This document shows, in pieces, positions 1 through 64,000 of a stretch of DNA of 64,000 nt. Origin of the DNA: Phyllosticta citribraziliensis (lineage: Eukaryota); the NCBI RefSeq assembly GCF_038025025.1, contig NW_027117338.1, forward strand, positions 2,418,001 through 2,482,000. Direction: 5' to 3'. How positions within the stretch are numbered: the stretch's first letter is position 1; each line of letters opens with the position of its first letter. The position numbers and the translations under genes were made by a program. The notes beneath the pieces were generated by a model that was not told the DNA's origin, did no database searches, and worked only from the letters and a program-made list of their open reading frames with translations.

Positions 1-1499
1 GTCCGTATGTCCCCTGATTGGATCTTTGTTGCGTCGCGCCAAATCCGCATTGACCCAATCCAAAAGCTCATTCACGTATTCAATGTCCTTGCCTTTGAGG
101 GAATGAAACTTTTTCCTGAAACCCTTCTCCTCGACTCTTTTGGCATATTCCTGTCTCATGGCATCGCGGTCTGGGAGTTCTGCATTTCCAGACAGCACTG
201 TTGCCACCACCTTGGCCTGGAAGTCGAAGAGCACAAAAGTTGCGGTAAAGTAAGGAACTCCGACAAAGGCCAGAGTTGGATCGGGGATGTAGAAGATGTC
301 CTTGTGGAGGTTGTGGTACTGCGTGCCGTCTGTGACGATTACTCTTTCATCGGCCTTTTCGGGCGGTGTGTCGTCCTCGTGGTAGGCTTTCAAGTATGGC
401 AAGGAGACGTGGTACCCGGTGCAGACTATGACCTGGTCGACATCGCAAAGCTTGTGTCCAGACTTGAGGGTGATGGTGCCTGGAATGGCGCCAGTTTCCG
501 AAGAATCCGATTCGGGTTGCGACGCGTTTTCGGAATCTGACGAGTCTCCCTCCTGCCCAAAGAAGTCGAAGGACTGGATTTCGCCAATTCTTGTTGCCTT
601 TTCCGGCAGCAAAGTTGCAGGGAAATCGAAATCGCCGCCCCTTGCACTCTGCCAAATGTTCTTCGCCAGAGGTCCAATCTCTTTGGCAATGTCGGTGGAA
701 GAGGTGCCCGCACCTATCAAAAGAACATTCTTGTCTTTGAATGCCTCAGGTGTCCTGTAGCTCTTCGAATGGATGACGCGAGAGGGCCATTTCGTCTTCC
801 AGTCTCGAAGACCAGGGATGTCGGGCACTCTGGGAGCATGGTAATGTCCCGAAGCTACTACGATAGCGTCAAAGCGCTGGAAAGAGTCAGAACTGACAAC
901 AAGCGTGGATGTAATTGCGGAAGAGCACCTCTGTGGTTTGAAAGTTGTCGGGCTGGTCGACGTTGTTGGCAATGGTAAGCTCCCACTTCCCATCAACCTT
1001 TTCTGCATTTTCAACCAAAGTCCGAAACCGGATCGAATGCTCCAAGTTGTGAGCTTTGACAATTCCTTGGACATAGCTGGCGACAACCGTATGGCTGGTG
1101 AATTCAGGAGTGTCTTGTGGAAAGCCCAACAATGCCGTGGTCATCAAAGGAATCGGCACGTTGTTCTTCAAGTCCCGATAGCACGGCCCTGCGGGAGCAC
1201 GCGCTGAGCCCTTCGAGGACTCATCTTTCCAGCCTGTTTTGGGTGGGTCAGAGGCGAGCGAGGCCTTCTCGGAAGGATAGTCGGGCTCTGGCGGCGGATT
1301 CTCGTCATAAACCCTGCTCCTAGTCAGTACTTCTGGCGCAATGTTGATATGGACTTGAGACTTACCATACGCCGCCCGCAGAGTCACGCCTTTCAAAGAC
1401 GGTCACCTCTACACCATCCTTCTTCAAATATGCGGCAGTCGCGGAACCACTCAAACCCGCCCCAATAACAGCGACATGCGATGCTTTGATCAAAGTCAT
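1..1499 (-). CDS. Flavin-containing monooxygenase (FMO-like, class B); 3' end runs off the window
   Basis: ATG at 1499 gives MTLIKASHVAVIGAGLSG (FAD GxGxxG), then FERRDSAGGVW. Introns at 1365-1314 and about 929-878. Downstream motifs FDAIVVASGHY, IHSKSYR (FMO motif region), LIGAGTSSTD (NADPH binding) and CTGY. Confidence 0.92.
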
Positions 1500-2007
1500 T
1501 GTGCTCGACGCGCTAGCAAGTAGAGGTGACAGACGAGGCTGGAGAAGATGAGCTGAAGAGCTGACGGCTTCCCAATATTCTGTGCGACGGTGGCTGGTGA
1601 CTAAATTCGCAAAATGAAATAGAATGGCGTACGCCGCAAGGAAGGGAATGGTTTCGGCCCAGCACTTCCCATTTAAGACGTTTGGTTTGCATCACCAGAT
1701 TTCTTCACGACGCCAAAGCGATAGCGAATGGTGGCGCGGCAATGAGTGGGTTCCGACTTGCAAAAGAAATTGTGCAAGCCTTCGCAGTTTGCACCACTTG
1801 GCTTCCGTGGAACCAGCGGAATCGCTCAAACCTTACCAGTTAGTTGCGCCTCTCCGGGATGTAGTGAGCGCTCGAGCCGGGAGGTCCACAGCTGCCGCTG
1901 ACAGCCGCATTTGGTTTCAAACCGTGTAGTTTTATTGGGTGGTTTAGCCCCCGCAATACGTGCAACTCCCGCGGCCCGCGAAGCATGTTGTGAAAGCGAC
2001 AGGGAAT

Positions 2008-2017
2008 ATGGCGCCAT
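2008..2017. promoter_or_regulatory. Palindromic ATGGCGCCAT, a CYS-3/MetR-type sulfur-regulon bZIP site
   Basis: Exact match to the Neurospora CYS-3 consensus ATGRYRYCAT, in the shared divergent promoter of the FMO and TauD genes. Confidence 0.6.
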
Positions 2018-2369
2018 GGAGGTGATCGGCAAAGCTGTCGCTCCGCGTCAAGACCAACCCAACAAGATCCTGCGCACATGCATTCGACTACTGCGGAGAC
2101 GTGATACGCGTAGTTTCCTGCGCCGTTGATGACCAATAGGAGCGATGATGTTTAGTGAGGGGTATATGATGTGATTGACGCGCCCCTCAGTAACTATTTT
2201 GAGTTGCTGTTGGATGGAGTGATTAGAAATGAGGACCAAAAGCGACGGACCGCTCCGCCAACATATATCTTGGGTCAAGGGAAACGGATTAGGTTTACAG
2301 TATCCAAAGTGCAGGGAGAAAACTTACCTTTTGAACTCTAATCTCGCTTCCTTGAGCACCTCTTACATC

Positions 2370-3623
2370 ATGGCTCCCGGTGCTATTGCTATCCACCCTG
2401 GTATCAAGGACGTTGTTCCTCCCATCAAAGACACCCTCGGACTGCCCGAGCCAGCAAGACAGCGTCTCGAAAAGGCCGGTGTCGACCTCTCGAATGGCTA
2501 CCCTTACCGCCCTGCTCGCCCGCTCTACCTCGACGATGTCTACAAGATCCGCGACTATGACCGCGAACACATAGACCCCGGTTCAAGGGCAGACCCTGAA
2601 AAGAAGGCTCTTTTCTCCGCTGCCGAGAAGGTCATTGACCTTACGGCGCACATTGGTACGGAGATTGTCGGTCTGCAACTGAAGGACCTGTCTCCCCAGC
2701 AAAAGGATGAGCTGGGTCTGTTGATTGCGGAACGAAGCGTGGTCTTCTTCCGCGACCAGGATATTTCTCCCCAACAGCAGAAGGAGTTGGGCGAGTGGTA
2801 TGGTGAGGTCGAAATTCACGTAAGCCATCTGCGCATCCTAGCTCTTTCAAAAGTCAGACTCGCTAAGCAACGAAACAGCCTCAAGTACCCCATGTCCCTG
2901 GAGTGCCCGGCGTGACCGTCATCTGGCCAGCCCTTCAAGCAACTGAAAGACCAGCAAGCTTCCGCAACCCTGGCGGAGCATCCCGCTGGCACACGGACCT
3001 GGTCCATGAGCGCCAGCCTGCGGGTGTGACGCATCTCCACAACGACACAGTCCCCTCTGTTGGCTCAGACACCCTTTGGGCCAGTGGCTACTCCGCTTAC
3101 GAGAAGCTCTCCCCGGAGTTCCGCAAGCTGATTGACGGCAAATCCGCCGTGCATCGTTCCGCCCATCCCTACCTGGACAGGGACCACCCAGAGGAAGGAC
3201 CCAAGTACATCGAGCGCATCCATCCCCTCGTCCGTGTCCACCCCGCTACGGGTTGGAAATCTTTGTTTGTAAATCGCGCAATGACGGACCGCATCGTTGG
3301 TCTGGACAGGGCCGAAAGTGATGTCATTCTCAACTACCTCTACGACGTGTATGAAAAGAACATCGACATCCAGCTGCGATTCAAGTGGACTCCGAGGACG
3401 AGTGCTCTGTGGGATAACCGGTAAGCTTTTCTGGACAAATTTTGACGAAGATGACGTACTGACCAAGCTCTGAAGCATTACCATCCACAACGCCAGCTGG
3501 GACTATGCTGGGAGGGAGCCAAGGCACGGCACTAGGGTGACCGCTCTGGCAGAGAAGCCCTTCTTCGATGAGAAGGCCCCCACGAGGAGGCAGGCTTTGG
3601 GTCAAGCAGGACCTGACGAGTAG
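2370..3623 (+). CDS. Alpha-ketoglutarate-dependent sulfonate/taurine dioxygenase (TauD/TfdA, JLP1-like)
   Basis: MAPGAIAIHP..., with introns 2820-2878 and 3421-3475. Motifs IGTEIVGLQL, RSVVFFRDQ, WHTD (HxD), LWASGY, HPLVRVHPATG, WDNRITIH and RHGTRVT. TAG at 3621-3623. Confidence 0.95.
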
Positions 3624-3941
3624 TCAGTTGGAGATCGGCCACATAGATCAGAGGGAACAGATTGGGCATAGATGTACTGATTGAAGAGCACTTGCGAAGA
3701 AATTGAAGACCTGTGTATCGTTTGGAGCCACGGGCAGTTGTGTGATTCTCCTGCTTGGTGTTGCACCCCAGTGACACTCAATGCAGTCTGTAGTGTTGTA
3801 CACTTGCCCCGATACCGTTGACAACGATCGAAGTGAGCTGGCTGTTTTGCTTGTCCGATGTATTGTTGATGCCAGGATATCGTTCCGATGGGGTTCGTCC
3901 GAGAATTTGCAAGAATAGCAAGTAGGGTAGGCTCCGGGAGT

Positions 3942-5147
3942 TCAAGAGTTTCCGTCGGCGGACGAAGGAGGAACAGGCGCCGCCTCGGTGCCACTGTCGA
4001 GTTTCCTCTTCTTTGCTTCATGCTCGGTCGATGTGGGCTTCGCCGCGTTCACGTTCGCTTTCTCTCTGACCCTGACCGTCTCCCAATTCTCTTGAACCCA
4101 TGCTAAAATTCTGTTCTCACCCGCTTCATCAAGTCCCCGGACCCAAGGGGTCTTCTCCTCGTCGGGCACTGGAGTGGGGTTGAACTTCAACTCGCCATTG
4201 TGGACAGAAACGAACCGGAGGAGTCCCCTGGTCGTAGTCTTCAAGCTTGGGCCGTTGCGTGGGATGACGTTTCTGATGGCGGTCCACAAGGCTTTCTCAC
4301 GCTCCTGCTCGGTGTGTGCAGCAAGCTTCGAGTTGTACTCTTGACGACGTCCAAAGACCTCCAGCGCCTCGTGCAAAACTTTGGCGCGGTCCCACTGACA
4401 GTTGTCGCCTAGTTCATGATTGGAGAACATGAAATCCTCCACGAAAGCACGGAACATGCCGCGTTTCTGGCGTCGGGCCCTGTCGTTGTGCTTTTCGCCT
4501 TCCGTTGGGCCATCCTGCTTGGGAACGATGTTCTGGCGGTTCAAAAAGCGGCAACCGGCGACCCAGTGAAACAGATCCTCCTCGTTGTCGAACCCTTGGT
4601 GGAACTTTTGGCTGTCAAGGCCCAAGAACTTCATGTGAGTGTCGGGATCTTGCGTGAGGTGAATCAAGCTGTCCTTTTTGTTGCTTGTCTCGATCTCGGC
4701 AATGCGGACATGGAGACCTTTATCGTTGGCGGTAAGGCCCAAGCCGCGGATAATAACGCCGATGATCTGAGCAAGGTCGCTGTAAGACGCCTGGAAGACC
4801 TGCCATTGAAAGTAGCCGCGGGGGCAAATTTGCACATCGAGTTGGACAATTGAGTCAGGGATCCCGGGGTGCGGCATGGCGAAGTTGAATGTGGGCCCTT
4901 GGCCTTTCCAAGCTTTTGCACCCAGGGCTTCGGAGATGTCGCTTGGTGTGAGGTGGTCATGGCGAGGACCTTCGACGAGCATGTCAACATCGCCGTGGTC
5001 GACTTTCCACATCGGGGCTTCTGCACTGGTGACGTTCTCATAAATCTGAGCAAGAATGGCGGCGTACTTCAACTTCAGTTCTCCATAGAGCGCGGTTGGA
5101 ATACGGGGGCCCTCAAACCCATCAACCTTGAAGGCGTTTCCACCCAT
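3942..5147 (-). CDS. Uncharacterised 401-aa protein with a predicted PolX/Pol-beta-like nucleotidyltransferase fold
   Basis: Intronless ORF starting MGGNAF. It has KVDHGDVDMLV (GDxD), VQLDVQ (third Asp), RGLGLTANDKGL and NEEDLF, in the order seen in PolX palm/thumb domains. Confidence 0.8.
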   Translation of the reverse strand: MGGNAFKVDGFEGPRIPTALYGELKLKYAAILAQIYENVTSAEAPMWKVDHGDVDMLVEGPRHDHLTPSDISEALGAKAWKGQGPTFNFAMPHPGIPDSIVQLDVQICPRGYFQWQVFQASYSDLAQIIGVIIRGLGLTANDKGLHVRIAEIETSNKKDSLIHLTQDPDTHMKFLGLDSQKFHQGFDNEEDLFHWVAGCRFLNRQNIVPKQDGPTEGEKHNDRARRQKRGMFRAFVEDFMFSNHELGDNCQWDRAKVLHEALEVFGRRQEYNSKLAAHTEQEREKALWTAIRNVIPRNGPSLKTTTRGLLRFVSVHNGELKFNPTPVPDEEKTPWVRGLDEAGENRILAWVQENWETVRVREKANVNAAKPTSTEHEAKKRKLDSGTEAAPVPPSSADGNS

Positions 5148-5474
5148 GGTTCGGCGCAGGGAATTTAAGCAGTCAGGTCGTTAACTGGAGATTAGCTGCA
5201 ATCACAAAAGTTTGCAAGATAGACCTTGAATGTTGGGCAGGTTGTCCGTGAAGATTCGAGAGAGCTTGAGGTGTTGTTGAGAGAAAAGGCATTATGCTCG
5301 ATCACGATGGTCGGCGAAGGCGCTCGCTTATTGCGGGAACGCTATTCCAAGAAAGGCAAAGCGTGGAGCCTGGGTGGCTGATGAGGTGCTGATCTCGTCG
5401 TTCCGATTCCTCCACAGTGGGTGTCCAAAGAAATGCGACAGACCTTCCAGCAACGTAAGTTCAGCTAGTGACCT

Positions 5475-5547
5475 GAGCATTTGTCTGCTACTGTAGTCGC
5501 GCTGAGGGAGCATTCTTTCACTGCTGCATCTAGAGCTAGGGAGTCTC
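5475..5547 (+). repeat. 33-bp-period GAGCATT array A
   Basis: Units begin at 5475 (gagcatttgtctgctactgtagtcgcgctgagg), 5508 (gagcattctttcactgctgcatctagagctagg) and 5541 (gagtctc). Confidence 0.7.
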
Positions 5548-8428
5548 GTTTCTTTCTACACCCACTGTGCCTCCTTTGCAATTGACCATCTTTATTCCTG
5601 ACCGACATGCTCCACGTTTCTCAGAAGGAGAAGTACCAACCGATTATTCCACGTTGAAACAGCAAGAAAATTTTGGGCTCAGACGAGGCTTCTTGAAGTC
5701 GCAAAATTGTTTCAACAAACCGACTGGATTTCGAGTTTCGACGAGGGGACGCATCTCTCCGTTCTATCAGGCAGCGCCTACTCATCGGAGTCGACATTCT
5801 CGACCAGCCCGTCGCAGGCGTCGTCGGTTTGTCTCGGCAGACGATGCTATCACGGCACCCATGTCGCGAAGGGTTTAGTTGCTGTCAACCGAAGCGCTTG
5901 CCATGACCACAGTGATCACAACGCGAAGCTGACCTACAAGTCAGAGAGCTTGCAAGTCGCTATACTGTTTGGAGAAACAAATCTTCCGATGCTGCTTTGT
6001 CTGGGAGAGGCAAAAAAGACAAGCAAGTTGAGTGATGGAGTGGAATGTGGGAGACAAAACAACGGCTGCCTCGCCTCCCGCTGCTGCGCGTCGAGCCTAC
6101 CCAAAGAAGCACGACGGCCCATTTGTGCAACCCTCGGATCAGAATTGGCGCTCCAAGACTATTGTGATCTTATGCAGCCCCCCCGATTGTGCGCTAAGAC
6201 CACAACACACGGAGCCTCCCAAAGAGCAAGCAAGTATTCAATCGCCTTCGAAGTTTGCACGAAATTTCTTGGTAATTTAGCTCAAATTCCTCGAAACATC
6301 CGATAATCAAGCTGGGACTACCACATTCAGCACTCAGAAACTTCTCCAGCAACAGCTTCACCAGCCGCCGCAACTGCCTCTGTCGAAAACGACATTCGCA
6401 ACACTCTCGGAGGACCTCCTCCGTCAAGCAGTGCCTGTTAGACCTGTCCTGACCCAGCCAAAGTCAGTCAGCAAGGTCGGCCAAAAGCCGATGGCTTCGG
6501 CGGCGTCAGACCCGCGGCGGCAAGACTTTGTGCCCTTTATCGCTGTCCTGTGGGTAGTCACTCCTTGGGGGTTCCCATCCGTCCAATGAAGAAGACGGAG
6601 TACATATTTGTAAGTACAACTGGAGAGCGTGTTCGCAGTCTACGTTCATATCGAAGAGGGACAGGGGGTCGCAGGGGCCATCAAGAACGCTCCGTTCTAA
6701 GGTCAATAACAGAGAGAGCATTCAAGACCCAATCCCGATCCCCATCGCCATCTGTCTTGGGACTTTGGCCGGCAAGCCTCAGTCCCTTAATCCTCGCAGG
6801 TGATTGGCGGTTGAGGCGGTTGTGGCGCTACTTTACCGCAACGTTCGCCTGCCATTATTCTCTGCTGTGGGCAACACAAATGGCCTCTCGTTACAGTCTT
6901 GAGCAGCGGTGTGACGATCGAAACGACCCAGTCGAAATTGACTGCGTCTGCTGCCAACAACAATGAAAAACTGAATTAGGGCTTGTAGAAGAGGTCGTGG
7001 GTACATCCGCTCCCCATCTTTGCTATCCAAAACTATCTGCACATAGCTGCCTCTCGTCCTTTTCGCCCTGATTCATGCTTTTTGGAGCATTTTAGTTTAC
7101 TTGCAACTGCATGTACAGAAAATTTCGAATGCTTCTTGCGTTTTGCCTCCTCGGAACTCCGGAGACAGCATTTTTCTTTCCCTTTCAGACTACTGCCAGG
7201 AACATGGACGTTTTGTGGGAGTAATGGAGCAGCAAAGTCAGTCAAACACCACGTTGCATGTGGAACGCGGTGGGCCCCGAAGAGTCTCAATTGCGCAGAA
7301 GCAGACCCAAAAAGCACATGCGCGGCGTCGTACGCCTCCATTTACATCCGTCTCGCGCGTGTCTTGGATTTAGGAGTGCTTCTACCCCTGAGCCCAGTTT
7401 GAATCCATGATCAGTTTCGTCAAGAAGGCCGTCCGTGCGGAGTCGACCATGGAAGGCACTGCTTCTTCATCCACGGTTAGGTACAACAGCCTCGCCATTC
7501 ACGTGCCTTCGCACCGCACCCTTTGCTAGCAAACTGCAACGGCGGCCGCAATAGCTGGTGAGCGCAAATCACAGAGAACTGAAACCTACTCTTCCGAAAT
7601 GGTTTAGCGGTCAAAAATGCAGTCTTTCGGCAGCAGAGCAGCAACACCGCCTGGACTGCCTTGATGCCTCAGGCATCTCTAACCAATGGCAGGGTTTTTT
7701 GAAACCTAGGTATTTCATTGCATCGGCTGACCCGAAAGAAGAGGTGGAAGTCGATGAACAGGATGGAGGGAGGGTTTCGGAGAAGGAAAGCGTGGCGGCA
7801 TTGCGCAGACGGCGATCTGAAGGTGTGGCGGAACGAGACATGATGTAGTTTGACATGATCAACAACTTGATTGGACAGTGTCAAGCCTATAAAGGCAGAA
7901 TAGGCGTACAGAAAAATTGGATGCGGATTGAAACTAGAGGCTCTGCCTGGACGTGCTCGCTATAGAGGGAGGCAAGTAGAAGTTAGGAGCGAGCAACTGG
8001 GCACCGAAAAAAAGAAAAACGCACCCGTCGGCTATGTACCTTGCCTGCTCTGCTGTCTGCCCTCCCTCCACGGCTCTCCCTCCCTACCACCTCAGCGACC
8101 CACGGCGGAACAAAACCACGCACGGCAGTCGTCGGCAATCAAAAGGGCACCGAGAGAGAAAAGCGGCGGTGCGGGCACGACGCCACGGCACGCAGACGGG
8201 CGACGGACGACCAACGACGACGACGACAAGTGAGGACCAACCAACGAACGCACGCATCCAACGCACGATGATGCTCCGACAAAAAAAACTCCACCTCAAC
8301 ATCTCCGGCGGTCCTCCACAAATAATCAAAACGCAAGAGAAAAAAAAAAAAAAAAAACCTTCATCCGTATCGCTACCATGGAACCGCGGCGCGACCTGAT
8401 ATCCTTGTGGCTTGTTCTCCAGTCGCGA

Positions 8429-8528
8429 GTTTTGGAGGGGTAATGGAAACCAGCGCGGGCGAATTTTGAAGGGGTAATGTCAATGTCATGGCTCGCGGCA
8501 GTCCGGTTTTGGAGGGGTAATGGAAACC
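8429..8528 (+). repeat. Three direct copies of TTTTGRAGGGGTAATG
   Basis: Copies at 8430, 8464 and 8507. Copies 1 and 3 share an identical 23-mer GTTTTGGAGGGGTAATGGAAACC. Confidence 0.85.
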
Positions 8529-9594
8529 CCACCGCGCCATGGTGCGGGCCCGCCGCGCCCAACCCAACGAACGCCGATGGGGAGGGAAACCTGGGATGTG
8601 ATGTGAGGCTCCACGGCACTGGCTGCGCTTGACAAGGTGGTGCGTGGAAGGAGGTGGGACACGCCCGCCTGTTTTGCTGTTCTTTCTATGGCGCTGGCTC
8701 GCCGGTGTGGTTTGAAGAGTTTTCTCTCTCGCCAGTTGTCGTCAAATTGACAAGGTATGGTGGATATGGCGCGCGATGCCAGGGTACGTCCGTGGACAGG
8801 TTCTGGGTTTGTTGTAGCGTTGGAGATGGACAGCCACGAGCACCTTTTTCTTTTCTTGCCTCGCGCAAGCCGAGTGTTGGAGGTGCTGTTGTGTTGCAAG
8901 AGACTTGAAGCTGTATTCTTTGCGAAGGACTCTATGACAGCGGTCTGCGACAGAAGAGCTGAAAGCCCTTCGCGATAGTAGCGACAGGGGCATCAAGTAG
9001 AATACATGCAGCGGGCGGGTCTTGCCGTGCCCCTGCTAGCCTCGCGGGCACTATGACATGATTCAAGGCCTCTTCTCCCATCATCTATCCAACGGCGTCT
9101 GCTCAGGCGTCTTCTTGTTGGCCCGTCCGGATTCTCCAACGAGCGTGCGCACGCTCGTGCTCCCAATCCTCTGCCCGGCTGCCTTTTCTTTTCCTTCACC
9201 TCTCCACTATGCCAGCTCCGGAGTCTAGACAGGGCAGGGTGCCTCTTCTGGGCTTGGTAGACGTCCCTCCTTAGCGGGCCGTCGAATCAGAGGGGGCCGA
9301 AGTATAAGTTGGCCCGGTCTAGGGCGCGCCGCAGATCCGGGGGCCGTTGCGGCGGGTTTTTTTCTTCTTTGCTTTTGGCAACCAACATCCATCGACCACA
9401 ACGTCTGGTTTATTCATAGACTGTTCCCCATCTCGTCCGCGTCTCGGCATTCTCTGTCGCTGTCCGCCCACCAAATTGCGGCGTTTGAATTACGCATGCT
9501 TTGAAAGCTGTCGGGCCTGCAATTTTTACATCTTTTTGCATTTGCAAGAGCTTGGGGTTACAGGGGGCGCAAACGAATCAAGGGCCAAGTTGAA

Positions 9595-11707
9595 ATGTCC
9601 CGCCAACCGTCCGGCCAGGATGTCATGGAGGGGAGGGTGTTGATTGTCATCACCGGTACGTCCCCTATGGCGGAGAAGCTTTGGCAAGGAAGATCAAGTA
9701 CTCATGCGCAGCACCGCAGGAGGAACCATTTGCATGCAAGAGTCTGAGGATGGCCTGGTCCCGGTACGTCAAGAGTCTTCACGGCCTTGCGCAGTATGCA
9801 TGTCAGCGCGTCTGATTGAATGCATTTCACTCCCTCAATCTAGATGGTTAACCTTGATTGGCATTCCAGGTACCAGGCTTTCTTCGCGCGGGACTTGCCC
9901 CGCGCCCCTCGTTCAACGACGGGTCCTATCCTGAGCCCCTCGAAATCGTCATCGACGATGCCGGCACGCGCAGAGCGGTCCAGTCGCTGCGCACGCCCAA
10001 GTCGTCGTACAAGCGTCGCGTGCGCTACGCCGTCTACGAGTTTGAGACGCTTCTCGACAGCAGCTCCATCAACGCTGCCGGATGGGACGAGATTGCGAGG
10101 ACCATCTACCGCAACTACACCCTCTACGATGGATTCGTCGTCCTGCACGGCACCGACTCGCTCGCTTACTCGTGCTCGGCCCTGTCCTTTATGATGCAAA
10201 ACTTGGGCAAGCCCGTCATCTTGACTGGTAGCCAAGCGCCCATGAGCCAACTTCAAAACGACGCCACCGACAACCTCCTCTCCAGTCTGGTCATTGCTGG
10301 TCACTTCATGATACCCGAGGTCTGCCTGTTTTTCAATTTCAAGCTCTTCCGCGGAAACCGCGCCACCAAAGTGTCAGCCGACGATTTCAACGCCTTCGCC
10401 AGTCCAAACCTGCCGCCTCTGGCAACCATTTCCAGTCTGCGCACAAACGTCGCGTGGAACCTGGTGCACAGGTCGACGAGCGTCCATCCATTCAGCATCC
10501 AGACCAATCTGGACACGACACACGTGGCATGCCTCAGAGTCTTCCCTGGCATCAAGCCGGAAATGGTGGATGCTGTGCTCCGCCTCGATGGTCTGAAAGG
10601 TCTTGTCCTGGAGACCTTTGGCGCTGGCAATGCTCCTGGTGGGCCCGATTCTGACTTTACGAGGGTTCTGGCGGACGCTGTGAAGAGAGGAATCGTGATT
10701 GTCAACGTGACCCAGTGTCTGAGCGGTAGCGTAAGCCCCCTCTACGCCCCTGCCACCGTTCTTGGCCGGGCTGGCATTGTGTTTGGCCTAGACATGACAA
10801 CAGAAGCTGCCCTGACGAAGCTTTCTTACCTGCTTTCTCTCCCAGGGCTATCGCCCACCGATGTCGCCAAGCGCATGTCCACGTCCCTAAGGGGAGAACT
10901 CACCGAGAGCGGACGGATGCATTTCCAGCACCCGGAGAGCGAACACTCGACGCCGGACGCTAGCACCCTCACGACTCTGGGGTACAAGATAAGGGACGGA
11001 GACTTGGAAGGTGTCAACGAGGTGATGCGGTTCGACAACAAGTGGCTGCTGAACGATGCAGATTATGCGGGGAACACGCCTCTGGTAAGTGCACCGTGGT
11101 CACACACTCATTTCAAGACCGGGGAGTACATGTCGGGGATATCGGAGGCCATCGTGTTCGAGTATGAGCACAAGGGCGACGGTGACCTGCCCAGTCCGTC
11201 GTCGCCGTCGCATCGGTAAATGAGAGCAGAGGCATCGTGTCGTCGCAGAGTCCGACAACGGATGTGAGGGCTATCCGGCGACATTCTGCTCGCAGAAGCA
11301 TTGACCGCCCTGGGGTTCCTTTTGTTTGTCTTGCCGCAGTCTTGCAGGCCGACGGCCAGTTGGGTCGTGTGGTGCTGTTATCTACATACACAGAGACGAG
11401 GCAGTCCGTCCTGCATGGTGCTGACGGCTCGTTATAGCACTTGGCGGCAGCCGGGCCAAACGTCGACATGCTGCGCGAATTTCTGTCCGAGGGCGCCTCT
11501 GTCCACCTACGAAACCGCGCAGGACACACGCCACTTTTCCTGGCTGCTCGTGCGGGGTTGCGCAATCATGTGTTGCTGCTGCGGGAGGCGGGCGCGCACC
11601 TTCACGCAGAGGAGCTGGCGGCGGCGAGGCTCCACGCCAGCGAGAGCGGACAAGACGACAGTGTTTGGGGGGTGGCCGGCGTCGAGATTGGTGCTGACAG
11701 CGGTTGA
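9595..11707 (+). CDS. Type I L-asparaginase with C-terminal ankyrin repeats (60-kDa lysophospholipase-like)
   Basis: The spliced start reads MSRQPSGQDVMEGRVLIVITGGTICM (TGGT motif). Introns 9656-9719, 9764-9869 and 11085-11437. Motifs HGTDSLAY, ILTGSQ, ETFGAGN and DMTTEAALTKL, then ankyrin GNTPL|HLAA and GHTPLFLAA. Confidence 0.93.
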
Positions 11708-12078
11708 GGGATGAGCGGAGAGGGGGTCGGACGTGTGGCGTTTTCGAGGTGTCGTTGGGGTAGGGCGGGTGTGGCTGCACTGCGCCGCAAGCAGATGCGC
11801 TTACCCAAGGAGGTCGAGTCTTCCATGGCCAAGAGGAGGGTGGGTGGTATATGTTGCGAGGTGATGTGTATTCGAAACTTGAAAGAACGGAGTGCAGCGC
11901 AGGTGGTCTGGCGGCTTTGAAGTACGACGATGTCCCTGGAGCATTGGGCTTGAAAGCAAAGAGGTAGGGAATGGCTCCGCGGAGATGGTGAAATGGGGGA
12001 AGTGAGTGGCAGAAATGGCTGAAGGACCGGGGCTTGGTACCTAGCAACAAGGGACCCCCCAATCAGTACTCGATGCTT

Positions 12079-12163
12079 GAATGCTCCCCGTCAGTCGCAG
12101 TCGCAGCGTAGGAATGCTCCCTGTTAGTCGCCGGTACAGGGCATGAATGCTCCCTATCAGTCG
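12079..12163 (-). repeat. 33-bp-period array B (19-bp conserved part plus 14-bp variable part)
   Basis: GAATGCTCCCYRTYAGTCG at 12079, 12112 and 12145, separated by CAGTCGCAGCGTAG and CCGGTACAGGGCAT. Confidence 0.85.
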
Positions 12164-13177
12164 TGAAGTACATGACGGTACGGGAGCCTTGGACGTAAGA
12201 TGTACGGTAGTGGCTGAGTGTCATCTGACGAGGCCTGCTGAGACAGCTGGAGCGGAGCAGGACAAAGGAAGGGCACTGCAGTGTGGGCGGCGTTGCACTG
12301 CCTATTCGAGGATTGGAAAAGAGGTGAGAGAGGTGCGAGAGGTGCGAGACAGGGGGCACCCACCTCACGCTTGCACCTTCTGGCTTGAGGATGGGCGCGC
12401 GGCCAATCAGGGCGTGGGCGTGGCAGCACAGCGCGACGGGCGGGCGCTCAACCCAGCGACGACGTCTTCCCCGCAATTGGCGACGGAATGGGCATGCCCA
12501 CGCGAACTGGAACGCTCCCCCTGTCTGGCCGCGCCCTACGACACTGCACTGCGGGCGGGTGTTGGTGAGTGAGTGAGTGAGTGACTGAGTGTTGTTGTTG
12601 TTCCATGTCGTCTCATGGCGCCGCCGTCGCACGTCACCGAGTGCCGTCAAGTCGAACCCAAGGTACGACTCAGTCCGTCGGCCTGCAAAAGTCGGCGGAG
12701 GCGCCCCGAGGAGCTGCCATTAGGTAATTGGAGCAGGCCCTGGTGCCCTTAAGCGTTCGCAGCACCCTCGCTCGCGCACATTCGTCGTTGACTAACAGTT
12801 AAATATCTGCTCCCACGCGGCTGGGCGACCGCCCTCTCTGCTCTGGCCCTGGCCCTCGTGGACGCAACTTGGGTGCCCTTCCATACCTTACCTTACCACA
12901 GACCGTTGCCGACTACCTCTTCCTGACCTATACCTTACACACACCTTGGTAGCTCAGGCCATGTCCTCCGCCTGCCATCCCCCTCTTCCACTGCTCCTCT
13001 AATATCTCTCCTCTCTCTTCTTCTCCCTGCTCTGCTCTGCCCATCCACCCCCGCAGACACTGTGCTGTCAACGACTGGACTCCCTCCTGTCCCGCTCCGC
13101 TCTGCGCTGCTCTGCTTCCCTCTCCAACTCTGCTCCCGCCGTCTGCCACCCTCCCAGCCTCGAATCCTCCACTCCGC

Positions 13178-14370
13178 ATGCAAGACAGAAAAGTCGTCGT
13201 TACCATCAACAGCACCGGCCGCCAATCGGCAAGCTTCATCCGCGTCGCCGCAGCCGTCGGATGGCATGTCCGCGCCCAAACCCGCGACAAGCAGGGCATT
13301 GTAGCACAGGAGCTGGACACTACCCCCGGCGTCGACCTCCGAATAGGATCTCTGGACGACTCGCGCTTCGTCGCTGACCTCTTCCATGGCGCCCAGCTCG
13401 CCTTCGTCAACACGACCCACTGGGGCGACGAGATTGCTACCGGCCGCGCCATGGCGAATGCTGCCAAAAGGGCTGGCATAGAGCATCTCATCTACAGCAG
13501 CATGCCCGACCACTCCATCTACCAAGGCCACAACTGGAGAGCCCTGCCCTTCTGGGCCCAAAAGTTTGCCGTCGAAAACTACATCCGCCAAATCGGCATT
13601 CCGGCCACCTTTGTCTACGCAGGCACCTACCACAACAACTTCACCAGCCTGCCGTACCCGCTTTTCCGCATGGAGCTCAAGGACGATGGCAGCTTTGAGT
13701 GGCAGGCGCCCTTCCACCCGCACATTCCCATTCCGTGGCTGGACGCCGAGCACGACGTGGGACCCGCAATCTTGCAAATCTTTAAACAGGGTCCGAGAAA
13801 ATGGGCAGGCCATCGGTACGTAGTGCGCACCCGCAGCCTCAGACAGGGATCCGCTTGCGGCTTGGATCCTTCCTTTTTTCCTTTTGTCGCCAAGAATCTG
13901 AACCGTTGGTCGCTCTGCGCATTCGGGAATCCGCTAACTCAAGCCACAGGATCCCGCTAGCGTTTTCGCAGCTCACACCGGTCCAAGTTTGCGAGGCCTT
14001 TAGCCGTGCGCTCAATCGCTCTGTCCGCTACGTCCGAGGACCCATTTCCATCGAAGTGCCAGTCCCGGCCGGCTATCGCGAGCATCTAGAGATTCTCGAG
14101 GAGACGCTGGGTTGGAAATGTGCGCCCTACTTTGGTCCCGACCTGGAACCCGACTGCACTCGCGAGGCTCTCGACCTGTGGGAAGGTTTCCGGGACATCG
14201 AGGAGTACGCGCGCGAAATCTTTCCCGTCGAAGAAAGGGCGAACGGTCTGACGTGGATGGACGAGGATGACGCCACGGATGGACAACCGGAGCCCGACGA
14301 TGTGTCCTCGGAGCCGACTTCGGAACCTCCAGCCCGAGACTCTCAAATCTTTCAGATTATGAACTTATGA
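13178..14370 (+). CDS. nmrA: Nitrogen metabolite repression regulator NmrA/NMR-1
   Basis: TGRQSASFIRVAAAVG, IYSSMPDHS, NNFTSLPYPLF, PWLDAEHDVGPAILQIFK and EEYAREIFPVEE closely match Aspergillus NmrA as I recall it. Intron 13816-13949. Confidence 0.93.
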
Positions 14371-14887
14371 GCTACATGCATGGCTGGCTAATTTTTTTTT
14401 GCATTGCGTTGGCGTTCAATGTGCGGCATAAAAAAATGGGCGGGTAAGATATCAACTGCGTGTGATGCAGAAACTTCGGCAAAAAAAGAATAATACGTCG
14501 AGATTCATAAAAGCATTCGAGGCATTGATTGTCTTTTCCCCATGGTTTGATTCAGATAGCTCGAAGCTCTACTCTTGTCGACAAGCTGGTTGGAATTCGA
14601 TTTGCTTGTGGTGACCTGCACGCCGAGCGTGTCGGTGGCTTGATGTTAGACGTCATTTGCATCAGACTGGAAGGAACTTGTGGGATTGAAGTTGGTCTAG
14701 TTGAAGTAATTCTTTAATCTCAATTAAGAGTATTTCGGTTCCTGGTGCATCACTGTCCAGGCAGAGTTTCTACTGGTTGCCAAGCCCATGTTGTCCGCGG
14801 AGGTCAGGGCTTAGTCATCTCTTCAACACCAGGGCGCGCATCTCGGAGACATCGCGGAAGAATCGCCATCCTCCGCAACCACCCACA

Positions 14888-15729
14888 ATGGCAACCTTGC
14901 GGACCAGCATGCGGCCATTGTCCGTCTGGAAGGCGGCGATGCGCCAGGCGCGGTGCACCAAAGTCCAGCAACGGGGCAAGGCAACGTGGGCGATCGAGCA
15001 GCCGACATTGCAAAGTCTACCGGACCACATACTCTTTCCCAGAGTCAAGCACAGGAACGGCCTCTCCAGTCAGTGAGCTCACGCCACAAGCCAGCGACAC
15101 GCCAATTGACACAATCGCGCAGAGAAAACCGGAAAGCAAGAATACAAGCCGATCACAACGTACCCGCCGCCACCGACCGCGCTCGCCAAATGCAAAGACC
15201 CCGTGAGCCTCGTTGAGCAGCGACAAATCGCCATCCTGGATCCCAAGGGCGCGCGCGCGCTCCTGTTCGACAAGCAGAACAAGGACGCGGTGCGCGTCGG
15301 CGACATCGTGCTGGTGCGGCAGAAGAACGGCGAGCCTTTTTCGGGCGTCTGCCTCAACATCCGGCGGCAGGGCCTGCACACGGCCATGTTGCTGCGCAAC
15401 CACGTCACCAGGGTCGGCGTCGAGATGTGGTTCAAGATTTACAGCCCCAACGTGACGGCAATTGAGGTGGTGCAGCGGGCGAAGAAGAGGGCGAGGAGGG
15501 CCAGGTTATACTACTTGCGGTACGTTTATTGCTCGGCGCCGCTGACGCGCTGCGCGATTCTTTGGAGCTGTGAAGCTGATTGATGTGATGCAGGCAACCG
15601 AAGCATGATCCGGGCTCTGTCGACAACATTGTTCGGTCGTACCTCAAGAGGGCTTCCGGTGCCACCAAGCCTGGCAGTAGGTCTGGCAGTTTTGAGGGCA
15701 GGAACCAGAAGAAGAGCAAGAAGAGGTAA
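14888..15729 (+). CDS. Mitochondrial ribosomal protein bL19m (Img1-like)
   Basis: Arg-rich presequence. Introns 15069-15122 and 15520-15593. L19 core VGDIVLV...FSGVCL...LRN...GVEMWFKIYSP...RARRARLYYLR. Confidence 0.9.
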
Positions 15730-16633
15730 AGCGGGCGGCTTCTGGCGTTTACGGACACGAGGGTTGGCAGGGAAGGAAACTGGAAAATTAGAGGCGGACA
15801 TGCATCGTCTGTATGAGTGCTGGCCTACTGGGATCATGTTGATATGGCGGCATTGGAAAGAGCTCAAAACATGGACAATGGAAGACGTTTGACCAGAGAT
15901 AGGTGCGGGGACTGACAAGATCAACATCTTACCGGCTTGACATGTCGTGATAGACTACCAATCACAGCTACCAATGTGTATGAAGAACTAAACAATCAGC
16001 CATATATTCACGAGATGACAAATCTCAGAAATGTCAGATATCCTTGGCCTTGATGCTGGCGGTGCTATCAGTTCCGAGTCGGGTGGAAGCGCTAGTCCCC
16101 CTGTAGTCGTGATCGTGCGCTAGACTAGCTTCTAGACGTATCCAAACTTTCCGTAGCTGAGGCTCTGGGGCGGATAAGCGGCGGTTGGCGGCGGAAATCC
16201 CCCGCATCCATCTAAAGTACATAGTGTTCCCTTCCTCCGAACCCTGCTCTGCCAACACGTTCAGCGGCTGGCAGATTAGATCTCAACGCTTTGCTGATGC
16301 TCCACCAAGCTTCCTGATGACCAAGTAGAAAGCGCCAATTGATTTGGAGCACATTACGACCAGTTTGAATACGAGGTGTCAAGTGAGAGCACCAACACAG
16401 GAGCAACAGTGCGGAGGCAGAAGGAGGTCCGAGTCATTTTCGAGTGGACGATGACGGAATCACTTCACATCCGAGTCATTGCTGGTCACAAATCCTAGCT
16501 TCTCGCATCCCAACATTTTTGCTCGCGCGCGTCTAGGTTCCTCCGCAACCTAACCTTAAAAGGTCCCTGAGCTTCGTCGCCCTTCCTTCAGACACCAGAA
16601 TCGGCGCACAGCCTACGACAACCCATTGCCAAA

Positions 16634-17781
16634 ATGCCTGACGTATCCGTTTCCGACGTCACCTATGAGGACCTTGCTCAGCTTGAGCAAGAGTTTGACG
16701 ATGCCGAGCTCCAGACCCGTAAGTCTAACCAAATTGTGCGCGCGAATGCTAGGACGCTTTCTGACTGGGAATGCTGCAGTCCGCGAGCAACACAAGATCT
16801 ACGCGCCTCTGTACAAGAAGCGCCAGGAAGTAGTGGCCAAGATTCCCAGCTTCTGGGCCCTCGTCCTGGAGCAGGCACCCACCGAGTTCGAAAACTACAC
16901 GACGCCCTCGGACTCGCAAGTGTTTGCCGACGCACTAAAGAGCATCGAGGTCGAGCGCTTCGAGATCGACGACCCCAATGGCTCCCCGCGCAGCGTCGCC
17001 ATCCGGTTCCACTTCGACTCCAATGAGTACTTTGAGGACAAGGTGCTGGAGAAGAAGTTCTGGCACCGGCGCGCGCTCGACGGCTGGAGCGGCATCGTGT
17101 CGGAGCCCGTCAAGATCAGCTGGAAGAAGGGCAAGGACCTGACGCAGGGCCTGACGGACGCCGCCGCCGCCCTCTTCGCCGCCCGCAAGAAGCAGGACGC
17201 CGCGCAGAACGGCAGCTCCAACGGCCAGTCCAAGGCCAGCAAGATCGCCAAGCTGCCCGAGTACAAGGCCATCATCGACAAGATCGAGAACAACACCGAG
17301 GCCGCGCTCAGCTTCTTCACCTGGTTTGGCTTCGTCTCGTCCCACGGCTACGTCACTGCCGAAGAGTCGGCCGAGGCCAGCAAGAAGGAGGCCGAGAAGC
17401 GGGCCAAGAGGGCCAACGGCGAGAAGGTTGAAGACGAAGACGTTGACGAGAAGGACGACGAAGAGGACTTTTTCGACGAGTCCGAGATCTGCCCCAGCGG
17501 TGAGGAAGTTGCCGAAATCATCGTCAACGAACTGTGGCCTCAAGCCATCAAGTACTTCAGTAAGTCATCTTGACACGTCCAATCCAGAAGCTTGGGCTAA
17601 CCCACCCGCAGCCGCGGCTCAAGAGGCAGACGACGACGACCTCTCGGAGCTCGAGGACGCCGACCTTGACGACGAGGACGATGACGACGAGCCAGTCGAC
17701 ATCCGCAGCCTCGTCCCCGGCAAGGGCAAGAAGGAGAACGGCAGCAGCGCCTCGCCGCCCCCCAAGAAGCGCCGCACTTGA
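16634..17781 (+). CDS. NAP-family histone chaperone (Vps75/SET-like)
   Basis: PLYKKRQEVVAKIPSFW, FHFDSNEYF, ISWKKGKDLT, SFFTWF and ELWPQAIKYF, then an acidic tail and C-terminal PPKKRRT NLS. Introns 16719-16779 and 17560-17611. Confidence 0.92.
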
Positions 17782-18348
17782 GCAAAACGCAACCTCTAGC
17801 GGCACAGCAGCAAGTCCTTCATGACGACGACAACCAAAGATACCCGGGGAGTGCAAGATGAACGAAATAGCTCAGGAAAGTGAGTAGGGACCGTTAGGCA
17901 AGGAATCATGGAGTGGCTAGTACATTGAGACTCAGCAACACGATTGATTTCTCTGGCTGGACGTGAATGGCGCTTTAGACTCGCCATTTGTGCCTTTTCT
18001 CAGGGGGGTTGACTTGAATAGAATCGAATTGTGCGAAGCACAAGCATTAGAAGAGTGCCTCGCCATCCCATGTTGTGTTTTGAAGCTGTTCGCCTGCGTT
18101 CAATGAGAGCAAGCCAAACATTGAAGCTGCAAAGCTTCCCTTCTCACCTGCCTGTGTCGACAGACAGACGTCTAGGCCTCTCATGATTCGTTCCTACACA
18201 TTCCCTTCTTCAGTTTGTTTCAAGCCGAGCTCGACATGGAGCCGCAAAAGATGACGTCATCAATGCCGTCCGTCCAGCGGCATGTCATCCGTGGCTGCAT
18301 TGATGTGTCTATCCAGTGCACACAACGAAACAGCAGAGCTCACTTGCA

Positions 18349-18535
18349 GGGAATCATTCAATGGCCTGGGGCAGGACATCTTTCACGAGCATTATGATGG
18401 CCTGCTTGATACTAGGGAGCATTCCTACACACACCCACTGCATGTCGCCAAGACACATCCAAGTGCAGCCACTGCGTCGTGCTGGGGAGCATTCATCACG
18501 TCCAACACCAAGTACTGAGGAGCATTCATGCGCCA
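18349..18535 (+). repeat. Degenerate GGAGCATTC array C
   Basis: GAGCATTC at 18417, 18487 and 18520 (last two 33 bp apart), with degenerate cores near 18352 and 18387. Confidence 0.7.
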
Positions 18536-19250
18536 CTCCTCTCCTCTTCCACGCATCCGTCTCTTACAGTCTTCCTTGGAACGAAGCATCCAAACACCCC
18601 CGCAAAGACCATAAACCTAGGATCACCTCCCAAAAAAAAAAAAAAAAAAAAGTCGGGCCAAGCCGCTTCTCAAAAATCCACCAACCACCAACCCAAGGGA
18701 GCATGACCTTAGCCTTCGCATGGCAAAATCACTCGCCTAAGCGGCCGCAATGCACCGAGTCGAGTAGCGTCGAGTGGACGGAACGGTGCAAGCGGGCACG
18801 GCAGACGGGGCAAGCGGGCGGGCGGGGGCAAGGAAGCAGCAGCGCAAGTGCCTTGGCCACGAGCCGAAAAGGGACAATACGCAGCGGCGGACGTGCCTAT
18901 TGGACGAACGACCGGGGAAAAAGGCAGGGATGCGGTATAGTGCCTAATTCTCGTTTGCTTGGCTGGCTGGCTGGGTCCCGGGGGTTCGGGCGTTTGGTGG
19001 GTGAGGTGGTGTATATATGGTGTGTTTGCGCCTGTTGTGGACGCGGGAGGGCGCTGAGTGAGTGAGTGAGTAAGCGGCGACTCACTGGACTGACTGATTG
19101 ACTGCTGCTGCACTGGCTGATTCTTTCTCGCAGGAGGAAGGTAGATTCGCGGCTTTGAAGAGCTTGGCTGCCAGTTCGAGGTGGCACTGCTTTTACGTGG
19201 AGTAAGAGGTAAAAAGAGAAAGGAAAAGAAAAGAAATTACATATCCAGTC

Positions 19251-21032
19251 ATGTCGCCGTCCACCACCTCTCCTCTATCCATACTCTCCTCCACGGTGCT
19301 CCTCCTCACCATCTCCTCACGCCTCCAACCAGCACTCGCCCAAGGAGCATCCAACGCCCTGACTTTCGGCGACACGCCGCCCGGCTACACTTTCGCGACG
19401 TACGACTACAAAGCGGCCAGCTCCCCGCGTCCTGCCAGCCCGGCCGAGTACTCCAACGATGCCCTCGCCGTCCTATGGGACCAATTAGGGCCCATCACGC
19501 TTGGGCCCGTCAACTCGGTGCAAGAAGCGGGAGCCGACGCAGACAGCGCACGCTTCGCGCAGCCGGGCGTGCTGCACGGCTACGTGCCCAGCTACGTACG
19601 AAGCGTCGAGACGGCCAAGCTGCCCGGGAGCTTCGTGTGGGGGGTGGCAGCGTCGGCGTACCAGATCGAGGGCGCGGCCGACGCCGAGGGCAAAGGGCCG
19701 TCGGTCTGGGACCTGCTGGCGCACCGAGGAGCAGTCGTGGCCGACAACACGACGGGCGACGTGGTTGCGAGCCACTACTGGCTGTACAAGCAGGACATTG
19801 CGCGCATGAAGGCGCTGGGCATTCCTGCCTTTTCGCCGTCGTTCAGCTGGCCGCGCTTCTTCCCATTTGGCCGCGGGCCCGTCAATGAGGAGGCCGTCAG
19901 ACATTACGACGATGTGGTGAGGGAGATGGTGCGCGCGGGCATTGCGTTGCACGTCGCCTTGTTCCACTGGGACATGCCGCTGGCGCTTTTCAACGAATAT
20001 GGCGCGTGGGTCGATCGCAAGGTCATTGACGACTTTTTCAACTACGCAAAGTTTGTCATTAGCAGGTACGATCGCTACGTCGACACGTGGTACACCTTCA
20101 ACGAGCCTCAGTATTGCAACTGGCAGTTTAGTGTATACCCGAGGGGCGATCTCTTGCCGGTCTTCAACAACTTTACCGGAGGGACTCCCACGAGATTCAT
20201 CTGCAGTCACTTGACGCTGCTTGCCCATGCCAAGGTCGCCAAGTGGTATAAAGAGGAGTTCAAGGGTCGCGGTCGGATTACGTTCAAGAACAGCGGGAAC
20301 TATGGCGAGCCCAACAGCACGTCCGAGGGAGATCGCATCGCCGTTCAGCGTAGCCAGGACTTTACTTTGGGTGTCTTTGGTGGACCCTGGACTGACGGCG
20401 ACTACCCGCAAAGTGTCAAGGAGACTTTGGGGGACATTCTGCCGACGCTGACGCAGGAGGAAAAGGATATGATCAAGGGATCTTGCGATTTCTTTGCCAT
20501 TGATGGGTATAGCTCATACACGGCCTACGAGACGCCCGGCGGCGTCGAGGCGTGCCAATCAAATCAGAGCAATCCTGCTTGGCCCGAATGCCACGGACAA
20601 ACTTCTGTTGGACCGGACGGATTCATCTTGGGGCCACCCGGAGACCAACACGTGTCGTGGCTGGTCAACGCGCCAGTAGGCCTTCGCAGATACCTGAACC
20701 AGATCACGAAGGAGCTCTTTCCCGCCGTCAAGGACATTGTGGTGACGGAATTCGGGTTTGCAGAGCCGTTTGAAAACGACTGGCCTCGCAGATCGCCAGC
20801 GCTCTGGGACTTGCGGCGCGCAGACTATTTTCAGGGCTACCTGGACAACATCCTGGCGGCAGTCGTCGAAGACGGCGTCAACGTGACTGGAGCGTGGGGC
20901 TGGGCCTTGTACGACAATTTCGAGTGGTTCGAAGGCCTTTCGACGCGGTTTGGGCTGCAGTACGTCAATTATACGGATCTGACGCGGACGCCCAAAGCAA
21001 GCATGTTTCAATTTCTCAACTGGTTCAAGTGA
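19251..21032 (+). CDS. Secreted glycoside hydrolase family 1 (beta-glucosidase/beta-hexosyltransferase-like)
   Basis: Intronless 593-aa ORF with an N-terminal hydrophobic signal. Motifs FVWGVAASAYQIEG, FHWD, TFNEP (acid/base), VTEFG (nucleophile) and DNFEW...RFGL. Confidence 0.95.
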   Translation: MSPSTTSPLSILSSTVLLLTISSRLQPALAQGASNALTFGDTPPGYTFATYDYKAASSPRPASPAEYSNDALAVLWDQLGPITLGPVNSVQEAGADADSARFAQPGVLHGYVPSYVRSVETAKLPGSFVWGVAASAYQIEGAADAEGKGPSVWDLLAHRGAVVADNTTGDVVASHYWLYKQDIARMKALGIPAFSPSFSWPRFFPFGRGPVNEEAVRHYDDVVREMVRAGIALHVALFHWDMPLALFNEYGAWVDRKVIDDFFNYAKFVISRYDRYVDTWYTFNEPQYCNWQFSVYPRGDLLPVFNNFTGGTPTRFICSHLTLLAHAKVAKWYKEEFKGRGRITFKNSGNYGEPNSTSEGDRIAVQRSQDFTLGVFGGPWTDGDYPQSVKETLGDILPTLTQEEKDMIKGSCDFFAIDGYSSYTAYETPGGVEACQSNQSNPAWPECHGQTSVGPDGFILGPPGDQHVSWLVNAPVGLRRYLNQITKELFPAVKDIVVTEFGFAEPFENDWPRRSPALWDLRRADYFQGYLDNILAAVVEDGVNVTGAWGWALYDNFEWFEGLSTRFGLQYVNYTDLTRTPKASMFQFLNWFK

Positions 21033-21164
21033 GTGGTCGATGAGTAGCTGAAGATTGTGCTGACAAGTCGTGACAGGGAGCATCTGCCTGGTGTCAATGT
21101 AGCGTAGTGGTAGACAAGCATTCCAGCTCCTAGTTGCAGGTGAAATTCGAACATCCCATAGTTG

Positions 21165-21260
21165 CGCCTAGGGAGCATTCATCTGCTATTACAGTGACGC
21201 CTAGGGAGCATTCATCTGCCATGACAGTGACGCCCAGAGAGCAGTCGTCTGCCATCACAA
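21165..21260 (+). repeat. 33-bp-period array D (best-preserved tandem)
   Basis: gagcattcatctgctattacagtgacgcctagg at 21173, gagcattcatctgccatgacagtgacgcccaga at 21206 and gagcagtcgtctgccatcac at 21239. A further gggagcat core lies at 21076. Confidence 0.9.
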
Positions 21261-22722
21261 ACGCGGCTAAGCAGCTGTGGTTTGTTGCCGCAGCTAGACC
21301 CGGGAGCCTGGGTCTTTTTCTTCGACACCCGCCACGATGGGAGTAATCTTGTGGGTCACTGCTATTGGCAGTCAGTCTCGGCGGACTGGTGTCGGTCCAT
21401 AGCGTAGCGAGGAGGAACAATGAAAAGACCGGAGAACAACCAAAGGCCTGGCCTGACGGGTAATACAGGCTGAAGGTGACGACGGGTGCCTGACGAAATC
21501 GGAGTTGTCCAGCTAAGCAGCTGTGAGATGACATGGCCAGCTGATAAGTGGCGAGCGACCTGACGCAAGGAGTGGGCAACTGGGGTCACGGGCTCGGCCG
21601 GTGGTGGGAACAGTCGGCGGCCATGGCGATGGCGATGGACGGAACTGAAGCGTATGTAGACGGGCGGCAGCAGTAGGTGCAGGCGCTAAGGTGGATGGTT
21701 TGGAGCGGGCAGAGGTTCGGTTGCCATGTCAGGTCGTCGTCGAGTCTGTCTTATCGCGAGGCCCCACAGCCGCCCAAGGTAGGGCACCTGGCAGCATCCA
21801 TGGATCGGCTTGGTGAGCGTCCATCAGATGACGAGCTTCGCAAAGTGAACCGAAGAGGCGCTCCACGGCGGAATGGATGGACGTAGGTGACATGCTAAGT
21901 AGACATGCTGCAGCAGAGTAATGTATGTCGAGAGCTGCTGCATCACCTCCCCACGACTTACGCTTCCGGGCTTAGGCCAAGACGTCCCGCACGACCTGCC
22001 CCAAGCTGCGGTGCCGACCTCACCTCACCTCTTCGTCTCCAAACCACTCCATCTCACCAGTCCCGATCCTGCTGGCGCCAACTCATTCTTTTCCACCCTG
22101 AGCTTGTTCCTCTTCTGCTCCCCGCCGTCCGCCGCTCCGCTTCCTGCATACCAACAAGTCCCTGCCCGTCAAACGTCATCCGAGTGGAAGCGCTCCTCAG
22201 TACCCACCTTACCAACCGCACTTCCGCACTCCTCCATCGCCGCCGCCGCCGCCTAGTCTTGCCGCATCTCCTCTACAGCAACCAGCCAAGCTTGCTGCAG
22301 CTTTGCGTCTCCGTTGTTAGCTCGTTTCCAACTCCACCGCCGTCTGGCTGCCCGCTCCACGACCGACTCCGTGCGGGAGGCGTTCAGTATCACTGCAACG
22401 CCTCGCACGACCTCAAAGGCCCTTCGACCTGGCCGACGAAACTCCCCCTCACCATCCAAACCTGCACGCCTCCGCCTCCCAAGCCGAATCACGTCCGGAA
22501 CTATCCTCGCACGCGGCACTCCTAGCACCACCCTCTCTCGGAGGGGCTCCATCCCACCCCGCGAGATCCACGCCTCTGAATACCTCGTCTTCGCCCTCTT
22601 CGTCCACCATCAAGCGCACACGAAGTGTATCGCCAGGCTCTTTTGGGCTGCCAACCTATAACCAACTCATATCGGGCGAGGCCTCCCGCGGGCCGAAGCG
22701 CAGGCGCAAGGACGAACACACC

Positions 22723-24824
22723 ATGCGCCTTGATTCGGAAACCAGAAGGTCTCCATCTCCTTCCCAGGCATTCCCGAATGGCTCCAATGGCGTGTCGCCC
22801 AGGCGTGCAGGAACGGCAAAGGCCGCCAACGGCGCATCTTCTACCCACACAAACGGCAATGCGTCTACGCTATCCGCGACCTTCTTTGGCCATGATCGGG
22901 AGGAGGTGACTAGGATCCTGATACAGGGACTCACGGATCTTGGCTACACCGGTGCTGCAGGCGCCTTGAGTAATGAGAGTGGATTTGAACTCGAGGGTCC
23001 CACCGTGGCAGCGTTCCGGAACTCCGTCTTGCAGGGAGAATGGGCAGAAGCAGAAGCGCTATTGTTCGGCACAGATGACGGAGTAGGAGCCGATTGTGGT
23101 TACGGTTACGCCGGTGGAAAGAGACCGGAGAGAACAGAAAAGTGGTCGAGTGCTCCAGTGCAAGGGTTGACCTTGGCCGAGGGTGCAAACAAGGACGAGA
23201 TGAGGTTTTGGATGCGTCAGCAAAAATACCTGGAGCTTCTCGAAGCTCGCGACCTAAATTCGGCGCTCATGGTACTGCGACAAGAGTTAACACCACTCCA
23301 CCAAGATCGCAACAGGCTCCACGCCCTTTCCAGGTATGTCTGGTTCCTACCACTCAATCCTTGGAAATAAGCTGACCCGTTGCAGCCTGATCATGTGCCA
23401 ATCTGCGGAAGATCTCAAGGCGCAGGCGCAATGGGATGGTGCAGCCGGCGAATCGAGGCGTCGCCTGCTCTCGGAGCTCTCGAGTAAGTTGGATCGACCC
23501 AACAGAAATATTGCGCACCTCTAACAGCCAACAGGATCGATATCGCCCAACGTCATGATACCAGAGCGCCGCCTCGCGGTCTTACTGGACCAGGTCAAAG
23601 ATCACTGGGTAGCCAATTGTCTCTATCACAACACCTCCGCCTCTCCGTCACTTTATCTGGACCACATGTGCGAACGGGAAGACTTTCCTCTCACCGCCGT
23701 GCTGGAACTCCGCCATCATGCGGACGAAGTATGGTTCTTGCGCTATTCCAACGACGGGTCAATGCTCGCGACCTGTGGAAAAGACCAGCGGGTGGTTGTC
23801 TACAGCACAAGTAACTATCAGGAAAAGTTCACTCTGAGGGGCCACGACGCCGGGGTCTGCTATGTAGCATGGAGTCCCGACGACAAGAGGTTGATTAGTT
23901 GCTCCAAGGACAATTCGGCCAAGATGTGGGATACTTCCGTGAGTCGAACCACTGTCCAAAACACCCAGCTTAGCTGATCAAAGCAGTCTGGCGCCCTTGT
24001 ACACAGCCTTGACTCGGGTTTCGACTATCCCGTAACTGCTGCAGCATGGGCACCAAACGGCGAGACTTTTGTCACAGGATCTCAAGACAGCAATGCTGCT
24101 CTATGTTTGTGGTCAAAAGACTGCCAAAGAATCCACACTTGGAAGGACGATGTGGTCGAACGTGAACGAGGGGTTGCGCTCCGCGTTAATGACGTAGGCA
24201 TCACCCCGGACGCCTCGCGTCTTGTAGCCCTTCTCGAAAGCCACATCGTTGTGTACGACTTCGTCACACGCGAGAAGCTTCGCGAGTTTGAGATGCTCGA
24301 AAACAAGCCTACGTCTCTCAGCATCAGCTCATGCGGCACGTCCATGTTGGTGTCCATGAATGAGAACAAGATTTGTCTCATGGACATTGACACTGGTGAG
24401 GTCCTTCACAGGTATGAGGGCCAGAAGCAGGTCAAGTATATCATCAGGTCTGCGTTTGGAGGAGCAAACGAGAATTTCGTGGTTAGTGGCAGCGAAGGTA
24501 AGCTCTCCTTGACTGGACCCACCGGTCTTGTGCTAACCCCAAACCCCCTAGATTCCAGAGTCTACATCTGGCGATCAAATGGCCATCTTGTTGAGGCGTT
24601 GGAAGCGCATCGCCCTGGCTGCGTAAATTGCGTCGAATGGCATCCCCGTGATCCTACCGTCTTCGCTTCCGCAGGCGACGACCGGACTGTCCGGATGTAA
24701 GTTGACGACCCCTTGTAACATTTTTTCTTTTGTAGCAGAGCAACCATGACATCTGACCAAGTCCTTTACCAGATGGACGCGGCCGAATTCATCGCGATCC
24801 AACAGAACTGGCTTTCAAAGGTAG
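22723..24824 (+). CDS. GID/CTLH complex WD40 subunit (Gid7/WDR26-like)
   Basis: LisH (REEVTRILIQGLTDLGY), CTLH (QQKYLELLE), MIPERRLAVLLDQ and WD40 repeats. Five GT-AG introns (23334-23385, about 23484-23534, about 23939-23986, about 24498-24550, 24697-24772). TAG at 24822-24824. Confidence 0.92.
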
Positions 24825-26094
24825 CCAGCAAGCCACCAAATGGTACTTCGTCTCCACCCATCCCCGGTCTACCAAGTCTGCACTAAACATGCGTCCCTAT
24901 TACGATGTTTACTGCGAAAAGCACGAGGCCGGAGGGCTCTGCGTGACGACTACTCACACAACGATCCCGTTTTCTGGAAAGACAATCTACTGGCCATCCT
25001 TTACGCTGGACAAGCTACAAACTTGAATCCCTCTACTTCAGCCGTTTTGAGTTTCCACCCTCGGATCCGGAACGCCAACGCTCGATAGTATCTACCGGGA
25101 CTCATGCGGCTGGCTTCTATAATCCCGGGCGTTTCCGGGCACAACCCTGTCACATAAACCCTTGATTCTCCGTACCCTGGAGACGACCGCTGAAGAAATT
25201 CAACAACATTGACCTCAGAGCCAAGGCCGATGGACTGCTCATCCACGATCCAGCTTCAGGTCGCGGCTCAGTCAATTCTGCCGAAATATCTACAAACATG
25301 GGACGGAGTATGGCTAAGAAATTTTCCCCATTTTGCCCCAAGGCTTCTTATTTTTCTCTAGAGTGGTGGCGGGCAGACCATGAACTCTTTCGGAGGCTAT
25401 TTCTCTTTCACTATCCCCTCGATTCGACATTTTTGATGTTACCGTAGGCGACTGACACAGATATTGAAGGTCTTGCGGGATGAAGCAGCAGGCGTTTTTC
25501 CCATCTTTCTCCCTTTCTGCTCCTTCATTAGCTCCCCTCCCTTTCTTTTATGCGGACATATTCATGCGCACAATTACCCCTTCATGTTTTGCACTTACAG
25601 CACTGCACTTGTACGGAAGAGAGGAGGGCGTGCCGGATGGATGAGCAAGTGGGGTGGAACAGAGTGATCAAGCAAGCGAGCGAAAATAGGAGTTTGGTGT
25701 TGACGGATCCACAAGGCATCGTCCGTACCTTTTACATGGCCATCACATTGTTGATGGGTCAGTCGCTGCGGCGACGTGGAGGCTTTGTCGAGGCTTTTGC
25801 TGGCCATGGAGCGATGGGTGGACTAGATAGGGGGATGAGTAGGTAAGTAAGGTATAACCAAATACAACCTCATAATCTCGCCTGTTTCTCGGGATGTGGT
25901 TCCGCGACGCAAACTCCAAGAGACTCATAGACACAAGTTGGGCGTGCGATTGCATAGTCGAGTTGGCTTCCTAGATTCTGGCAGCTGAGCTCGTGCCTCT
26001 TCTTTTCAGGCTCGATAGAAAGAATGAGACTCCGAGGCTTGGTCACGAAAGTCGTAGCACACACAACAAGAACAGAGAATCAGTCTCACTCATC

Positions 26095-26180
26095 AGGACA
26101 CATTCATTTGCTCTATGTACTAGACAGCTGGCGGGGGGCATTCATACGTTATAATTGACGAATGGCAGGGAGCATCCAAA
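26095..26180 (+). repeat. Degenerate array E of the GGGAGCATTC family
   Basis: acattcat (26100), ggggcattcat (26135) and gggagcatcc (26168), with 34-38 bp spacing. Confidence 0.45.
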
Positions 26181-26555
26181 CGTCGAGTGCCTTGCAGCCG
26201 ACAGAAGATTCCGTGCGAAAGTTCACTGCAGTCGACGACTTGCCCGAGGACCATGACTGCACCTGCCCATTTTTCCTGCTGAACACCGGCAGTCAGGCTG
26301 GGGCATCTCTTCCATAATACAATCACTCTCTTTCCACAAACACCGGCTAAGTCTTTGCTATTCTTCCCACATCGGCTTACCAAAACATTCGTTCGCCTCT
26401 ATCATCTTCGACGCCTCTTTCTAGGCCATCGTCATCTCATCCAGTGAGACATTGATCAGCGCATTGCATCGAGGCCGCTCGCCATATCATCGAGGATACA
26501 AGGAGGATTCCCAATCGTCCCGGAGCTTTCCATCTTGCACGTCAAACAAACAAGC

Positions 26556-27556
26556 ATGGAAGAGCGCATCCTCAAAGCAAGCACCGAAACTCTGCATCCT
26601 CCCCACCCACAAGCTCTACGCGCGCTAAAACATTCCAACTGCAGCTCAACCTCCCCGCCAGCGTGCAGCTCAGCCGCAGAGCGCTCCTCTCGGTGTTCTG
26701 GGAATGCACCAGTCTCCAACTCAAGGACGAATGCGACATCGTCTTGCGCGTCATCCGAGACGAGCATGGCTCCCCCGTCTCCAAGCCCACCATGACCAGC
26801 AACTCGCCCGCGTACCAGCAGCTACAAAGCCTCTGGTTACTGCTGCACGCGCGCAGCGACGACGTGCGGAAAGCGGGCCCGCTTGTACTGAAGGCGCACC
26901 TGTACTTTTGCCCGCCGGGCCCCGACTACTTGTCTCCTGTTGGAAATAGGATTGACCCGGAGGCATTGGCACTTGATAACAGCGGTGGCCACTACGGTCG
27001 GAAGATCGAGGCGGAGCGAGCGCCCGCACAGGCGGCGTCTTCCAAGTACGTCATTCCGGCAAAGAGGGCGAATCGTTTCGACGAGGAGCATCCGGTCAGG
27101 AAGAGGGCGCGAAATGCCTCGGACGTCCCTCTCCGCGACGAGCAAGAGAGTCAAGCCAAGAAAAGGGCGAGACAAGACTCGCACGTCACGCCTCCAGACC
27201 AGCAGAACGCGGATGATATGACCATCTCTACCGAGAATCTGTCCTTGCGCGGAGGCGCCGATCCGCATCGTCCGCTCCAGAATCCCTTCTTCCCACGCGA
27301 CATCTCCCCTCCGTCAACCACTGTCACTTACCACGCTAAATTCACCATAAACCACGCCGGTGGTGGAGAATGCTACACGGTCATTGTCCCTTTGCAGGGA
27401 GACTCTTTGGAGTTAGACAAATTCATGCCGCCCGGAACGATGGAGTACATGTATGAGTTCACGGCGTGGAAACACTCGATATTGGGACGAGCCGCGCCGC
27501 ATGTCAGCTGGGACGATTTCTGCAACATCAGGCGCTTCACTTCGGTGCTGGACTAG
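26556..27556 (+). CDS. Hypothetical protein (~310 aa)
   Basis: Long ORF 26645-27556 with coding-like composition and basic NLS-like stretches (RKRAR, KKRAR). The probable first exon MEERILK (26556-26576) is joined through a GC-AG intron 26577-26644. Confidence 0.65.
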
Positions 27557-27981
27557 CGAGGGGCTGGAGTGCTTGGATGTGGTGGTGCACATTGGCCTGG
27601 GGGAGTTGTGTGTGTAGGACCTCTGTCCGCATGTCGTCTTCGGTTGGCGGGAATGCCTGCTCTGGCTGGTTGAAAGGGGTCAAGGTTTCCATGTGGCATC
27701 TGCGGCTTGGGTGGTCAAAGATTGAAGGACACCGCGTCTATGCGCCCAGAGCACAACTGGTGACGCAGGTGGGCAAAGTAGACTCAAAGCTGGCTCGCAG
27801 AATAGTGATTACAGTCAAAGAGTCGACGGTCGAAAGAAGACTTTGAGAAATCGGCTTGCGAGCAACGCAGACTCCATTGCCTGTGGTAGTTACGAGTTAC
27901 CAAAGAGGAGATTGCACCATCAGAACCACAGGGAGGCGTCGAAAGAAATCTGACGCCGTGGGTCTAGCGGTGGTAAAGAAC

Positions 27982-28040
27982 GACAGCTCCCTGAGTGCAA
28001 CCATCACGGCAGACAAATGCTCCCTGAGCGCAGCTGCTGT
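27982..28040 (-). repeat. 33-bp-period array F
   Basis: gacagctccctgag at 27982 and aaatgctccctgag at 28015. The minus-strand unit is gagcatttgtctgccgtgatggttgcactcagg. Confidence 0.75.
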
Positions 28041-28657
28041 TATATGAAAGCAGACGAGAATCTCTGGGTCGACTTGCAGTGAATGAATTCTCCCTTCACA
28101 TAGCGGCATCGCTCGAAGATCTCGTTTCTTTTTACAATTACCACGCAACGATGGGCGAAAGAGACGCGTTTTCGCGGGCAAGTGCCGGGCTGTCGTTGTG
28201 AGCGGGTGGCTTGTCGCGCACACGACAGACAGCAGAAGCTCTTGTTTGGTCTATTGCACACACTGGCAGTATCTGCGCGCACGCAGAGGCTCTGATTGAC
28301 TTTGGAAAGTTTTCCCCCGGATTCAATCTATCTTTTGGTTGTTTCTTGATTTCAAGTCCCATTGGATTTTCAAAGGCCGGGTGAGATGTCGCTTACCGCA
28401 CGCAGTGCACTTCACGCAGGGCCAGGAGCACGTCTCTTTTCGTGATTGGAGGTCGCTCGAATGGGGTCCTCGCTCTGACGGGTTTCTTGTTGGAGAAGTG
28501 GGCGAGACGCCCTGGTATCACATCGACACTCCCCGAAAAGCTTCATTGCAGAGCAATCAATCAATCAATCGACCCACCACCGCAGACCCCAGCACTCCTC
28601 TGCGCCGCCATTCTTGTCAAACTCGCTTCTCGTTCTCCAAGTCAGTCGCCCGCGCGC

Positions 28658-29309
28658 TCAAACAGTTCCATAGCCCTGCTGGCCGCCCTGCTGCGGCGCA
28701 TGCGGCGCCGGCGCGGCGTACGTCCCCTGCGGCGGCGGCGGCTGCGCCTGCACCGACAGGCCACCGCGCTGCACGCGGTCGCTGTAGACGCCCGACGCCG
28801 GGTGCGGGTCGTACAGGCCCTTGCGCGCGTCCTCGCGGCGCTTGTAGTAGACGTATTCGATGTAGAAGGCGTGGATGTGGCCGGGCAGGTAGCTGTTGTG
28901 GTGCCCCCGAGCTCGCGTTAGTCGTTCGGACGCGGGATTTGTTGGTGGATGGTGCTGCGTGCAGAGGGAGAGGGATAGGGATAGGGAGAGAATGTGGTGT
29001 GAGCGAGACTTACCCAAGGAGCGTCAACAGAACGTTGATGCAGAAGTCGGGGCCGCAGCCGGCGATCATGAGGACGCCAATGGGCGGGACTGTTGGTGGT
29101 TAGCTGGGGCTTCCTCTTGTGTGCATGTGTTTGTGTTCCACGCGGGACTTGGGAGGGGGAGCCGGTGGGCGTAGTGGTGGTGACGACGCGGGAGCTGTCT
29201 GGCGCCGCGACGCACGTGTGCCGGTGGCATGACATGGAGTGGAGGTAAAGTTGGTCGGCGCGGACTCACTGAAGAGGGTGATGAGGATGAGAAGAATTGC
29301 AGCAATCAT
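28658..29309 (-). CDS. Pmp3/UPF0057 plasma-membrane proteolipid with Pro/Gln-rich tail
   Basis: Spliced product MIAAILLILITLF-IPPIGVLMIAGCGPDFCINVLLTLLG-YLPGHIHAFYIEY..., with two GT-AG introns. Confidence 0.9.
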
Positions 29310-29851
29310 ATTGGCGATCTGGCTGTGGACGCGGCGTTTGGTGTCGGCGGTGGTCGGTGTTGGTGTTGAGGGACAGTGGGAGGTGAATGGTGAGGAACTG
29401 TAGGTGGTCGCGGGCCAGAAGCGGAGAAACAAGGCGAAGAAGAAGCAAAGGAAGGGAGGCACTGCAGTGGGTTGGAATGGCCGTATTAAGTAAGGGGAAG
29501 CCTGCGCGTCGGCGACCTTGGCGAGTAGGCGCTGCGAAGAGCAGTCTTATAGGTTGGTTGGTGTCCGTTGCTTGCTTGTGACTCCAGGCTGGCCGGGGAC
29601 GGGACCTCGACGCTCCATGTGGCGCAGCACCATGACGTCGCCTGTTCCACCCGTGGCTGTGCTTTGGATCAATGGATCTGATCGGTCTGAAATCAATCTG
29701 CTTGGAATTTCTTGAGCCAAGTGGCGCCTGATCACACAGACGCCATCTTGTTTTGCTCTGAGCTACTACCTAGGAAATGCGTCTATGCCATGCTTTCGTG
29801 CCGCCCGTAACCCATAACCTCCTGCGCCCAATCTCCCAATTCTCATCCCCT

Positions 29852-32226
29852 CTACTCTGCGTCGTGGTCCACACTTTCAATATCTGCGTCATCCTCTCCT
29901 CTAAAGGCTTCCTCAAAAGCTTCCTCATCGCTCTTGTTCCCAGTCCTCGACCTTCCCAGGTCCCTCTCCACTTGTTGCTTGAGAAACAAGATGTCGTACC
30001 ACTCTTTGATTTCGGTCTGGAAATCTTCGGGAATCACTGGCTTGACCCATGTGCTATTTATGGCCGTGACTCGACTGTTCTCGGTAGCCAAGCTATCTTC
30101 ACGGCGCGAAGACATGCTTTCCTTGCCGTTGGTCATGTCTTTGCCCATGGAGCTGGATTGTTCTTTGACTGTGAGACTCGAGCTTGATTCCTGTTTTGTA
30201 TTGCAAGGTCCATGGACAGACTGGGGACTAGTTGGAATAGTTGGAACACAAGGTGGGCCGCAGGATTTCGACCTCTTCTGTTTTTCCGCATCCACGTCCG
30301 ACGCTCGCGGAGGCGTCGAGCTTCCCTCGAAGCGAATGGTTTCATTTGATGAGCCATAGGAGGATACAAGGTATTTTACAGTGTCGGAGCCTGTAGCTTT
30401 GATGACGCCGCTTTCCGAACTTGTTTTGCGGGCAGCTTTTCGGGAGGCTGTTCCCTCGATCGAAGAGTTTACTCTGTTGCAAAGCTGCTGCCCGAACGTA
30501 GTGTTCAGCCCTGTGGTAATCGAGCCGTTTTGACACAACGAGCCAAAGCCATTGGCCGATGCCGGAACATGGCGCTGTTGGAGAAGCGTGCCCGAGCCAC
30601 AGGGTGTTGGTGGGATGCTCGCCTTGTCCTGGAATATCGCCCCGTGAGCACCACCTCTGATCATTACCGGATCCCTAAAGAGCTGGGCCGGTGACCAAAT
30701 CGAAGGACACGGTTCGAGTTTGGCTCCTGACTCTGAACAATCAACCGGCGATACCATGCTCGCCGGTGTGATGTTCTCTGCGAGACGTGTATCCTCTGTG
30801 AATCGATCTGCTGAAACTTTCCACCAAGCGGGGATGTCTGGAACAGGCTTTGCTTGAGAAGGGAAATGGTATTCCAAGCTGTTTCCTGTAGAGGCCCGGG
30901 TGGAACTAGGTTCTGATTGAGCTCGATCGAGTCCAGATTCGAGTCCCCGTTGCCACCTGGCCAGTTCTGGTGCCAATCTCTGTTGGTGCCGTAGTTCGCG
31001 GCCTCGCTTTCTCGTTTTCATGAGTGAGGAAAGATCATCGACAGAGATAGCAGGAGACTGATGACGTCTCTGAGCGTCTTGAAGAAGTTCGGAAGAGACA
31101 CGCTCATACGACGACATTCCAAAGCTTTCATATGAAGGGGGCCCAGAGAGAGGGAATTTGTTCACTTCGCTAAGTTCTTCATGTACCATAATGTCGATTT
31201 TGAGACGGATTGTCCTCTCGAAGCGGACTTGATCGGGAAAGAAGCGAGTTCCAGTGACCGTCAAATCAAGACTCGTCGGCGTTGGCTTCATGCTGGGTTT
31301 GATGTGGCCGCTCTTCAGATAGCCACCAAAGCTCGTTTGAGAACCATCCCATTCGAACGCGACGCAGTCTGACTTGAGTTGATACTCGGGACGTCCGACA
31401 TAGGAATCGTATTCGGGATCCAAGACCGAGTCGACGTACACTGGCTGTATGTGACATTTGCGGTTCAACGAGGCCTCACTGTCCAGACGCTTGAATCGAA
31501 CGATTGGGCCATAGCGTTTCACTCGACCACAAACAGTCGGCTCGCCTTGTGCGTTGATTGCCGCCGAAAAGGCCACCTTCACAGTAGGCAGAAGGGGAGT
31601 ATCCAAGAAGCAATCCCTCGTTCGCAAAAACTCGCAAAGACCGTTGTGAAAGTCCCCGCTGGATGCCAGCCAGTTGTATTGGCTTCCGTGCCTTTTGTAA
31701 AGCTCGATCATGCACGTGAGGAACTCTTGTATGTTCACAGGATAGTTTCGACAGCCCATGCTGTTAAAGGACTCGCAGATGCGATGGTTGAGGCTTTCGG
31801 GTCGTCGAGCTAATGGATTGTCAATATGCATCACAGAAGCTCTGGACACTGCAGCGTCGCTGTAGCCTCAAAAAGAAACCGCGTACCTGCACCGCACTCG
31901 TCCATTGTGTCAATGATGTCTGTGAGATGATTGGATATTTTGTACTCGAGTACGGCTGCAAACATGTCCTCCCAAAACTTGATCTCTCGGGCCTGCGTCA
32001 TCGAAAGACCTCTCCAAGTTGATGTCTCGTCAAGGTATCGCACGTTGCCTTCCGGACTTGATCCATATCTGTGGAACATTGGGATCCAAAGATCCACCGG
32101 CGAGCTCCTGACTGGTATGGAGTCTGATTCTAGGCGGAAGTGAATCTTGCGCTGCGGTCGCCGCTGATCTGAAAAGTCGCGGAGCCTCGACAGCTCGATG
32201 GCATAGAGAGGAAAGTCGCGGTCCAT
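29852..32226 (-). CDS. Hypothetical protein (~765 aa) with a Ser-rich C-terminal half
   Basis: ATG at 32226 (MDRDFPLY). Intron 31886-31810 joins it in phase to the 665-codon ORF ending at 29852. No recognised domain. Confidence 0.75.
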
Positions 32227-32557
32227 AATTGATTCTGAACACAGGTTCGCGTGATAAGGTTGAGTTTCCAAATGATGCTGGGGACTGAAATCGGTAAGGA
32301 GATGCCAGAATGACGGCTGGGATGGATGGTGTTTACAGGACGTGAGTCGTTGCTTGAGCATGATCAGATGAAGCCTTTCGCGATTGCCGCGTCCATCGGG
32401 GCAGCCACGTCCTTTGACCGCCCAAGGCGGCTGCGCGTCCCGCTCCCAGAACGCGACTTCGTAGTCTGGACGAGCGGCGCTCAAGCGACACATGCAGCAA
32501 TTTGGTGAACGTGAGCTTGCCGCTTGGTACCTAGGTATGCGTTGCCATTCTTGCCGC

Positions 32558-34073
32558 TCATACAGCATCCATGCTTGCTCTCGTAGTGAGCTTTTCGTTC
32601 TTGTTGCCCAACTTGGGAATCTGGAGAAAGACGTCGACACCATAGCCCTCTAGACTGTGCAATTCAAGACTTCCAGCCCAGTATTCGGCGTAGATTCTGC
32701 TCATTGGGAGACCAATGCCCAGTCGCAAGTCCTGTGGTCTGGTGGTCAGTGATTCGAGGGAGCTGTCGCGATGCTCGCCTTCGACACGGGATTTGGATGG
32801 CTTCACCTCTTTCATGGTAGCTGCAAGCCTCGGTACGCGAGAGAGATTCTCCCGGCGCATTTTGCTGCGAGGGCCTTTGCTGAACGACCATAGATAGGGA
32901 AGCACATCTTTCGGGACGCCGCCTCCCTGATCAGAAATCCTGATGATTACATGTTGATGAGTCTCACAGATGAGAACTTCTATTGGAGGCGGTGTCGTGG
33001 TCTTGTGGCGTCCTTGCTCGATGACAGCCTGTATAGAGTTGCGGAGCAGCTCCCCGATGATATACTCCAGATGAGAGAGAATGTAGGGAAACTTGGCGCC
33101 AGTGTGCCCATAAACCACGATTTCTGGAAGAGGAACCGAAGGCCCATAGGTTTGCCGCATGAGATCCTTGGTCGTTTCACCACATTTTTCGACAATCTTC
33201 TGGGCATTGCACTTGAGGAATATTTCACCCACATGATCATTGTGCGGGTCCATTTGGAATTTGGCGTCTGGGAAGTGCCATGGGGAGTGAAAAGTGTCGG
33301 TCAGGGCAAGATGCTGCTCGGCAATGGTGCGCCTAGAAATTCGCTGGAGTGGATCAGCTTGCCATTCACTTTCCAGGGCATTGTGCACTATCTCACAGAT
33401 CTCAAGAGCGTGGTCATGAAGTTATCGGTTTCTTCCGGCCTCATGCTACCTTGGACCTCGAGAACTCCAATGGCCAACCGCGGTATCACCGTCAAATGCT
33501 CGTCCAGTGTGTCCTTTATGACTCTGCAAAAGCGATCGTTGTCTTCGAGTGTTTTGATCTCGGGCAAGCGGCGGTATTTCTCAAAGGCGCGGTAGTAAAG
33601 CTCGTACACGTGGGAGATGTGTGGGTTGGTCACAACAAAGTAGGGCAGCGTTTGCATGTCTCGGAGGCGGTGAGCAAGCCTGCGGAGAGTCAGATACTGG
33701 CTTCTTTCTGGAATGTTGTCAAACTTGCCTTGTGGGCAGCTCTGTCCGAACATAGTTGGCCGAGCCAAGGAGACGTGCTTCGGTCAAGCGAGCTCCGAAG
33801 AATGTCAACTGGCGCAGACTAATTGGACGAGCCTCACGTTGGACCCATCTGCGCGTCATGGGTAAGCAAAGACGGCCAAGGTTCGGCGCGAGCGATTGTG
33901 GCATACTCGTCGAGGACTGAAGAAGGTCGCCAGGCTGGGGCGCTCGCGGGGCTGGCGTTGGTAAAAAGGCGCGCATGGCAGGTCTTCCGAGGAGCCAAAA
34001 GTTTGGTCGTGTGCGTGCCTCGCGAAAGGCTCAAAGCCACCCTGCGGCCATGAGCCAGCGCGGGGAGACTCAT
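32558..34073 (-). CDS. Mitochondrial pyruvate dehydrogenase/BCKD kinase family protein (Pkp2-like)
   Basis: Presequence, then ISLRQLTFFG, ANYVRTELPTRLAHRL, RISRRTIAEQH, ELLRNS (N box), ISDQGGG and GIGLPMSRIYAEYW. Introns 33906-33849, 33728-33680 (GC-AG) and 33396-33344. Confidence 0.93.
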
Positions 34074-34931
34074 TGGGAGAGCAGGGCGGTTAAAGGGCTG
34101 CGGCAGATGCAGTGGGCGATTTGGGGTGGGCGGTGAAGAGCTTCAAGGTGCGCAATGGAGAAATTTTGGCAGACGAGAGAGGGAAATGGCGGACAAGGGT
34201 GAGACTAAAAGAGAGAGTCATGGGAGTGAGCGAGCAGAAGCAGCCATGGCAAAAGAAAAAGAGAGGAAGTTGGGAGTTGGGAGAGGAGAGGGTGGTTCGA
34301 GGGTGGTGTCGCGGAGCGTGAATGTCATGCCCGGCCATGTTTCGTTACTAGCTGACTCGCGTGACGAAGCGCGTATCGATAGGGTACCGGCGATACGGCA
34401 CCTGGGCTGGCCAGCGAGCAGTGCGTCCAACGTAGGGTAGAGGCCGAGGTCTGTTGACAAGGAACGACACTACGGTAGCGTTGCTGAAAGCAGACGTCGT
34501 CGTCTTTCACAGGTGAAGCTTCTGAATTCGTGGGTTGGCACGGGGGACAGCAAGTCCATGTTTGCTTTGACGACAGAGGGAGGAGAACAGAGCAGAGCAG
34601 AGCAGAGCGTGGCAAAGATTCGTCCTGATTCTTCGGCCCTGTGCTTCTGCAGGCGTCACGGCGGCATCAGGGCGCGCAATAGGGCCCGGCCCCCTCCTCT
34701 GCTCCAGGCGGTGCGGTGCCGGTGGTGGAGCGCCTGCGCCTGCGCCTGTGGACGCTCCGGTCTGCTACCTGAGCTGTCGTTCGTCATTGTGTCCCCGCCG
34801 CCCGGCCTTAGCGAGCCCTTCCTTACATGCAACATACCTACCGTTGAATGTCCACTGCCAGGCCAACCTCAACTCGAGAGCTGTGCAAGCTATTGGATCC
34901 AACCTCTCCGACTTCTTCCTCGCCATTGCTT

Positions 34932-34969
34932 TGCATCGCATCGCGTCGCATCGCATCGCATCGCATCGC
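34932..34969 (+). repeat. (TCGCA)n microsatellite upstream of UBP15
   Basis: About 7 near-perfect TCGCA units. Confidence 0.85.
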
Positions 34970-35115
34970 CCTTGCCCGCCCGCCCGGTGCCACGTCCTCC
35001 ACTGCACCGCGACGCCTGAGCCTGCCCTGTCTGCTGCTGCGCTGCGCTGCACTGCGCTCGGTGCCGCTGCCTGCCCGCATCTTCTCATCACATCTGCTCG
35101 CGCCACTCGACCGCC

Positions 35116-38100
35116 ATGGACCAGGTAAGCTACCTCGCCTCTCGAGCTCCTGACGCGCTTCCTCAAGCTCCCTCCACCTCTCTCGTCCTTGCACCGTGCT
35201 GCCTTGTGCTCCACCATACCTATCCTCTTAGATCCACGCTCACAACCCCCACAGCTTGGCAGCGACATGCTCGTCGACCCCAGTTACGATGAAAAGCAGG
35301 ACGTGGCCATCATCTCCCCCGAAGACAACATGGAGGAGCCAGAGGCTGAGCCCAAGCCCCGCGCCGACGACTTCGACGCCATGAGAAAGCAGATGATGCC
35401 GGAGCTGCCGGACCTCGAAACAGAAGCCGAAGCTGTAGACACCTGGGAGATCAAGGAGTGGAGGAACATGTCGAGGCGGGAGCATGGCCCAGTCTTCAAG
35501 TGCGCCGACCATCCGTGGAGGGTACTCTTCTTCCCCTACGGCAACAACACGGACCACGCTTCATTCTACCTGGAGCAGGGCTTCGAGGACAAGCCGCCAG
35601 AGGAATGGTACGCTTGCGTTCAATTCATGCTGGTGCTCTGGAATCCAAACGACCCCACCATCTACGTCCAACACACCGCCAACCACAGATTCACCGCCGA
35701 AGAGGGAGACTGGGGATTCACACGGTTCGCCGAGCTTAGAAAACTCTTTCAGAACCCATGGGAGGGCTGCGATCGCCCGCTGGTAGAGAACAACTCGGCC
35801 AACATCACTGCCTACGTGCGCGTCATCAAAGACCCCACCGGCGTACTATGGCACAACTTCCTCAACTACGACTCAAAGAAGGAGACGGGCATGGTGGGAT
35901 TGAAGAACCAGGGTGCCACTTGCTACCTCAACTCGCTGCTGCAGTCGCTTTACTTCACCAACGCGTTCCGCCAGGCCGTATACCAGATCCCAACCGAGGA
36001 AGACCCCGACCGCACCACCAACAGCGCATACGCACTTCAGAGACTGTTTTACCAGCTGCAAACCAGCAATGTCGCCGTGTCGACAAACGAGCTCACCGCC
36101 TCTTTTGGCTGGGACACGAGGCAAATTTTCGAGCAGCAAGATGTGCAGGAACTGTCAAGAGTCCTGATGGAGCGTCTGGAAACGAAAATGAAGGGTACCG
36201 AGGCGGAGAACGCGCTGGCCAAGATGTTTGCTGGCAAGATGAAGACGTACATTTCCTGCATCAATGTCCCCTACGAATCATCGCGCATCGAGGACTTCTG
36301 GGACATCCAGCTCAACGTCAGCGGCAACAAGAATCTGGACGACAGTTTCAGGGACTACATCCAGGTCGAGACCATGGACGGTGACAACAAGTATTTTGCT
36401 GAAGGTTACGGACTCCAAGACGCGAAAAAGGGCGTCATCTTCGAGACTTTTCCCGACGTCCTTCACCTGCAACTGAAGCGCTTCGAATACGACTTTAACA
36501 GGGACGCTATGATGAAGGTGAATGACCGCTACGAGTTTCCTGAGACCTGGGATGCATCGCCGTACCTGTCGGAGACTGCGGATCGTTCTGAGCCGTTTGT
36601 CTACCGCTTGCACGGCATTCTCGTCCACAGCGGCGATTTGAACGCCGGCCACTACTATGCATTCATCAAGCCAACAAAAGACGGTCACTACTACAAATTC
36701 GACGATGATAGAGTCACTCGCGCCACCCAAAAGGAAGCGCTAGAGGAGAATTTTGGCGGCGAGTACACGAACCTGATGAACGGCAATGCACAGCGCAACC
36801 CTTACACCAGGACCTGGTCTACCAAGCGATCTATGAGCGCCTACATGTTGGTCTACATTCGCGAAAGTCGATTGGATCAAATCCTCCTCAGCGACGACGA
36901 AGTGCAGCCCCCTCAGCATCTTGGTAAGCAGTCTATCGAGGTCGGACATGCTCCAGGAGGCTAATGATTTTCTAGCTCAAAAGTTTGCAGAGGAGCGCGC
37001 TGCCATTGAGCGTAAGAAAAAGGAACGCGAGGAAATGCATCTCTACCTGCAGGTTTCGGTTGCCACCGAGAAGAACTTTACCTCGCACCAAGGCTTCGAT
37101 ATTGCGCCATGGACCAAGGACGCAGAAACGGACGCCGCGCCAAAGACTTACAAAACTCTCAAGACGACGACAATAGCCGAATTGACTGCGCAAATTGCTG
37201 AGGAGATGGATTGCGCTGGTCCCGAATTCCTTCGTCCGTGGGCAATGGTTAATCGCCAAAACGGAACCATTCGGCCAGATGGCCCAATCCACTTTCCTGA
37301 CATGAGTATTGAAGAAGCAGCTGGAAAATTTGGTTCCAAGTCTGGTGTCTTCAAGGTGTGGATTGAAAAGACGGAAGAGACGGACGAGGAAGAAAAGCCG
37401 GTATTCGGTGATGCTCTTGTCGACCTACACGGGATTGCCAACAACAAGCCTATCATGCTCTTCCTCAAGTACTTCGACCCTGAAAAGCAGACCCTATTCG
37501 GAATCGGCACCTTCTATGCGGCTTGTCACGATAAGGTCGTTGACCTCTGCCCTCATATCCTCAGGCTTCTCCGTTTGCCGGCAGGCACAAGCTTGAGGCT
37601 GTTTGAGGAAATCAAATCCAACATGATTGAGCAGATGAAGCCCAAGGTCACTCTCCTGTCGTCCGAGATCCAAGACGGTGACATCATCACGGTGCAGAAA
37701 TCCCAGTCTGAGAAGGAAATCGCGGCCCTCACTTCGGCTGGCCGCTACTCAGACGTGAGAGAGTTTTACGACTATCTCTTGAACAGAATCAATGTGCAGT
37801 TCTGCCCCAAGAACACCGTCCCGGCAAACCCGGAATCCACCTTCACCCTTTGGTTGAGCAAGAAGATGTCGTACGATCAGGTTGCGGCCAAGGTGGGCGA
37901 GCACCTGAACGTGGAGCCGACCCACGTGCGCTTCAGCACCGTCAACATGACAACAGGCAGACCCAAGGTTCCTGTCAAGCGGATGCAGAATGTGACGTTG
38001 AATAACATTCTCTACCCAACCTCCTACAATGCCTACGGCAACTTCAATCAGCGTCAGGATGCGCTTTATTACGAGATTCTGGAGTACAGTCTATCGGAAC

Positions 38101-38825
38101 TCGACCAGATGAAGGCAATCAAGCTTTCATGGCTTCCAGAGGGCATCGTCAAGGAGGAGCCCTACGAGATTCTGGTGGCAAAGAACGGCACCATGGAAGA
38201 CCTGATCAAGGGACTGCAAAAGAAGGCCGGTCTCGACGACGAGACGACTGCCAAGGTTCGCCTTTTCGAAGTTGCCAGTTGCCGCTTCAAGCAAGAAGTT
38301 CCCCGGGACAAGGGTGCTTTGAGCATACAAGAATTCACAACGCTGTATGCCGAGAAGCGCCCAGAGGAGGAGGAATCTCTCGACAAATCTGCTGGGGAGT
38401 CGCTTGTATCGTGTTACCACTTTGACAAGGAGCCGAACAAACCGCACGGAATTCCCTTTGTCTTTGTCGTCAAGCCCGTAAGTCGACTCATGAAGCTCTC
38501 GGTGACCAATATTGACTTTGTTGTAGAACGAGCCGTTCAAGGACACCAAGGAACGTCTGTCGAAACGGACTGCCATCAAGGGCAAGCAGTTCGAGAAGAT
38601 CAAGTTTGCCCTTGTAATTGCCGGATCAGGCTACCCCAAGGTTGAGCCGTTGGAGGATGGTCAGTCTGCCTCGATTCTATCATGAATGAAGCTAACTTTT
38701 GCCTAGATGATGTCCTAGCCGAAAAGCTCAGCACTCAACAAGAAGACGGTGTCTTGCTCGGCTTTGACCATGTCAACAAGGCTCGCAACGCCTGGGGTAA
38801 ATCAGATTCAATTTTCATCAAGTAA
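35116..38825 (+). CDS. UBP15: Ubiquitin carboxyl-terminal hydrolase, USP7/Ubp15 type (MATH + USP + UBL domains)
   Basis: MATH domain (WRVLFFPYGN, DWGFTRF), Cys box GLKNQGATCYLNSLLQ and His box HSGDLNAGHYY..FDD. Micro-exon MDQ. Introns 35125-35254, 36924-36975, 38478-38526 and 38660-38706. Confidence 0.96.
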
Positions 38826-39377
38826 TCACGGGAGAGGAGCACAGAGTTACCATTGCATCGATTGGATTCTCAAATGCTCATAAGCATAGGGTGCTAGAGG
38901 GGGTTGACAGGTAGCACTTGCAGAGCGGCGGATCAGCGCCAAAGCACCTAGCAATCGGAGGGAAGTGCGGTGTGCATAGACTGGGCGCCCAGTTTTCCTT
39001 TCAGCGTCTTCTGTGTATGGCCTCACACTGCAGGCATTGAAAGAGATCGAGAGTGCTTGATTGATTACACGAGTTCAGGCCAGGAAATGACGCGTGCCCT
39101 GCGGCGATGGAACCAAGGGTGTTTGGGGTGGCATGGTGCTTGGTTGGGGGAAGAGAGTTGGTCGAGTCGTGTTGATATACCATTCAATTCATGAGTTATT
39201 CCAAAGCTTGGCTTGTCCGTGTAGCGCTTGGAGATGCGCCGTCTGTGATGCAGGGCCGGCTGTCTCAGTGGTGCTGAGCATTATTGTCCGGAGATTATCC
39301 GACTGCGACGTTGCTGCTCCCGGTCTGTTGTCCAACCCCCGAAGCTCTGCTAGCTGCTTCGACCTCTTCGCACGCCC

Positions 39378-40264
39378 ATGATGCACGCCGCTCTGCTGCT
39401 TTCCAGCCTGGTGGCTTTCTTTGCCACGGCAGTCTCGTCGACTGCCCTCACGTACAAGCTTGCAGCCCACGAGAAATCATGCTTCTTTACCAGCGTCGAG
39501 CAGAGGGGACCGAAGGTCGCCTTCTACTTTGCTGTACGTCCGCTCACGCGACGACCTCCGCAAAAGGCCGATTTCTCTGGCTAGCGAGACTTTGGCGCTT
39601 ACATGCCTCTCCCAGGTTCAATCCGGCGGTAGCTTTGACATCGACTACGAGGTCGTCGGCCCCGGCGAGAAGGTCATAATGGATGGCACGAAGGAGCGGC
39701 AGGCCGACTTCGTCTTCACGGCCAACGACGTGGGCGAGTACCGCTTCTGCTTCAACAACGAAATGTCGACATTTGCCGAGAAGATTATCGACTTTGAGAT
39801 TGCGGTAAGCTGGACCCACGACCGTCTCGAGACACCGCGCTACGCGAACCCCTTACAATTACTCGGGACGCGCCGCGCAGCTGCTAACGAGAATTGTTGC
39901 CCCAGGTCGAGAACGAAGAGTCGCGCGCCAAGATCCCGTCGAAGCAGGGCACGCCGCCGGAACAGACGTCGGTGCTGGAGGAGTCCATCCTGAAGCTCTC
40001 GTCGCAGCTCTCGACCATCAACCGCAACCAAAAGTACTTCCGCACGCGCGAGAACCGCAACTTCAGCACCGTCCGCAGCACCGAGCGCCGCATCTTCAAC
40101 TTCAGCATCATCGAGGGCTGCATGATGATTACAATGGCTGGTCTGCAAGTATTCATCGTGAGGTTCTTCTTCCAGGGCGCCAGAAAAGGTGAGTGCCATG
40201 GCATCAGACGGGTCTGGGTGGCTGCTTGGGGACTCGGGGCTAACACCGCACAGGATATGTGTAA
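39378..40264 (+). CDS. p24/emp24 family GOLD-domain cargo receptor
   Basis: Signal peptide, FYFAVQSGGSFDIDY, YRFCFNNEMST, YFRTRENRNFSTV, a TM helix and tail FFQGARKGYV. Three introns. Confidence 0.93.
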
Positions 40265-41142
40265 ACGATACAATGATGGCCATTTGGCGGCGTTGGCGTG
40301 CGGAAGCGCTGGGATGGATTGTATTATATCCACATTGCAGGTTAATATCATTTTCGACGGCTGGGTTGGTCATTGGAATTGTTTACTGGGAGATGCCACC
40401 ACCGAGGGTTCAATCACATGTGCTTTGCGCCTAATAAGTGCAACCAATAAGCTTCGATGCTGTCGTCAAGAATTTCGTACTTGACACCGCATCAAATATG
40501 GATAAGCAACGAGAGAGTGAGAGTGACACAGGGAGATATGAATGTTTTGTGACGGAATTCATATGGGTCTTGGTAAGGCTTCAACATGGGGATCCGTTTA
40601 CATGAATTACGTGGGTGACAGACGATTCAATTGTAGGCACTCGACGATTCATACCTCATAGAGTGCGTATAGGAAGCGATCAGACCGTTTCCACTGTGAC
40701 CCAAGGAAGCATCCGATCACTCTACGACGTCCTTCTTGGCCTGCAGTAATGGGTGCCAAATTTTGTACCGACACTCTACTTTTTTGCACCACTGCTTGAC
40801 CAGACCCTGTGCTAAAAGGCACGTTTCTCATGGAATTCATTCAGGCGTGTAGAAACGCGCCGAAGACATCTTCCTATTTAAGGTAGCGGGGCAGTTTGCC
40901 GATGTAGATCGACTCGACCTTAACTCGACCTCGTCCCCAAACCAACACCACAACAAAGGTACCACGAATAGACTGGCAAACATCAGACAGCAGACTTACA
41001 GATACCCAAGTGCGCCACGACGTACGTTTTGAGACTTCAAAGACCTCTAATTGATCACCCAGCCCGGACGATACTCCGTTCCATCTCCAAGTCACGCCAA
41101 CAGCAACTCCCAGTAACCGCCATCCCATCTCTCAGCAACACC

Positions 41143-42446
41143 ATGTTCACCAACCTCTTTTCCAACATCCAAAACACGCTACAGCGCTTGAATCGGCAAG
41201 TGGAGCAAGCGCTGCAAGAAGCCCTCGATCAAGCGGCCGAAGCCAGGCAAGCCCAACAGCACCAGGAAGGCAGCAGCAGCAGCAGCAACTCTGCCCAACA
41301 ACGCGGCGCACCCTCATCGTCGCCATCGTTGACGCCGCGCGTCCGCGACGTCCACGCCGCCAAGCAGCTGCTCATGCGGCCGCCCTGCAACCTGCCGCTC
41401 GAGCTCGTCGTGCTCGTCCTCGACTACGCAGAGTACTGGCCGGTTCTGGCACGCGCGGGGCGCGCTGACCGCGTGCGGCTCGACGCGGGCTTTCTTCCCG
41501 GAAATTGCATTGCCGACTTGTACTTGGCTTCGCCTGCCCTTCCGCTGGCGGATGTTGACAGGGGCGAGAGGGCCAAGCCGCGGGAGGTCAGGGTTTGGGT
41601 CAAGAGCCGCGATCAAGGTTGGGTTAGCCAGGACAGGAGAGGCTTAGGTATGTTGTCTCCTATCTTTGGTTTCACTCGTTTGTTGTCCTCGTTGGCCAAA
41701 GTTTCAGTTATCTTCATTCATGAAATGACCCAGGTGTGGACGAAAGCTCCCCGGTTTCATCAACAGTCGTGAATGAATGCTCCCCAAACGCAGTCGCGGT
41801 ACCTGGTTGAATCGCTGTTTGCTCTTCGTTTCATTTTCTGAACTTGAGTCTATCTAACAACACACGTAACAAGACCCCTACGCACAATCCTACTCGTGGT
41901 TTGACGCCTGCATCTTCCGTCCAACCAGCCCCAGCATCTCATCATCAACATCGACAACGATCGCCTTGCCGCATCTCGACCGCGTTGCGAAGCCCGCTGA
42001 TGCCGTGGGAGCTCTTGCCGCTGCATCCATGTGCTTCGTCCCACGGACTGTGGTCAAGCAGCGTCAAAACGAGCAGACTGGCCTGCTGGAAGACGTGCAT
42101 GAGACCGAGGAAATCGGGTTGTGGCGGCTGCAGTGCAACCGCGTCGCGGAGCCACGGCCCTGGCAGCACCGCATTGTTTGGAGAGAAGGGGATGGAGGGG
42201 ATGCGCAGGGGTTTGTGGAGACGCTCAAGGAGGGCGATAGGGTTGGGGTGTGGGCGAGGGCCATGGTGAGTTGTCCTAGTTTCCTTTTGAGCCCCTGCCT
42301 CCACTTCTCGGCGAAGTTGGGCATTGAGTCTTGCTCGAAATTTGTCCGCGGGTCCAACTCGTTAGCTAACGCTTTTTGCATAGTTTCCCGGGTGGACAAA
42401 TCAGGTGGAAGCTATGGCGATCGAGGTGCGCGGCTCGGTCATTTAA
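41143..42446 (+). CDS. Conserved fungal uncharacterised protein with an F-box-like N-terminal motif
   Basis: LPLELVVLVLDYAEYW, SRDQGW, SYSWFDA, LQCN and GDRVGVWARAM|FPGWTNQV. Introns 41648-41873 and 42266-42383. Confidence 0.82.
41742..41816 (-). repeat. 33-bp-period array G, intronic
   Basis: gaaagctcccc at 41742, gaatgctcccc at 41775 and gaatcgct at 41809, inside intron 41648-41873. Confidence 0.75.
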
Positions 42447-42729
42447 AGCGTCATCCTGCGTTGAATATTCCTACGTGCTTTCTACATACTGTAAATCATC
42501 GCCAGACGTAATCAAAGGACGAGCGTAAGTGATCCAAAGCCACCAGACTCCCGCCCCGGACTCCCGCCACTCAAAGCACTGCAGCAGACTGGCTCACGTT
42601 CAAAAGCGGCGTCAAGAAAAGAAGAAAAGCGATGTTAAGACAGTGAAAGAATGGAAAGAAGAATCAAAAGATCCAAAGCCAGCCTGTCCGCCTGGAGGAA
42701 AAAGACGTCACAATGCAGCACGACAGTCT

Positions 42730-45064
42730 CTACATTCTTACAATAGCACCGCCACCAACATGCCTCCTTGCGTAAGCGGGCTCGGCATACGAAGGCTCCT
42801 CAGCAGCTGAGCTCGCAGGCTCCGACTCCGATACCGATTCGGCAGCGGGAGTCGTGGTAGCGGGAGCCGCAGCAGCAGGGGACTCAGCGACAGGCGCCGA
42901 AGCGATGTGAGACGCAACAGGCGTGGCCGCGGGCTCAGCGTACGAGTCGTATTCCTCGGAGGAATCCTCGCTGGAAAGAGGAGACGACACGACAGGCACC
43001 ACAGGGGCAGCGGAGTTCTTGGAGCCAGCGTTGTTGGCAACGGGAGACGGTACAATAGGGACCACAGGCGCAGCAGAGCTCTGGGAACCGGCGTAGCTGG
43101 CAATTGGAGAAACGACAGCCGGAGCCGCGGCGACAGCGGCGCTCAGGGGGTCCTTGCCGCCCTTGGTGTAGACGCTCAACGTGCCGTCACCACCGCACGT
43201 CTGGCCTGCGGCGCCGACGCATGGCATGCCGCACTTGGCGTCGTCGACCTTCTTGCTCTGGGACAGCGTGTTCGAACAGAAGCACTGCTGGCCGAATTCG
43301 ACGCCCGAGATGCTGAAGCCCTTCGACGCGCAGTGGTTGGCGCAGCCCGTCGCCGTCATCTTCTCGCCGAACCAGGCAAAGGTCTCGCCCGAGAGCGAAC
43401 GCGGGTTCACAGCGTCCGAGTAGCAACCTGTGGACGACCAGGAGGCCGGCAGCGTCAGCGAGGAAGCGCTGGGCATGGAGCCGTGGGAGTCTTGCGAGCC
43501 GCCGTTGGAGCCGGAAGACTTGGACGAGGAAGAGTCTGGCACTGCTTTGTTGCCGGAGGAGACGATGGCGGAGGGGTAGCTGGCAGCAGGCGAGACGTAT
43601 GAAGCCATGTCAGGGGAGATGGCAGGCTTTGCCGCGCTGCCGCCGCTCACAGCAGATGCAATGGGAACAGCAACGGATGGAAGGGCAGGAGAAGCGGGCT
43701 TGGCTGCGCTTCCACCAGCCGACCCACCAGTGGAACCACCAATCGTTCCACCGATGGCAGATGCCACGGGAGCGGCAGCAGATTGGATGCCAGAGTAGAC
43801 TGCCTTTCCTGCGCTGCCGCCAGTCGAACCGCCGCTGGGCGAAGCAACACCGGAGCTCTTGGACCCATAGACAGGAGTCGCCCCGCTAGCCACAGCAGAG
43901 GAGGCAGCAGAGGGAACAGCTTTGCCGTTGATGGTGGGGTTGATGTTGCAGTTGGCCACAGCCGTAGCTCTCTCCGGACCCTTTTGAACGGGATTGCAGC
44001 CGGGCAGCGCAGGCAACCAACCGTCGACCTTCTCGTCAACGATTGCCGTCTGGCTGCAAGCATTGCGCTCGGCATCGGTGTTGACCTCGAAGCAGTTGGA
44101 CAGGGGCTCGCCGCTCTCGCCAATGTTGCACGTCTTCATGGCGTTGCCGAGGACGCCCGGGGTCCAGCCGTTGAGGAAGTCGGCGTGGAAGCTGTAGCCT
44201 GTCGGGTCGCCGTTGGACAGAACCCAGGGGGTGTCGCCAGCGCCGTACTGGCCGTTGAAGGACGACACGTCGAACCAGAACTCGATGAAGATGTGCGGCA
44301 GCACGTGGGGGTGGGTCGAGGGACAGGCGCCGCTGTCGGAATAGTCGCCGACGGGGTACGACATGTGTGCCTGGGGCGCCGAGACGTTGAAGTCCTGCCC
44401 GTTCCAGCAGTAGGGGAAGTGGATGGAGCCGGCCAGGCCGTTGGCGCACGACGTGAAGCCCGAGGGGAACCCGCTCGACTTGCTGTCGGGCCCGTGGCAG
44501 AACCACTCGACGGCGCCTTGCATCTGCTTGGTCGACGCCGGCGAGCGCAGCATCGAGTCGCCTGCAATCATGCGGAAGTTGGGCGGGAACTCTTCAATCA
44601 GGTTGAAGTCCTGCTTGCCCGTCTTTGGGTCCGACGCGCGGTTGCTGTGGACCACCGTGTTAGCTACATCGTCGAGCAACAAACAGGGACAATGCTTACA
44701 AGTAGTACAGAACCCTGTGGTGCTCAGGGACGCGGATGAAGCTCTGGTTCTTGGGGTTCTGGAAGTACAGCGACGGCATCCAGTAGACGCTCTTGTCGGG
44801 CTTGACGTAGACCTGACTGCAGGACGCCTTTTGCGCGTCGGCGAAGCTGGTGTTTGCGCTGATGACGGGGGCGCCAATGAAGCTGTGGACGTGCGGGCTG
44901 AGCTGGCCCGGGTTCAGGATAGGATCCAGTCGCTGGACGTTGAGCGGCTGGTTGATCCACTCTTGCCGGAAGTAGTGGCCGTGGTAGTCCAGCTTGGTGT
45001 AGTCGACTTGGGCGCTGGCCGTGACCGACAGGGCCGCGAGGGCCGCAAGAGACTTGGTCAACAT
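42730..45064 (-). CDS. Secreted DUF1996 + WSC domain protein
   Basis: Signal peptide, RLDPILNPG..HVH, DKSVYWMP, FPPNFRMIAG, FPYCWNG and HADFLNGW (DUF1996). Ser/Ala/Pro linker, then WSC (GCYSD...C..C...GVEFGQQCFC...CGG). One short intron at about 44699-44645. Confidence 0.93.
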
Positions 45065-47076
45065 GATGATGGTGGATGTATCACTGTTCTCGCAACAGCG
45101 GATACAGTATCACGATTGAGAAAGAGCAGGAAGGGGTGATGAAGCAATGAAGCAGGACAGCAAAGGAGTGGTCGAGTCACAGACTCTAGTGGTGATGTGT
45201 ACAGAACGAGTGTTCTGGAGGCCTTCCTGGGCAACAACAGAAAAAAAGGAGTGAACGATTGGTCGACGCTTGACGGCAATGCGGAACAAGAAAGAGAAGG
45301 GAGACCGCGATGGCGGCTCGACGCAGATATAGAGAGCCGTCAGGAGAACGACGCTTTGTGGACCGTCAGGAGAGAGGGAGAGGGGGGGCACTGCAAGATT
45401 GGTGGTGTGGCCCCTACAGCCTCAGGACCCCTCCGCCCTCCGTCAGCGGTGCGGTGTGGCTTGAAGGAACAGAGGCTGAGAGACAGAGATGAAGGTGAGG
45501 GGCACCTTTTCTCTGAGAATTGTTCGCAGCCATTCTGCGCAGATTCTTGGGTGTGAGCAGACCTTAACTTAGATTCTCCGTCGTGTGCTTGATTTTTACA
45601 ACCCACGCGTAGACACTTCAATTCGAATCATGGCCAACAAGAGCATTTTTCACAACCCGCAGTCCATGCCAATGACAGCGATGCCACGGGCTCATGACGT
45701 GGGTAGCCGGCGCCAGAGACAGAGGCAGCCAGGGTGGTCACTGGCTGCTCTCGAGGATCCCCGCAATTTCAAAGAGACAGATCGGACAGACAGCGCGCGT
45801 GCAAAAAAGCACAAAAAAAGGCTTCGATGTCTGAATGTCACTGGTGGGGTGGTGCCGCTCGATGGCTGTGAGCTTGCTCCGTTCCCCCCTGATTAGCCTC
45901 GCGGCGCCACATGGCGTCGGCCTCTTTGACCAGTTTTATTCCAGGGTCAGTCGAGAACCAGACTTGAGATCATTTTCTCTTCCCTTTCGCTTTTCGAGGT
46001 TTTCTTACGATGATCAGAGGCGGTCTGGCGATTATTGTGATTCGGTCGTTGCCATCACGTCTTGCAGTCACGAAAGTGGGTATTGCTCGAGTCGACGGCC
46101 CCAAAGTCGCTCTACCGTCAAACATCACGGGCTTTCCGACGACACTGTGCAAGCGAGTGTGAAGAAGCCTCGCGAAAAGCGCTACGACGTGCAACAAGTG
46201 CCCATCCACCACCTAGCCAGCGATAGGGAGGCAGAAAGGAAATTAAGAAAACGCATCAGCCAACAGCGCGCGCGCGCGCACGACGGCGGCAGCGCCCGTC
46301 ATGGTCCGCCATGAAGAAATACCACTGGCCGGGGTGCGACAAACGACAGGGCTGAGCCAAGGCAGGGCGCCACAAGTGGGGAGGGAATGACTGGCTTCGA
46401 CGCGAGCGTTTTGAATGCACTGGTCTGCGAAGCAAGAGAGTGGTTGAAGTGGTGTAGAGCCGTAGTAAGCCGAGCGCGGATTGGATCGGACTGGCGAGAC
46501 TGGGTTCAGGGGAGCGCGAGGCGTAGGAGGCTAGCTGGAAAGCGGATGGGCGGCCATGGCGATGGAGTAGAGCACAGACGGGTGACTGGCTGGCTTCTAG
46601 AGATGGATGGGCTGGACTGGATCGGACTAGACGTTATCGGTCAGCATCACGTGGGAGGTGTTATTCTATCCTGACGACTTGACTTCTTCTCGCTCAGACT
46701 GGGAGCGTTCGATTGGACGAGATCGACGTCCAGTTTATTACCGGGCTAATGCGTACAACGGCTGCGCGCTTCACTGCACTCCTACATCATCCTCGTGGTT
46801 GGTCGGACGAGATGTGCGAGCAGGATTTCGCCTTTCCTTGTCTCTCGCAAACAGGCTTTTCGCCGCAGGAGCAAGTAGTTGCACGTGGTATGTGTGCGTT
46901 AGCGAGGACATAGTGTGCATTCGTGGCCTGCATGTACTCCAATCGTCGCAATCATTCATCTACGAGTGCCAATTCGTCTATGCGTCGTATCGTTATCCTC
47001 TATGTGCACTCAGTGTGCAAAGGTATCAAATAAAAATGAGAAATCCGAGCTCGTCTCTTGTGCATATATGGGCCGC

Positions 47077-48950
47077 TCAAACCTGATCGATCTTCTCGGT
47101 ATGGTCCTTCTCCATGAGCGTGCGTCGATGGGCCTCGACAGCCGCCACGACGTCGCCCGTCTTGATGCTGCTCTGGCGCCGGACCTCTGCTTGCTCGCGC
47201 TCGACGTACTCGAAAGGACGCTTGGACGAAATGGCCTCGGGGTACTTGTAGACGAAGATGTCGTGGTTGTCGATGAAGTAACGGTCCAAGTCTTCTAGTG
47301 ATCGGTCGGCCGTCTCGGGGTAGAAGAGATAAACGATCGGCACGAAAGCTGCATTGAAGACGGTCCAAATAATGTAGAATTTCCAGCCAAGCGATGAGAT
47401 ACCAGGTGGAGTGATCTCGACGACTGCATCGTGTCAGTATCTGAATTTGAAAGGCGTGGTGAAGTTTGAGCTTACCCATGAAGTTGACTATCCAGTTCGT
47501 AGCAGTGCCGAGCGCAGCACCCTTGGTGCGCATGCTCATGCTGTTGATTTCCGCCGGGTATAGCCTGAGTCCTGGTTAGCCGCGTCCTGGTGCAACTCCA
47601 CTCCCAAAGTCATGGGGTTCAAGACTTACCAAGGCACACCCTGCCACCCAATGCCGAAAAAGACATAGTACAGGAAGAAGAATGCAATAGACGCCGAAGC
47701 CCACTGCTTGTGTGCTGCAATCTCTGGTTCCGCGTAGCGAAGACAAATGGTGATGAACATCCAGCAGAGACACTGTCCGGTAGCCGCGTACATCATCATC
47801 TTTCGTCTTCCCCATCTCTCGACATTTGGAATGCCAATCAGACTGAACAAGAGGTAGCTGACCGAGTTACAAGCCGCGAGTAGACGAGATGTCGAGTTGG
47901 ACAGGCCGACCGAATTGATCAAGACGTATGGGAGGTAGTAACTCGTGACGTTAATTCCGGCGAATTGCTGCATTGCTTGCGAGCCCATGCCAAGAACAAG
48001 ACGACGGATAGTGCAGGTTCCACCCTGGTTGCCAGTGCGTCCACGGATCAAGTCTCGCCAGCGAATGGCATTCTCGCGTTCGTACTCAACGGCCCATTGG
48101 ATGTCGTTGGAGCTTGCCTGGATGTATGGAGAATCAATCTCCATGTCCTCCAAGTCGGCGAGGATTTGGTTGGCTTGTTTGATGTCTCCACGAGCCATGA
48201 GCCATCTGAAAAATGTCAGCATTGACCTGTAGTCTCAAGAAAGGAAAGGCTGACCTTGGGGACTCTGGAAGCCATGGCACTGTCGCGTAGAGGATGAAGA
48301 TGAAGAGAAACTGGAGCGCAATGGGAAATCTCCAAGAAACTCCGCCGCCAGCAAACGACATGCCATAGGTAACCCAGTTTGATAATGAGAAGCCGGCAAT
48401 GTTCAAAATCATCTCAATGATGACGAGCTTGCCACGCCAGCTGACCTTGGAAGTCTCACCCTGCCAGATTGGTGCCGTGGCTGTGTTGATGCCGTTGCCA
48501 ATCCCACCGACAATCCTAGGAATTGTTAGGCCCATTCAATCAAGACCGAGTCATAAACGTACCGACCGACGATCATCTCAGGTACCCCGAATGAAGCTGC
48601 TTGCAGAATGGCCCCAACTGCCATGATACTAGTGCCAAGCAAGATCGACTTCTTTCTTCCAAGTCTGTCGCCGATGATGAAAGCGAGAATGGCCCCGAAA
48701 AAGCACCCAATGTCGTAGATGGCCGTGACCGTACTGATCATGGTGGTTTTGCCATCCAGTTTGAGTGTGTCCAGAAAATCCTGGGTCACAACGACTCCAC
48801 CAAAGACACCTTGGTCGTAACCTGCAAACCGTTAGAAATTGGACAAGAAACGAGCAGTCGGAGCATACCAAAGAGGGTCATATCCGTTGCACATGCAACG
48901 GTCACCCAGAATGTTAACCATCCGCCCTTTAGACCAAAGTAAGGAGCCAT
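47077..48950 (-). CDS. MFS sugar porter (STL1-like polyol/sugar:H+ symporter)
   Basis: MAPYFGLKG..., FGYDQG, DRLGRKK, PESPRWL, MQQFAGIN, WGRRK and PETADRSLED. Several short introns. Confidence 0.94.
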
Positions 48951-50649
48951 GTTGGATGCTGTAGGCGCGGAGCTGAAGGATGACAGTCAGGACGGGGAGG
49001 AGCACATTGATATAGCAGTAGCTGGAGCAAGAGGCACGCTGTATGCAACAGGGTTGGTTACCCTTGGAGCAGCTACCCACTGCAGGATCCCCAAGCGGTG
49101 GTGTCGAGTATTCGTCCTAAAGCCCACATTTTACCCGGGGCATGCTGGTCAGTTGACGCGATGACGGCACTGGGGTTGGACGGCCTATCCCCGAAGGCTC
49201 GGACTCCATAAGCCTGTATAACAGCGCGTCAGACCAATGCGGGGAGAGCGTATGGGGCGCTTCTTCTAGAAAAATGGAAGAAGCTTGTCAAACGGTGCAT
49301 TAGGCGAATGAACCATCAGGAACCAAAATCTTAGCTCATTCCAACTAGACATAGCGGCATGCAATCAGATCGCGCTGGCGTGGTCGTTGATGGCGTGCAA
49401 GTGAAGGAAGTACCTCTGTAGTGCGCATGGCCGTTGCGCATCATTGAGCCATTATGCTATGCTGTCTGCTTGCGACTCGGTGGCCTTGGCTTGCACCGAA
49501 ACGAGAGATGTATGGTCCACAGAGGGTCAAACCAAGACTGAGCGCCCCGAAGCTGGCGCAAAGGGGCAGTTGGCCAACAAATGACGCCTGCAATGTAGAG
49601 CGCGAGAGTACCCACATGGAGAGTCGACTGCACCTTCCAAAAGGCCGCAAGCGTGCCGAGTCTTGGTATTCCATACGACCCTTGAAACTTTCATCTGTGC
49701 GTCCCTTGCAGCAGTAGCATGTTGGAGGGAAGATGTGTTGAGGAGGGAGCTGATTGGATGCCCTACAAGCCGCTGACAGGCTTGGAATGAAATTTTCAAA
49801 AGCTTCTTGAACAAGAGCCGCAGAGTGTCGTGCATGATGGTGTGGCGGAAGCGCCTTAAGAGGATCGCCTCTTTGGCGCATTCCCATGGTGGCTTAGGGG
49901 GAATCTGGGGGCTGACGCCCAGCTGAAATGGTCGAAGTTTGTGGCCCTCGATCATGGTCATCTAGACGCTTCGAAATGGCCGTCCTTTCTTTTGGGCTGC
50001 CGTCTGGAGTTGGTGACGGAAGCCCAGAAGTCCATGCTGCTGTCAGGCTGGAAGTTTGCCACGCTGAGTGGTCAAGACCGGGTTGTTGGCCGAAGTGGAT
50101 CCCGCGGTGCGATGTTTAGAGATGCGGAGAGACGATTCGGGCCGAGTGCTGCTCCCCAGTTCCCCTCATTCTTTCCCCACGCCGGGCATGCGACCTTAAC
50201 CAACCAATCCACTTACCAGACACATCTGACTTTGGATCTCTCCTACGTCACGCGCTTCTGTCCACGTAGAGCAGCCTCGCTTGACTCGTTGCTTGCGCGT
50301 CTTGCTTTCTCCAACGTTGATTCCCAGCGGCCCGCTCCACACACAAGCTGCGAGCAATACTCCGCCGCCTCTTCCGGGCTCCGAGAGGCTGCTCCCTGCG
50401 GCAGACCAGTTTCACCGCCAAGGCATAACGGCCTGACTGCGTGCCTTTGCGAGGCCGACTGCACATGCAACTTATTCATTCTGTGACGTTGGTTCCACTT
50501 GCGCGTTATATTTCGGCAGACCTTCTCTGAATTTCGATTCTAGACTGCTGCCGTGCTTGCAGGGTACCATGCTCTTCGTATAGAGGCGTATTCGCTCTCG
50601 GCTTCCAGCGTGGCCAAGCCATCATCATTGCAGCGGTTAAGTACCCACC

Positions 50650-51956
50650 TCAATGCTGCATCAGCATACGGCTCGCTACTTTTGATGATTCGATTTCCGC
50701 CTTTTCCAGCAGGTCGCTATCTGTGCAGCCCTCTGGCTTCAGGACTGGATTGCACCTGGCAAGACGCCTGCCCGGCAGCTCAGCAACGTAGTCGGTGCCA
50801 TATCTGCTCGCCATGCCCATTGCCGGCCAATCCGTGCTCACAATCTGCGCTCCACTCTCCAGGGCCCGCTCGAGTCTTTGTCTGGATCTCTCAATAGGCA
50901 AGAGCACCGATCTGATGGGCTCATCCGCCCGCGTTCGTACGAGGTAGCCTTTGCGCACTAGCTCTTGGATCTGCTCGAGTTTATCCCCCGATGGATCGTT
51001 CATCTTAATGAATGCAGCATCCGGCTCTCCTGGGACCGAATTGGTGAAGATGACGCGACCCTCGAGGTTCTTGTGGGATTTGCCGCGATACGGGTCGCGA
51101 AGATTTGGAGAACCGTCTGGGTCGTTGTCCATGTAAAAGAGGAACTTGCCCCTGCTCTCGTCCAAGGATGGCCATCCGTATTGCAGGACGGCCTGTTCCA
51201 AGGTCAATTGCTTCTTGGCATGCTCTTGGGCGGCCAATCGCACGTCATCCGGAGTGATGAGCCGCGAATCAGTCAGGATGCTGCGGATTTCTTCGTCGAC
51301 ATAATCCAAGTTCGTTGAGTTCCACGATTCACCCCGGGGTCCGCCCAGGACGATTATGCGCTCGTCAACGGTTTTGAATTCCAGGTCGACGAGGATGGGC
51401 AAATGGCCGGGATTGCTCTTTGACCAGTCTCGGAGATGCGTCAGGCAAATTTTGAAAGTCGGACATACGCTTTCGACATCTGCATCGGGAATGTGAAAGA
51501 CCTTGGCACTTCGCTCCTTCATCTGCGCCGACCACTCTTTGGTCGGGGGTTGATATTGACCCAATCGGCGGATGAGTGGGTCGGCAAACTGCCCCGGTTC
51601 ATCATAGTCGGCGTACAGATCAATCTCGAGGCTTCGCACAGACTGGTAGTCGAGTTGGTTGGGAAACGAGGCATGGCTGTAAAAATAGTCCTGGGGCGAC
51701 GGCATCAAGAGTTCAAAAAACGGTCTCCCGATAATGTTGACTTCTTTGTGGTAGCTGTTGTGCGTGCCCATGAACTGCACTTCGTTCAGGCGTACAGGGC
51801 TGTCGCTACGAGGGGTGAAGGGGTTTGCGAGGGCCAGAGACAACACAGCTGGTAAGACGGGTCAGTACTGGTGGACAAATTTGGCTGGGAAGAGCCCCAA
51901 CATGAGAGGACGAGATATCTGATCAAGTCACCTGCACATTGCGATGATTGGCGCAT
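50650..51956 (-). CDS. Ca2+-dependent PI-PLC X-domain protein (Streptomyces PLC1-like)
   Basis: GTHNSYH, VRSLEIDLYAD, NPGHLPI, WPSLDESRGK, GYLVRTRAD, SGAQIVSTD and ARCNPV. The main exon is 51848-50650; the short first exon (51956-51932) is uncertain. Confidence 0.85.
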
Positions 51957-52450
51957 CTTCTGAGGGCGGTCAGCTTGGGTGGAACGACGGGTAGCAGCAA
52001 GGTTGCGACGCGACGCGACGTACCTCTAGCGTTGGTCGCCGTCTTGTCAGACAGCAGATGGAGGGTTGGAGTTGTCGTGATGCGCACTCGGAGGCGACGG
52101 GAGAGTGGCATTGAAGTAGGCCAGAGGTTGAGGTGGTTGTTGCTGAGGTTGGCCATGGCGGGGTTCGATGATGTATCCTTGCAACGGCCTACCAGGTAGT
52201 TTGTGCTTCACGTGGCGGGTTGCCACGGGTTCATTGGACCAGTCTGTCCAATCTTTTTGCATGAATGCGAACCTTCAACCAATATTGGATTGATGAAAAT
52301 GTTGACTTTCATGGCCATGATGTGGCAGCTCCTCGTCACCCGGGCACGTTGGGGATTGACGTAATGTACCGTAGGTACTGCACCGATTCTCGGAGAGCTG
52401 AGCTGCGGTGCGGCGAAAAGCCGCGGCATATGCAACCACTTCCTTGAATC

Positions 52451-52495
52451 GGCTGCTCCCTGCATCCACTCTTGGAGGAGCTCCAATGCTCCCAT
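52451..52495 (-). repeat. Degenerate 33-bp pair H
   Basis: ctgctccc at 52453 and atgctccc at 52486, exactly 33 bp apart. Confidence 0.45.
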
Positions 52496-52772
52496 TGTTC
52501 TCGCAATTGATATATCGACCATTTCTGTGCCTGTTGAAACTAGGCGTCTAGGAGTTTCCCGTCCGCGCACCGTTGGGGGCGGCTTGGGCCATGTGAGTTC
52601 TCTTTGTTCGCCAGTCTTTTGCAACAAGCCTCGGAGGCGGATGTCTAGGCTTGAGCGGCGCGGACACGGCACAAACGCAAGGACGGCTGTGGCTCTGATC
52701 CGGTACAACAACTGGTCTGGTTTGATGCAGACGAGATGAGACGTGTGGGAAAATAGCAGCTGAAGAGTCAGA

Positions 52773-52797
52773 GACAGACAGACAGACAGACAGACAG
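52773..52797 (+). repeat. (GACA)n microsatellite
   Basis: About 6 perfect GACA units. Confidence 0.85.
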
Positions 52798-53481
52798 GTT
52801 GCTCCACCGACGAACAATAGACATGATGGAATGGCCGTGTTTGCTATTCACAGGATGACGAGTGGAGTTTGTCCAGGCGGGCGTCAGCGTAGTGAAACGG
52901 CGATGCATGGCCAGGTCAGACGATAGTGGGTGGTCGACGCGAGCGCGCAGCGCGTTGAGCGCGTACCCCGGACGTGAAGTGACGGGGGGCTGGGCTGAGA
53001 TGAGCCAGTTGGAGCTTCGAGCTTGCGCTGGCAGTGCATGTTGAAGCTGCAGTGCACGGGCGGCGCGACACCAAAGACACACGCTCGATACACGACTTCC
53101 TTGCCGCCCGGCCCCAGCCCCCCAGTCGCCAGCGCGCGATATACTCCCACCTCGCCCGCCCTCGACGCCCTCGACTCCCTCGTCCGCAATCCATCCCTCT
53201 CAACCCGACCTCAACACCTCTGCACCCGCCACCCCTACACCCGCCCCTTGACCATCACCATCGTTGCTGTGTGGCCGTTGTTGTCGTTGTTGTGGTGCCT
53301 GATTGACTGTTTATTTGGACTTTTCCGCCGCGGGACCGACGTCAACAAGGAAGCTCTCAACCACCTCAGCACGTCCACGCTTGCGCTCCGCCCACTACAC
53401 TACACTACACGCAAATTCCGCGACAACATCTCTGCCATCACTGTACCATTCGAGTCCATCAACCCCACCGACGTGACCATC

Positions 53482-54828
53482 ATGGCGGCTCACGTCTCCT
53501 CCCGCAAGCCGTTTGCCGTCCTCGACAGCCCCCGCCTGCAGAACCTGACCAATACCAAGAACCGCCAGAACTGTAAGCTCTAGCCGCCCACTCTTTGCTT
53601 CTGCGCTGCTCTCGTCTCGCTGCATCAATCGTTCGCTCCAATTGCCGTACTCATCAATTCCCCTACAGCAATCCCCTCGTCCGACTTTTCTTTTGCCTCG
53701 CCCTCGGGCAAGCAGCTGTCGTCGTCGCCGTCCAAGCGTCGCCTGGCGCCCACCTTCTTTGACGACGACCACGACAGCGAAAATGTCGATCCCGCTCTAT
53801 CCGACTCCCCTACCAAGCGTGTCAAGTCGCTTGACGGCTCCCCCAAAAAGCCATCCAAATTCATCCTCAACACCATCAAGCCTGATGCACCCTCGTCCTC
53901 TCGTCTGTCCACTCCGCTAGTACCCACTGCGCAAAAGGCGTCCTCGGCCCCCACCACCGCCGCCAATTCCATCTCCACCAGCAGGGGTTCTCCCAAGCAC
54001 AAGCGGGTCGGCCTGCTCTCCAAGCGCCGCACCTCTGGCTCCCCCTACACCCGCGTCGACCCTCCATCCTTTGGCCTCGGACGCCCCTCCAAGCGCACTT
54101 CTGGTCTTCCCTTTTCCATTGACGCAGCAATCAGCGGCTCCATCTCCAGCCCTGCGTCGACTCCCAAGGCGGCCAAGGCCCGCCCGGCGTCGTCCGAAGT
54201 CCAGGTGCCCACGCTCGAGGAGTCCATGCCCAAGAGTTGGTTCTTCGAGATTCACGAAGACACGCCCGAGCAGGAAGCCACCAATCTGATGGAGCACTCC
54301 ACCAACATTCTCGACATTTCGTCCAATGACGATTCGGACACCAAGTCCAGAAACGAAACTCGCGAAAAGGGCAAGGAGAACATCCCGCCCCCAGACTACT
54401 GCCTGACCTCGTCTCGATCCGCAAGCGACGGCGAAGCCGCTGCCGACGAGTCGGTCAAGTCGAAACTCCGCCGCAAACTCGAGGAAAATGCCATGGACGA
54501 GGATCGCTCTCCCCTGTCGGATCTGCCCGCCTCCGACTACTTTGGCGAGGGCTTGGACGCCAACTCTCACGTCATTGTCGACGGCATCGCGCCGGAGAAG
54601 GGCTCATCGCTGTCCAAGGAGTGCAAGTTTGATGACTCCGAGTCTCCTTCCGACGAGTCCGAGAACCCTGCAGTAGCCGACGAAGGTCCGGAAGAAGCCC
54701 CTGATGCACATGACGATGCCTCTTCCAGCGACTCAAAATCCAACGTCGCAGAACCACTACCAGAAAAGGAAGAGTTTGTCGTCTTTGACGAAAATGCCGT
54801 CGCTCCCGAGTCGGACGCCGCCAAGTAG
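53482..54828 (+). CDS. Disordered protein with ABBA-KEN-D-box motifs (Acm1-like APC/C regulator)
   Basis: Exon 1 MAAHVSSRKPFAVLDSPRL, intron 53573-53668. Motifs FEIHEDTPE, GKENIPP and RSPLSDL, with many SP/TP sites. Confidence 0.8.
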
Positions 54829-55450
54829 AACGTCAGCGGATGTCTGATTCTCACCCAGGAACTTTCCTGGCGTGATGGAGCGAGTGCTTGCAGTATTATA
54901 CCCCTTGACGAGTGGCTAGGCCTCTGCTGTCGCATCTTTACCTTCTAATCGTATTCGTTTCTCGCGGTGCTGCCGCCATTTGTAGGGCTGGGCCAGGGAC
55001 AAAACAGGGGACCGAGGCGTTGTGGTGTATTCCTGTCTTTTCGTTGTTTCGCCATTTTTCCCCCGGTAATATCTTGCCCACGGCCATGGTGCTGGAGCAT
55101 TCACCGTTGGTTCGGTCATGTCCGGTCTTTTGAATTACGCTGTCATGTCGGATGTTTAACGGCTGTTGGTATTCAACATTTGCTTTGTGGCTGTGGATAG
55201 TTATTCAATCATGGGCTGCAATATTTCGGCTTGAAGTGAAGACTGAATTAAGACTTGAATGCTTAACGTTAACCTTGTCGAGTTCCTGAACATGGTTTGG
55301 GCTGTCGGTTGAGTTGAAGATGCTCCGCTGCTCGAGACTTGGTGGCGCTGGCTCGCGCCGGCGACTGATCGGCCGGAGAAACCCGACGCCCGCCGCCATT
55401 CGTCCCCGGAAAGTTGACGAGCAGCGCAGCAGAAACGACACTTCTGCCCA

Positions 55451-56611
55451 ATGGCTTCGACACCGCGCTGTCTGGCCCATCTGGGCCGACAATCTCTCAG
55501 GACCACCTCGATACGACCGACGACGACGACGTTACGGACAGGCCTCGCGGCATCGCCGGCGCCCTCGCTGCTGCTCCCGCTGCAGCAGTTCCGCGGCGCG
55601 GCCAGCCCGGCCAAGAAAAAAGATGGCAGCGGCAAGAAGAAGGCGCTGAGCAAGTCGTTCAAGGTGCCCGACATGAAGCTTGCGATACAGTTCCCGCTGC
55701 TGGACGCCATGCGGTACGTTTACACCGAGGGAGGGGAAGAGACAGGCGACGCCACCGCGAAGGAAAAGCGCCTGGGCAGGGCACACGAGAGGCAACAACA
55801 GCAGCAGACCGAAGCTGACCATTCGCTCTTCTCCCTCACAGCTACCTCCGCGCCTTCGAGATGCGCTACCCCGACGTGACGGGCCGCTACGAGGTCCACG
55901 TCCGCTTCCGCACCGAGCGCAGCGGTCCCACGATCCGCAACCGCATGCGCCTGCCACACCCGGTCAAGGTCGACTTGCGCATCTGCGTGATAGCGCCGCG
56001 CGACTCGCCGGCAGGGCAAGCAGCGCTGAAGGCGGGCGCCGCCGTCGTCGGCGAGGACGAAATCTTCGAGGCGGTGCGCGCCGGCAAGATCGACTTCGAC
56101 CGCTGCCTCGCCGTCGCCGAGTCGATGCCCAAGCTCATGAAGGCCAACGTGGCCAGGATCCTGGGTCCCCAGGGCCTCATGCCTAGCGCCAAGATGAACA
56201 CGGTCGTCAAGGATGCGAAGGACGTGGCGACGGCTGTGGGCGACATGGTCGGCGGCACCGAGTACAGGGAGCGTGTCGGTGTGGTGCGCATGGCGATTGG
56301 CAATATGGATTTCACGCCCGACATGCTGTCCGCCAACATCAAGATATTTTTGGAAAGCGTCAAGAAGGACATTGCAAAGATTCCGGACAATTACTCCAAG
56401 AGCATTCACGAAGTGGTGAGTTGGAATCTGGAGGAATTTCTCTTGCCAGGTGGAGTGAGCTATTTGGCTAATTTTCTCAAAACAGGTGCTGAGCTCGACA
56501 CACGGTCCTGGGTTCAGCCTGAGCGGTGAGATTGCTGGGCCCGAATCGCCCAAGCCCGAGGAGCTGGTTGAGAGAGACGAGAATGAGGCACCCGCGGCCG
56601 TCGCTGCGTAA
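55451..56611 (+). CDS. Mitochondrial ribosomal protein uL1m (Mrpl1-like)
   Basis: Presequence, then DAMRYLRAFE, RLPHPV, ARILGPQGLMPSAK and VLSSTHGPGFSL. Introns at about 55714-55841 and 56416-56485. Confidence 0.93.
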
Positions 56612-56843
56612 ATGATGACGCGCTCCTAGGGGTATCGTATCAAAAGTCGAGAGAACTGGAAGAAGATGTAGAGTGCATCGTGTGGAACGACCTGGGCTTC
56701 GCGATGCCCTGGAATGCTGTAACATAGCCGTCCTTACTCTGCCGTCTGTCAGAAATATACCCTTTGTCATGTCCTGCATCCATTCGCACAAGCCTGACAC
56801 TTTGGCCGTCCACAACAACGAAGAAGCAGACAGATGATGCCCA

Positions 56844-57933
56844 TCAACCCGACCGCTCACCCTTGAGCACCTTGACAGCCTCGGCGCCCTCGTCCATCTC
56901 GGCATAAATGCTCATGATTTGCAAGACGCGGCGCTGGCCTGTCACGCCCGCCGCCTTTGCATGCTTGAGAGCGGCGCCCAGGTCAAGCAGCAGCGTGTTG
57001 CGGATCTTGATGAGGCGCGGTTCCTGCGCGACGAGGAAGGGATGTTCGGCCCCAATGTGGTCGGCCAGCTGGCGTATGCTGAGGTACTGACGGACGAGGC
57101 GGCGCAGACGCGGGAGGGAGACGGCGCCAGGGATATCTTGTTGTTCATCGTCCGCATCACTGTCTTCGTCCTCATAGTCCTCCTCATCATCATCGTCGTC
57201 GTCGTCGTCGCTGCCATCATCCGACAACTCGGCAGCCGCACCGCTTTCCCCCCTCTTCATCTTGTTGTGATTCTTCTTCCCCCACGCCCCGCCGCCCATG
57301 ACATTATCCTGCGCCACGCCCAGCGCATCCTCGCACTCCGCGACCCTCCCCTCAACCTCGAGCAACGCCCTCGCGACGTGCGCCGCCCTCCGCGTGCGCT
57401 CCCTCTCCTCCACCAGCGCCGCCACCTCGTCCTCGCGGCCCTTGACCACGGCCCCGACGTCGCCGAGGGCGCCGCGCAGGCCCAGCACGCCGACGCGCAC
57501 CTCCTCGACGCGCTCCTCGCCGCCCTGCAGCGCCTGGCCCAGGCTCAGGAAGTCGACGTAGTTGCCGTTGACCAGGTCGAGCAGCTCGCGCGCGATGAGC
57601 TGCGACCGCGCGCGCAGGTCCGACCGCAGGTCCGACAGCGTCTGGTGCCGCTGCGACAGCGTCGAGAGGTAGGCTGGGGCGGAGAAGGTCGACGGCGGCA
57701 CGGTGAAGGGGGAGCGCGGGAGCGGGAGCGGGTAGGGGAGGTCGTCGATGTCGGAGGAGGACGAGTCGTCGTTGTCGTGGGTCGGCGAGGCGCGTGTGAG
57801 TGGGGAGGGAGGCGAGGGCCGCGGCGATGCGTGGCGTCGCGAGACGTGGTTCTGAGTTGACTTGTCAATGCCTTGTCGGTGTTGACTGCACTCGCCCTGT
57901 GCCAACAGACGGACGCACCTCGATCTGGCTCAT
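56844..57933 (-). CDS. COG2: Conserved oligomeric Golgi complex subunit 2 (short fungal form)
   Basis: Exon MSQIE plus intron 57918-57852. FSAPAYLSTLSQRHQTLSDLRSDL and ELLDLVNGNYVDFLSLG (COG2 N-terminal domain), with an acidic insert. Confidence 0.85.
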
Positions 57934-59056
57934 GATGGTCGTAGCAGCAGTGGTGATTTGCGAGGGGGGTGGTGGCCGCGGTAGCAATCAGTTGCGAGCA
58001 GACGTAGGATCCTGCCTCAACGTTTCGGCATCGGATGCGTGGTCGGCGGAGGAATTCTGCTTTGCAGTTGGGGTCTGCGACGGACGTGGCATGAAGCTTT
58101 GGGTCCGCTGGTTTGGCGGGCGCGCCGCTGCGGGTTGCGGATGCGCCGCCGATCTCCCGCGCGCCGCGTGCCGTCCGTGGTAAGTACGTCTGAGCTTCCT
58201 TCCTTGGATTGGTTTTGCCTGCGGGAGCATCCGAGCATCTCATTGTGCGAGGGAAATGCCAGGGTTTCGAAGTCTCCATAGCGATGGTTGTGTCCTATCG
58301 AAGGTTTCGCAAAACATGTTTTGATATCAGCCGTATGGCTTTGAGTCGTCTTCAAGAGACATGAGATACTCTGCACAAAAAGCTTTTGGCACGCATCTCT
58401 TTCTCGCTCAAGCTTGGATATCCCTTTAGCTGGATTATTCCAGTCTATCCTTTTTCCTGTGATAGTGGCACGAGATAGGTCATTCTTTCTCTCAAATTGG
58501 CCAAATGGTTCTTCCAACGTTAAAAATCCCGTGGACCTTCAACGACGTCTCCGTGCTCTCTGATTCCCCTTCATAGCCAGTGTCATAAAGCCAGCTCAAG
58601 TGCAGACGGTCTGAAAAGCCAGAAATCTGGATTAAGATATGCTGAGCCTCCATCAGGTAAGATAGAGCGCAGGTCCAACCCAAGTTAGATAAATAAACGT
58701 AAGAAAAAGAAGTGAAAGTGTTTGAGGGCGGAACCTTGTACCACACTCAACTGCTCAAATGCTCCTGATCTCCATCTTTCTGTTGAGCGACTCTTATGCC
58801 TTTGGCTCTAGAGATGAATATTTCGGATCTCTTTGGCTCTAGAGAGCTCGACTGGTGCGCACTCCCCCGGCTCGACGGCCTTTCTTCAATTTCTCGCCTC
58901 GTTCTTGCGTTTGTCACGACTTTTTAAGCACGCTCCACAACGAAGAAAATCGCCGCATATGTACCTACGTTGCGGAGGACATGAAGCAAAGTAAATGTAG
59001 GCACAGGCAGGTCCAGCCAATCAAAAACGTCAACCGCACACCCTTCAACGCCATGC

Positions 59057-59700
59057 TCATTGGATATTCATACCGCCGAACGCACGATCCAGCTGCTCGC
59101 CCTCATCGCTCTGGACCTGGGGCTGCGGCTCATCGTCGAGCAAGTTCACAGCAGCAGCACCACCAGGACCCTGCTGCGTCTGCATCAGCGACGACGACGC
59201 CCCGCCCTTGCGCTCGGGCTCGAGCATCTTGACGTCCTGATCGAGCCAGCCGGGGGCAATCTGGCGCTTGCGGGCGAGGTCGCGCTCGCGGAGCTGCTCG
59301 TCCCACTTGCCGACGACGGAGCGCGTGTCGTCGATGAGCTGCGTCAGGTGCGTCTGCAGCGCGCGGCACGAGGCGATGATGTCGTCCGGGTGCGCGGCGT
59401 GCCCGCTGCTCGACACGACGTAGGCGGACTTGGGCGGCGCTTGCTGTGGTGCGCCGTCGGCGTCCGAGGGTTGCGGTGTAGCGGTCGTGTTGGTCGAGGT
59501 CGCGGGCGGGTCGGTGATGGAGGGGGGAAGGGTTGATGGGAGCGTTTTGTATGTGTATGGTAGCGGCGTGGCCGTGGGGAGTGAGATGAAGGGAGAGACG
59601 GTGAGAGGGACTTGCGCGAGGAGTGGGTGAGGATCTGGACGTGTGGTCAGTCGTTGGTTGTTGCATCTTGGGATGGAGGCGTACGGTCTTCGTGATTCAT
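59057..59700 (-). CDS. Conserved fungal hypothetical protein
   Basis: MNHED, intron 59684-59635 (gtacgc..ctgac..ccag), then HPHPLLAQVPLTVSPF...YTYKTLPSTLPPS...KRQIAPGWLD...GEQLDRAFGG. Confidence 0.8.
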
Positions 59701-60043
59701 GATTGGAGCTTGCTGCGCGAATGAGTGCTGTAAGGGATGGACGAGGCGCAGGCCAGTGGTATAACCCGGTTTGAAACAGACTTCAATGGCAGCGATTGAT
59801 GAGTGAAGTTGGTAGAGTTCATGTATGGTATACAGTTGGAGTTCAGCTCACTTCCGGAATGCACGTGCGGCGCGAGCTTCCGTTTGTGGCGTCAGCCCTA
59901 TGTTATGGCCTGATTTCAAGCCGCCATGCATTTTGCGGCGAGCATGGTCCAAAACCCTTTTTTCCCTCGTCCAAAATCCCATGCCCATAGCGCTCTTCCC
60001 ATCCATCGCACCCATTGTCTAACCTTGTGCAGCGGCTTCCACC

Positions 60044-60630
60044 ATGAACACCGTCAGTCCACTGCTCCGCGCCATCCGCGTGCTTTCTGAGAGCTAACTC
60101 GGCCACAGATCAGATCTACCGCGTACGTCACCACTCTCCCCGATCCTCTTCCTCCACCATACAGGCACTGTAGCGGTGCTCGTTTCCAGCCCAACTCACA
60201 CATAGCGTCTTGTACAGCTATGGCTGGGGCGTCCTGATTGTCGGTACGTGCTCGACTGGCCGCTCCACCGAACGAGGCCCACGGCCCACGAATCCAAGCC
60301 CACAAGCATCAGGACAATGCTAACAGCGTCGCGGGGAACCCAGCCGGTGGAGGAGCGTACTTCTTCGCCAAGAAGCAGATCAACAACGAGCGGGCTGAAA
60401 AGGCCGTCGCCGACCGCAAGAAGAGAGAGATGCTCGCGCGCCTCGAGGCTGCCAGCGCCGAGGCCGCCCACAGCGCCAGCACCAACGGCAGCAACCCGAG
60501 CCACGAGGCAACGCAGGACCCGGCGGCCACGAGGCACGCGCCCGAGACGCAGCAGCAGCAGATATGGGAGAAGAGCAAGTACGAGGCCAGCGAGCCGTTC
60601 CGCAGCAAGAAGGGAGACCGCTTCAGTTGA
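60044..60630 (+). CDS. Small single-TM protein (DUF4748-like)
   Basis: Four exons (60044-60052, 60109-60122, 60218-60243, 60344-60630) give MNTIRSTAYGWGVLIVAGGGAYFFAKKQINNER...SKYEASEPFRSKKGDRFS. Confidence 0.85.
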
Positions 60631-61312
60631 GCGAATGGGCCGGGACATTCCGATGCGGGCGTTTTGGGAACCGACATGCAGAGAACAAATGGAACCTGGT
60701 GGGGTTGACGTCACTTTTCAGACTGCGCTGACGGCAGGCTTGGGTGTGGGAGCAGAACTGCTTCGAAACTGTACCAACAGGGGGCGGAGGCACAAATGAA
60801 TGCTTCAACATAATGGACGGCGGCACTCTTCTCAAAAGGACCTTCTTCACGATGACGGCCGACGTTCACAGCGATGCCGGAGTTTTTTTTTGAAAGTTGA
60901 ATATTTGAATATATTTACTTGCTCAAAAATTTGGTCTTCTCTCGGTCTCTTTCTCTCTTTCACAAAAGAAAATATGCTGCTGGTCTGCCATGTCTAGCGC
61001 CAGTGGTCGCTCCCCGATCGGCACAATGCATGCCCAAAAAAGACGCTCGAAAAAAACCCCGTCCGTGGGGGAGCGACTGTCAATGAAGTCCTGGTATCTG
61101 TCCCTTAAAACGCCAAAAAGATGATGCGCCACCGCCGCTACAAGAGGACGACATCGAGGGTCAATCACTCTTGCGGGGGGTCCGTTTTTGCGCCAGCCCA
61201 ACTCGGAAGCACGATATCGAAGTGGAAGCAACTAGAGCCCTTCGCGCGTTGCTCGCGTGCCCTTAGAATTTAGGGCTGGGCGTGAAGGAAATGCGCGGTC
61301 TAGCAGAGGAGG

Positions 61313-61549
61313 TCAGTCAGCTTGGATCCAGGAGTGGATGGATGGATGGGCAACATACTTGGTCAGGTAGGAGCCGTCGCGCTTGGCCTGGCGGGACTGC
61401 AGGTAGGGGTGGACGAAGGGCAGCACGACGCCGAGCGTGATGGCGCTGTGGGCGAGGAGCAGCTGCAGGCGCGAGATGTCGGCCGACATGCTGGAGCGCG
61501 TCGAGTAGCGGCGGAGAGCAGTGGCAGCGAAGGAGCTGATGGGCGACAT
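61313..61549 (-). CDS. 78-aa putative mitochondrial single-TM microprotein
   Basis: CCACC-ATG context, a presequence-like MSPISSFAATALRRYSTRSS, a hydrophobic LLLAHSAITLGVVLPFV segment and strongly C/G-ending codons. Probable 5'UTR intron at about 61860-61613. Confidence 0.6.
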   Translation of the reverse strand: MSPISSFAATALRRYSTRSSMSADISRLQLLLAHSAITLGVVLPFVHPYLQSRQAKRDGSYLTKYVAHPSIHSWIQAD

Positions 61550-63807
61550 GGTGGATGGTGTGGTATGGTTGGTTTGGTAGGAGGAAAGCTTAATATCGAG
61601 GACCTCAAGGTGCTGAGGAAATGAGAGGAGCCGTCAGCTGGTGGGATATGTGGGGTGCGGCTGGACCAAAAGGCGTCGGGTTTGCGGGGTCAGGAAGTGG
61701 GAGTGTGCGAGAGGCATTCGGGGGAGTAGGGTGGTATTTGTAGCGGTGATGGTGGACGAGAAAGGGGGCAGGGGTAAGGGTGGACATGGATGATGGTGGG
61801 CTATGGTGAGGTCTGGGTGGACATGGAAAATGTGGTTCTCTTCTGGGGAAAGCTACGTACTTGGAGCAGCAGTGTAGGGAGTGGGTAGCAAGGCTGGGCT
61901 GAGATGGCGATGCGCAGGTTGTCGCGGACCGCTGGGGGGCTCGTGGAGTATTTTTGGATCGGCAGGGACTGGGAGCTTTGGGAGCGGCGGTGATGCGAGA
62001 GCGGAGGAGGCAGTAGGAGTAGGAGTAGGAAGAAGGATATGTGGGCACGAGGGTTGAATATATCTATAGTCCGTCGTCGGGCCAGTCCGGTCGCGTGTGG
62101 GCGCCCTGATGGCGCAGGGCAGGGTCAATACGGAATGATTCTGTGCGTCATTCTCTGCTGGGCTGGAGTGCAGGGCAGGGCGGGAGCTGAAGGCGTGATC
62201 CCTAGGTGCGTAGGTCCAAAGTGAGCCGACTGTCATGCCATGCCAGGGCCATGGACTTTGCCCCGCGCACGCAATCCTGATGCCACTTCAGGCATCTATC
62301 ATCCTCGTCTCCACGCTCGCCACACCCTGCTTCCCCTTGGTGCACTCCGTCTTCGGCCGGCTGTCGACGATCCACGCGTGCGCGTCCAGGTTAGCCTGGG
62401 TCCTCTGCTCTTCTTAGTTACAGTAGGAGTAGAGAAACAGTTACACCGCATCCAAGGCACAATGAATTACCCCGCCTACATGCAACGAAACAGGCCCGTT
62501 GAAACGCCCACATCGCCCAGGGGGGGGGAAAAGATCTCTGCCGCTGCTGGCTGCTGGCTGCTGGCTGCTCCGGTCAGCGCTAAGCCGCCTCGCTTCTGCC
62601 ACCCACACCACACCACAACTGCCCAGCCATCACGAACTCCGACCCAATCAACCGCCGACTGCGACAAAAGAACTCAAGAGATCTGTCATACATGCCCGCC
62701 ACATGAGCCGACTTGACAGACCACTGCCCCGCCCACTTTTCCGAGCAGCAGCAATTGCATCTGTGTGCAAGCAGACGCTACCCAGGACTGCCCATCCGTT
62801 TTAGGTTCATGTACACAGCACGCCCCACGGAGCATCCAGACAGCCCCAGCCCGTTACCGTGCAACACTGGCACCGCACCGCCCGTCAGACTGCCAGTTTA
62901 CCCGATTGAGGCGTTGAATGCTCAGTAGCAGACTCGCACCAGCCGTGACATCTGAACGCTCCGCGCTACTCTTTCAAGACAACTCATCCAGACAAACCCC
63001 ATCTCCATCGGCTTTTCAAAATTACTCACTCCAACACTTTGACCACAACCCATGGCAGCGCAACCGAAACGCAGCAGCAGCCCTCGGCCAGCCTAGCCTA
63101 AACACGTACCCAACTTAACTACTGCCGTGCCCGCACCCGCTGCAACGCCCGCCGCGTCCTACCGCACGCCACACAACCCCCAACCCTTGCCCATATCACC
63201 CTCCGTTTCACCCACCTGCCCCCTTCTGGCAAGGCGCAAGCCGCATGCTTTGAAATGACTGCCTCGCTATTGGACGCCCGTCAGGGGGCACTCGTCAACC
63301 CGCCCGCCTACCTTGTGCTCCTGCGGGATTGTTGCCCGTGGCTGACTGCTGGGCCAGCCGGTCGTCCGTGGGCCTAGCTAGCTGGCCGCGTGCGTGGTCC
63401 GTCTCATATGCGCGGCGGCGCACGCAATCTATCGCTGCTGTCGTCCACTACACAGTTAGGCTTGTCTGCTTTTGCTATACGCACACACTCGATAGGTTGC
63501 TTTGAAATCAGTCGTGTCTGTTTGCGTGATTATGCTGCGGCGGCACGGCGGAGCGGCCAGCGAGCTGCTTTCCATCCATACACACATGGATAAAGACTAG
63601 GCAAGGTAGGTATGGGACCTACACAGTCACCTGAGAAAATCACACCTCCCCGTCCAAGATGGGCAGAGATACGCAGACAACTCGCTTGCCCGCCGTCCTC
63701 TGTCTGTATGTATGTGCATATGTCGATAGCACGCAACACTATCGTCAATCAAATAAACATGCATGTACAGTGCATGTGCCCTTGCGCGCATGCAGACAAC
63801 TACTAGA

Positions 63808-63831
63808 CCAACCAACCAACCAACCAACCAA
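63808..63831 (+). repeat. (CCAA)n microsatellite
   Basis: About 6 CCAA units. Confidence 0.8.
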
Positions 63832-64000
63832 AAACTCCCTTAATTCAAACCCACGCAGCAGAGCAGAACCATCGCACGCATAGGGCAGGCAAGCCGCGGC
63901 ACTCGCATTGCAAACGACCCGCCGCCGATTGGCCGCAAGGTTGCTCGGAGATGCGTATGGTGCGGCGCGGCGCGACGCGACGTGGCGTGGGTGGGTGGAC

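Follow-up and report, generated by a model that had tools for sequence, protein, structure and literature searches.

The 64,000-nucleotide stretch of DNA analysed here (the window), from a fungal genome of 31 Mb, carries a real, expressed and conserved gene of an unnamed nucleotidyltransferase (NTase) family with the fold of family X polymerases (PolX). Its product, P0001, probably adds nucleotides to nucleic-acid ends, whether of RNA or DNA. The choice between these targets is nearly even, with tRNA slightly the likelier. The reading we tentatively prefer is that P0001 adds one or a few nucleotides to the 3′-OH of a broken nucleic acid, most likely damaged tRNA or another RNA, before a ligase or a CCA-adding enzyme acts. 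Viral and fungal forms may differ. By the features tested, P0001 lies outside the Pol beta, lambda, mu and TdT, bacterial PolX and RlaP families.

The open reading frame (ORF) is a stop-free translation of 401 amino acids on the minus strand (Table 1); the plus-strand frame of the same interval has three stops. An earlier note, made from the sequence alone, had reported this ORF and its motifs, and all are present in the order given: HGDVDMLV (residues 51–58), VQLDVQ (101–106), YSDLAQIIG (122–130), RGLGLTANDKGL (134–145) and NEEDLF (188–193). The same note took the gene to be intronless. Because contigs from two of three runs, with the introns of the TauD-family gene removed, span the whole ORF without a joint, the gene is transcribed and unspliced. 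Upstream of the ATG these contigs continue for 100 and 220 bases, to 5247 and 5369; the third run gave two short low-depth pieces within the ORF. The runs, none recorded as RNA, were taken as such by guess; spliced GT..AG joints support this, and the contigs are strandless. That this is more than a chance ORF is indicated by 30 proteins at E ≤ 0.001, by the clusters found with a profile and by the AlphaFold model, both described below.

Table 1. Position in the window, strand and basis of each feature of the P0001 gene and of the element upstream of it.
Feature	Position	Strand	Basis
P0001 gene, 401-aa PolX-fold nucleotidyltransferase	3942..5147	-	Translation, homologues, profile, run contigs
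Residues 1–193, palm and thumb of Pol X type (compare ASFV Pol X), with nothing before them	4569..5147	-	Structure matches
K48-x-x-H-G-D53-x-D55, first two catalytic aspartates (Pol beta D190/D192)	4983..5006	-	Conservation; aligned to PolX GDLD/GDVD
Q102-x-D104, third catalytic aspartate (Pol beta D256)	4836..4844	-	99–100% conserved; aligned to PolX QVD
Residues 119–145, nucleotide-binding helices and G-L-x-x-x-D-x-G-L strand	4713..4793	-	D124 = Pol beta D276, Q127 = N279; numbering as in PMC9226535
Family-specific basic motif N221-x-R223-x-R225-x-x-K228-R229	4461..4487	-	Conservation; outside the PolX-aligned part
Helical C-terminal arm, homologue of the phage NG..GKELG region	4038..4460	-	Models, phage–fungal profile alignment
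MITE-like element containing 'Array A', 266 bp upstream of the ATG, outside the gene	5413..5569	.	TIRs, 4-bp flanking duplication, 46 genome matches

The nearest named relatives of P0001 are Phyllosticta proteins (71% and 63% identity), followed by those of Diplodia, Lasiodiplodia and Macrophomina (47–49%). A profile built from 30 sequences found 3,420 clusters at 50% identity, 703 of them at E ≤ 1e-30, so the protein is no orphan. Among the best 150 of the 3,420 clusters, named members are filamentous ascomycetes, comprising Dothideomycetes, lichen-forming and sordariomycete fungi. One member labelled Terriglobus sits within the fungal clade and is probably mis-binned. P0001 matched no Pfam family at E ≤ 10, no NCBIfam model and nothing in a single-sequence PDB search, and four phage members matched no relevant Pfam family. 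It matches PHROG 24943 (E 1.5e-15, residues 48–237), which is the same family; its label, 'DNA polymerase', is automatic, and the papers searched mention neither an experiment nor a fungal member. Phage records of the family are annotated 'DNA polymerase', 'DNA polymerase beta family protein' or NT_POLXc. Matches were found by tblastn in 24 of 50,697 phage records, by pattern scan at 103 IMG/VR loci (80 kept), at 25 loci in bacterial and archaeal genome records, and in two giant-virus contigs; of the single-protein scans of viral contigs, one gave no match and one matched the query alone. Phage and fungal profiles align over 320 columns with probability 100. The suggested likeness to phage and large-virus proteins has thus held up, with full-length phage relatives and giant-virus relatives now found. 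A literature search gave no paper on the family among those listed; the RNA-repair work of Burroughs and Aravind (2016) or supplementary tables may already include phage members.

The AlphaFold model of P0001 (pLDDT 90.8) matches family X polymerases over residues 4–202, and all Foldseek matches listed were Pol lambda, beta or mu. The model aligned with T. thermophilus PolX (VIA Z 11.3, 162 residues, rmsd 3.2), Pol beta (VIA Z 11.1, 174 residues, rmsd 3.5) and ASFV Pol X (PDB 5hr9; VIA Z 10.6, 159 of 176 residues, rmsd 3.2). In a wide structure search the top 10 of 48,161 chains were all PolX (Z 8.2–11.3, 159–177 residues). The next-ranking nucleotidyltransferases are set off by a step, with Z ≤ 7 and ∼ 90 residues aligned; cGAS/CD-NTase folds match about 90 core residues (Z 5.0–6.7) and the heads of class II CCA enzymes 82–86 (Z 5.2–5.7). 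The Pol-beta palm that the earlier note proposed to look for is present in the model and is followed by the PolX thumb subdomain. The N-terminal 8-kDa lyase domain and the fingers are absent: residue 7 aligns to Pol beta 139 and family members begin at MGG. No longer family forms were found, which is weak evidence. P0001 contains no lyase, BRCT or PHP domain, in agreement with the view that it is not a canonical Pol4, lambda or mu. With PF14792, two other genes of this genome are recognised as having ordinary PolX palms, whereas that of P0001 is missed.

ASFV Pol X likewise consists of palm and thumb alone, without lyase, fingers or BRCT domains, but shares only 14% identity with P0001, which has ∼ 200 additional C-terminal residues with a basic motif and no GSxRR. 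With Pol beta, lambda, mu, TdT, bacterial PolX and the fungal PolX1 and PolX2 (PMC12828229), P0001 shares the triad, the thumb and the motif order; it differs from this group in having no 8-kDa lyase, fingers, BRCT, loop1 or PHP. The phage profile matches Pol lambda (E 7e-5) and T. thermophilus PolX (E 2e-4).

Conservation was scored over 217 rows, dereplicated at 55% from 372 and made up of 48 viral loci and 169 database proteins (four phage-like). K48, G52, D53, D55, Q102, D104 and D124 are 98–100% conserved; taken separately, viral and other rows give 98–100% for K48, 99–100% for D53 and 98–99% for D55. Profile alignments place D53, D55 and D104 on the PolX triad, and from the fold match the three aspartates would be expected to cluster. 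The GS(F/Y/A)RR motif with Arg183 is lost in both clades, being replaced by P-x-E-A-P-x-K in fungi and by P-A/S-Y-x-x-K (R in 31%) in viruses. In the Y-F-T-G-S region of viral members (Y/W)N takes the place of GS, and Tyr271 (100%), Asp276, Asn279 (98%) and the basic character of the Arg283 position (92%) are retained. In fungal members Asp276 is kept, as is Asn/Gln279 in 82%, and the steric-gate Tyr (119) and Arg283 (131) positions vary; at Arg283 the two alignments to T. thermophilus PolX are offset by one residue, and the ungapped register (131) was used. Asn279 and Arg283 discriminate the incoming nucleotide and the template base (PMC7144901). What had been called a full PolX signature therefore stands for the triad and the order of the motifs, but not for GS(F/Y)RR nor, in fungi, for the steric-gate Tyr and Arg283.

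The inactive noncanonical bacterial PolXs are distinguished by having lost GSFRR, GS and the steric gate (PMC9226535), and P0001 could by that token be a catalytically dead nucleic-acid-binding protein of the same kind. We consider this very improbable. Inactive PolXs lose the Asp triad, whereas here it is kept in 98–100% of the 217 rows, and there is no nuclease domain to explain its retention.

A serious rival to RNA repair is DNA repair by a minimal polymerase of the ASFV Pol X kind, which would fill short gaps or tail DNA ends so that a DNA ligase could act. On this view the basic motif would take over from the lyase domain in binding the downstream 5′ phosphate, and fungi would have a third, error-prone PolX. 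The domain content is that of ASFV Pol X, every close fold match is a DNA polymerase, and phage and giant-virus members keep the equivalents of Tyr271, Asp276, Asn279 and Arg283; we count the fold matches and the retention of Tyr271, Asn279 and a basic Arg283 in phages, as in DNA polymerases, against an RNA target. However, the GSFRR and GS cis-peptide motif, kept at 97–100% in active bacterial PolX (PMC9226535), is replaced here, the Tyr271 and Arg283 positions are lost in the fungal members, and the genome already has its two ordinary PolX palms.

Relative to PolX, the family has two additions, R-x-R-x-x-K-R at 223–229 and the helical arm. R225 is present in 100% of viral and 91% of other rows, R229 in 100% and 99%. 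Of 48,161 chains compared with the phage C-terminal model (arm pLDDT 95.6), three class II CCA enzyme tails take ranks 2, 3 and 13, with Z 4.0–4.5, 49–58 residues aligned and rmsd 2.6–3.4. This likeness is weak, within the noise for helical bundles, and is taken as a lead only; three profile comparisons with CCA enzymes gave P 0.43, 0.27 and 0.18, none of them significant, and P0001, unlike class II CCA-adding enzymes, has no PF01743 match. The C-terminal domain gave no Foldseek match, no match at Z ≥ 5 and no notable PDB or Pfam profile match, which does not establish a new fold.

Gene order was analysed in 41 viral records of at least 70 kb, in which the distance from the NTase gene to each of 11 marker categories was ranked against all positions (lineages at 45% identity). 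The top positional signal was the CCA-adding enzyme (eight lineages, mean percentile 0.23, all < 0.45, p = 0.004, about 0.04 corrected). Any RNA-repair gene (21 lineages, 0.33, p = 0.012) and DNA ligase (13 lineages, 0.34, p = 0.047) were also near; Pnk gave 0.29 (seven lineages, p = 0.055) and Thg1 0.38 (seven lineages, p = 0.15). Neither Rnl1 (11 lineages, 0.39, p = 0.10) nor Rnl2-type ligase (15 lineages, 0.42, p = 0.19) was significantly near, and helicase (0.53) and PhoH (0.56) showed no signal. For tRNA genes, among the 150 of 755 matches listed, the value was 0.375 (17 lineages, p = 0.044). Proximity to RNA ligase at p = 0.017 rested on weak matches, some of them on DNA ligases, and was gone after cleaning. 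DNA ligase is as near to the RNA-repair genes as the NTase gene is (0.37 versus 0.38), and paired tests against PhoH and helicase were not significant (p = 0.16 and 0.07). By these ranks, the NTase gene lies in the end-joining and repair quarter of viral genomes, and DNA ligase lies there too.

In the 34 lineages (45% identity, one ligase cluster having been moved to DNA ligase), RNA-repair genes occur within 6 kb in 15, tRNAs in 13 and genes of DNA replication or repair in 13. Flanking tRNAs occur at 37 of 84 viral loci, 24 of these from one clade. The CCA gene directly adjoins the NTase gene in phage DT01 and in L088, and locus L148 has the order CCA-Thg1-ORF-NTase. On giant-virus contig L147 the NTase gene is followed by a PP-loop (TilS-type) gene and preceded by an endonuclease/exonuclease/phosphatase gene (weak, E 3e-4). 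At bacterial locus L093 a CCA-HD-RlaP fusion overlaps the NTase start codon. A Hen1-Pnkp-Thg1 cluster is found in the L036 lineage, and Ro60 and Thg1 lie nearby in L015. RNA-repair neighbours were present at one of the 25 bacterial loci, UmuC/UmuD/SRAP at one (L102) and tRNA at none. RlaP, for which comparable phages give no baseline, exceeded the cut-off in 0 of the 41 records and Rnl2-type ligase in 25; DUF6267 was found in 0 of 41, a search that had no positive control.

The L093 fusion (3951–5969, Rhodospirillales bin) is one ORF in which RlaP is fused to an HD-domain CCA-adding enzyme. In the L044 lineage, a jumbo-phage clade of 27 loci (e.g. L058, L060, L072), tRNA arrays in the order Cys, Val, Leu follow the gene, RNA and DNA ligases precede it, and some loci have a PARP-domain gene. 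RNA ligase matches at G034:C1:4621-5190 and G035:C1:132080-132649 contain three internal TAA stops, perhaps from an intron or insertion.

Our tilt to RNA comes from the tight clusters in unrelated lineages (DT01, L088, L148, L093 and L147) and from the absence of RlaP at the cut-off used; CCA proximity, the RNA-repair genes and the ranks of the CCA tails count on the same side. The tilt to DNA comes from the fold, the thumb residues kept in viruses and L102 with its UmuC/SRAP neighbours. DNA ligase is about as near as the RNA-repair genes while RNA ligases alone are not significant, and the single RNA-repair neighbourhood among bacterial loci also counts against RNA. Viral neighbours include PolA, PolB, RNase H, UvsW/Y, gp32 and pyrimidine-dimer glycosylase, and these, like the nuclease-type gene before the L147 copy, fit DNA repair; the strongest positional signal, however, is CCA and not a DNA gene.

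Other neighbours (NAD salvage, PARP, Nudix and ADP-ribosylhydrolase genes), the patchy distribution of the family over viruses, megaplasmids and bacteria, and the paralogue and broken copy in this genome would fit a role in virus–host or fungus–fungus conflict, with nucleotide transfer to a protein or small molecule or synthesis of a signalling nucleotide. We judge this improbable, since the PolX-specific thumb, absent from other Pol-beta-fold enzymes, is kept, and no recurring effector or partner gene was found among the annotated neighbours (136 of 172 clusters and 150 of 293 further ORFs). The nucleotide-signalling enzyme considered in the earlier note is disfavoured by the step in the structure search, with ∼ 90 residues at Z 5–6.7 for cGAS/CD-NTase against 159–177 at Z 10.5–11.3 for PolX.

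By analogy, the chemistry would be like that of a minimal Pol X or of RlaP. RlaP (PF10127) is proposed to extend damaged RNA by one or two NMP at its 3′ end ahead of ligation (PMC12776372), and it too occurs in large phages near RNA-repair genes (PMC7824862). P0001 differs in having no PF10127 match, a PolX thumb and a far looser neighbourhood link, and its activity is predicted whereas that of RlaP has been demonstrated (PMC12776372). RlaP, CCA and Thg1 are described as jumbo-phage end-repair transferases in passages of PMC7824862 that do not mention PolX.

For the preferred RNA-repair reading we envisage the following mechanism. The three-Asp centre would carry out two-metal nucleotidyl transfer. 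R-x-R-x-x-K-R would take over the roles of the GSFRR arginine, now lost, and of the absent lyase and fingers, gripping triphosphate and backbone, and the helical arm might hold folded RNA as the tail of a CCA enzyme does. Loss of the Tyr271 and Arg283 equivalents would leave the fungal form ribonucleotide-tolerant and poorly templated. Once the broken 3′ end had been extended, a ligase or CCA enzyme would complete the repair.

The fungal members form one clade (support 100 in IQ-TREE, 1.0 in FastTree). Scored against the fungal profile, the giant-virus copy on L147 ranks first of 99 non-fungal sequences at 152 bits, with the next at 134. It has two fungal-type motifs, which occur in 125 and 123 of the 165 fungal rows and in none of the 98 other non-fungal rows. 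The first motif has two matches across all viral contigs, both on giant-virus contigs; the second of these contigs, chosen by that motif, scores 139 bits. Giant-virus copies join the fungi with weak support, 49% ultrafast bootstrap (37 rows), and, in FastTree, with 0.90 (68 rows, one of them giant-virus); the tree is unrooted for direction, and giant-virus bins may carry host contamination. A viral source via a giant virus is plausible. A recent viral insertion is ruled out by the single fungal clade, by a GC content like that of the flanks and by fungal metagenome loci that match in split pieces, as introns would give (7 of 20). Of the idea that the gene is possibly virus-derived, an old viral origin is plausible and a recent arrival is rejected. 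The gene may be an old viral one, fixed early in filamentous ascomycetes. A fuller scenario, in which large viruses reused the PolX scaffold with a CCA-like tail for tRNA-end repair and a giant virus passed it to the ancestor of filamentous ascomycetes, where it was kept as an RNA-repair or anti-ribotoxin NTase, would make this the third fungal PolX lineage and the first directed at RNA; as a whole we regard it as unlikely.

Elsewhere in the genome a distant paralogue with the triad (26% identity) lies at G000:C6:1370183-1370920 (L008, 4085–4921, minus strand); its ORF stops at 278 aa and may continue beyond an intron. A broken copy (L009, G000:C9:197515-201850), 58–71% identical, has stops and a frameshift, with pieces ∼ 3.8 kb apart, and adjoins a stretch of 26% GC with TpA/ApT of 1.7–1.9, like the outcome of RIP. 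In the window, the TauD-family dioxygenase gene (2229–3624, plus strand; introns 2820–2878 and about 3420–3474) is convergent with the NTase gene. The asparaginase gene (9858–11219) lies within about 1–5 kb of the NTase gene here and at five of 20 fungal metagenome loci (L151, L153, L160, L161 and L165, two near-identical) in varying orientation; this proximity is an old linkage. Both fungal neighbours are uninformative on function.

The earlier note also considered a link between the gene and a nearby repeat array, Array A, which it allowed might be chance. The array is the inside of a 157-bp MITE-like insertion dispersed genome-wide, and is explained without the NTase gene because it belongs to that element; a link or co-occurrence is unsupported. 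The element's inverted repeats begin CACAGTGGG, with CCTC on both sides; CACAGTG is the heptamer of the RAG signal. The element has 46 matches in the genome, the terminal 12-mer 96 (5 for a control) and the pair of array units 102 (0 for a control). Among 12 terminus pairings, from 11 elements, eight have an exact 4-bp duplication and none has one of 5–8 bp. Of the 102 array matches 100 were listed, and none of these is close to the paralogue or to the broken copy. The inner 33-bp units have a fixed GGAGCATTC and a variable middle. Further arrays at 12079–12163, 18487–18527 and 21165–21259 have no intact termini in the window.

Two family X polymerases are known from filamentous fungi, as described for A. 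fumigatus (PMC12828229). The family of P0001 represents a widespread third fungal PolX-fold lineage, without a Pfam or NCBIfam model and with a full-length viral counterpart. If the family acts on RNA, the PolX scaffold would have been put to a new use, and the enzyme would be a candidate restorer of ribotoxin-excised nucleotides; one ribotoxin, PaOrf2, takes two nucleotides out of tRNA (PMC12776372). If it acts on DNA, it would provide a new small repair or terminal-transferase scaffold.

Follow-up and report, generated by a model that had tools for sequence, protein, structure and literature searches.

The 64,000-nt stretch of DNA analyzed here, hereafter the window, carries short arrays of a conserved core repeated at 33-bp intervals at scattered sites, and the question is what these arrays are. 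A sequence-only reading had offered three answers, i.e., phased sites for a binding protein, a non-autonomous element or self-propagating minisatellite, and relics of an 11-amino-acid coding repeat, and it had argued against the second by stating that inverted ends were missing. It is this second answer that our data support, as inverted ends exist and contigs break there: the arrays quite probably form the inner part of small MITE-like DNA transposons, a non-coding family with members of approximately 160 to 220 bp. What appeared to be a mysterious dispersed motif is turned into a concrete MITE-like family, which is of an ordinary kind except for how regular its interior is.

The core GGGAGCATTC, with at most one mismatch, was found 23 times in the window compared to 5.56 ± 2.43 times in shuffled sequences, a count reached in 0 of 100 shuffles. 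At the same tolerance, five same-strand core pairs were separated by 33 bp, compared to none in 200 Markov-1 random sequences; when up to two mismatches were allowed, eight same-strand pairs lay exactly 33 bp apart against a random mean of 0.06. Tandem Repeats Finder reported 33-bp arrays at 12079-12163 (2.6 copies) and 21165-21259 (2.9 copies). The presence of dispersed repeat arrays was thus borne out by an excess over random sequence of both core and period, and the earlier statement that cores are 33 bp apart at seven of eight sites agrees with the spacings measured, i.e., 33/33 at A, B, and D, 70/33 at C and F, approximately 37/34 at E, and 33 at G and H. Units from distant sites had also been described as related beyond the core, and this likeness was seen again between 5475-5515 and 21173-21213 (78% over 41 nt) and between 21198-21248 and 27980-28030 (75% over 51 nt). 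No additional convincing copies were detected by a profile scan of the window, in which five non-training matches scored at least 9 bits compared to 5.4 expected.

Table 1. Array sites and terminal repeats in the window
Feature	Position	Strand	Basis or content
Copy A, complete 157-bp element	5413..5569	+	Inverted repeat, contig loose ends, DNA fold
Left terminal inverted repeat of copy A, CACAGTGGGTGTCCAAAGAAATGCGAC	5413..5439	+	27 nt, 85% complementary to 5543-5569
Right terminal inverted repeat of copy A, ends CACTGTG	5543..5569	+	Pairs with 5413-5439
Array B, three 33-bp units	12061..12159	-	Profile 17-30 bits
Array C, units at 18410, 18480, 18513	18410..18545	+	Profile 22-24 bits
Copy D, three units 21166-21264 plus tail	21166..21334	+	Right-end motif at 21316-21330
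Copy E	26016..26195	+	Left-end-like 26016-26033; units 26129, 26163 (spacing 34)
Copy F, ~222-bp element	27926..28148	-	Left end 28120-28136, right end 27927-27948
Array G, two units 33 bp apart	41724..41789	-	Profile
Site H (52451), two weak core-like matches 33 bp apart	52433..52498	-	Profile 10-11 bits

Seven of the eight sites originally listed stand, which for 64 kb amounts to a copy every 9 kb or so, at gene ends, while the site at 52451 is weak and lies inside a predicted coding frame. Its profile scores compare poorly with the 17 to 35 bits of 18 of the 19 other training units, it sits in frame inside a 211-codon open reading frame (ORF; 52211-52843) for which a 93%-identical 214-amino-acid predicted protein covering the site is present in the library, and no inverted ends were found there in the end search; site H is probably a chance coding match and not a member of the family. 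Copy A consists of the left inverted end, a 28-nt spacer, approximately three 33-bp units, of which the first (5468-5500) is degenerate, the second spans 5501-5533, and the third runs into the right end, and the right inverted end. Array B has perfect cores in all three units and unrelated or very different interiors, with no recognizable ends and no end remnants in a search around the array. Array C, located between genes upstream of a GH1 gene, contains a decayed unit within its 70-bp gap and perfect or nearly perfect cores; a search for end remnants found none. Copy D, without a left end, is positioned past the stop codon of the GH1 gene (~21106) and within RNA contigs; at 21238, 9, 5, 2, and 2 contigs have a G. 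An additional degenerate unit is present near 26092 in copy E, and the units of copy F are 28067-28099, 27997-28029, and 27964-27996 plus one decayed. All sites had been taken as intergenic or intronic; this needs amending for B and D, whose presence inside RNA-derived contigs indicates UTR-like transcribed DNA, and the intron assumed around 5475 was absent among the 15 joints listed of 87.

Terminal inverted repeats, previously said to be lacking, were found as the 27-nt pair of copy A, and its ends recur at D, E, and F. The pair of copy A ranks first among 32 close-range inverted pairs in the window, and the local inverted-repeat score is 34 at copy A compared to 16 to 19 at the seven other sites, with only A standing out. 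Folded as single-stranded DNA, copy A is better than 199 of 200 shuffles (z = -3.3). The right end of A was detected again at D (p = 0.017) and F (p = 0.005), the left end of F matches in 16 of 17 columns (p = 0.0007), and the left end of E matches the inverted right end of A in 17 of 19 columns (p = 0.0013); array G has a weak left-end-like stretch at 41826-41839 (p = 0.03). All four matches to a 15-nt end motif in the window adjoin arrays. By this inventory, A and F possess both ends, D the right only, and E the left only, with none or weak ends at B, C, G, and H; a clean end pair within the window is seen at copy A only. No similarity between units and inverted ends was found in 20 comparisons (smallest p = 0.09). 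Directly outside both ends of A is the 4-bp string CCTC (5409-5412 and 5570-5573), a single case read from the sequence; at widths of 2, 3, or 5 bp the two adjoining flanks differ, and the flanks of copy F are too decayed to read a duplication.

Contigs of four public runs (X1, X4, X5, and X7) from organisms A to D, i.e., this organism and three relatives, were compared to the window; summed contig depth represents no copy number and was not used as one, and conclusions were confined to the parts of the window with listed contigs, array C not being among these. The contigs match copy A and then run into unrelated flanks, breaking at the inverted-repeat ends. Loose ends at 5412/5413 came from 3 (X1), 12 (X4), 3 + 2 (X5), and 2 (X7) contigs and those at 5567-5571 from 6 + 2, 8, 1, and 3 + 5, respectively, with flank consensus agreement of 0.42 to 0.70 except for a single-contig row at 1. 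Low flank agreement together with shared break points indicates many copies that have different neighbors and end at the inverted repeats. In this organism as in the three relatives, the family thus exists as multiple dispersed copies, which have common sharp boundaries at the inverted ends; these paralog boundaries are ambiguous by 1 to 2 nt, the flanks being known as a low-agreement consensus. Leftwards from 21156, 13 X4 and 7 X5 contigs enter left-end-like sequence that copy D lacks, and other contigs join A-like to D-like parts (5445 to 21169, 5523 to 21177, and 21214 to 5517). Element copies were also carried in transcript contigs of two RNA-derived runs.

The relatives differ in length at all three loci with listed joints, i.e., A, B, and D. 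One X4 contig (organism B; at a single-copy depth of 78.8) joins 5403 to 5570 via 22 other letters, so that copy A may be absent at the same locus in organism B, this single contig reflecting either an empty site that is clean or what a deletion left behind; the 22 letters possibly retain a left-end remnant (15 of 22 columns by eye). Array B is altered and of different length in organism C, which also lacks approximately 56 nt of copy D. Nine X4 contigs match array B and then diverge at 12112. The 33-bp spacing is retained in paralogs: in the loose-end consensus before 12112, as in that before 5505, the next core is 33 nt away by our own count. As unit number and presence vary among close relatives, the arrays are of interest for strain typing.

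Terminal inverted repeats, a small size without coding capacity, and dispersed copies that share sharp boundaries are properties that the family has in common with MITEs. A full copy would start with a left terminal inverted repeat of approximately 27 nt beginning 5'-CACAGTGGG, continue through a short spacer into two to five tandem 33-bp units, whose interiors vary around the core (T)AGGGAGCATTC(A), and finish with the right inverted repeat ending CCCACTGTG-3'. Copies would have been moved in cut-and-paste fashion by a transposase encoded elsewhere that recognizes the ends; a scan of 22 ORFs in the window revealed no transposase. With a spacing of about three helical turns, the phased cores could provide extra putative binding sites for this transposase or a partner, comparable to the subterminal repeats of En/Spm and Ac, and such a role would account for core and spacing being kept while interiors drift; a binding role of the cores, for transposase or host factor, is purely our inference. 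Unit number might then shift through slippage or unequal exchange, and older copies might lose one or both ends and persist as bare arrays such as B, C, and G. Against the MITE reading, B and C show no end remnants, the perfect cores of B beside strongly diverged interiors are unlike the neutral decay of an old copy, and the codon-like RY periodicity described below is left unexplained. A transfer RNA or SINE origin, considered from the A-box/B-box look of 21100-21160, was rejected as ARAGORN returned 0 genes and Rfam 0 matches. It is rather doubtful, yet conceivable, that the phased cores form a cooperative array for a transposase or host factor, with arrays seeded beside approximately one gene in three in this fungal group and some serving as promoter, UTR, or chromatin-phasing modules; if so, the RY periodicity and a unit-like last exon of the GH1 gene would suggest that units are occasionally taken into coding sequence. 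The family is relevant to how small transposons spread protein-binding motifs near genes, and the fixed 10-bp core with its regular 33-bp phasing offers a handle for finding the putative recognizing protein.

Could the arrays instead be a dispersed minisatellite or another class of repeat, without cut-and-paste movement, the inverted repeat of A being local and incidental? Arrays B, C, and G without ends, a target duplication that is only a candidate, with CCTC at A, and the lack of a transposase among the ORFs scanned are in keeping with this, but four separate arrays have these end sequences in common, and the contigs of four runs have their break points there, rendering it very improbable. 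Gene conversion with segmental duplication, a Helitron fragment, or a retroposon would also fall under this explanation; the arrays have neither a poly-A tail nor a tRNA-like head, and Rfam gave no match. We consider it improbable as well that they are host cis-regulatory or chromatin elements, i.e., phased protein sites under selection for which a transposon was at most the vehicle. Here, selection would keep arrays at promoters and gene ends, and candidate binders include a multi-zinc-finger protein or, given the CATTC within the core, a TEA/ATTS factor. In favor of this, strongly divergent interiors surround a core and a 33-bp spacing that stay the same, as at B; core columns of the profile hold 1.2 to 1.7 bits compared to 0 to 0.4 for most interior columns, although locating arrays by their core biases toward conserved cores. 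The sites lie between genes or at gene ends, but their orientation is mixed and their positions are unsystematic, one site lying in a divergent promoter, another past a stop codon, and others in transcribed sequence. The response element of TEA/ATTS (AbaA/Tec1-type) factors has the consensus CATTCY; of the 11 intact cores, 8 have an A and 3 a pyrimidine following CATTC, which is a poor fit. Plant MITEs that spread transcription-factor motifs are described in the accessible part of one report (PMC5950925), which would fit such a vehicle. Since three loci differ in length between close relatives, conserved boundary elements are argued against; phased binding sites, the first of the earlier answers, thus survive as a property of the element but not in a conserved boundary role.

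The remaining alternative, which we regard as highly improbable, is a past or present coding function, in which each array derives from or still forms an 11-codon repeat of (P)REHS plus small hydrophobic residues that exon duplication spread or that an element brought along from a coding source. Its basis is the run of RY triplets noted earlier in the unit interiors, which was reproduced: in the frame xGG GAG CAT TCx, 47 of 105 interior triplets are RY compared to 20 and 16 of 105 in the other phases (background, 0.24), counts that are not independent since the units share ancestry. A stop occurs in this frame in only 1 of 21 units, and in copy D the frame is open through 56 codons, but with a 33-bp period, a frame that is open in one unit stays open in every copy. 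The GH1 gene ends in an exon (21077-21108) that is itself unit-like (13.6 bits) and by our own reading is translated in the same frame, and a 33-bp array on L002, an unrelated metagenome contig, reads PRREHSITVTS. Against coding, arrays of either orientation are found past stop codons and in intergenic DNA. A search with the translated array of copy D in a library of 5.8 billion proteins, covering 815 longer candidates and 74 of similar length, gave no relative at E ≤ 10, a weak negative. Of this answer, the codon-like periodicity holds while a protein relative fails to appear. For gene prediction, it matters that the arrays resemble open frames while one unit-like stretch is a real last exon.

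Metagenome matches to two cores 33 bp apart were rejected as relatives of the MITE-like family: the 17 loci, approximately 12 of them distinct, are all unrelated 33-bp tandem arrays that contain the core because the search required it. Only L002 (4.2 and 3.3) and L006 (3.0) reached the 99th percentile of the null (2.9) with the non-core profile, which is driven by composition and from which no inference was drawn. Of 80 papers containing the core or end strings, the 20 listed include none on a fungal repeat and are mostly primer-like matches, and no paper on MITEs of Phyllosticta was among those listed in a literature search.

To place the MITE-like family among known systems, we compared its ends and flanks to those of several superfamilies. 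The mimp elements of Fusarium oxysporum are MITEs of approximately 200 bp with inverted ends of approximately 27 nt beginning CAGTGGG, are often located upstream of genes, and belong to Tc1/mariner with a TA duplication. Size, length of the inverted ends, and the start of the end are mimp-like here, unlike the CA and TG outside CAGTG that are common to the paralogs; to our knowledge, mimps have no internal tandem array. Tc1/mariner itself was rejected, as CA/TG lie outside CAGTG...CACTG and TC/CC outside CACAGTG...CACTGTG in place of TA. An 8-bp duplication outside ends of the form YARNG is a hAT feature, and with the end taken as CAGTG (5415), the flanking 8-mers match in 6 of 8 positions; against this register, most paralog contigs share two further bases, to 5412/5413 and 5569. 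A hallmark of En/Spm is repeated subterminal protein-binding motifs, which are irregularly spaced, whereas the cores here are strictly phased, and EnSpm/CACTA elements feature a transposase with DDE and C(2)C / H(3-4)H motifs. As given in the accessible text on the CMCT group (PMC12730594), EnSpm/CACTA termini are 5'-CAC..GTG-3', a form that CACAGTG...CACTGTG has, and duplications are 3 bp in EnSpm and 2 to 5 bp in the wider group; at copy A, the adjacent triplets CTC and CCT differ, while the adjacent 4 bp, CCTC and CCTC, match. CMC elements are reported mostly from Basidiomycota and Mucorales, and fungi lack Transib, according to the portion available of another survey (PMC5751038).

A close comparison by description is with the 13 MITE families of Zymoseptoria tritici, another Dothideomycete with MITE families in gene-rich DNA, as presented in the accessible part of its report (PMC4522978). 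Those elements are likewise short, non-coding, multi-copy, and bounded by inverted repeats, are enriched in gene-rich DNA, and are shorter than the length subject to repeat-induced point mutation. Nine of the 13 families have 2-bp duplications, TA in eight, unlike the flanks here, which are not TA, and an internal phased 33-bp repeat is not mentioned in that part of the text (PMC4522978). Elements with a repetitive interior are described elsewhere: as far as the available sections go, the BrickBuilt MITE of Porphyromonas gingivalis (PMC4596501) likewise carries a minisatellite inside an inverted-repeat-bounded element, an architectural analogy only, as it is bacterial and unrelated in sequence and transposition system, and the microsatellite-associated MITEs of pineapple, in the excerpted account (PMC8449440), likewise contain an internal tandem repeat, in a plant and as a microsatellite rather than a 33-bp unit with a conserved core.

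The core GGGAGCATTC and its arrays are real. The window holds 23 matches to the core (at most one mismatch) compared to 5.56 ± 2.43 in dinucleotide shuffles, with none of 100 shuffles reaching 23, and Tandem Repeats Finder reported 33-bp arrays at 12079-12163 and 21165-21259. The 33-bp spacing of cores claimed in the sequence-only reading was borne out, as five same-strand pairs lie exactly 33 bp apart, compared to none in 200 random sequences from a Markov-1 model; when up to two mismatches were accepted, 8 pairs were found against a mean of 0.06. A profile was built from 21 units placed in register, and its informative part is AGGGAGCATTCnTnCnC, with 1.2-1.7 bits in the core columns and 0-0.4 bits in most interior columns. 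Scanning the window at ≥13 bits returned 21 matches, training units included, compared to 0.95 in random sequence; at ≥9 bits with training units excluded, 5 matches were obtained against 5.4 expected, indicating that the window contains no further copies. Seven of the eight array sites originally claimed stand. The eighth, site H (52451), scored just 10-11 bits and lies in-frame within a 211-codon open reading frame (ORF), with a 93%-identical 214-aa predicted protein in the library spanning the site; it is probably a chance match in coding sequence.

Coordinates of the array sites and of the ends and boundaries of copy A
Feature	Sequence	Position (strand)	Remark
Site A		5413-5569 (+)	
Site B		12061-12159 (-)	
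Site C		18410-18545 (+)	
Site D		21166-21334 (+)	
Site E		26016-26195 (+)	
Site F		27926-28148 (-)	
Site G		41724-41789 (-)	
Site H		52433-52498 (-)	
Left inverted end of copy A	CACAGTGGGTGTCCAAAGAAATGCGAC	5413-5439	27 nt, 85% complementary to 5543-5569
Right inverted end of copy A	GTCTCGTTTCTTTCTACACCCACTGTG	5543-5569	27 nt, 85% complementary to 5413-5439
Left boundary of copy A, contig break-offs		5412/5413	X1 3, X4 12, X5 3+2, X7 2
Right boundary of copy A, contig break-offs		5567-5571	X1 6+2, X4 8, X5 1, X7 3+5

The arrays had been described as lacking terminal inverted repeats, which proved wrong: the array at 5475 (copy A) is flanked by a 27-nt inverted pair with 85% complementarity. Of the window's 32 inverted pairs within 400 bp, this one ranked first, with a local score of 34 compared to 16-19 at the other seven sites, and the 157-nt copy folded as single-stranded DNA reached -28.7 kcal/mol against -19.5 ± 2.8 for shuffles, 1 of 200 equaling it. 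With null distributions from 2000-3000 random 120-nt window stretches, the right end of A was matched downstream of arrays D (p = 0.017) and F (p = 0.005) and not downstream of B, C, E, G, or H. Its inverse was found upstream of F (16/17, p = 0.0007), E (17/19 columns, p = 0.0013), and, weakly, G (p = 0.03); B, C, and D had no match on that side. The window's four matches to a 15-nt end motif all adjoin arrays, a count not itself above chance (4 versus 1.85; reached by 11/100 shuffles). This pattern of recurrence indicates two complete elements, A (157 bp) and F (~222 bp), two copies with a single end each (D the right, E the left), and three bare arrays (B, C, and G).

Part of the stretch is present in 13 public runs. 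Contigs of runs X1, X4, X5, and X7, from organisms A, B, C, and D (own and related organisms), were aligned to positions 5300-25299 at a likeness threshold of 80%. X1 and X5 behave as RNA; 14 of the 15 joints listed are GT..AG introns, which occur in X1, X5, or both but are absent from X4 and X7. Contigs of every run match copy A before continuing into unrelated sequence, and the consensus of these loose parts agreed at just 0.42-0.70, except for a single-contig row at 1, indicating that flanks differ between copies. The break-off pattern is that of a dispersed family with fixed termini, and these coincide with the inverted repeat. Leftwards of 21156, 13 X4 and 7 X5 contigs enter left-end-like sequence, an end that copy D is without; other contigs link A-like with D-like parts (5445->21169, 5523->21177, and 21214->5517). 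At 21238, within a mutated core of copy D, the canonical G was present in 2, 9, 5, and 2 contigs of the four runs. By manual count, the next core lies 33 nt away in the loose-end consensus before 5505 and before 12112, so the spacing is kept in paralogs with differing interiors. The summed word depth of RNA-derived contigs at 5535 was 12,467 in X1 and 7,564 in X5, and the element-containing bin had depths of 2,118 and 1,150 compared to 35 and 62 one bin further on; transcripts thus carry copies of the element. Summed contig depths do not equal copy numbers.

By sequence comparison, the 33-bp units are not copies of the inverted ends. Array B has three identical cores with barely alignable interiors, unlike the neutral decay of a tandem duplication. 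Finding arrays by their core exaggerates this contrast between core and interior, as decayed units lie in the gaps of 70 bp within C and F. The simplest account of the units would be that selection within the transposon lineage has favored a core that binds protein and recurs at a constant phase. The En/Spm and Ac transposons carry protein-binding subterminal repeats, to which the putative role of the core may be likened.

Immediately beyond each end of copy A stand the four bases CCTC, in this single copy; the adjacent 2, 3, and 5 bp are mismatched between sides, and TA is not present at the flanks. If the end is shifted two bases inward (CAGTG), the flanking 8-mers agree at 6/8 positions at copy A; against this inward register, the two outer bases beyond CAGTG are common to most paralog contigs. 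Fungal EnSpm and the wider CMCT group are reported to have 5'-CAC..GTG-3' termini and short duplications (2-5 bp for CMCT) (PMC12730594). Transib is reported as absent from fungi and Dothideomycetes as holding few DNA transposons (PMC5751038), yet CACTA elements and 13 MITE families are catalogued in Zymoseptoria tritici (PMC4522978). We therefore call the family MITE-like and limit the CMCT label to its termini. The unknown class of element entertained earlier is not needed for this undescribed family with inverted ends, whose notable, standout feature is the strictly phased core. Of 80 papers containing the core or end strings, none of the 20 listed deals with a fungal repeat, and nothing listed by literature searches dealt with Phyllosticta MITEs.

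The three loci with joints listed are all labile between species, the compared species having about one-fifth of 31-mers in common with the window. In one X4 contig at single-copy depth (78.8; n = 1), position 5403 is linked to 5570 through 22 other letters, so organism B is without at least 135 nt of copy A. Judged by eye, the last 5 of the 22 letters resemble 5404-5408 and are followed by a single CCTC, as a clean empty site would show; an equally visual comparison likens 15/22 columns to the left end, in which case the letters would be what a deletion left behind. An organism C transcript contig spanning the GH1 and WDR26 genes lacks ~56 nt of array D (21117->21209, 32 letters between), and organism C is also altered at array B (12114->12270, 6 letters between).

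The reported run of RYN triplets was confirmed as a coding-like periodicity in the frame xGG GAG CAT TCx, where 47/105 interior triplets are purine-pyrimidine-N compared to 20/105 and 16/105 in the other phases. This frame has a stop in 1 of 21 units, and copy D, open for 56 codons, translates as PREHSSAITVT PREHSSAMTVT PREQSSAITNA. The arrays sit after stop codons and between genes, and no protein relatives at E ≤ 10 were found among 815 longer and 74 similar-length candidates.

The GH1 gene has a 48-nt GT..AG intron (21029-21076), which two organisms' RNA contigs show as spliced, followed by our own reading by a 10-codon last exon ending at 21108. This exon is unit-like (13.6 bits; 73% to a copy F unit) and, by the same reading, is translated in the frame that gives REHS in the units; exonization of a unit or chance may account for it. 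Metagenome contigs were retrieved by a search for two cores 33 bp apart. At 1-530 (minus) of one, L002, this core recurs in about ten units of 33 bp, the first of them at the stop codon that closes a 239-aa ORF, which by eye looks like a lumen-targeted FKBP. In one frame these units read PRREHSITVTS, near PREHSSAITVT of copy D, and in our comparison third positions alone distinguish its four ITVT codons from those of D. L002 had non-core profile scores of 4.2 and 3.3 versus a 99th percentile of 2.9, with an unrelated array (L006) scoring 3.0, and the likeness may be chance. Contigs L004, L010, and L013 have 7-12 33-bp units alternating GGGAGCATTC and GGTAGCATTC, which start where a eukaryotic gene has an apparent exon-intron junction (CAG|GTAGG); the 13-mer TAGGGAGCATTCA is common to all three and the window units.

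A Pfam scan of 22 long ORFs of the window matched, among others, asparaginase, NAP, a GH1 glycosidase, a WDR26-like WD40 protein, USP7, a DUF1996/WSC protein, PI-PLC, and COG2; the USP7 fragment has 93% identity to a Phyllosticta capitalensis protein, with the next best matches in Botryosphaeriales, which places this fungus among the Dothideomycetes, near Phyllosticta. No Pfam family at E ≤ 0.001 was assigned to ORFs 29855-31867 (-, 671 codons), 3945-5180 (-, 412), 26456-27553 (+, 366), and 53584-54825 (+, 414). RNA contigs from organisms A and C show a 353-nt GT..AG intron at 11083-11437, either at the asparaginase ORF's end or beyond it. Region 13304-14637 is a plus-strand gene with strong expression, its summed X1 RNA contig depths being 36,195 and 17,697 in two bins versus ~1,000-3,000 in most others. 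It has an intron at 13815-13948, and the two ORFs scanned there have no Pfam match. At 8429-8528, the 23-nt direct repeat GTTTTGGAGGGGTAATGGAAACC occurs in three copies (two identical, one 74%) at spacings of 34 and 43 nt, adjoining an A18 run at 8340-8357. A 63-bp tandem repeat at 42980-43110 (2.1 copies, 77% matches), in the DUF1996/WSC gene region, is probably a coding repeat.
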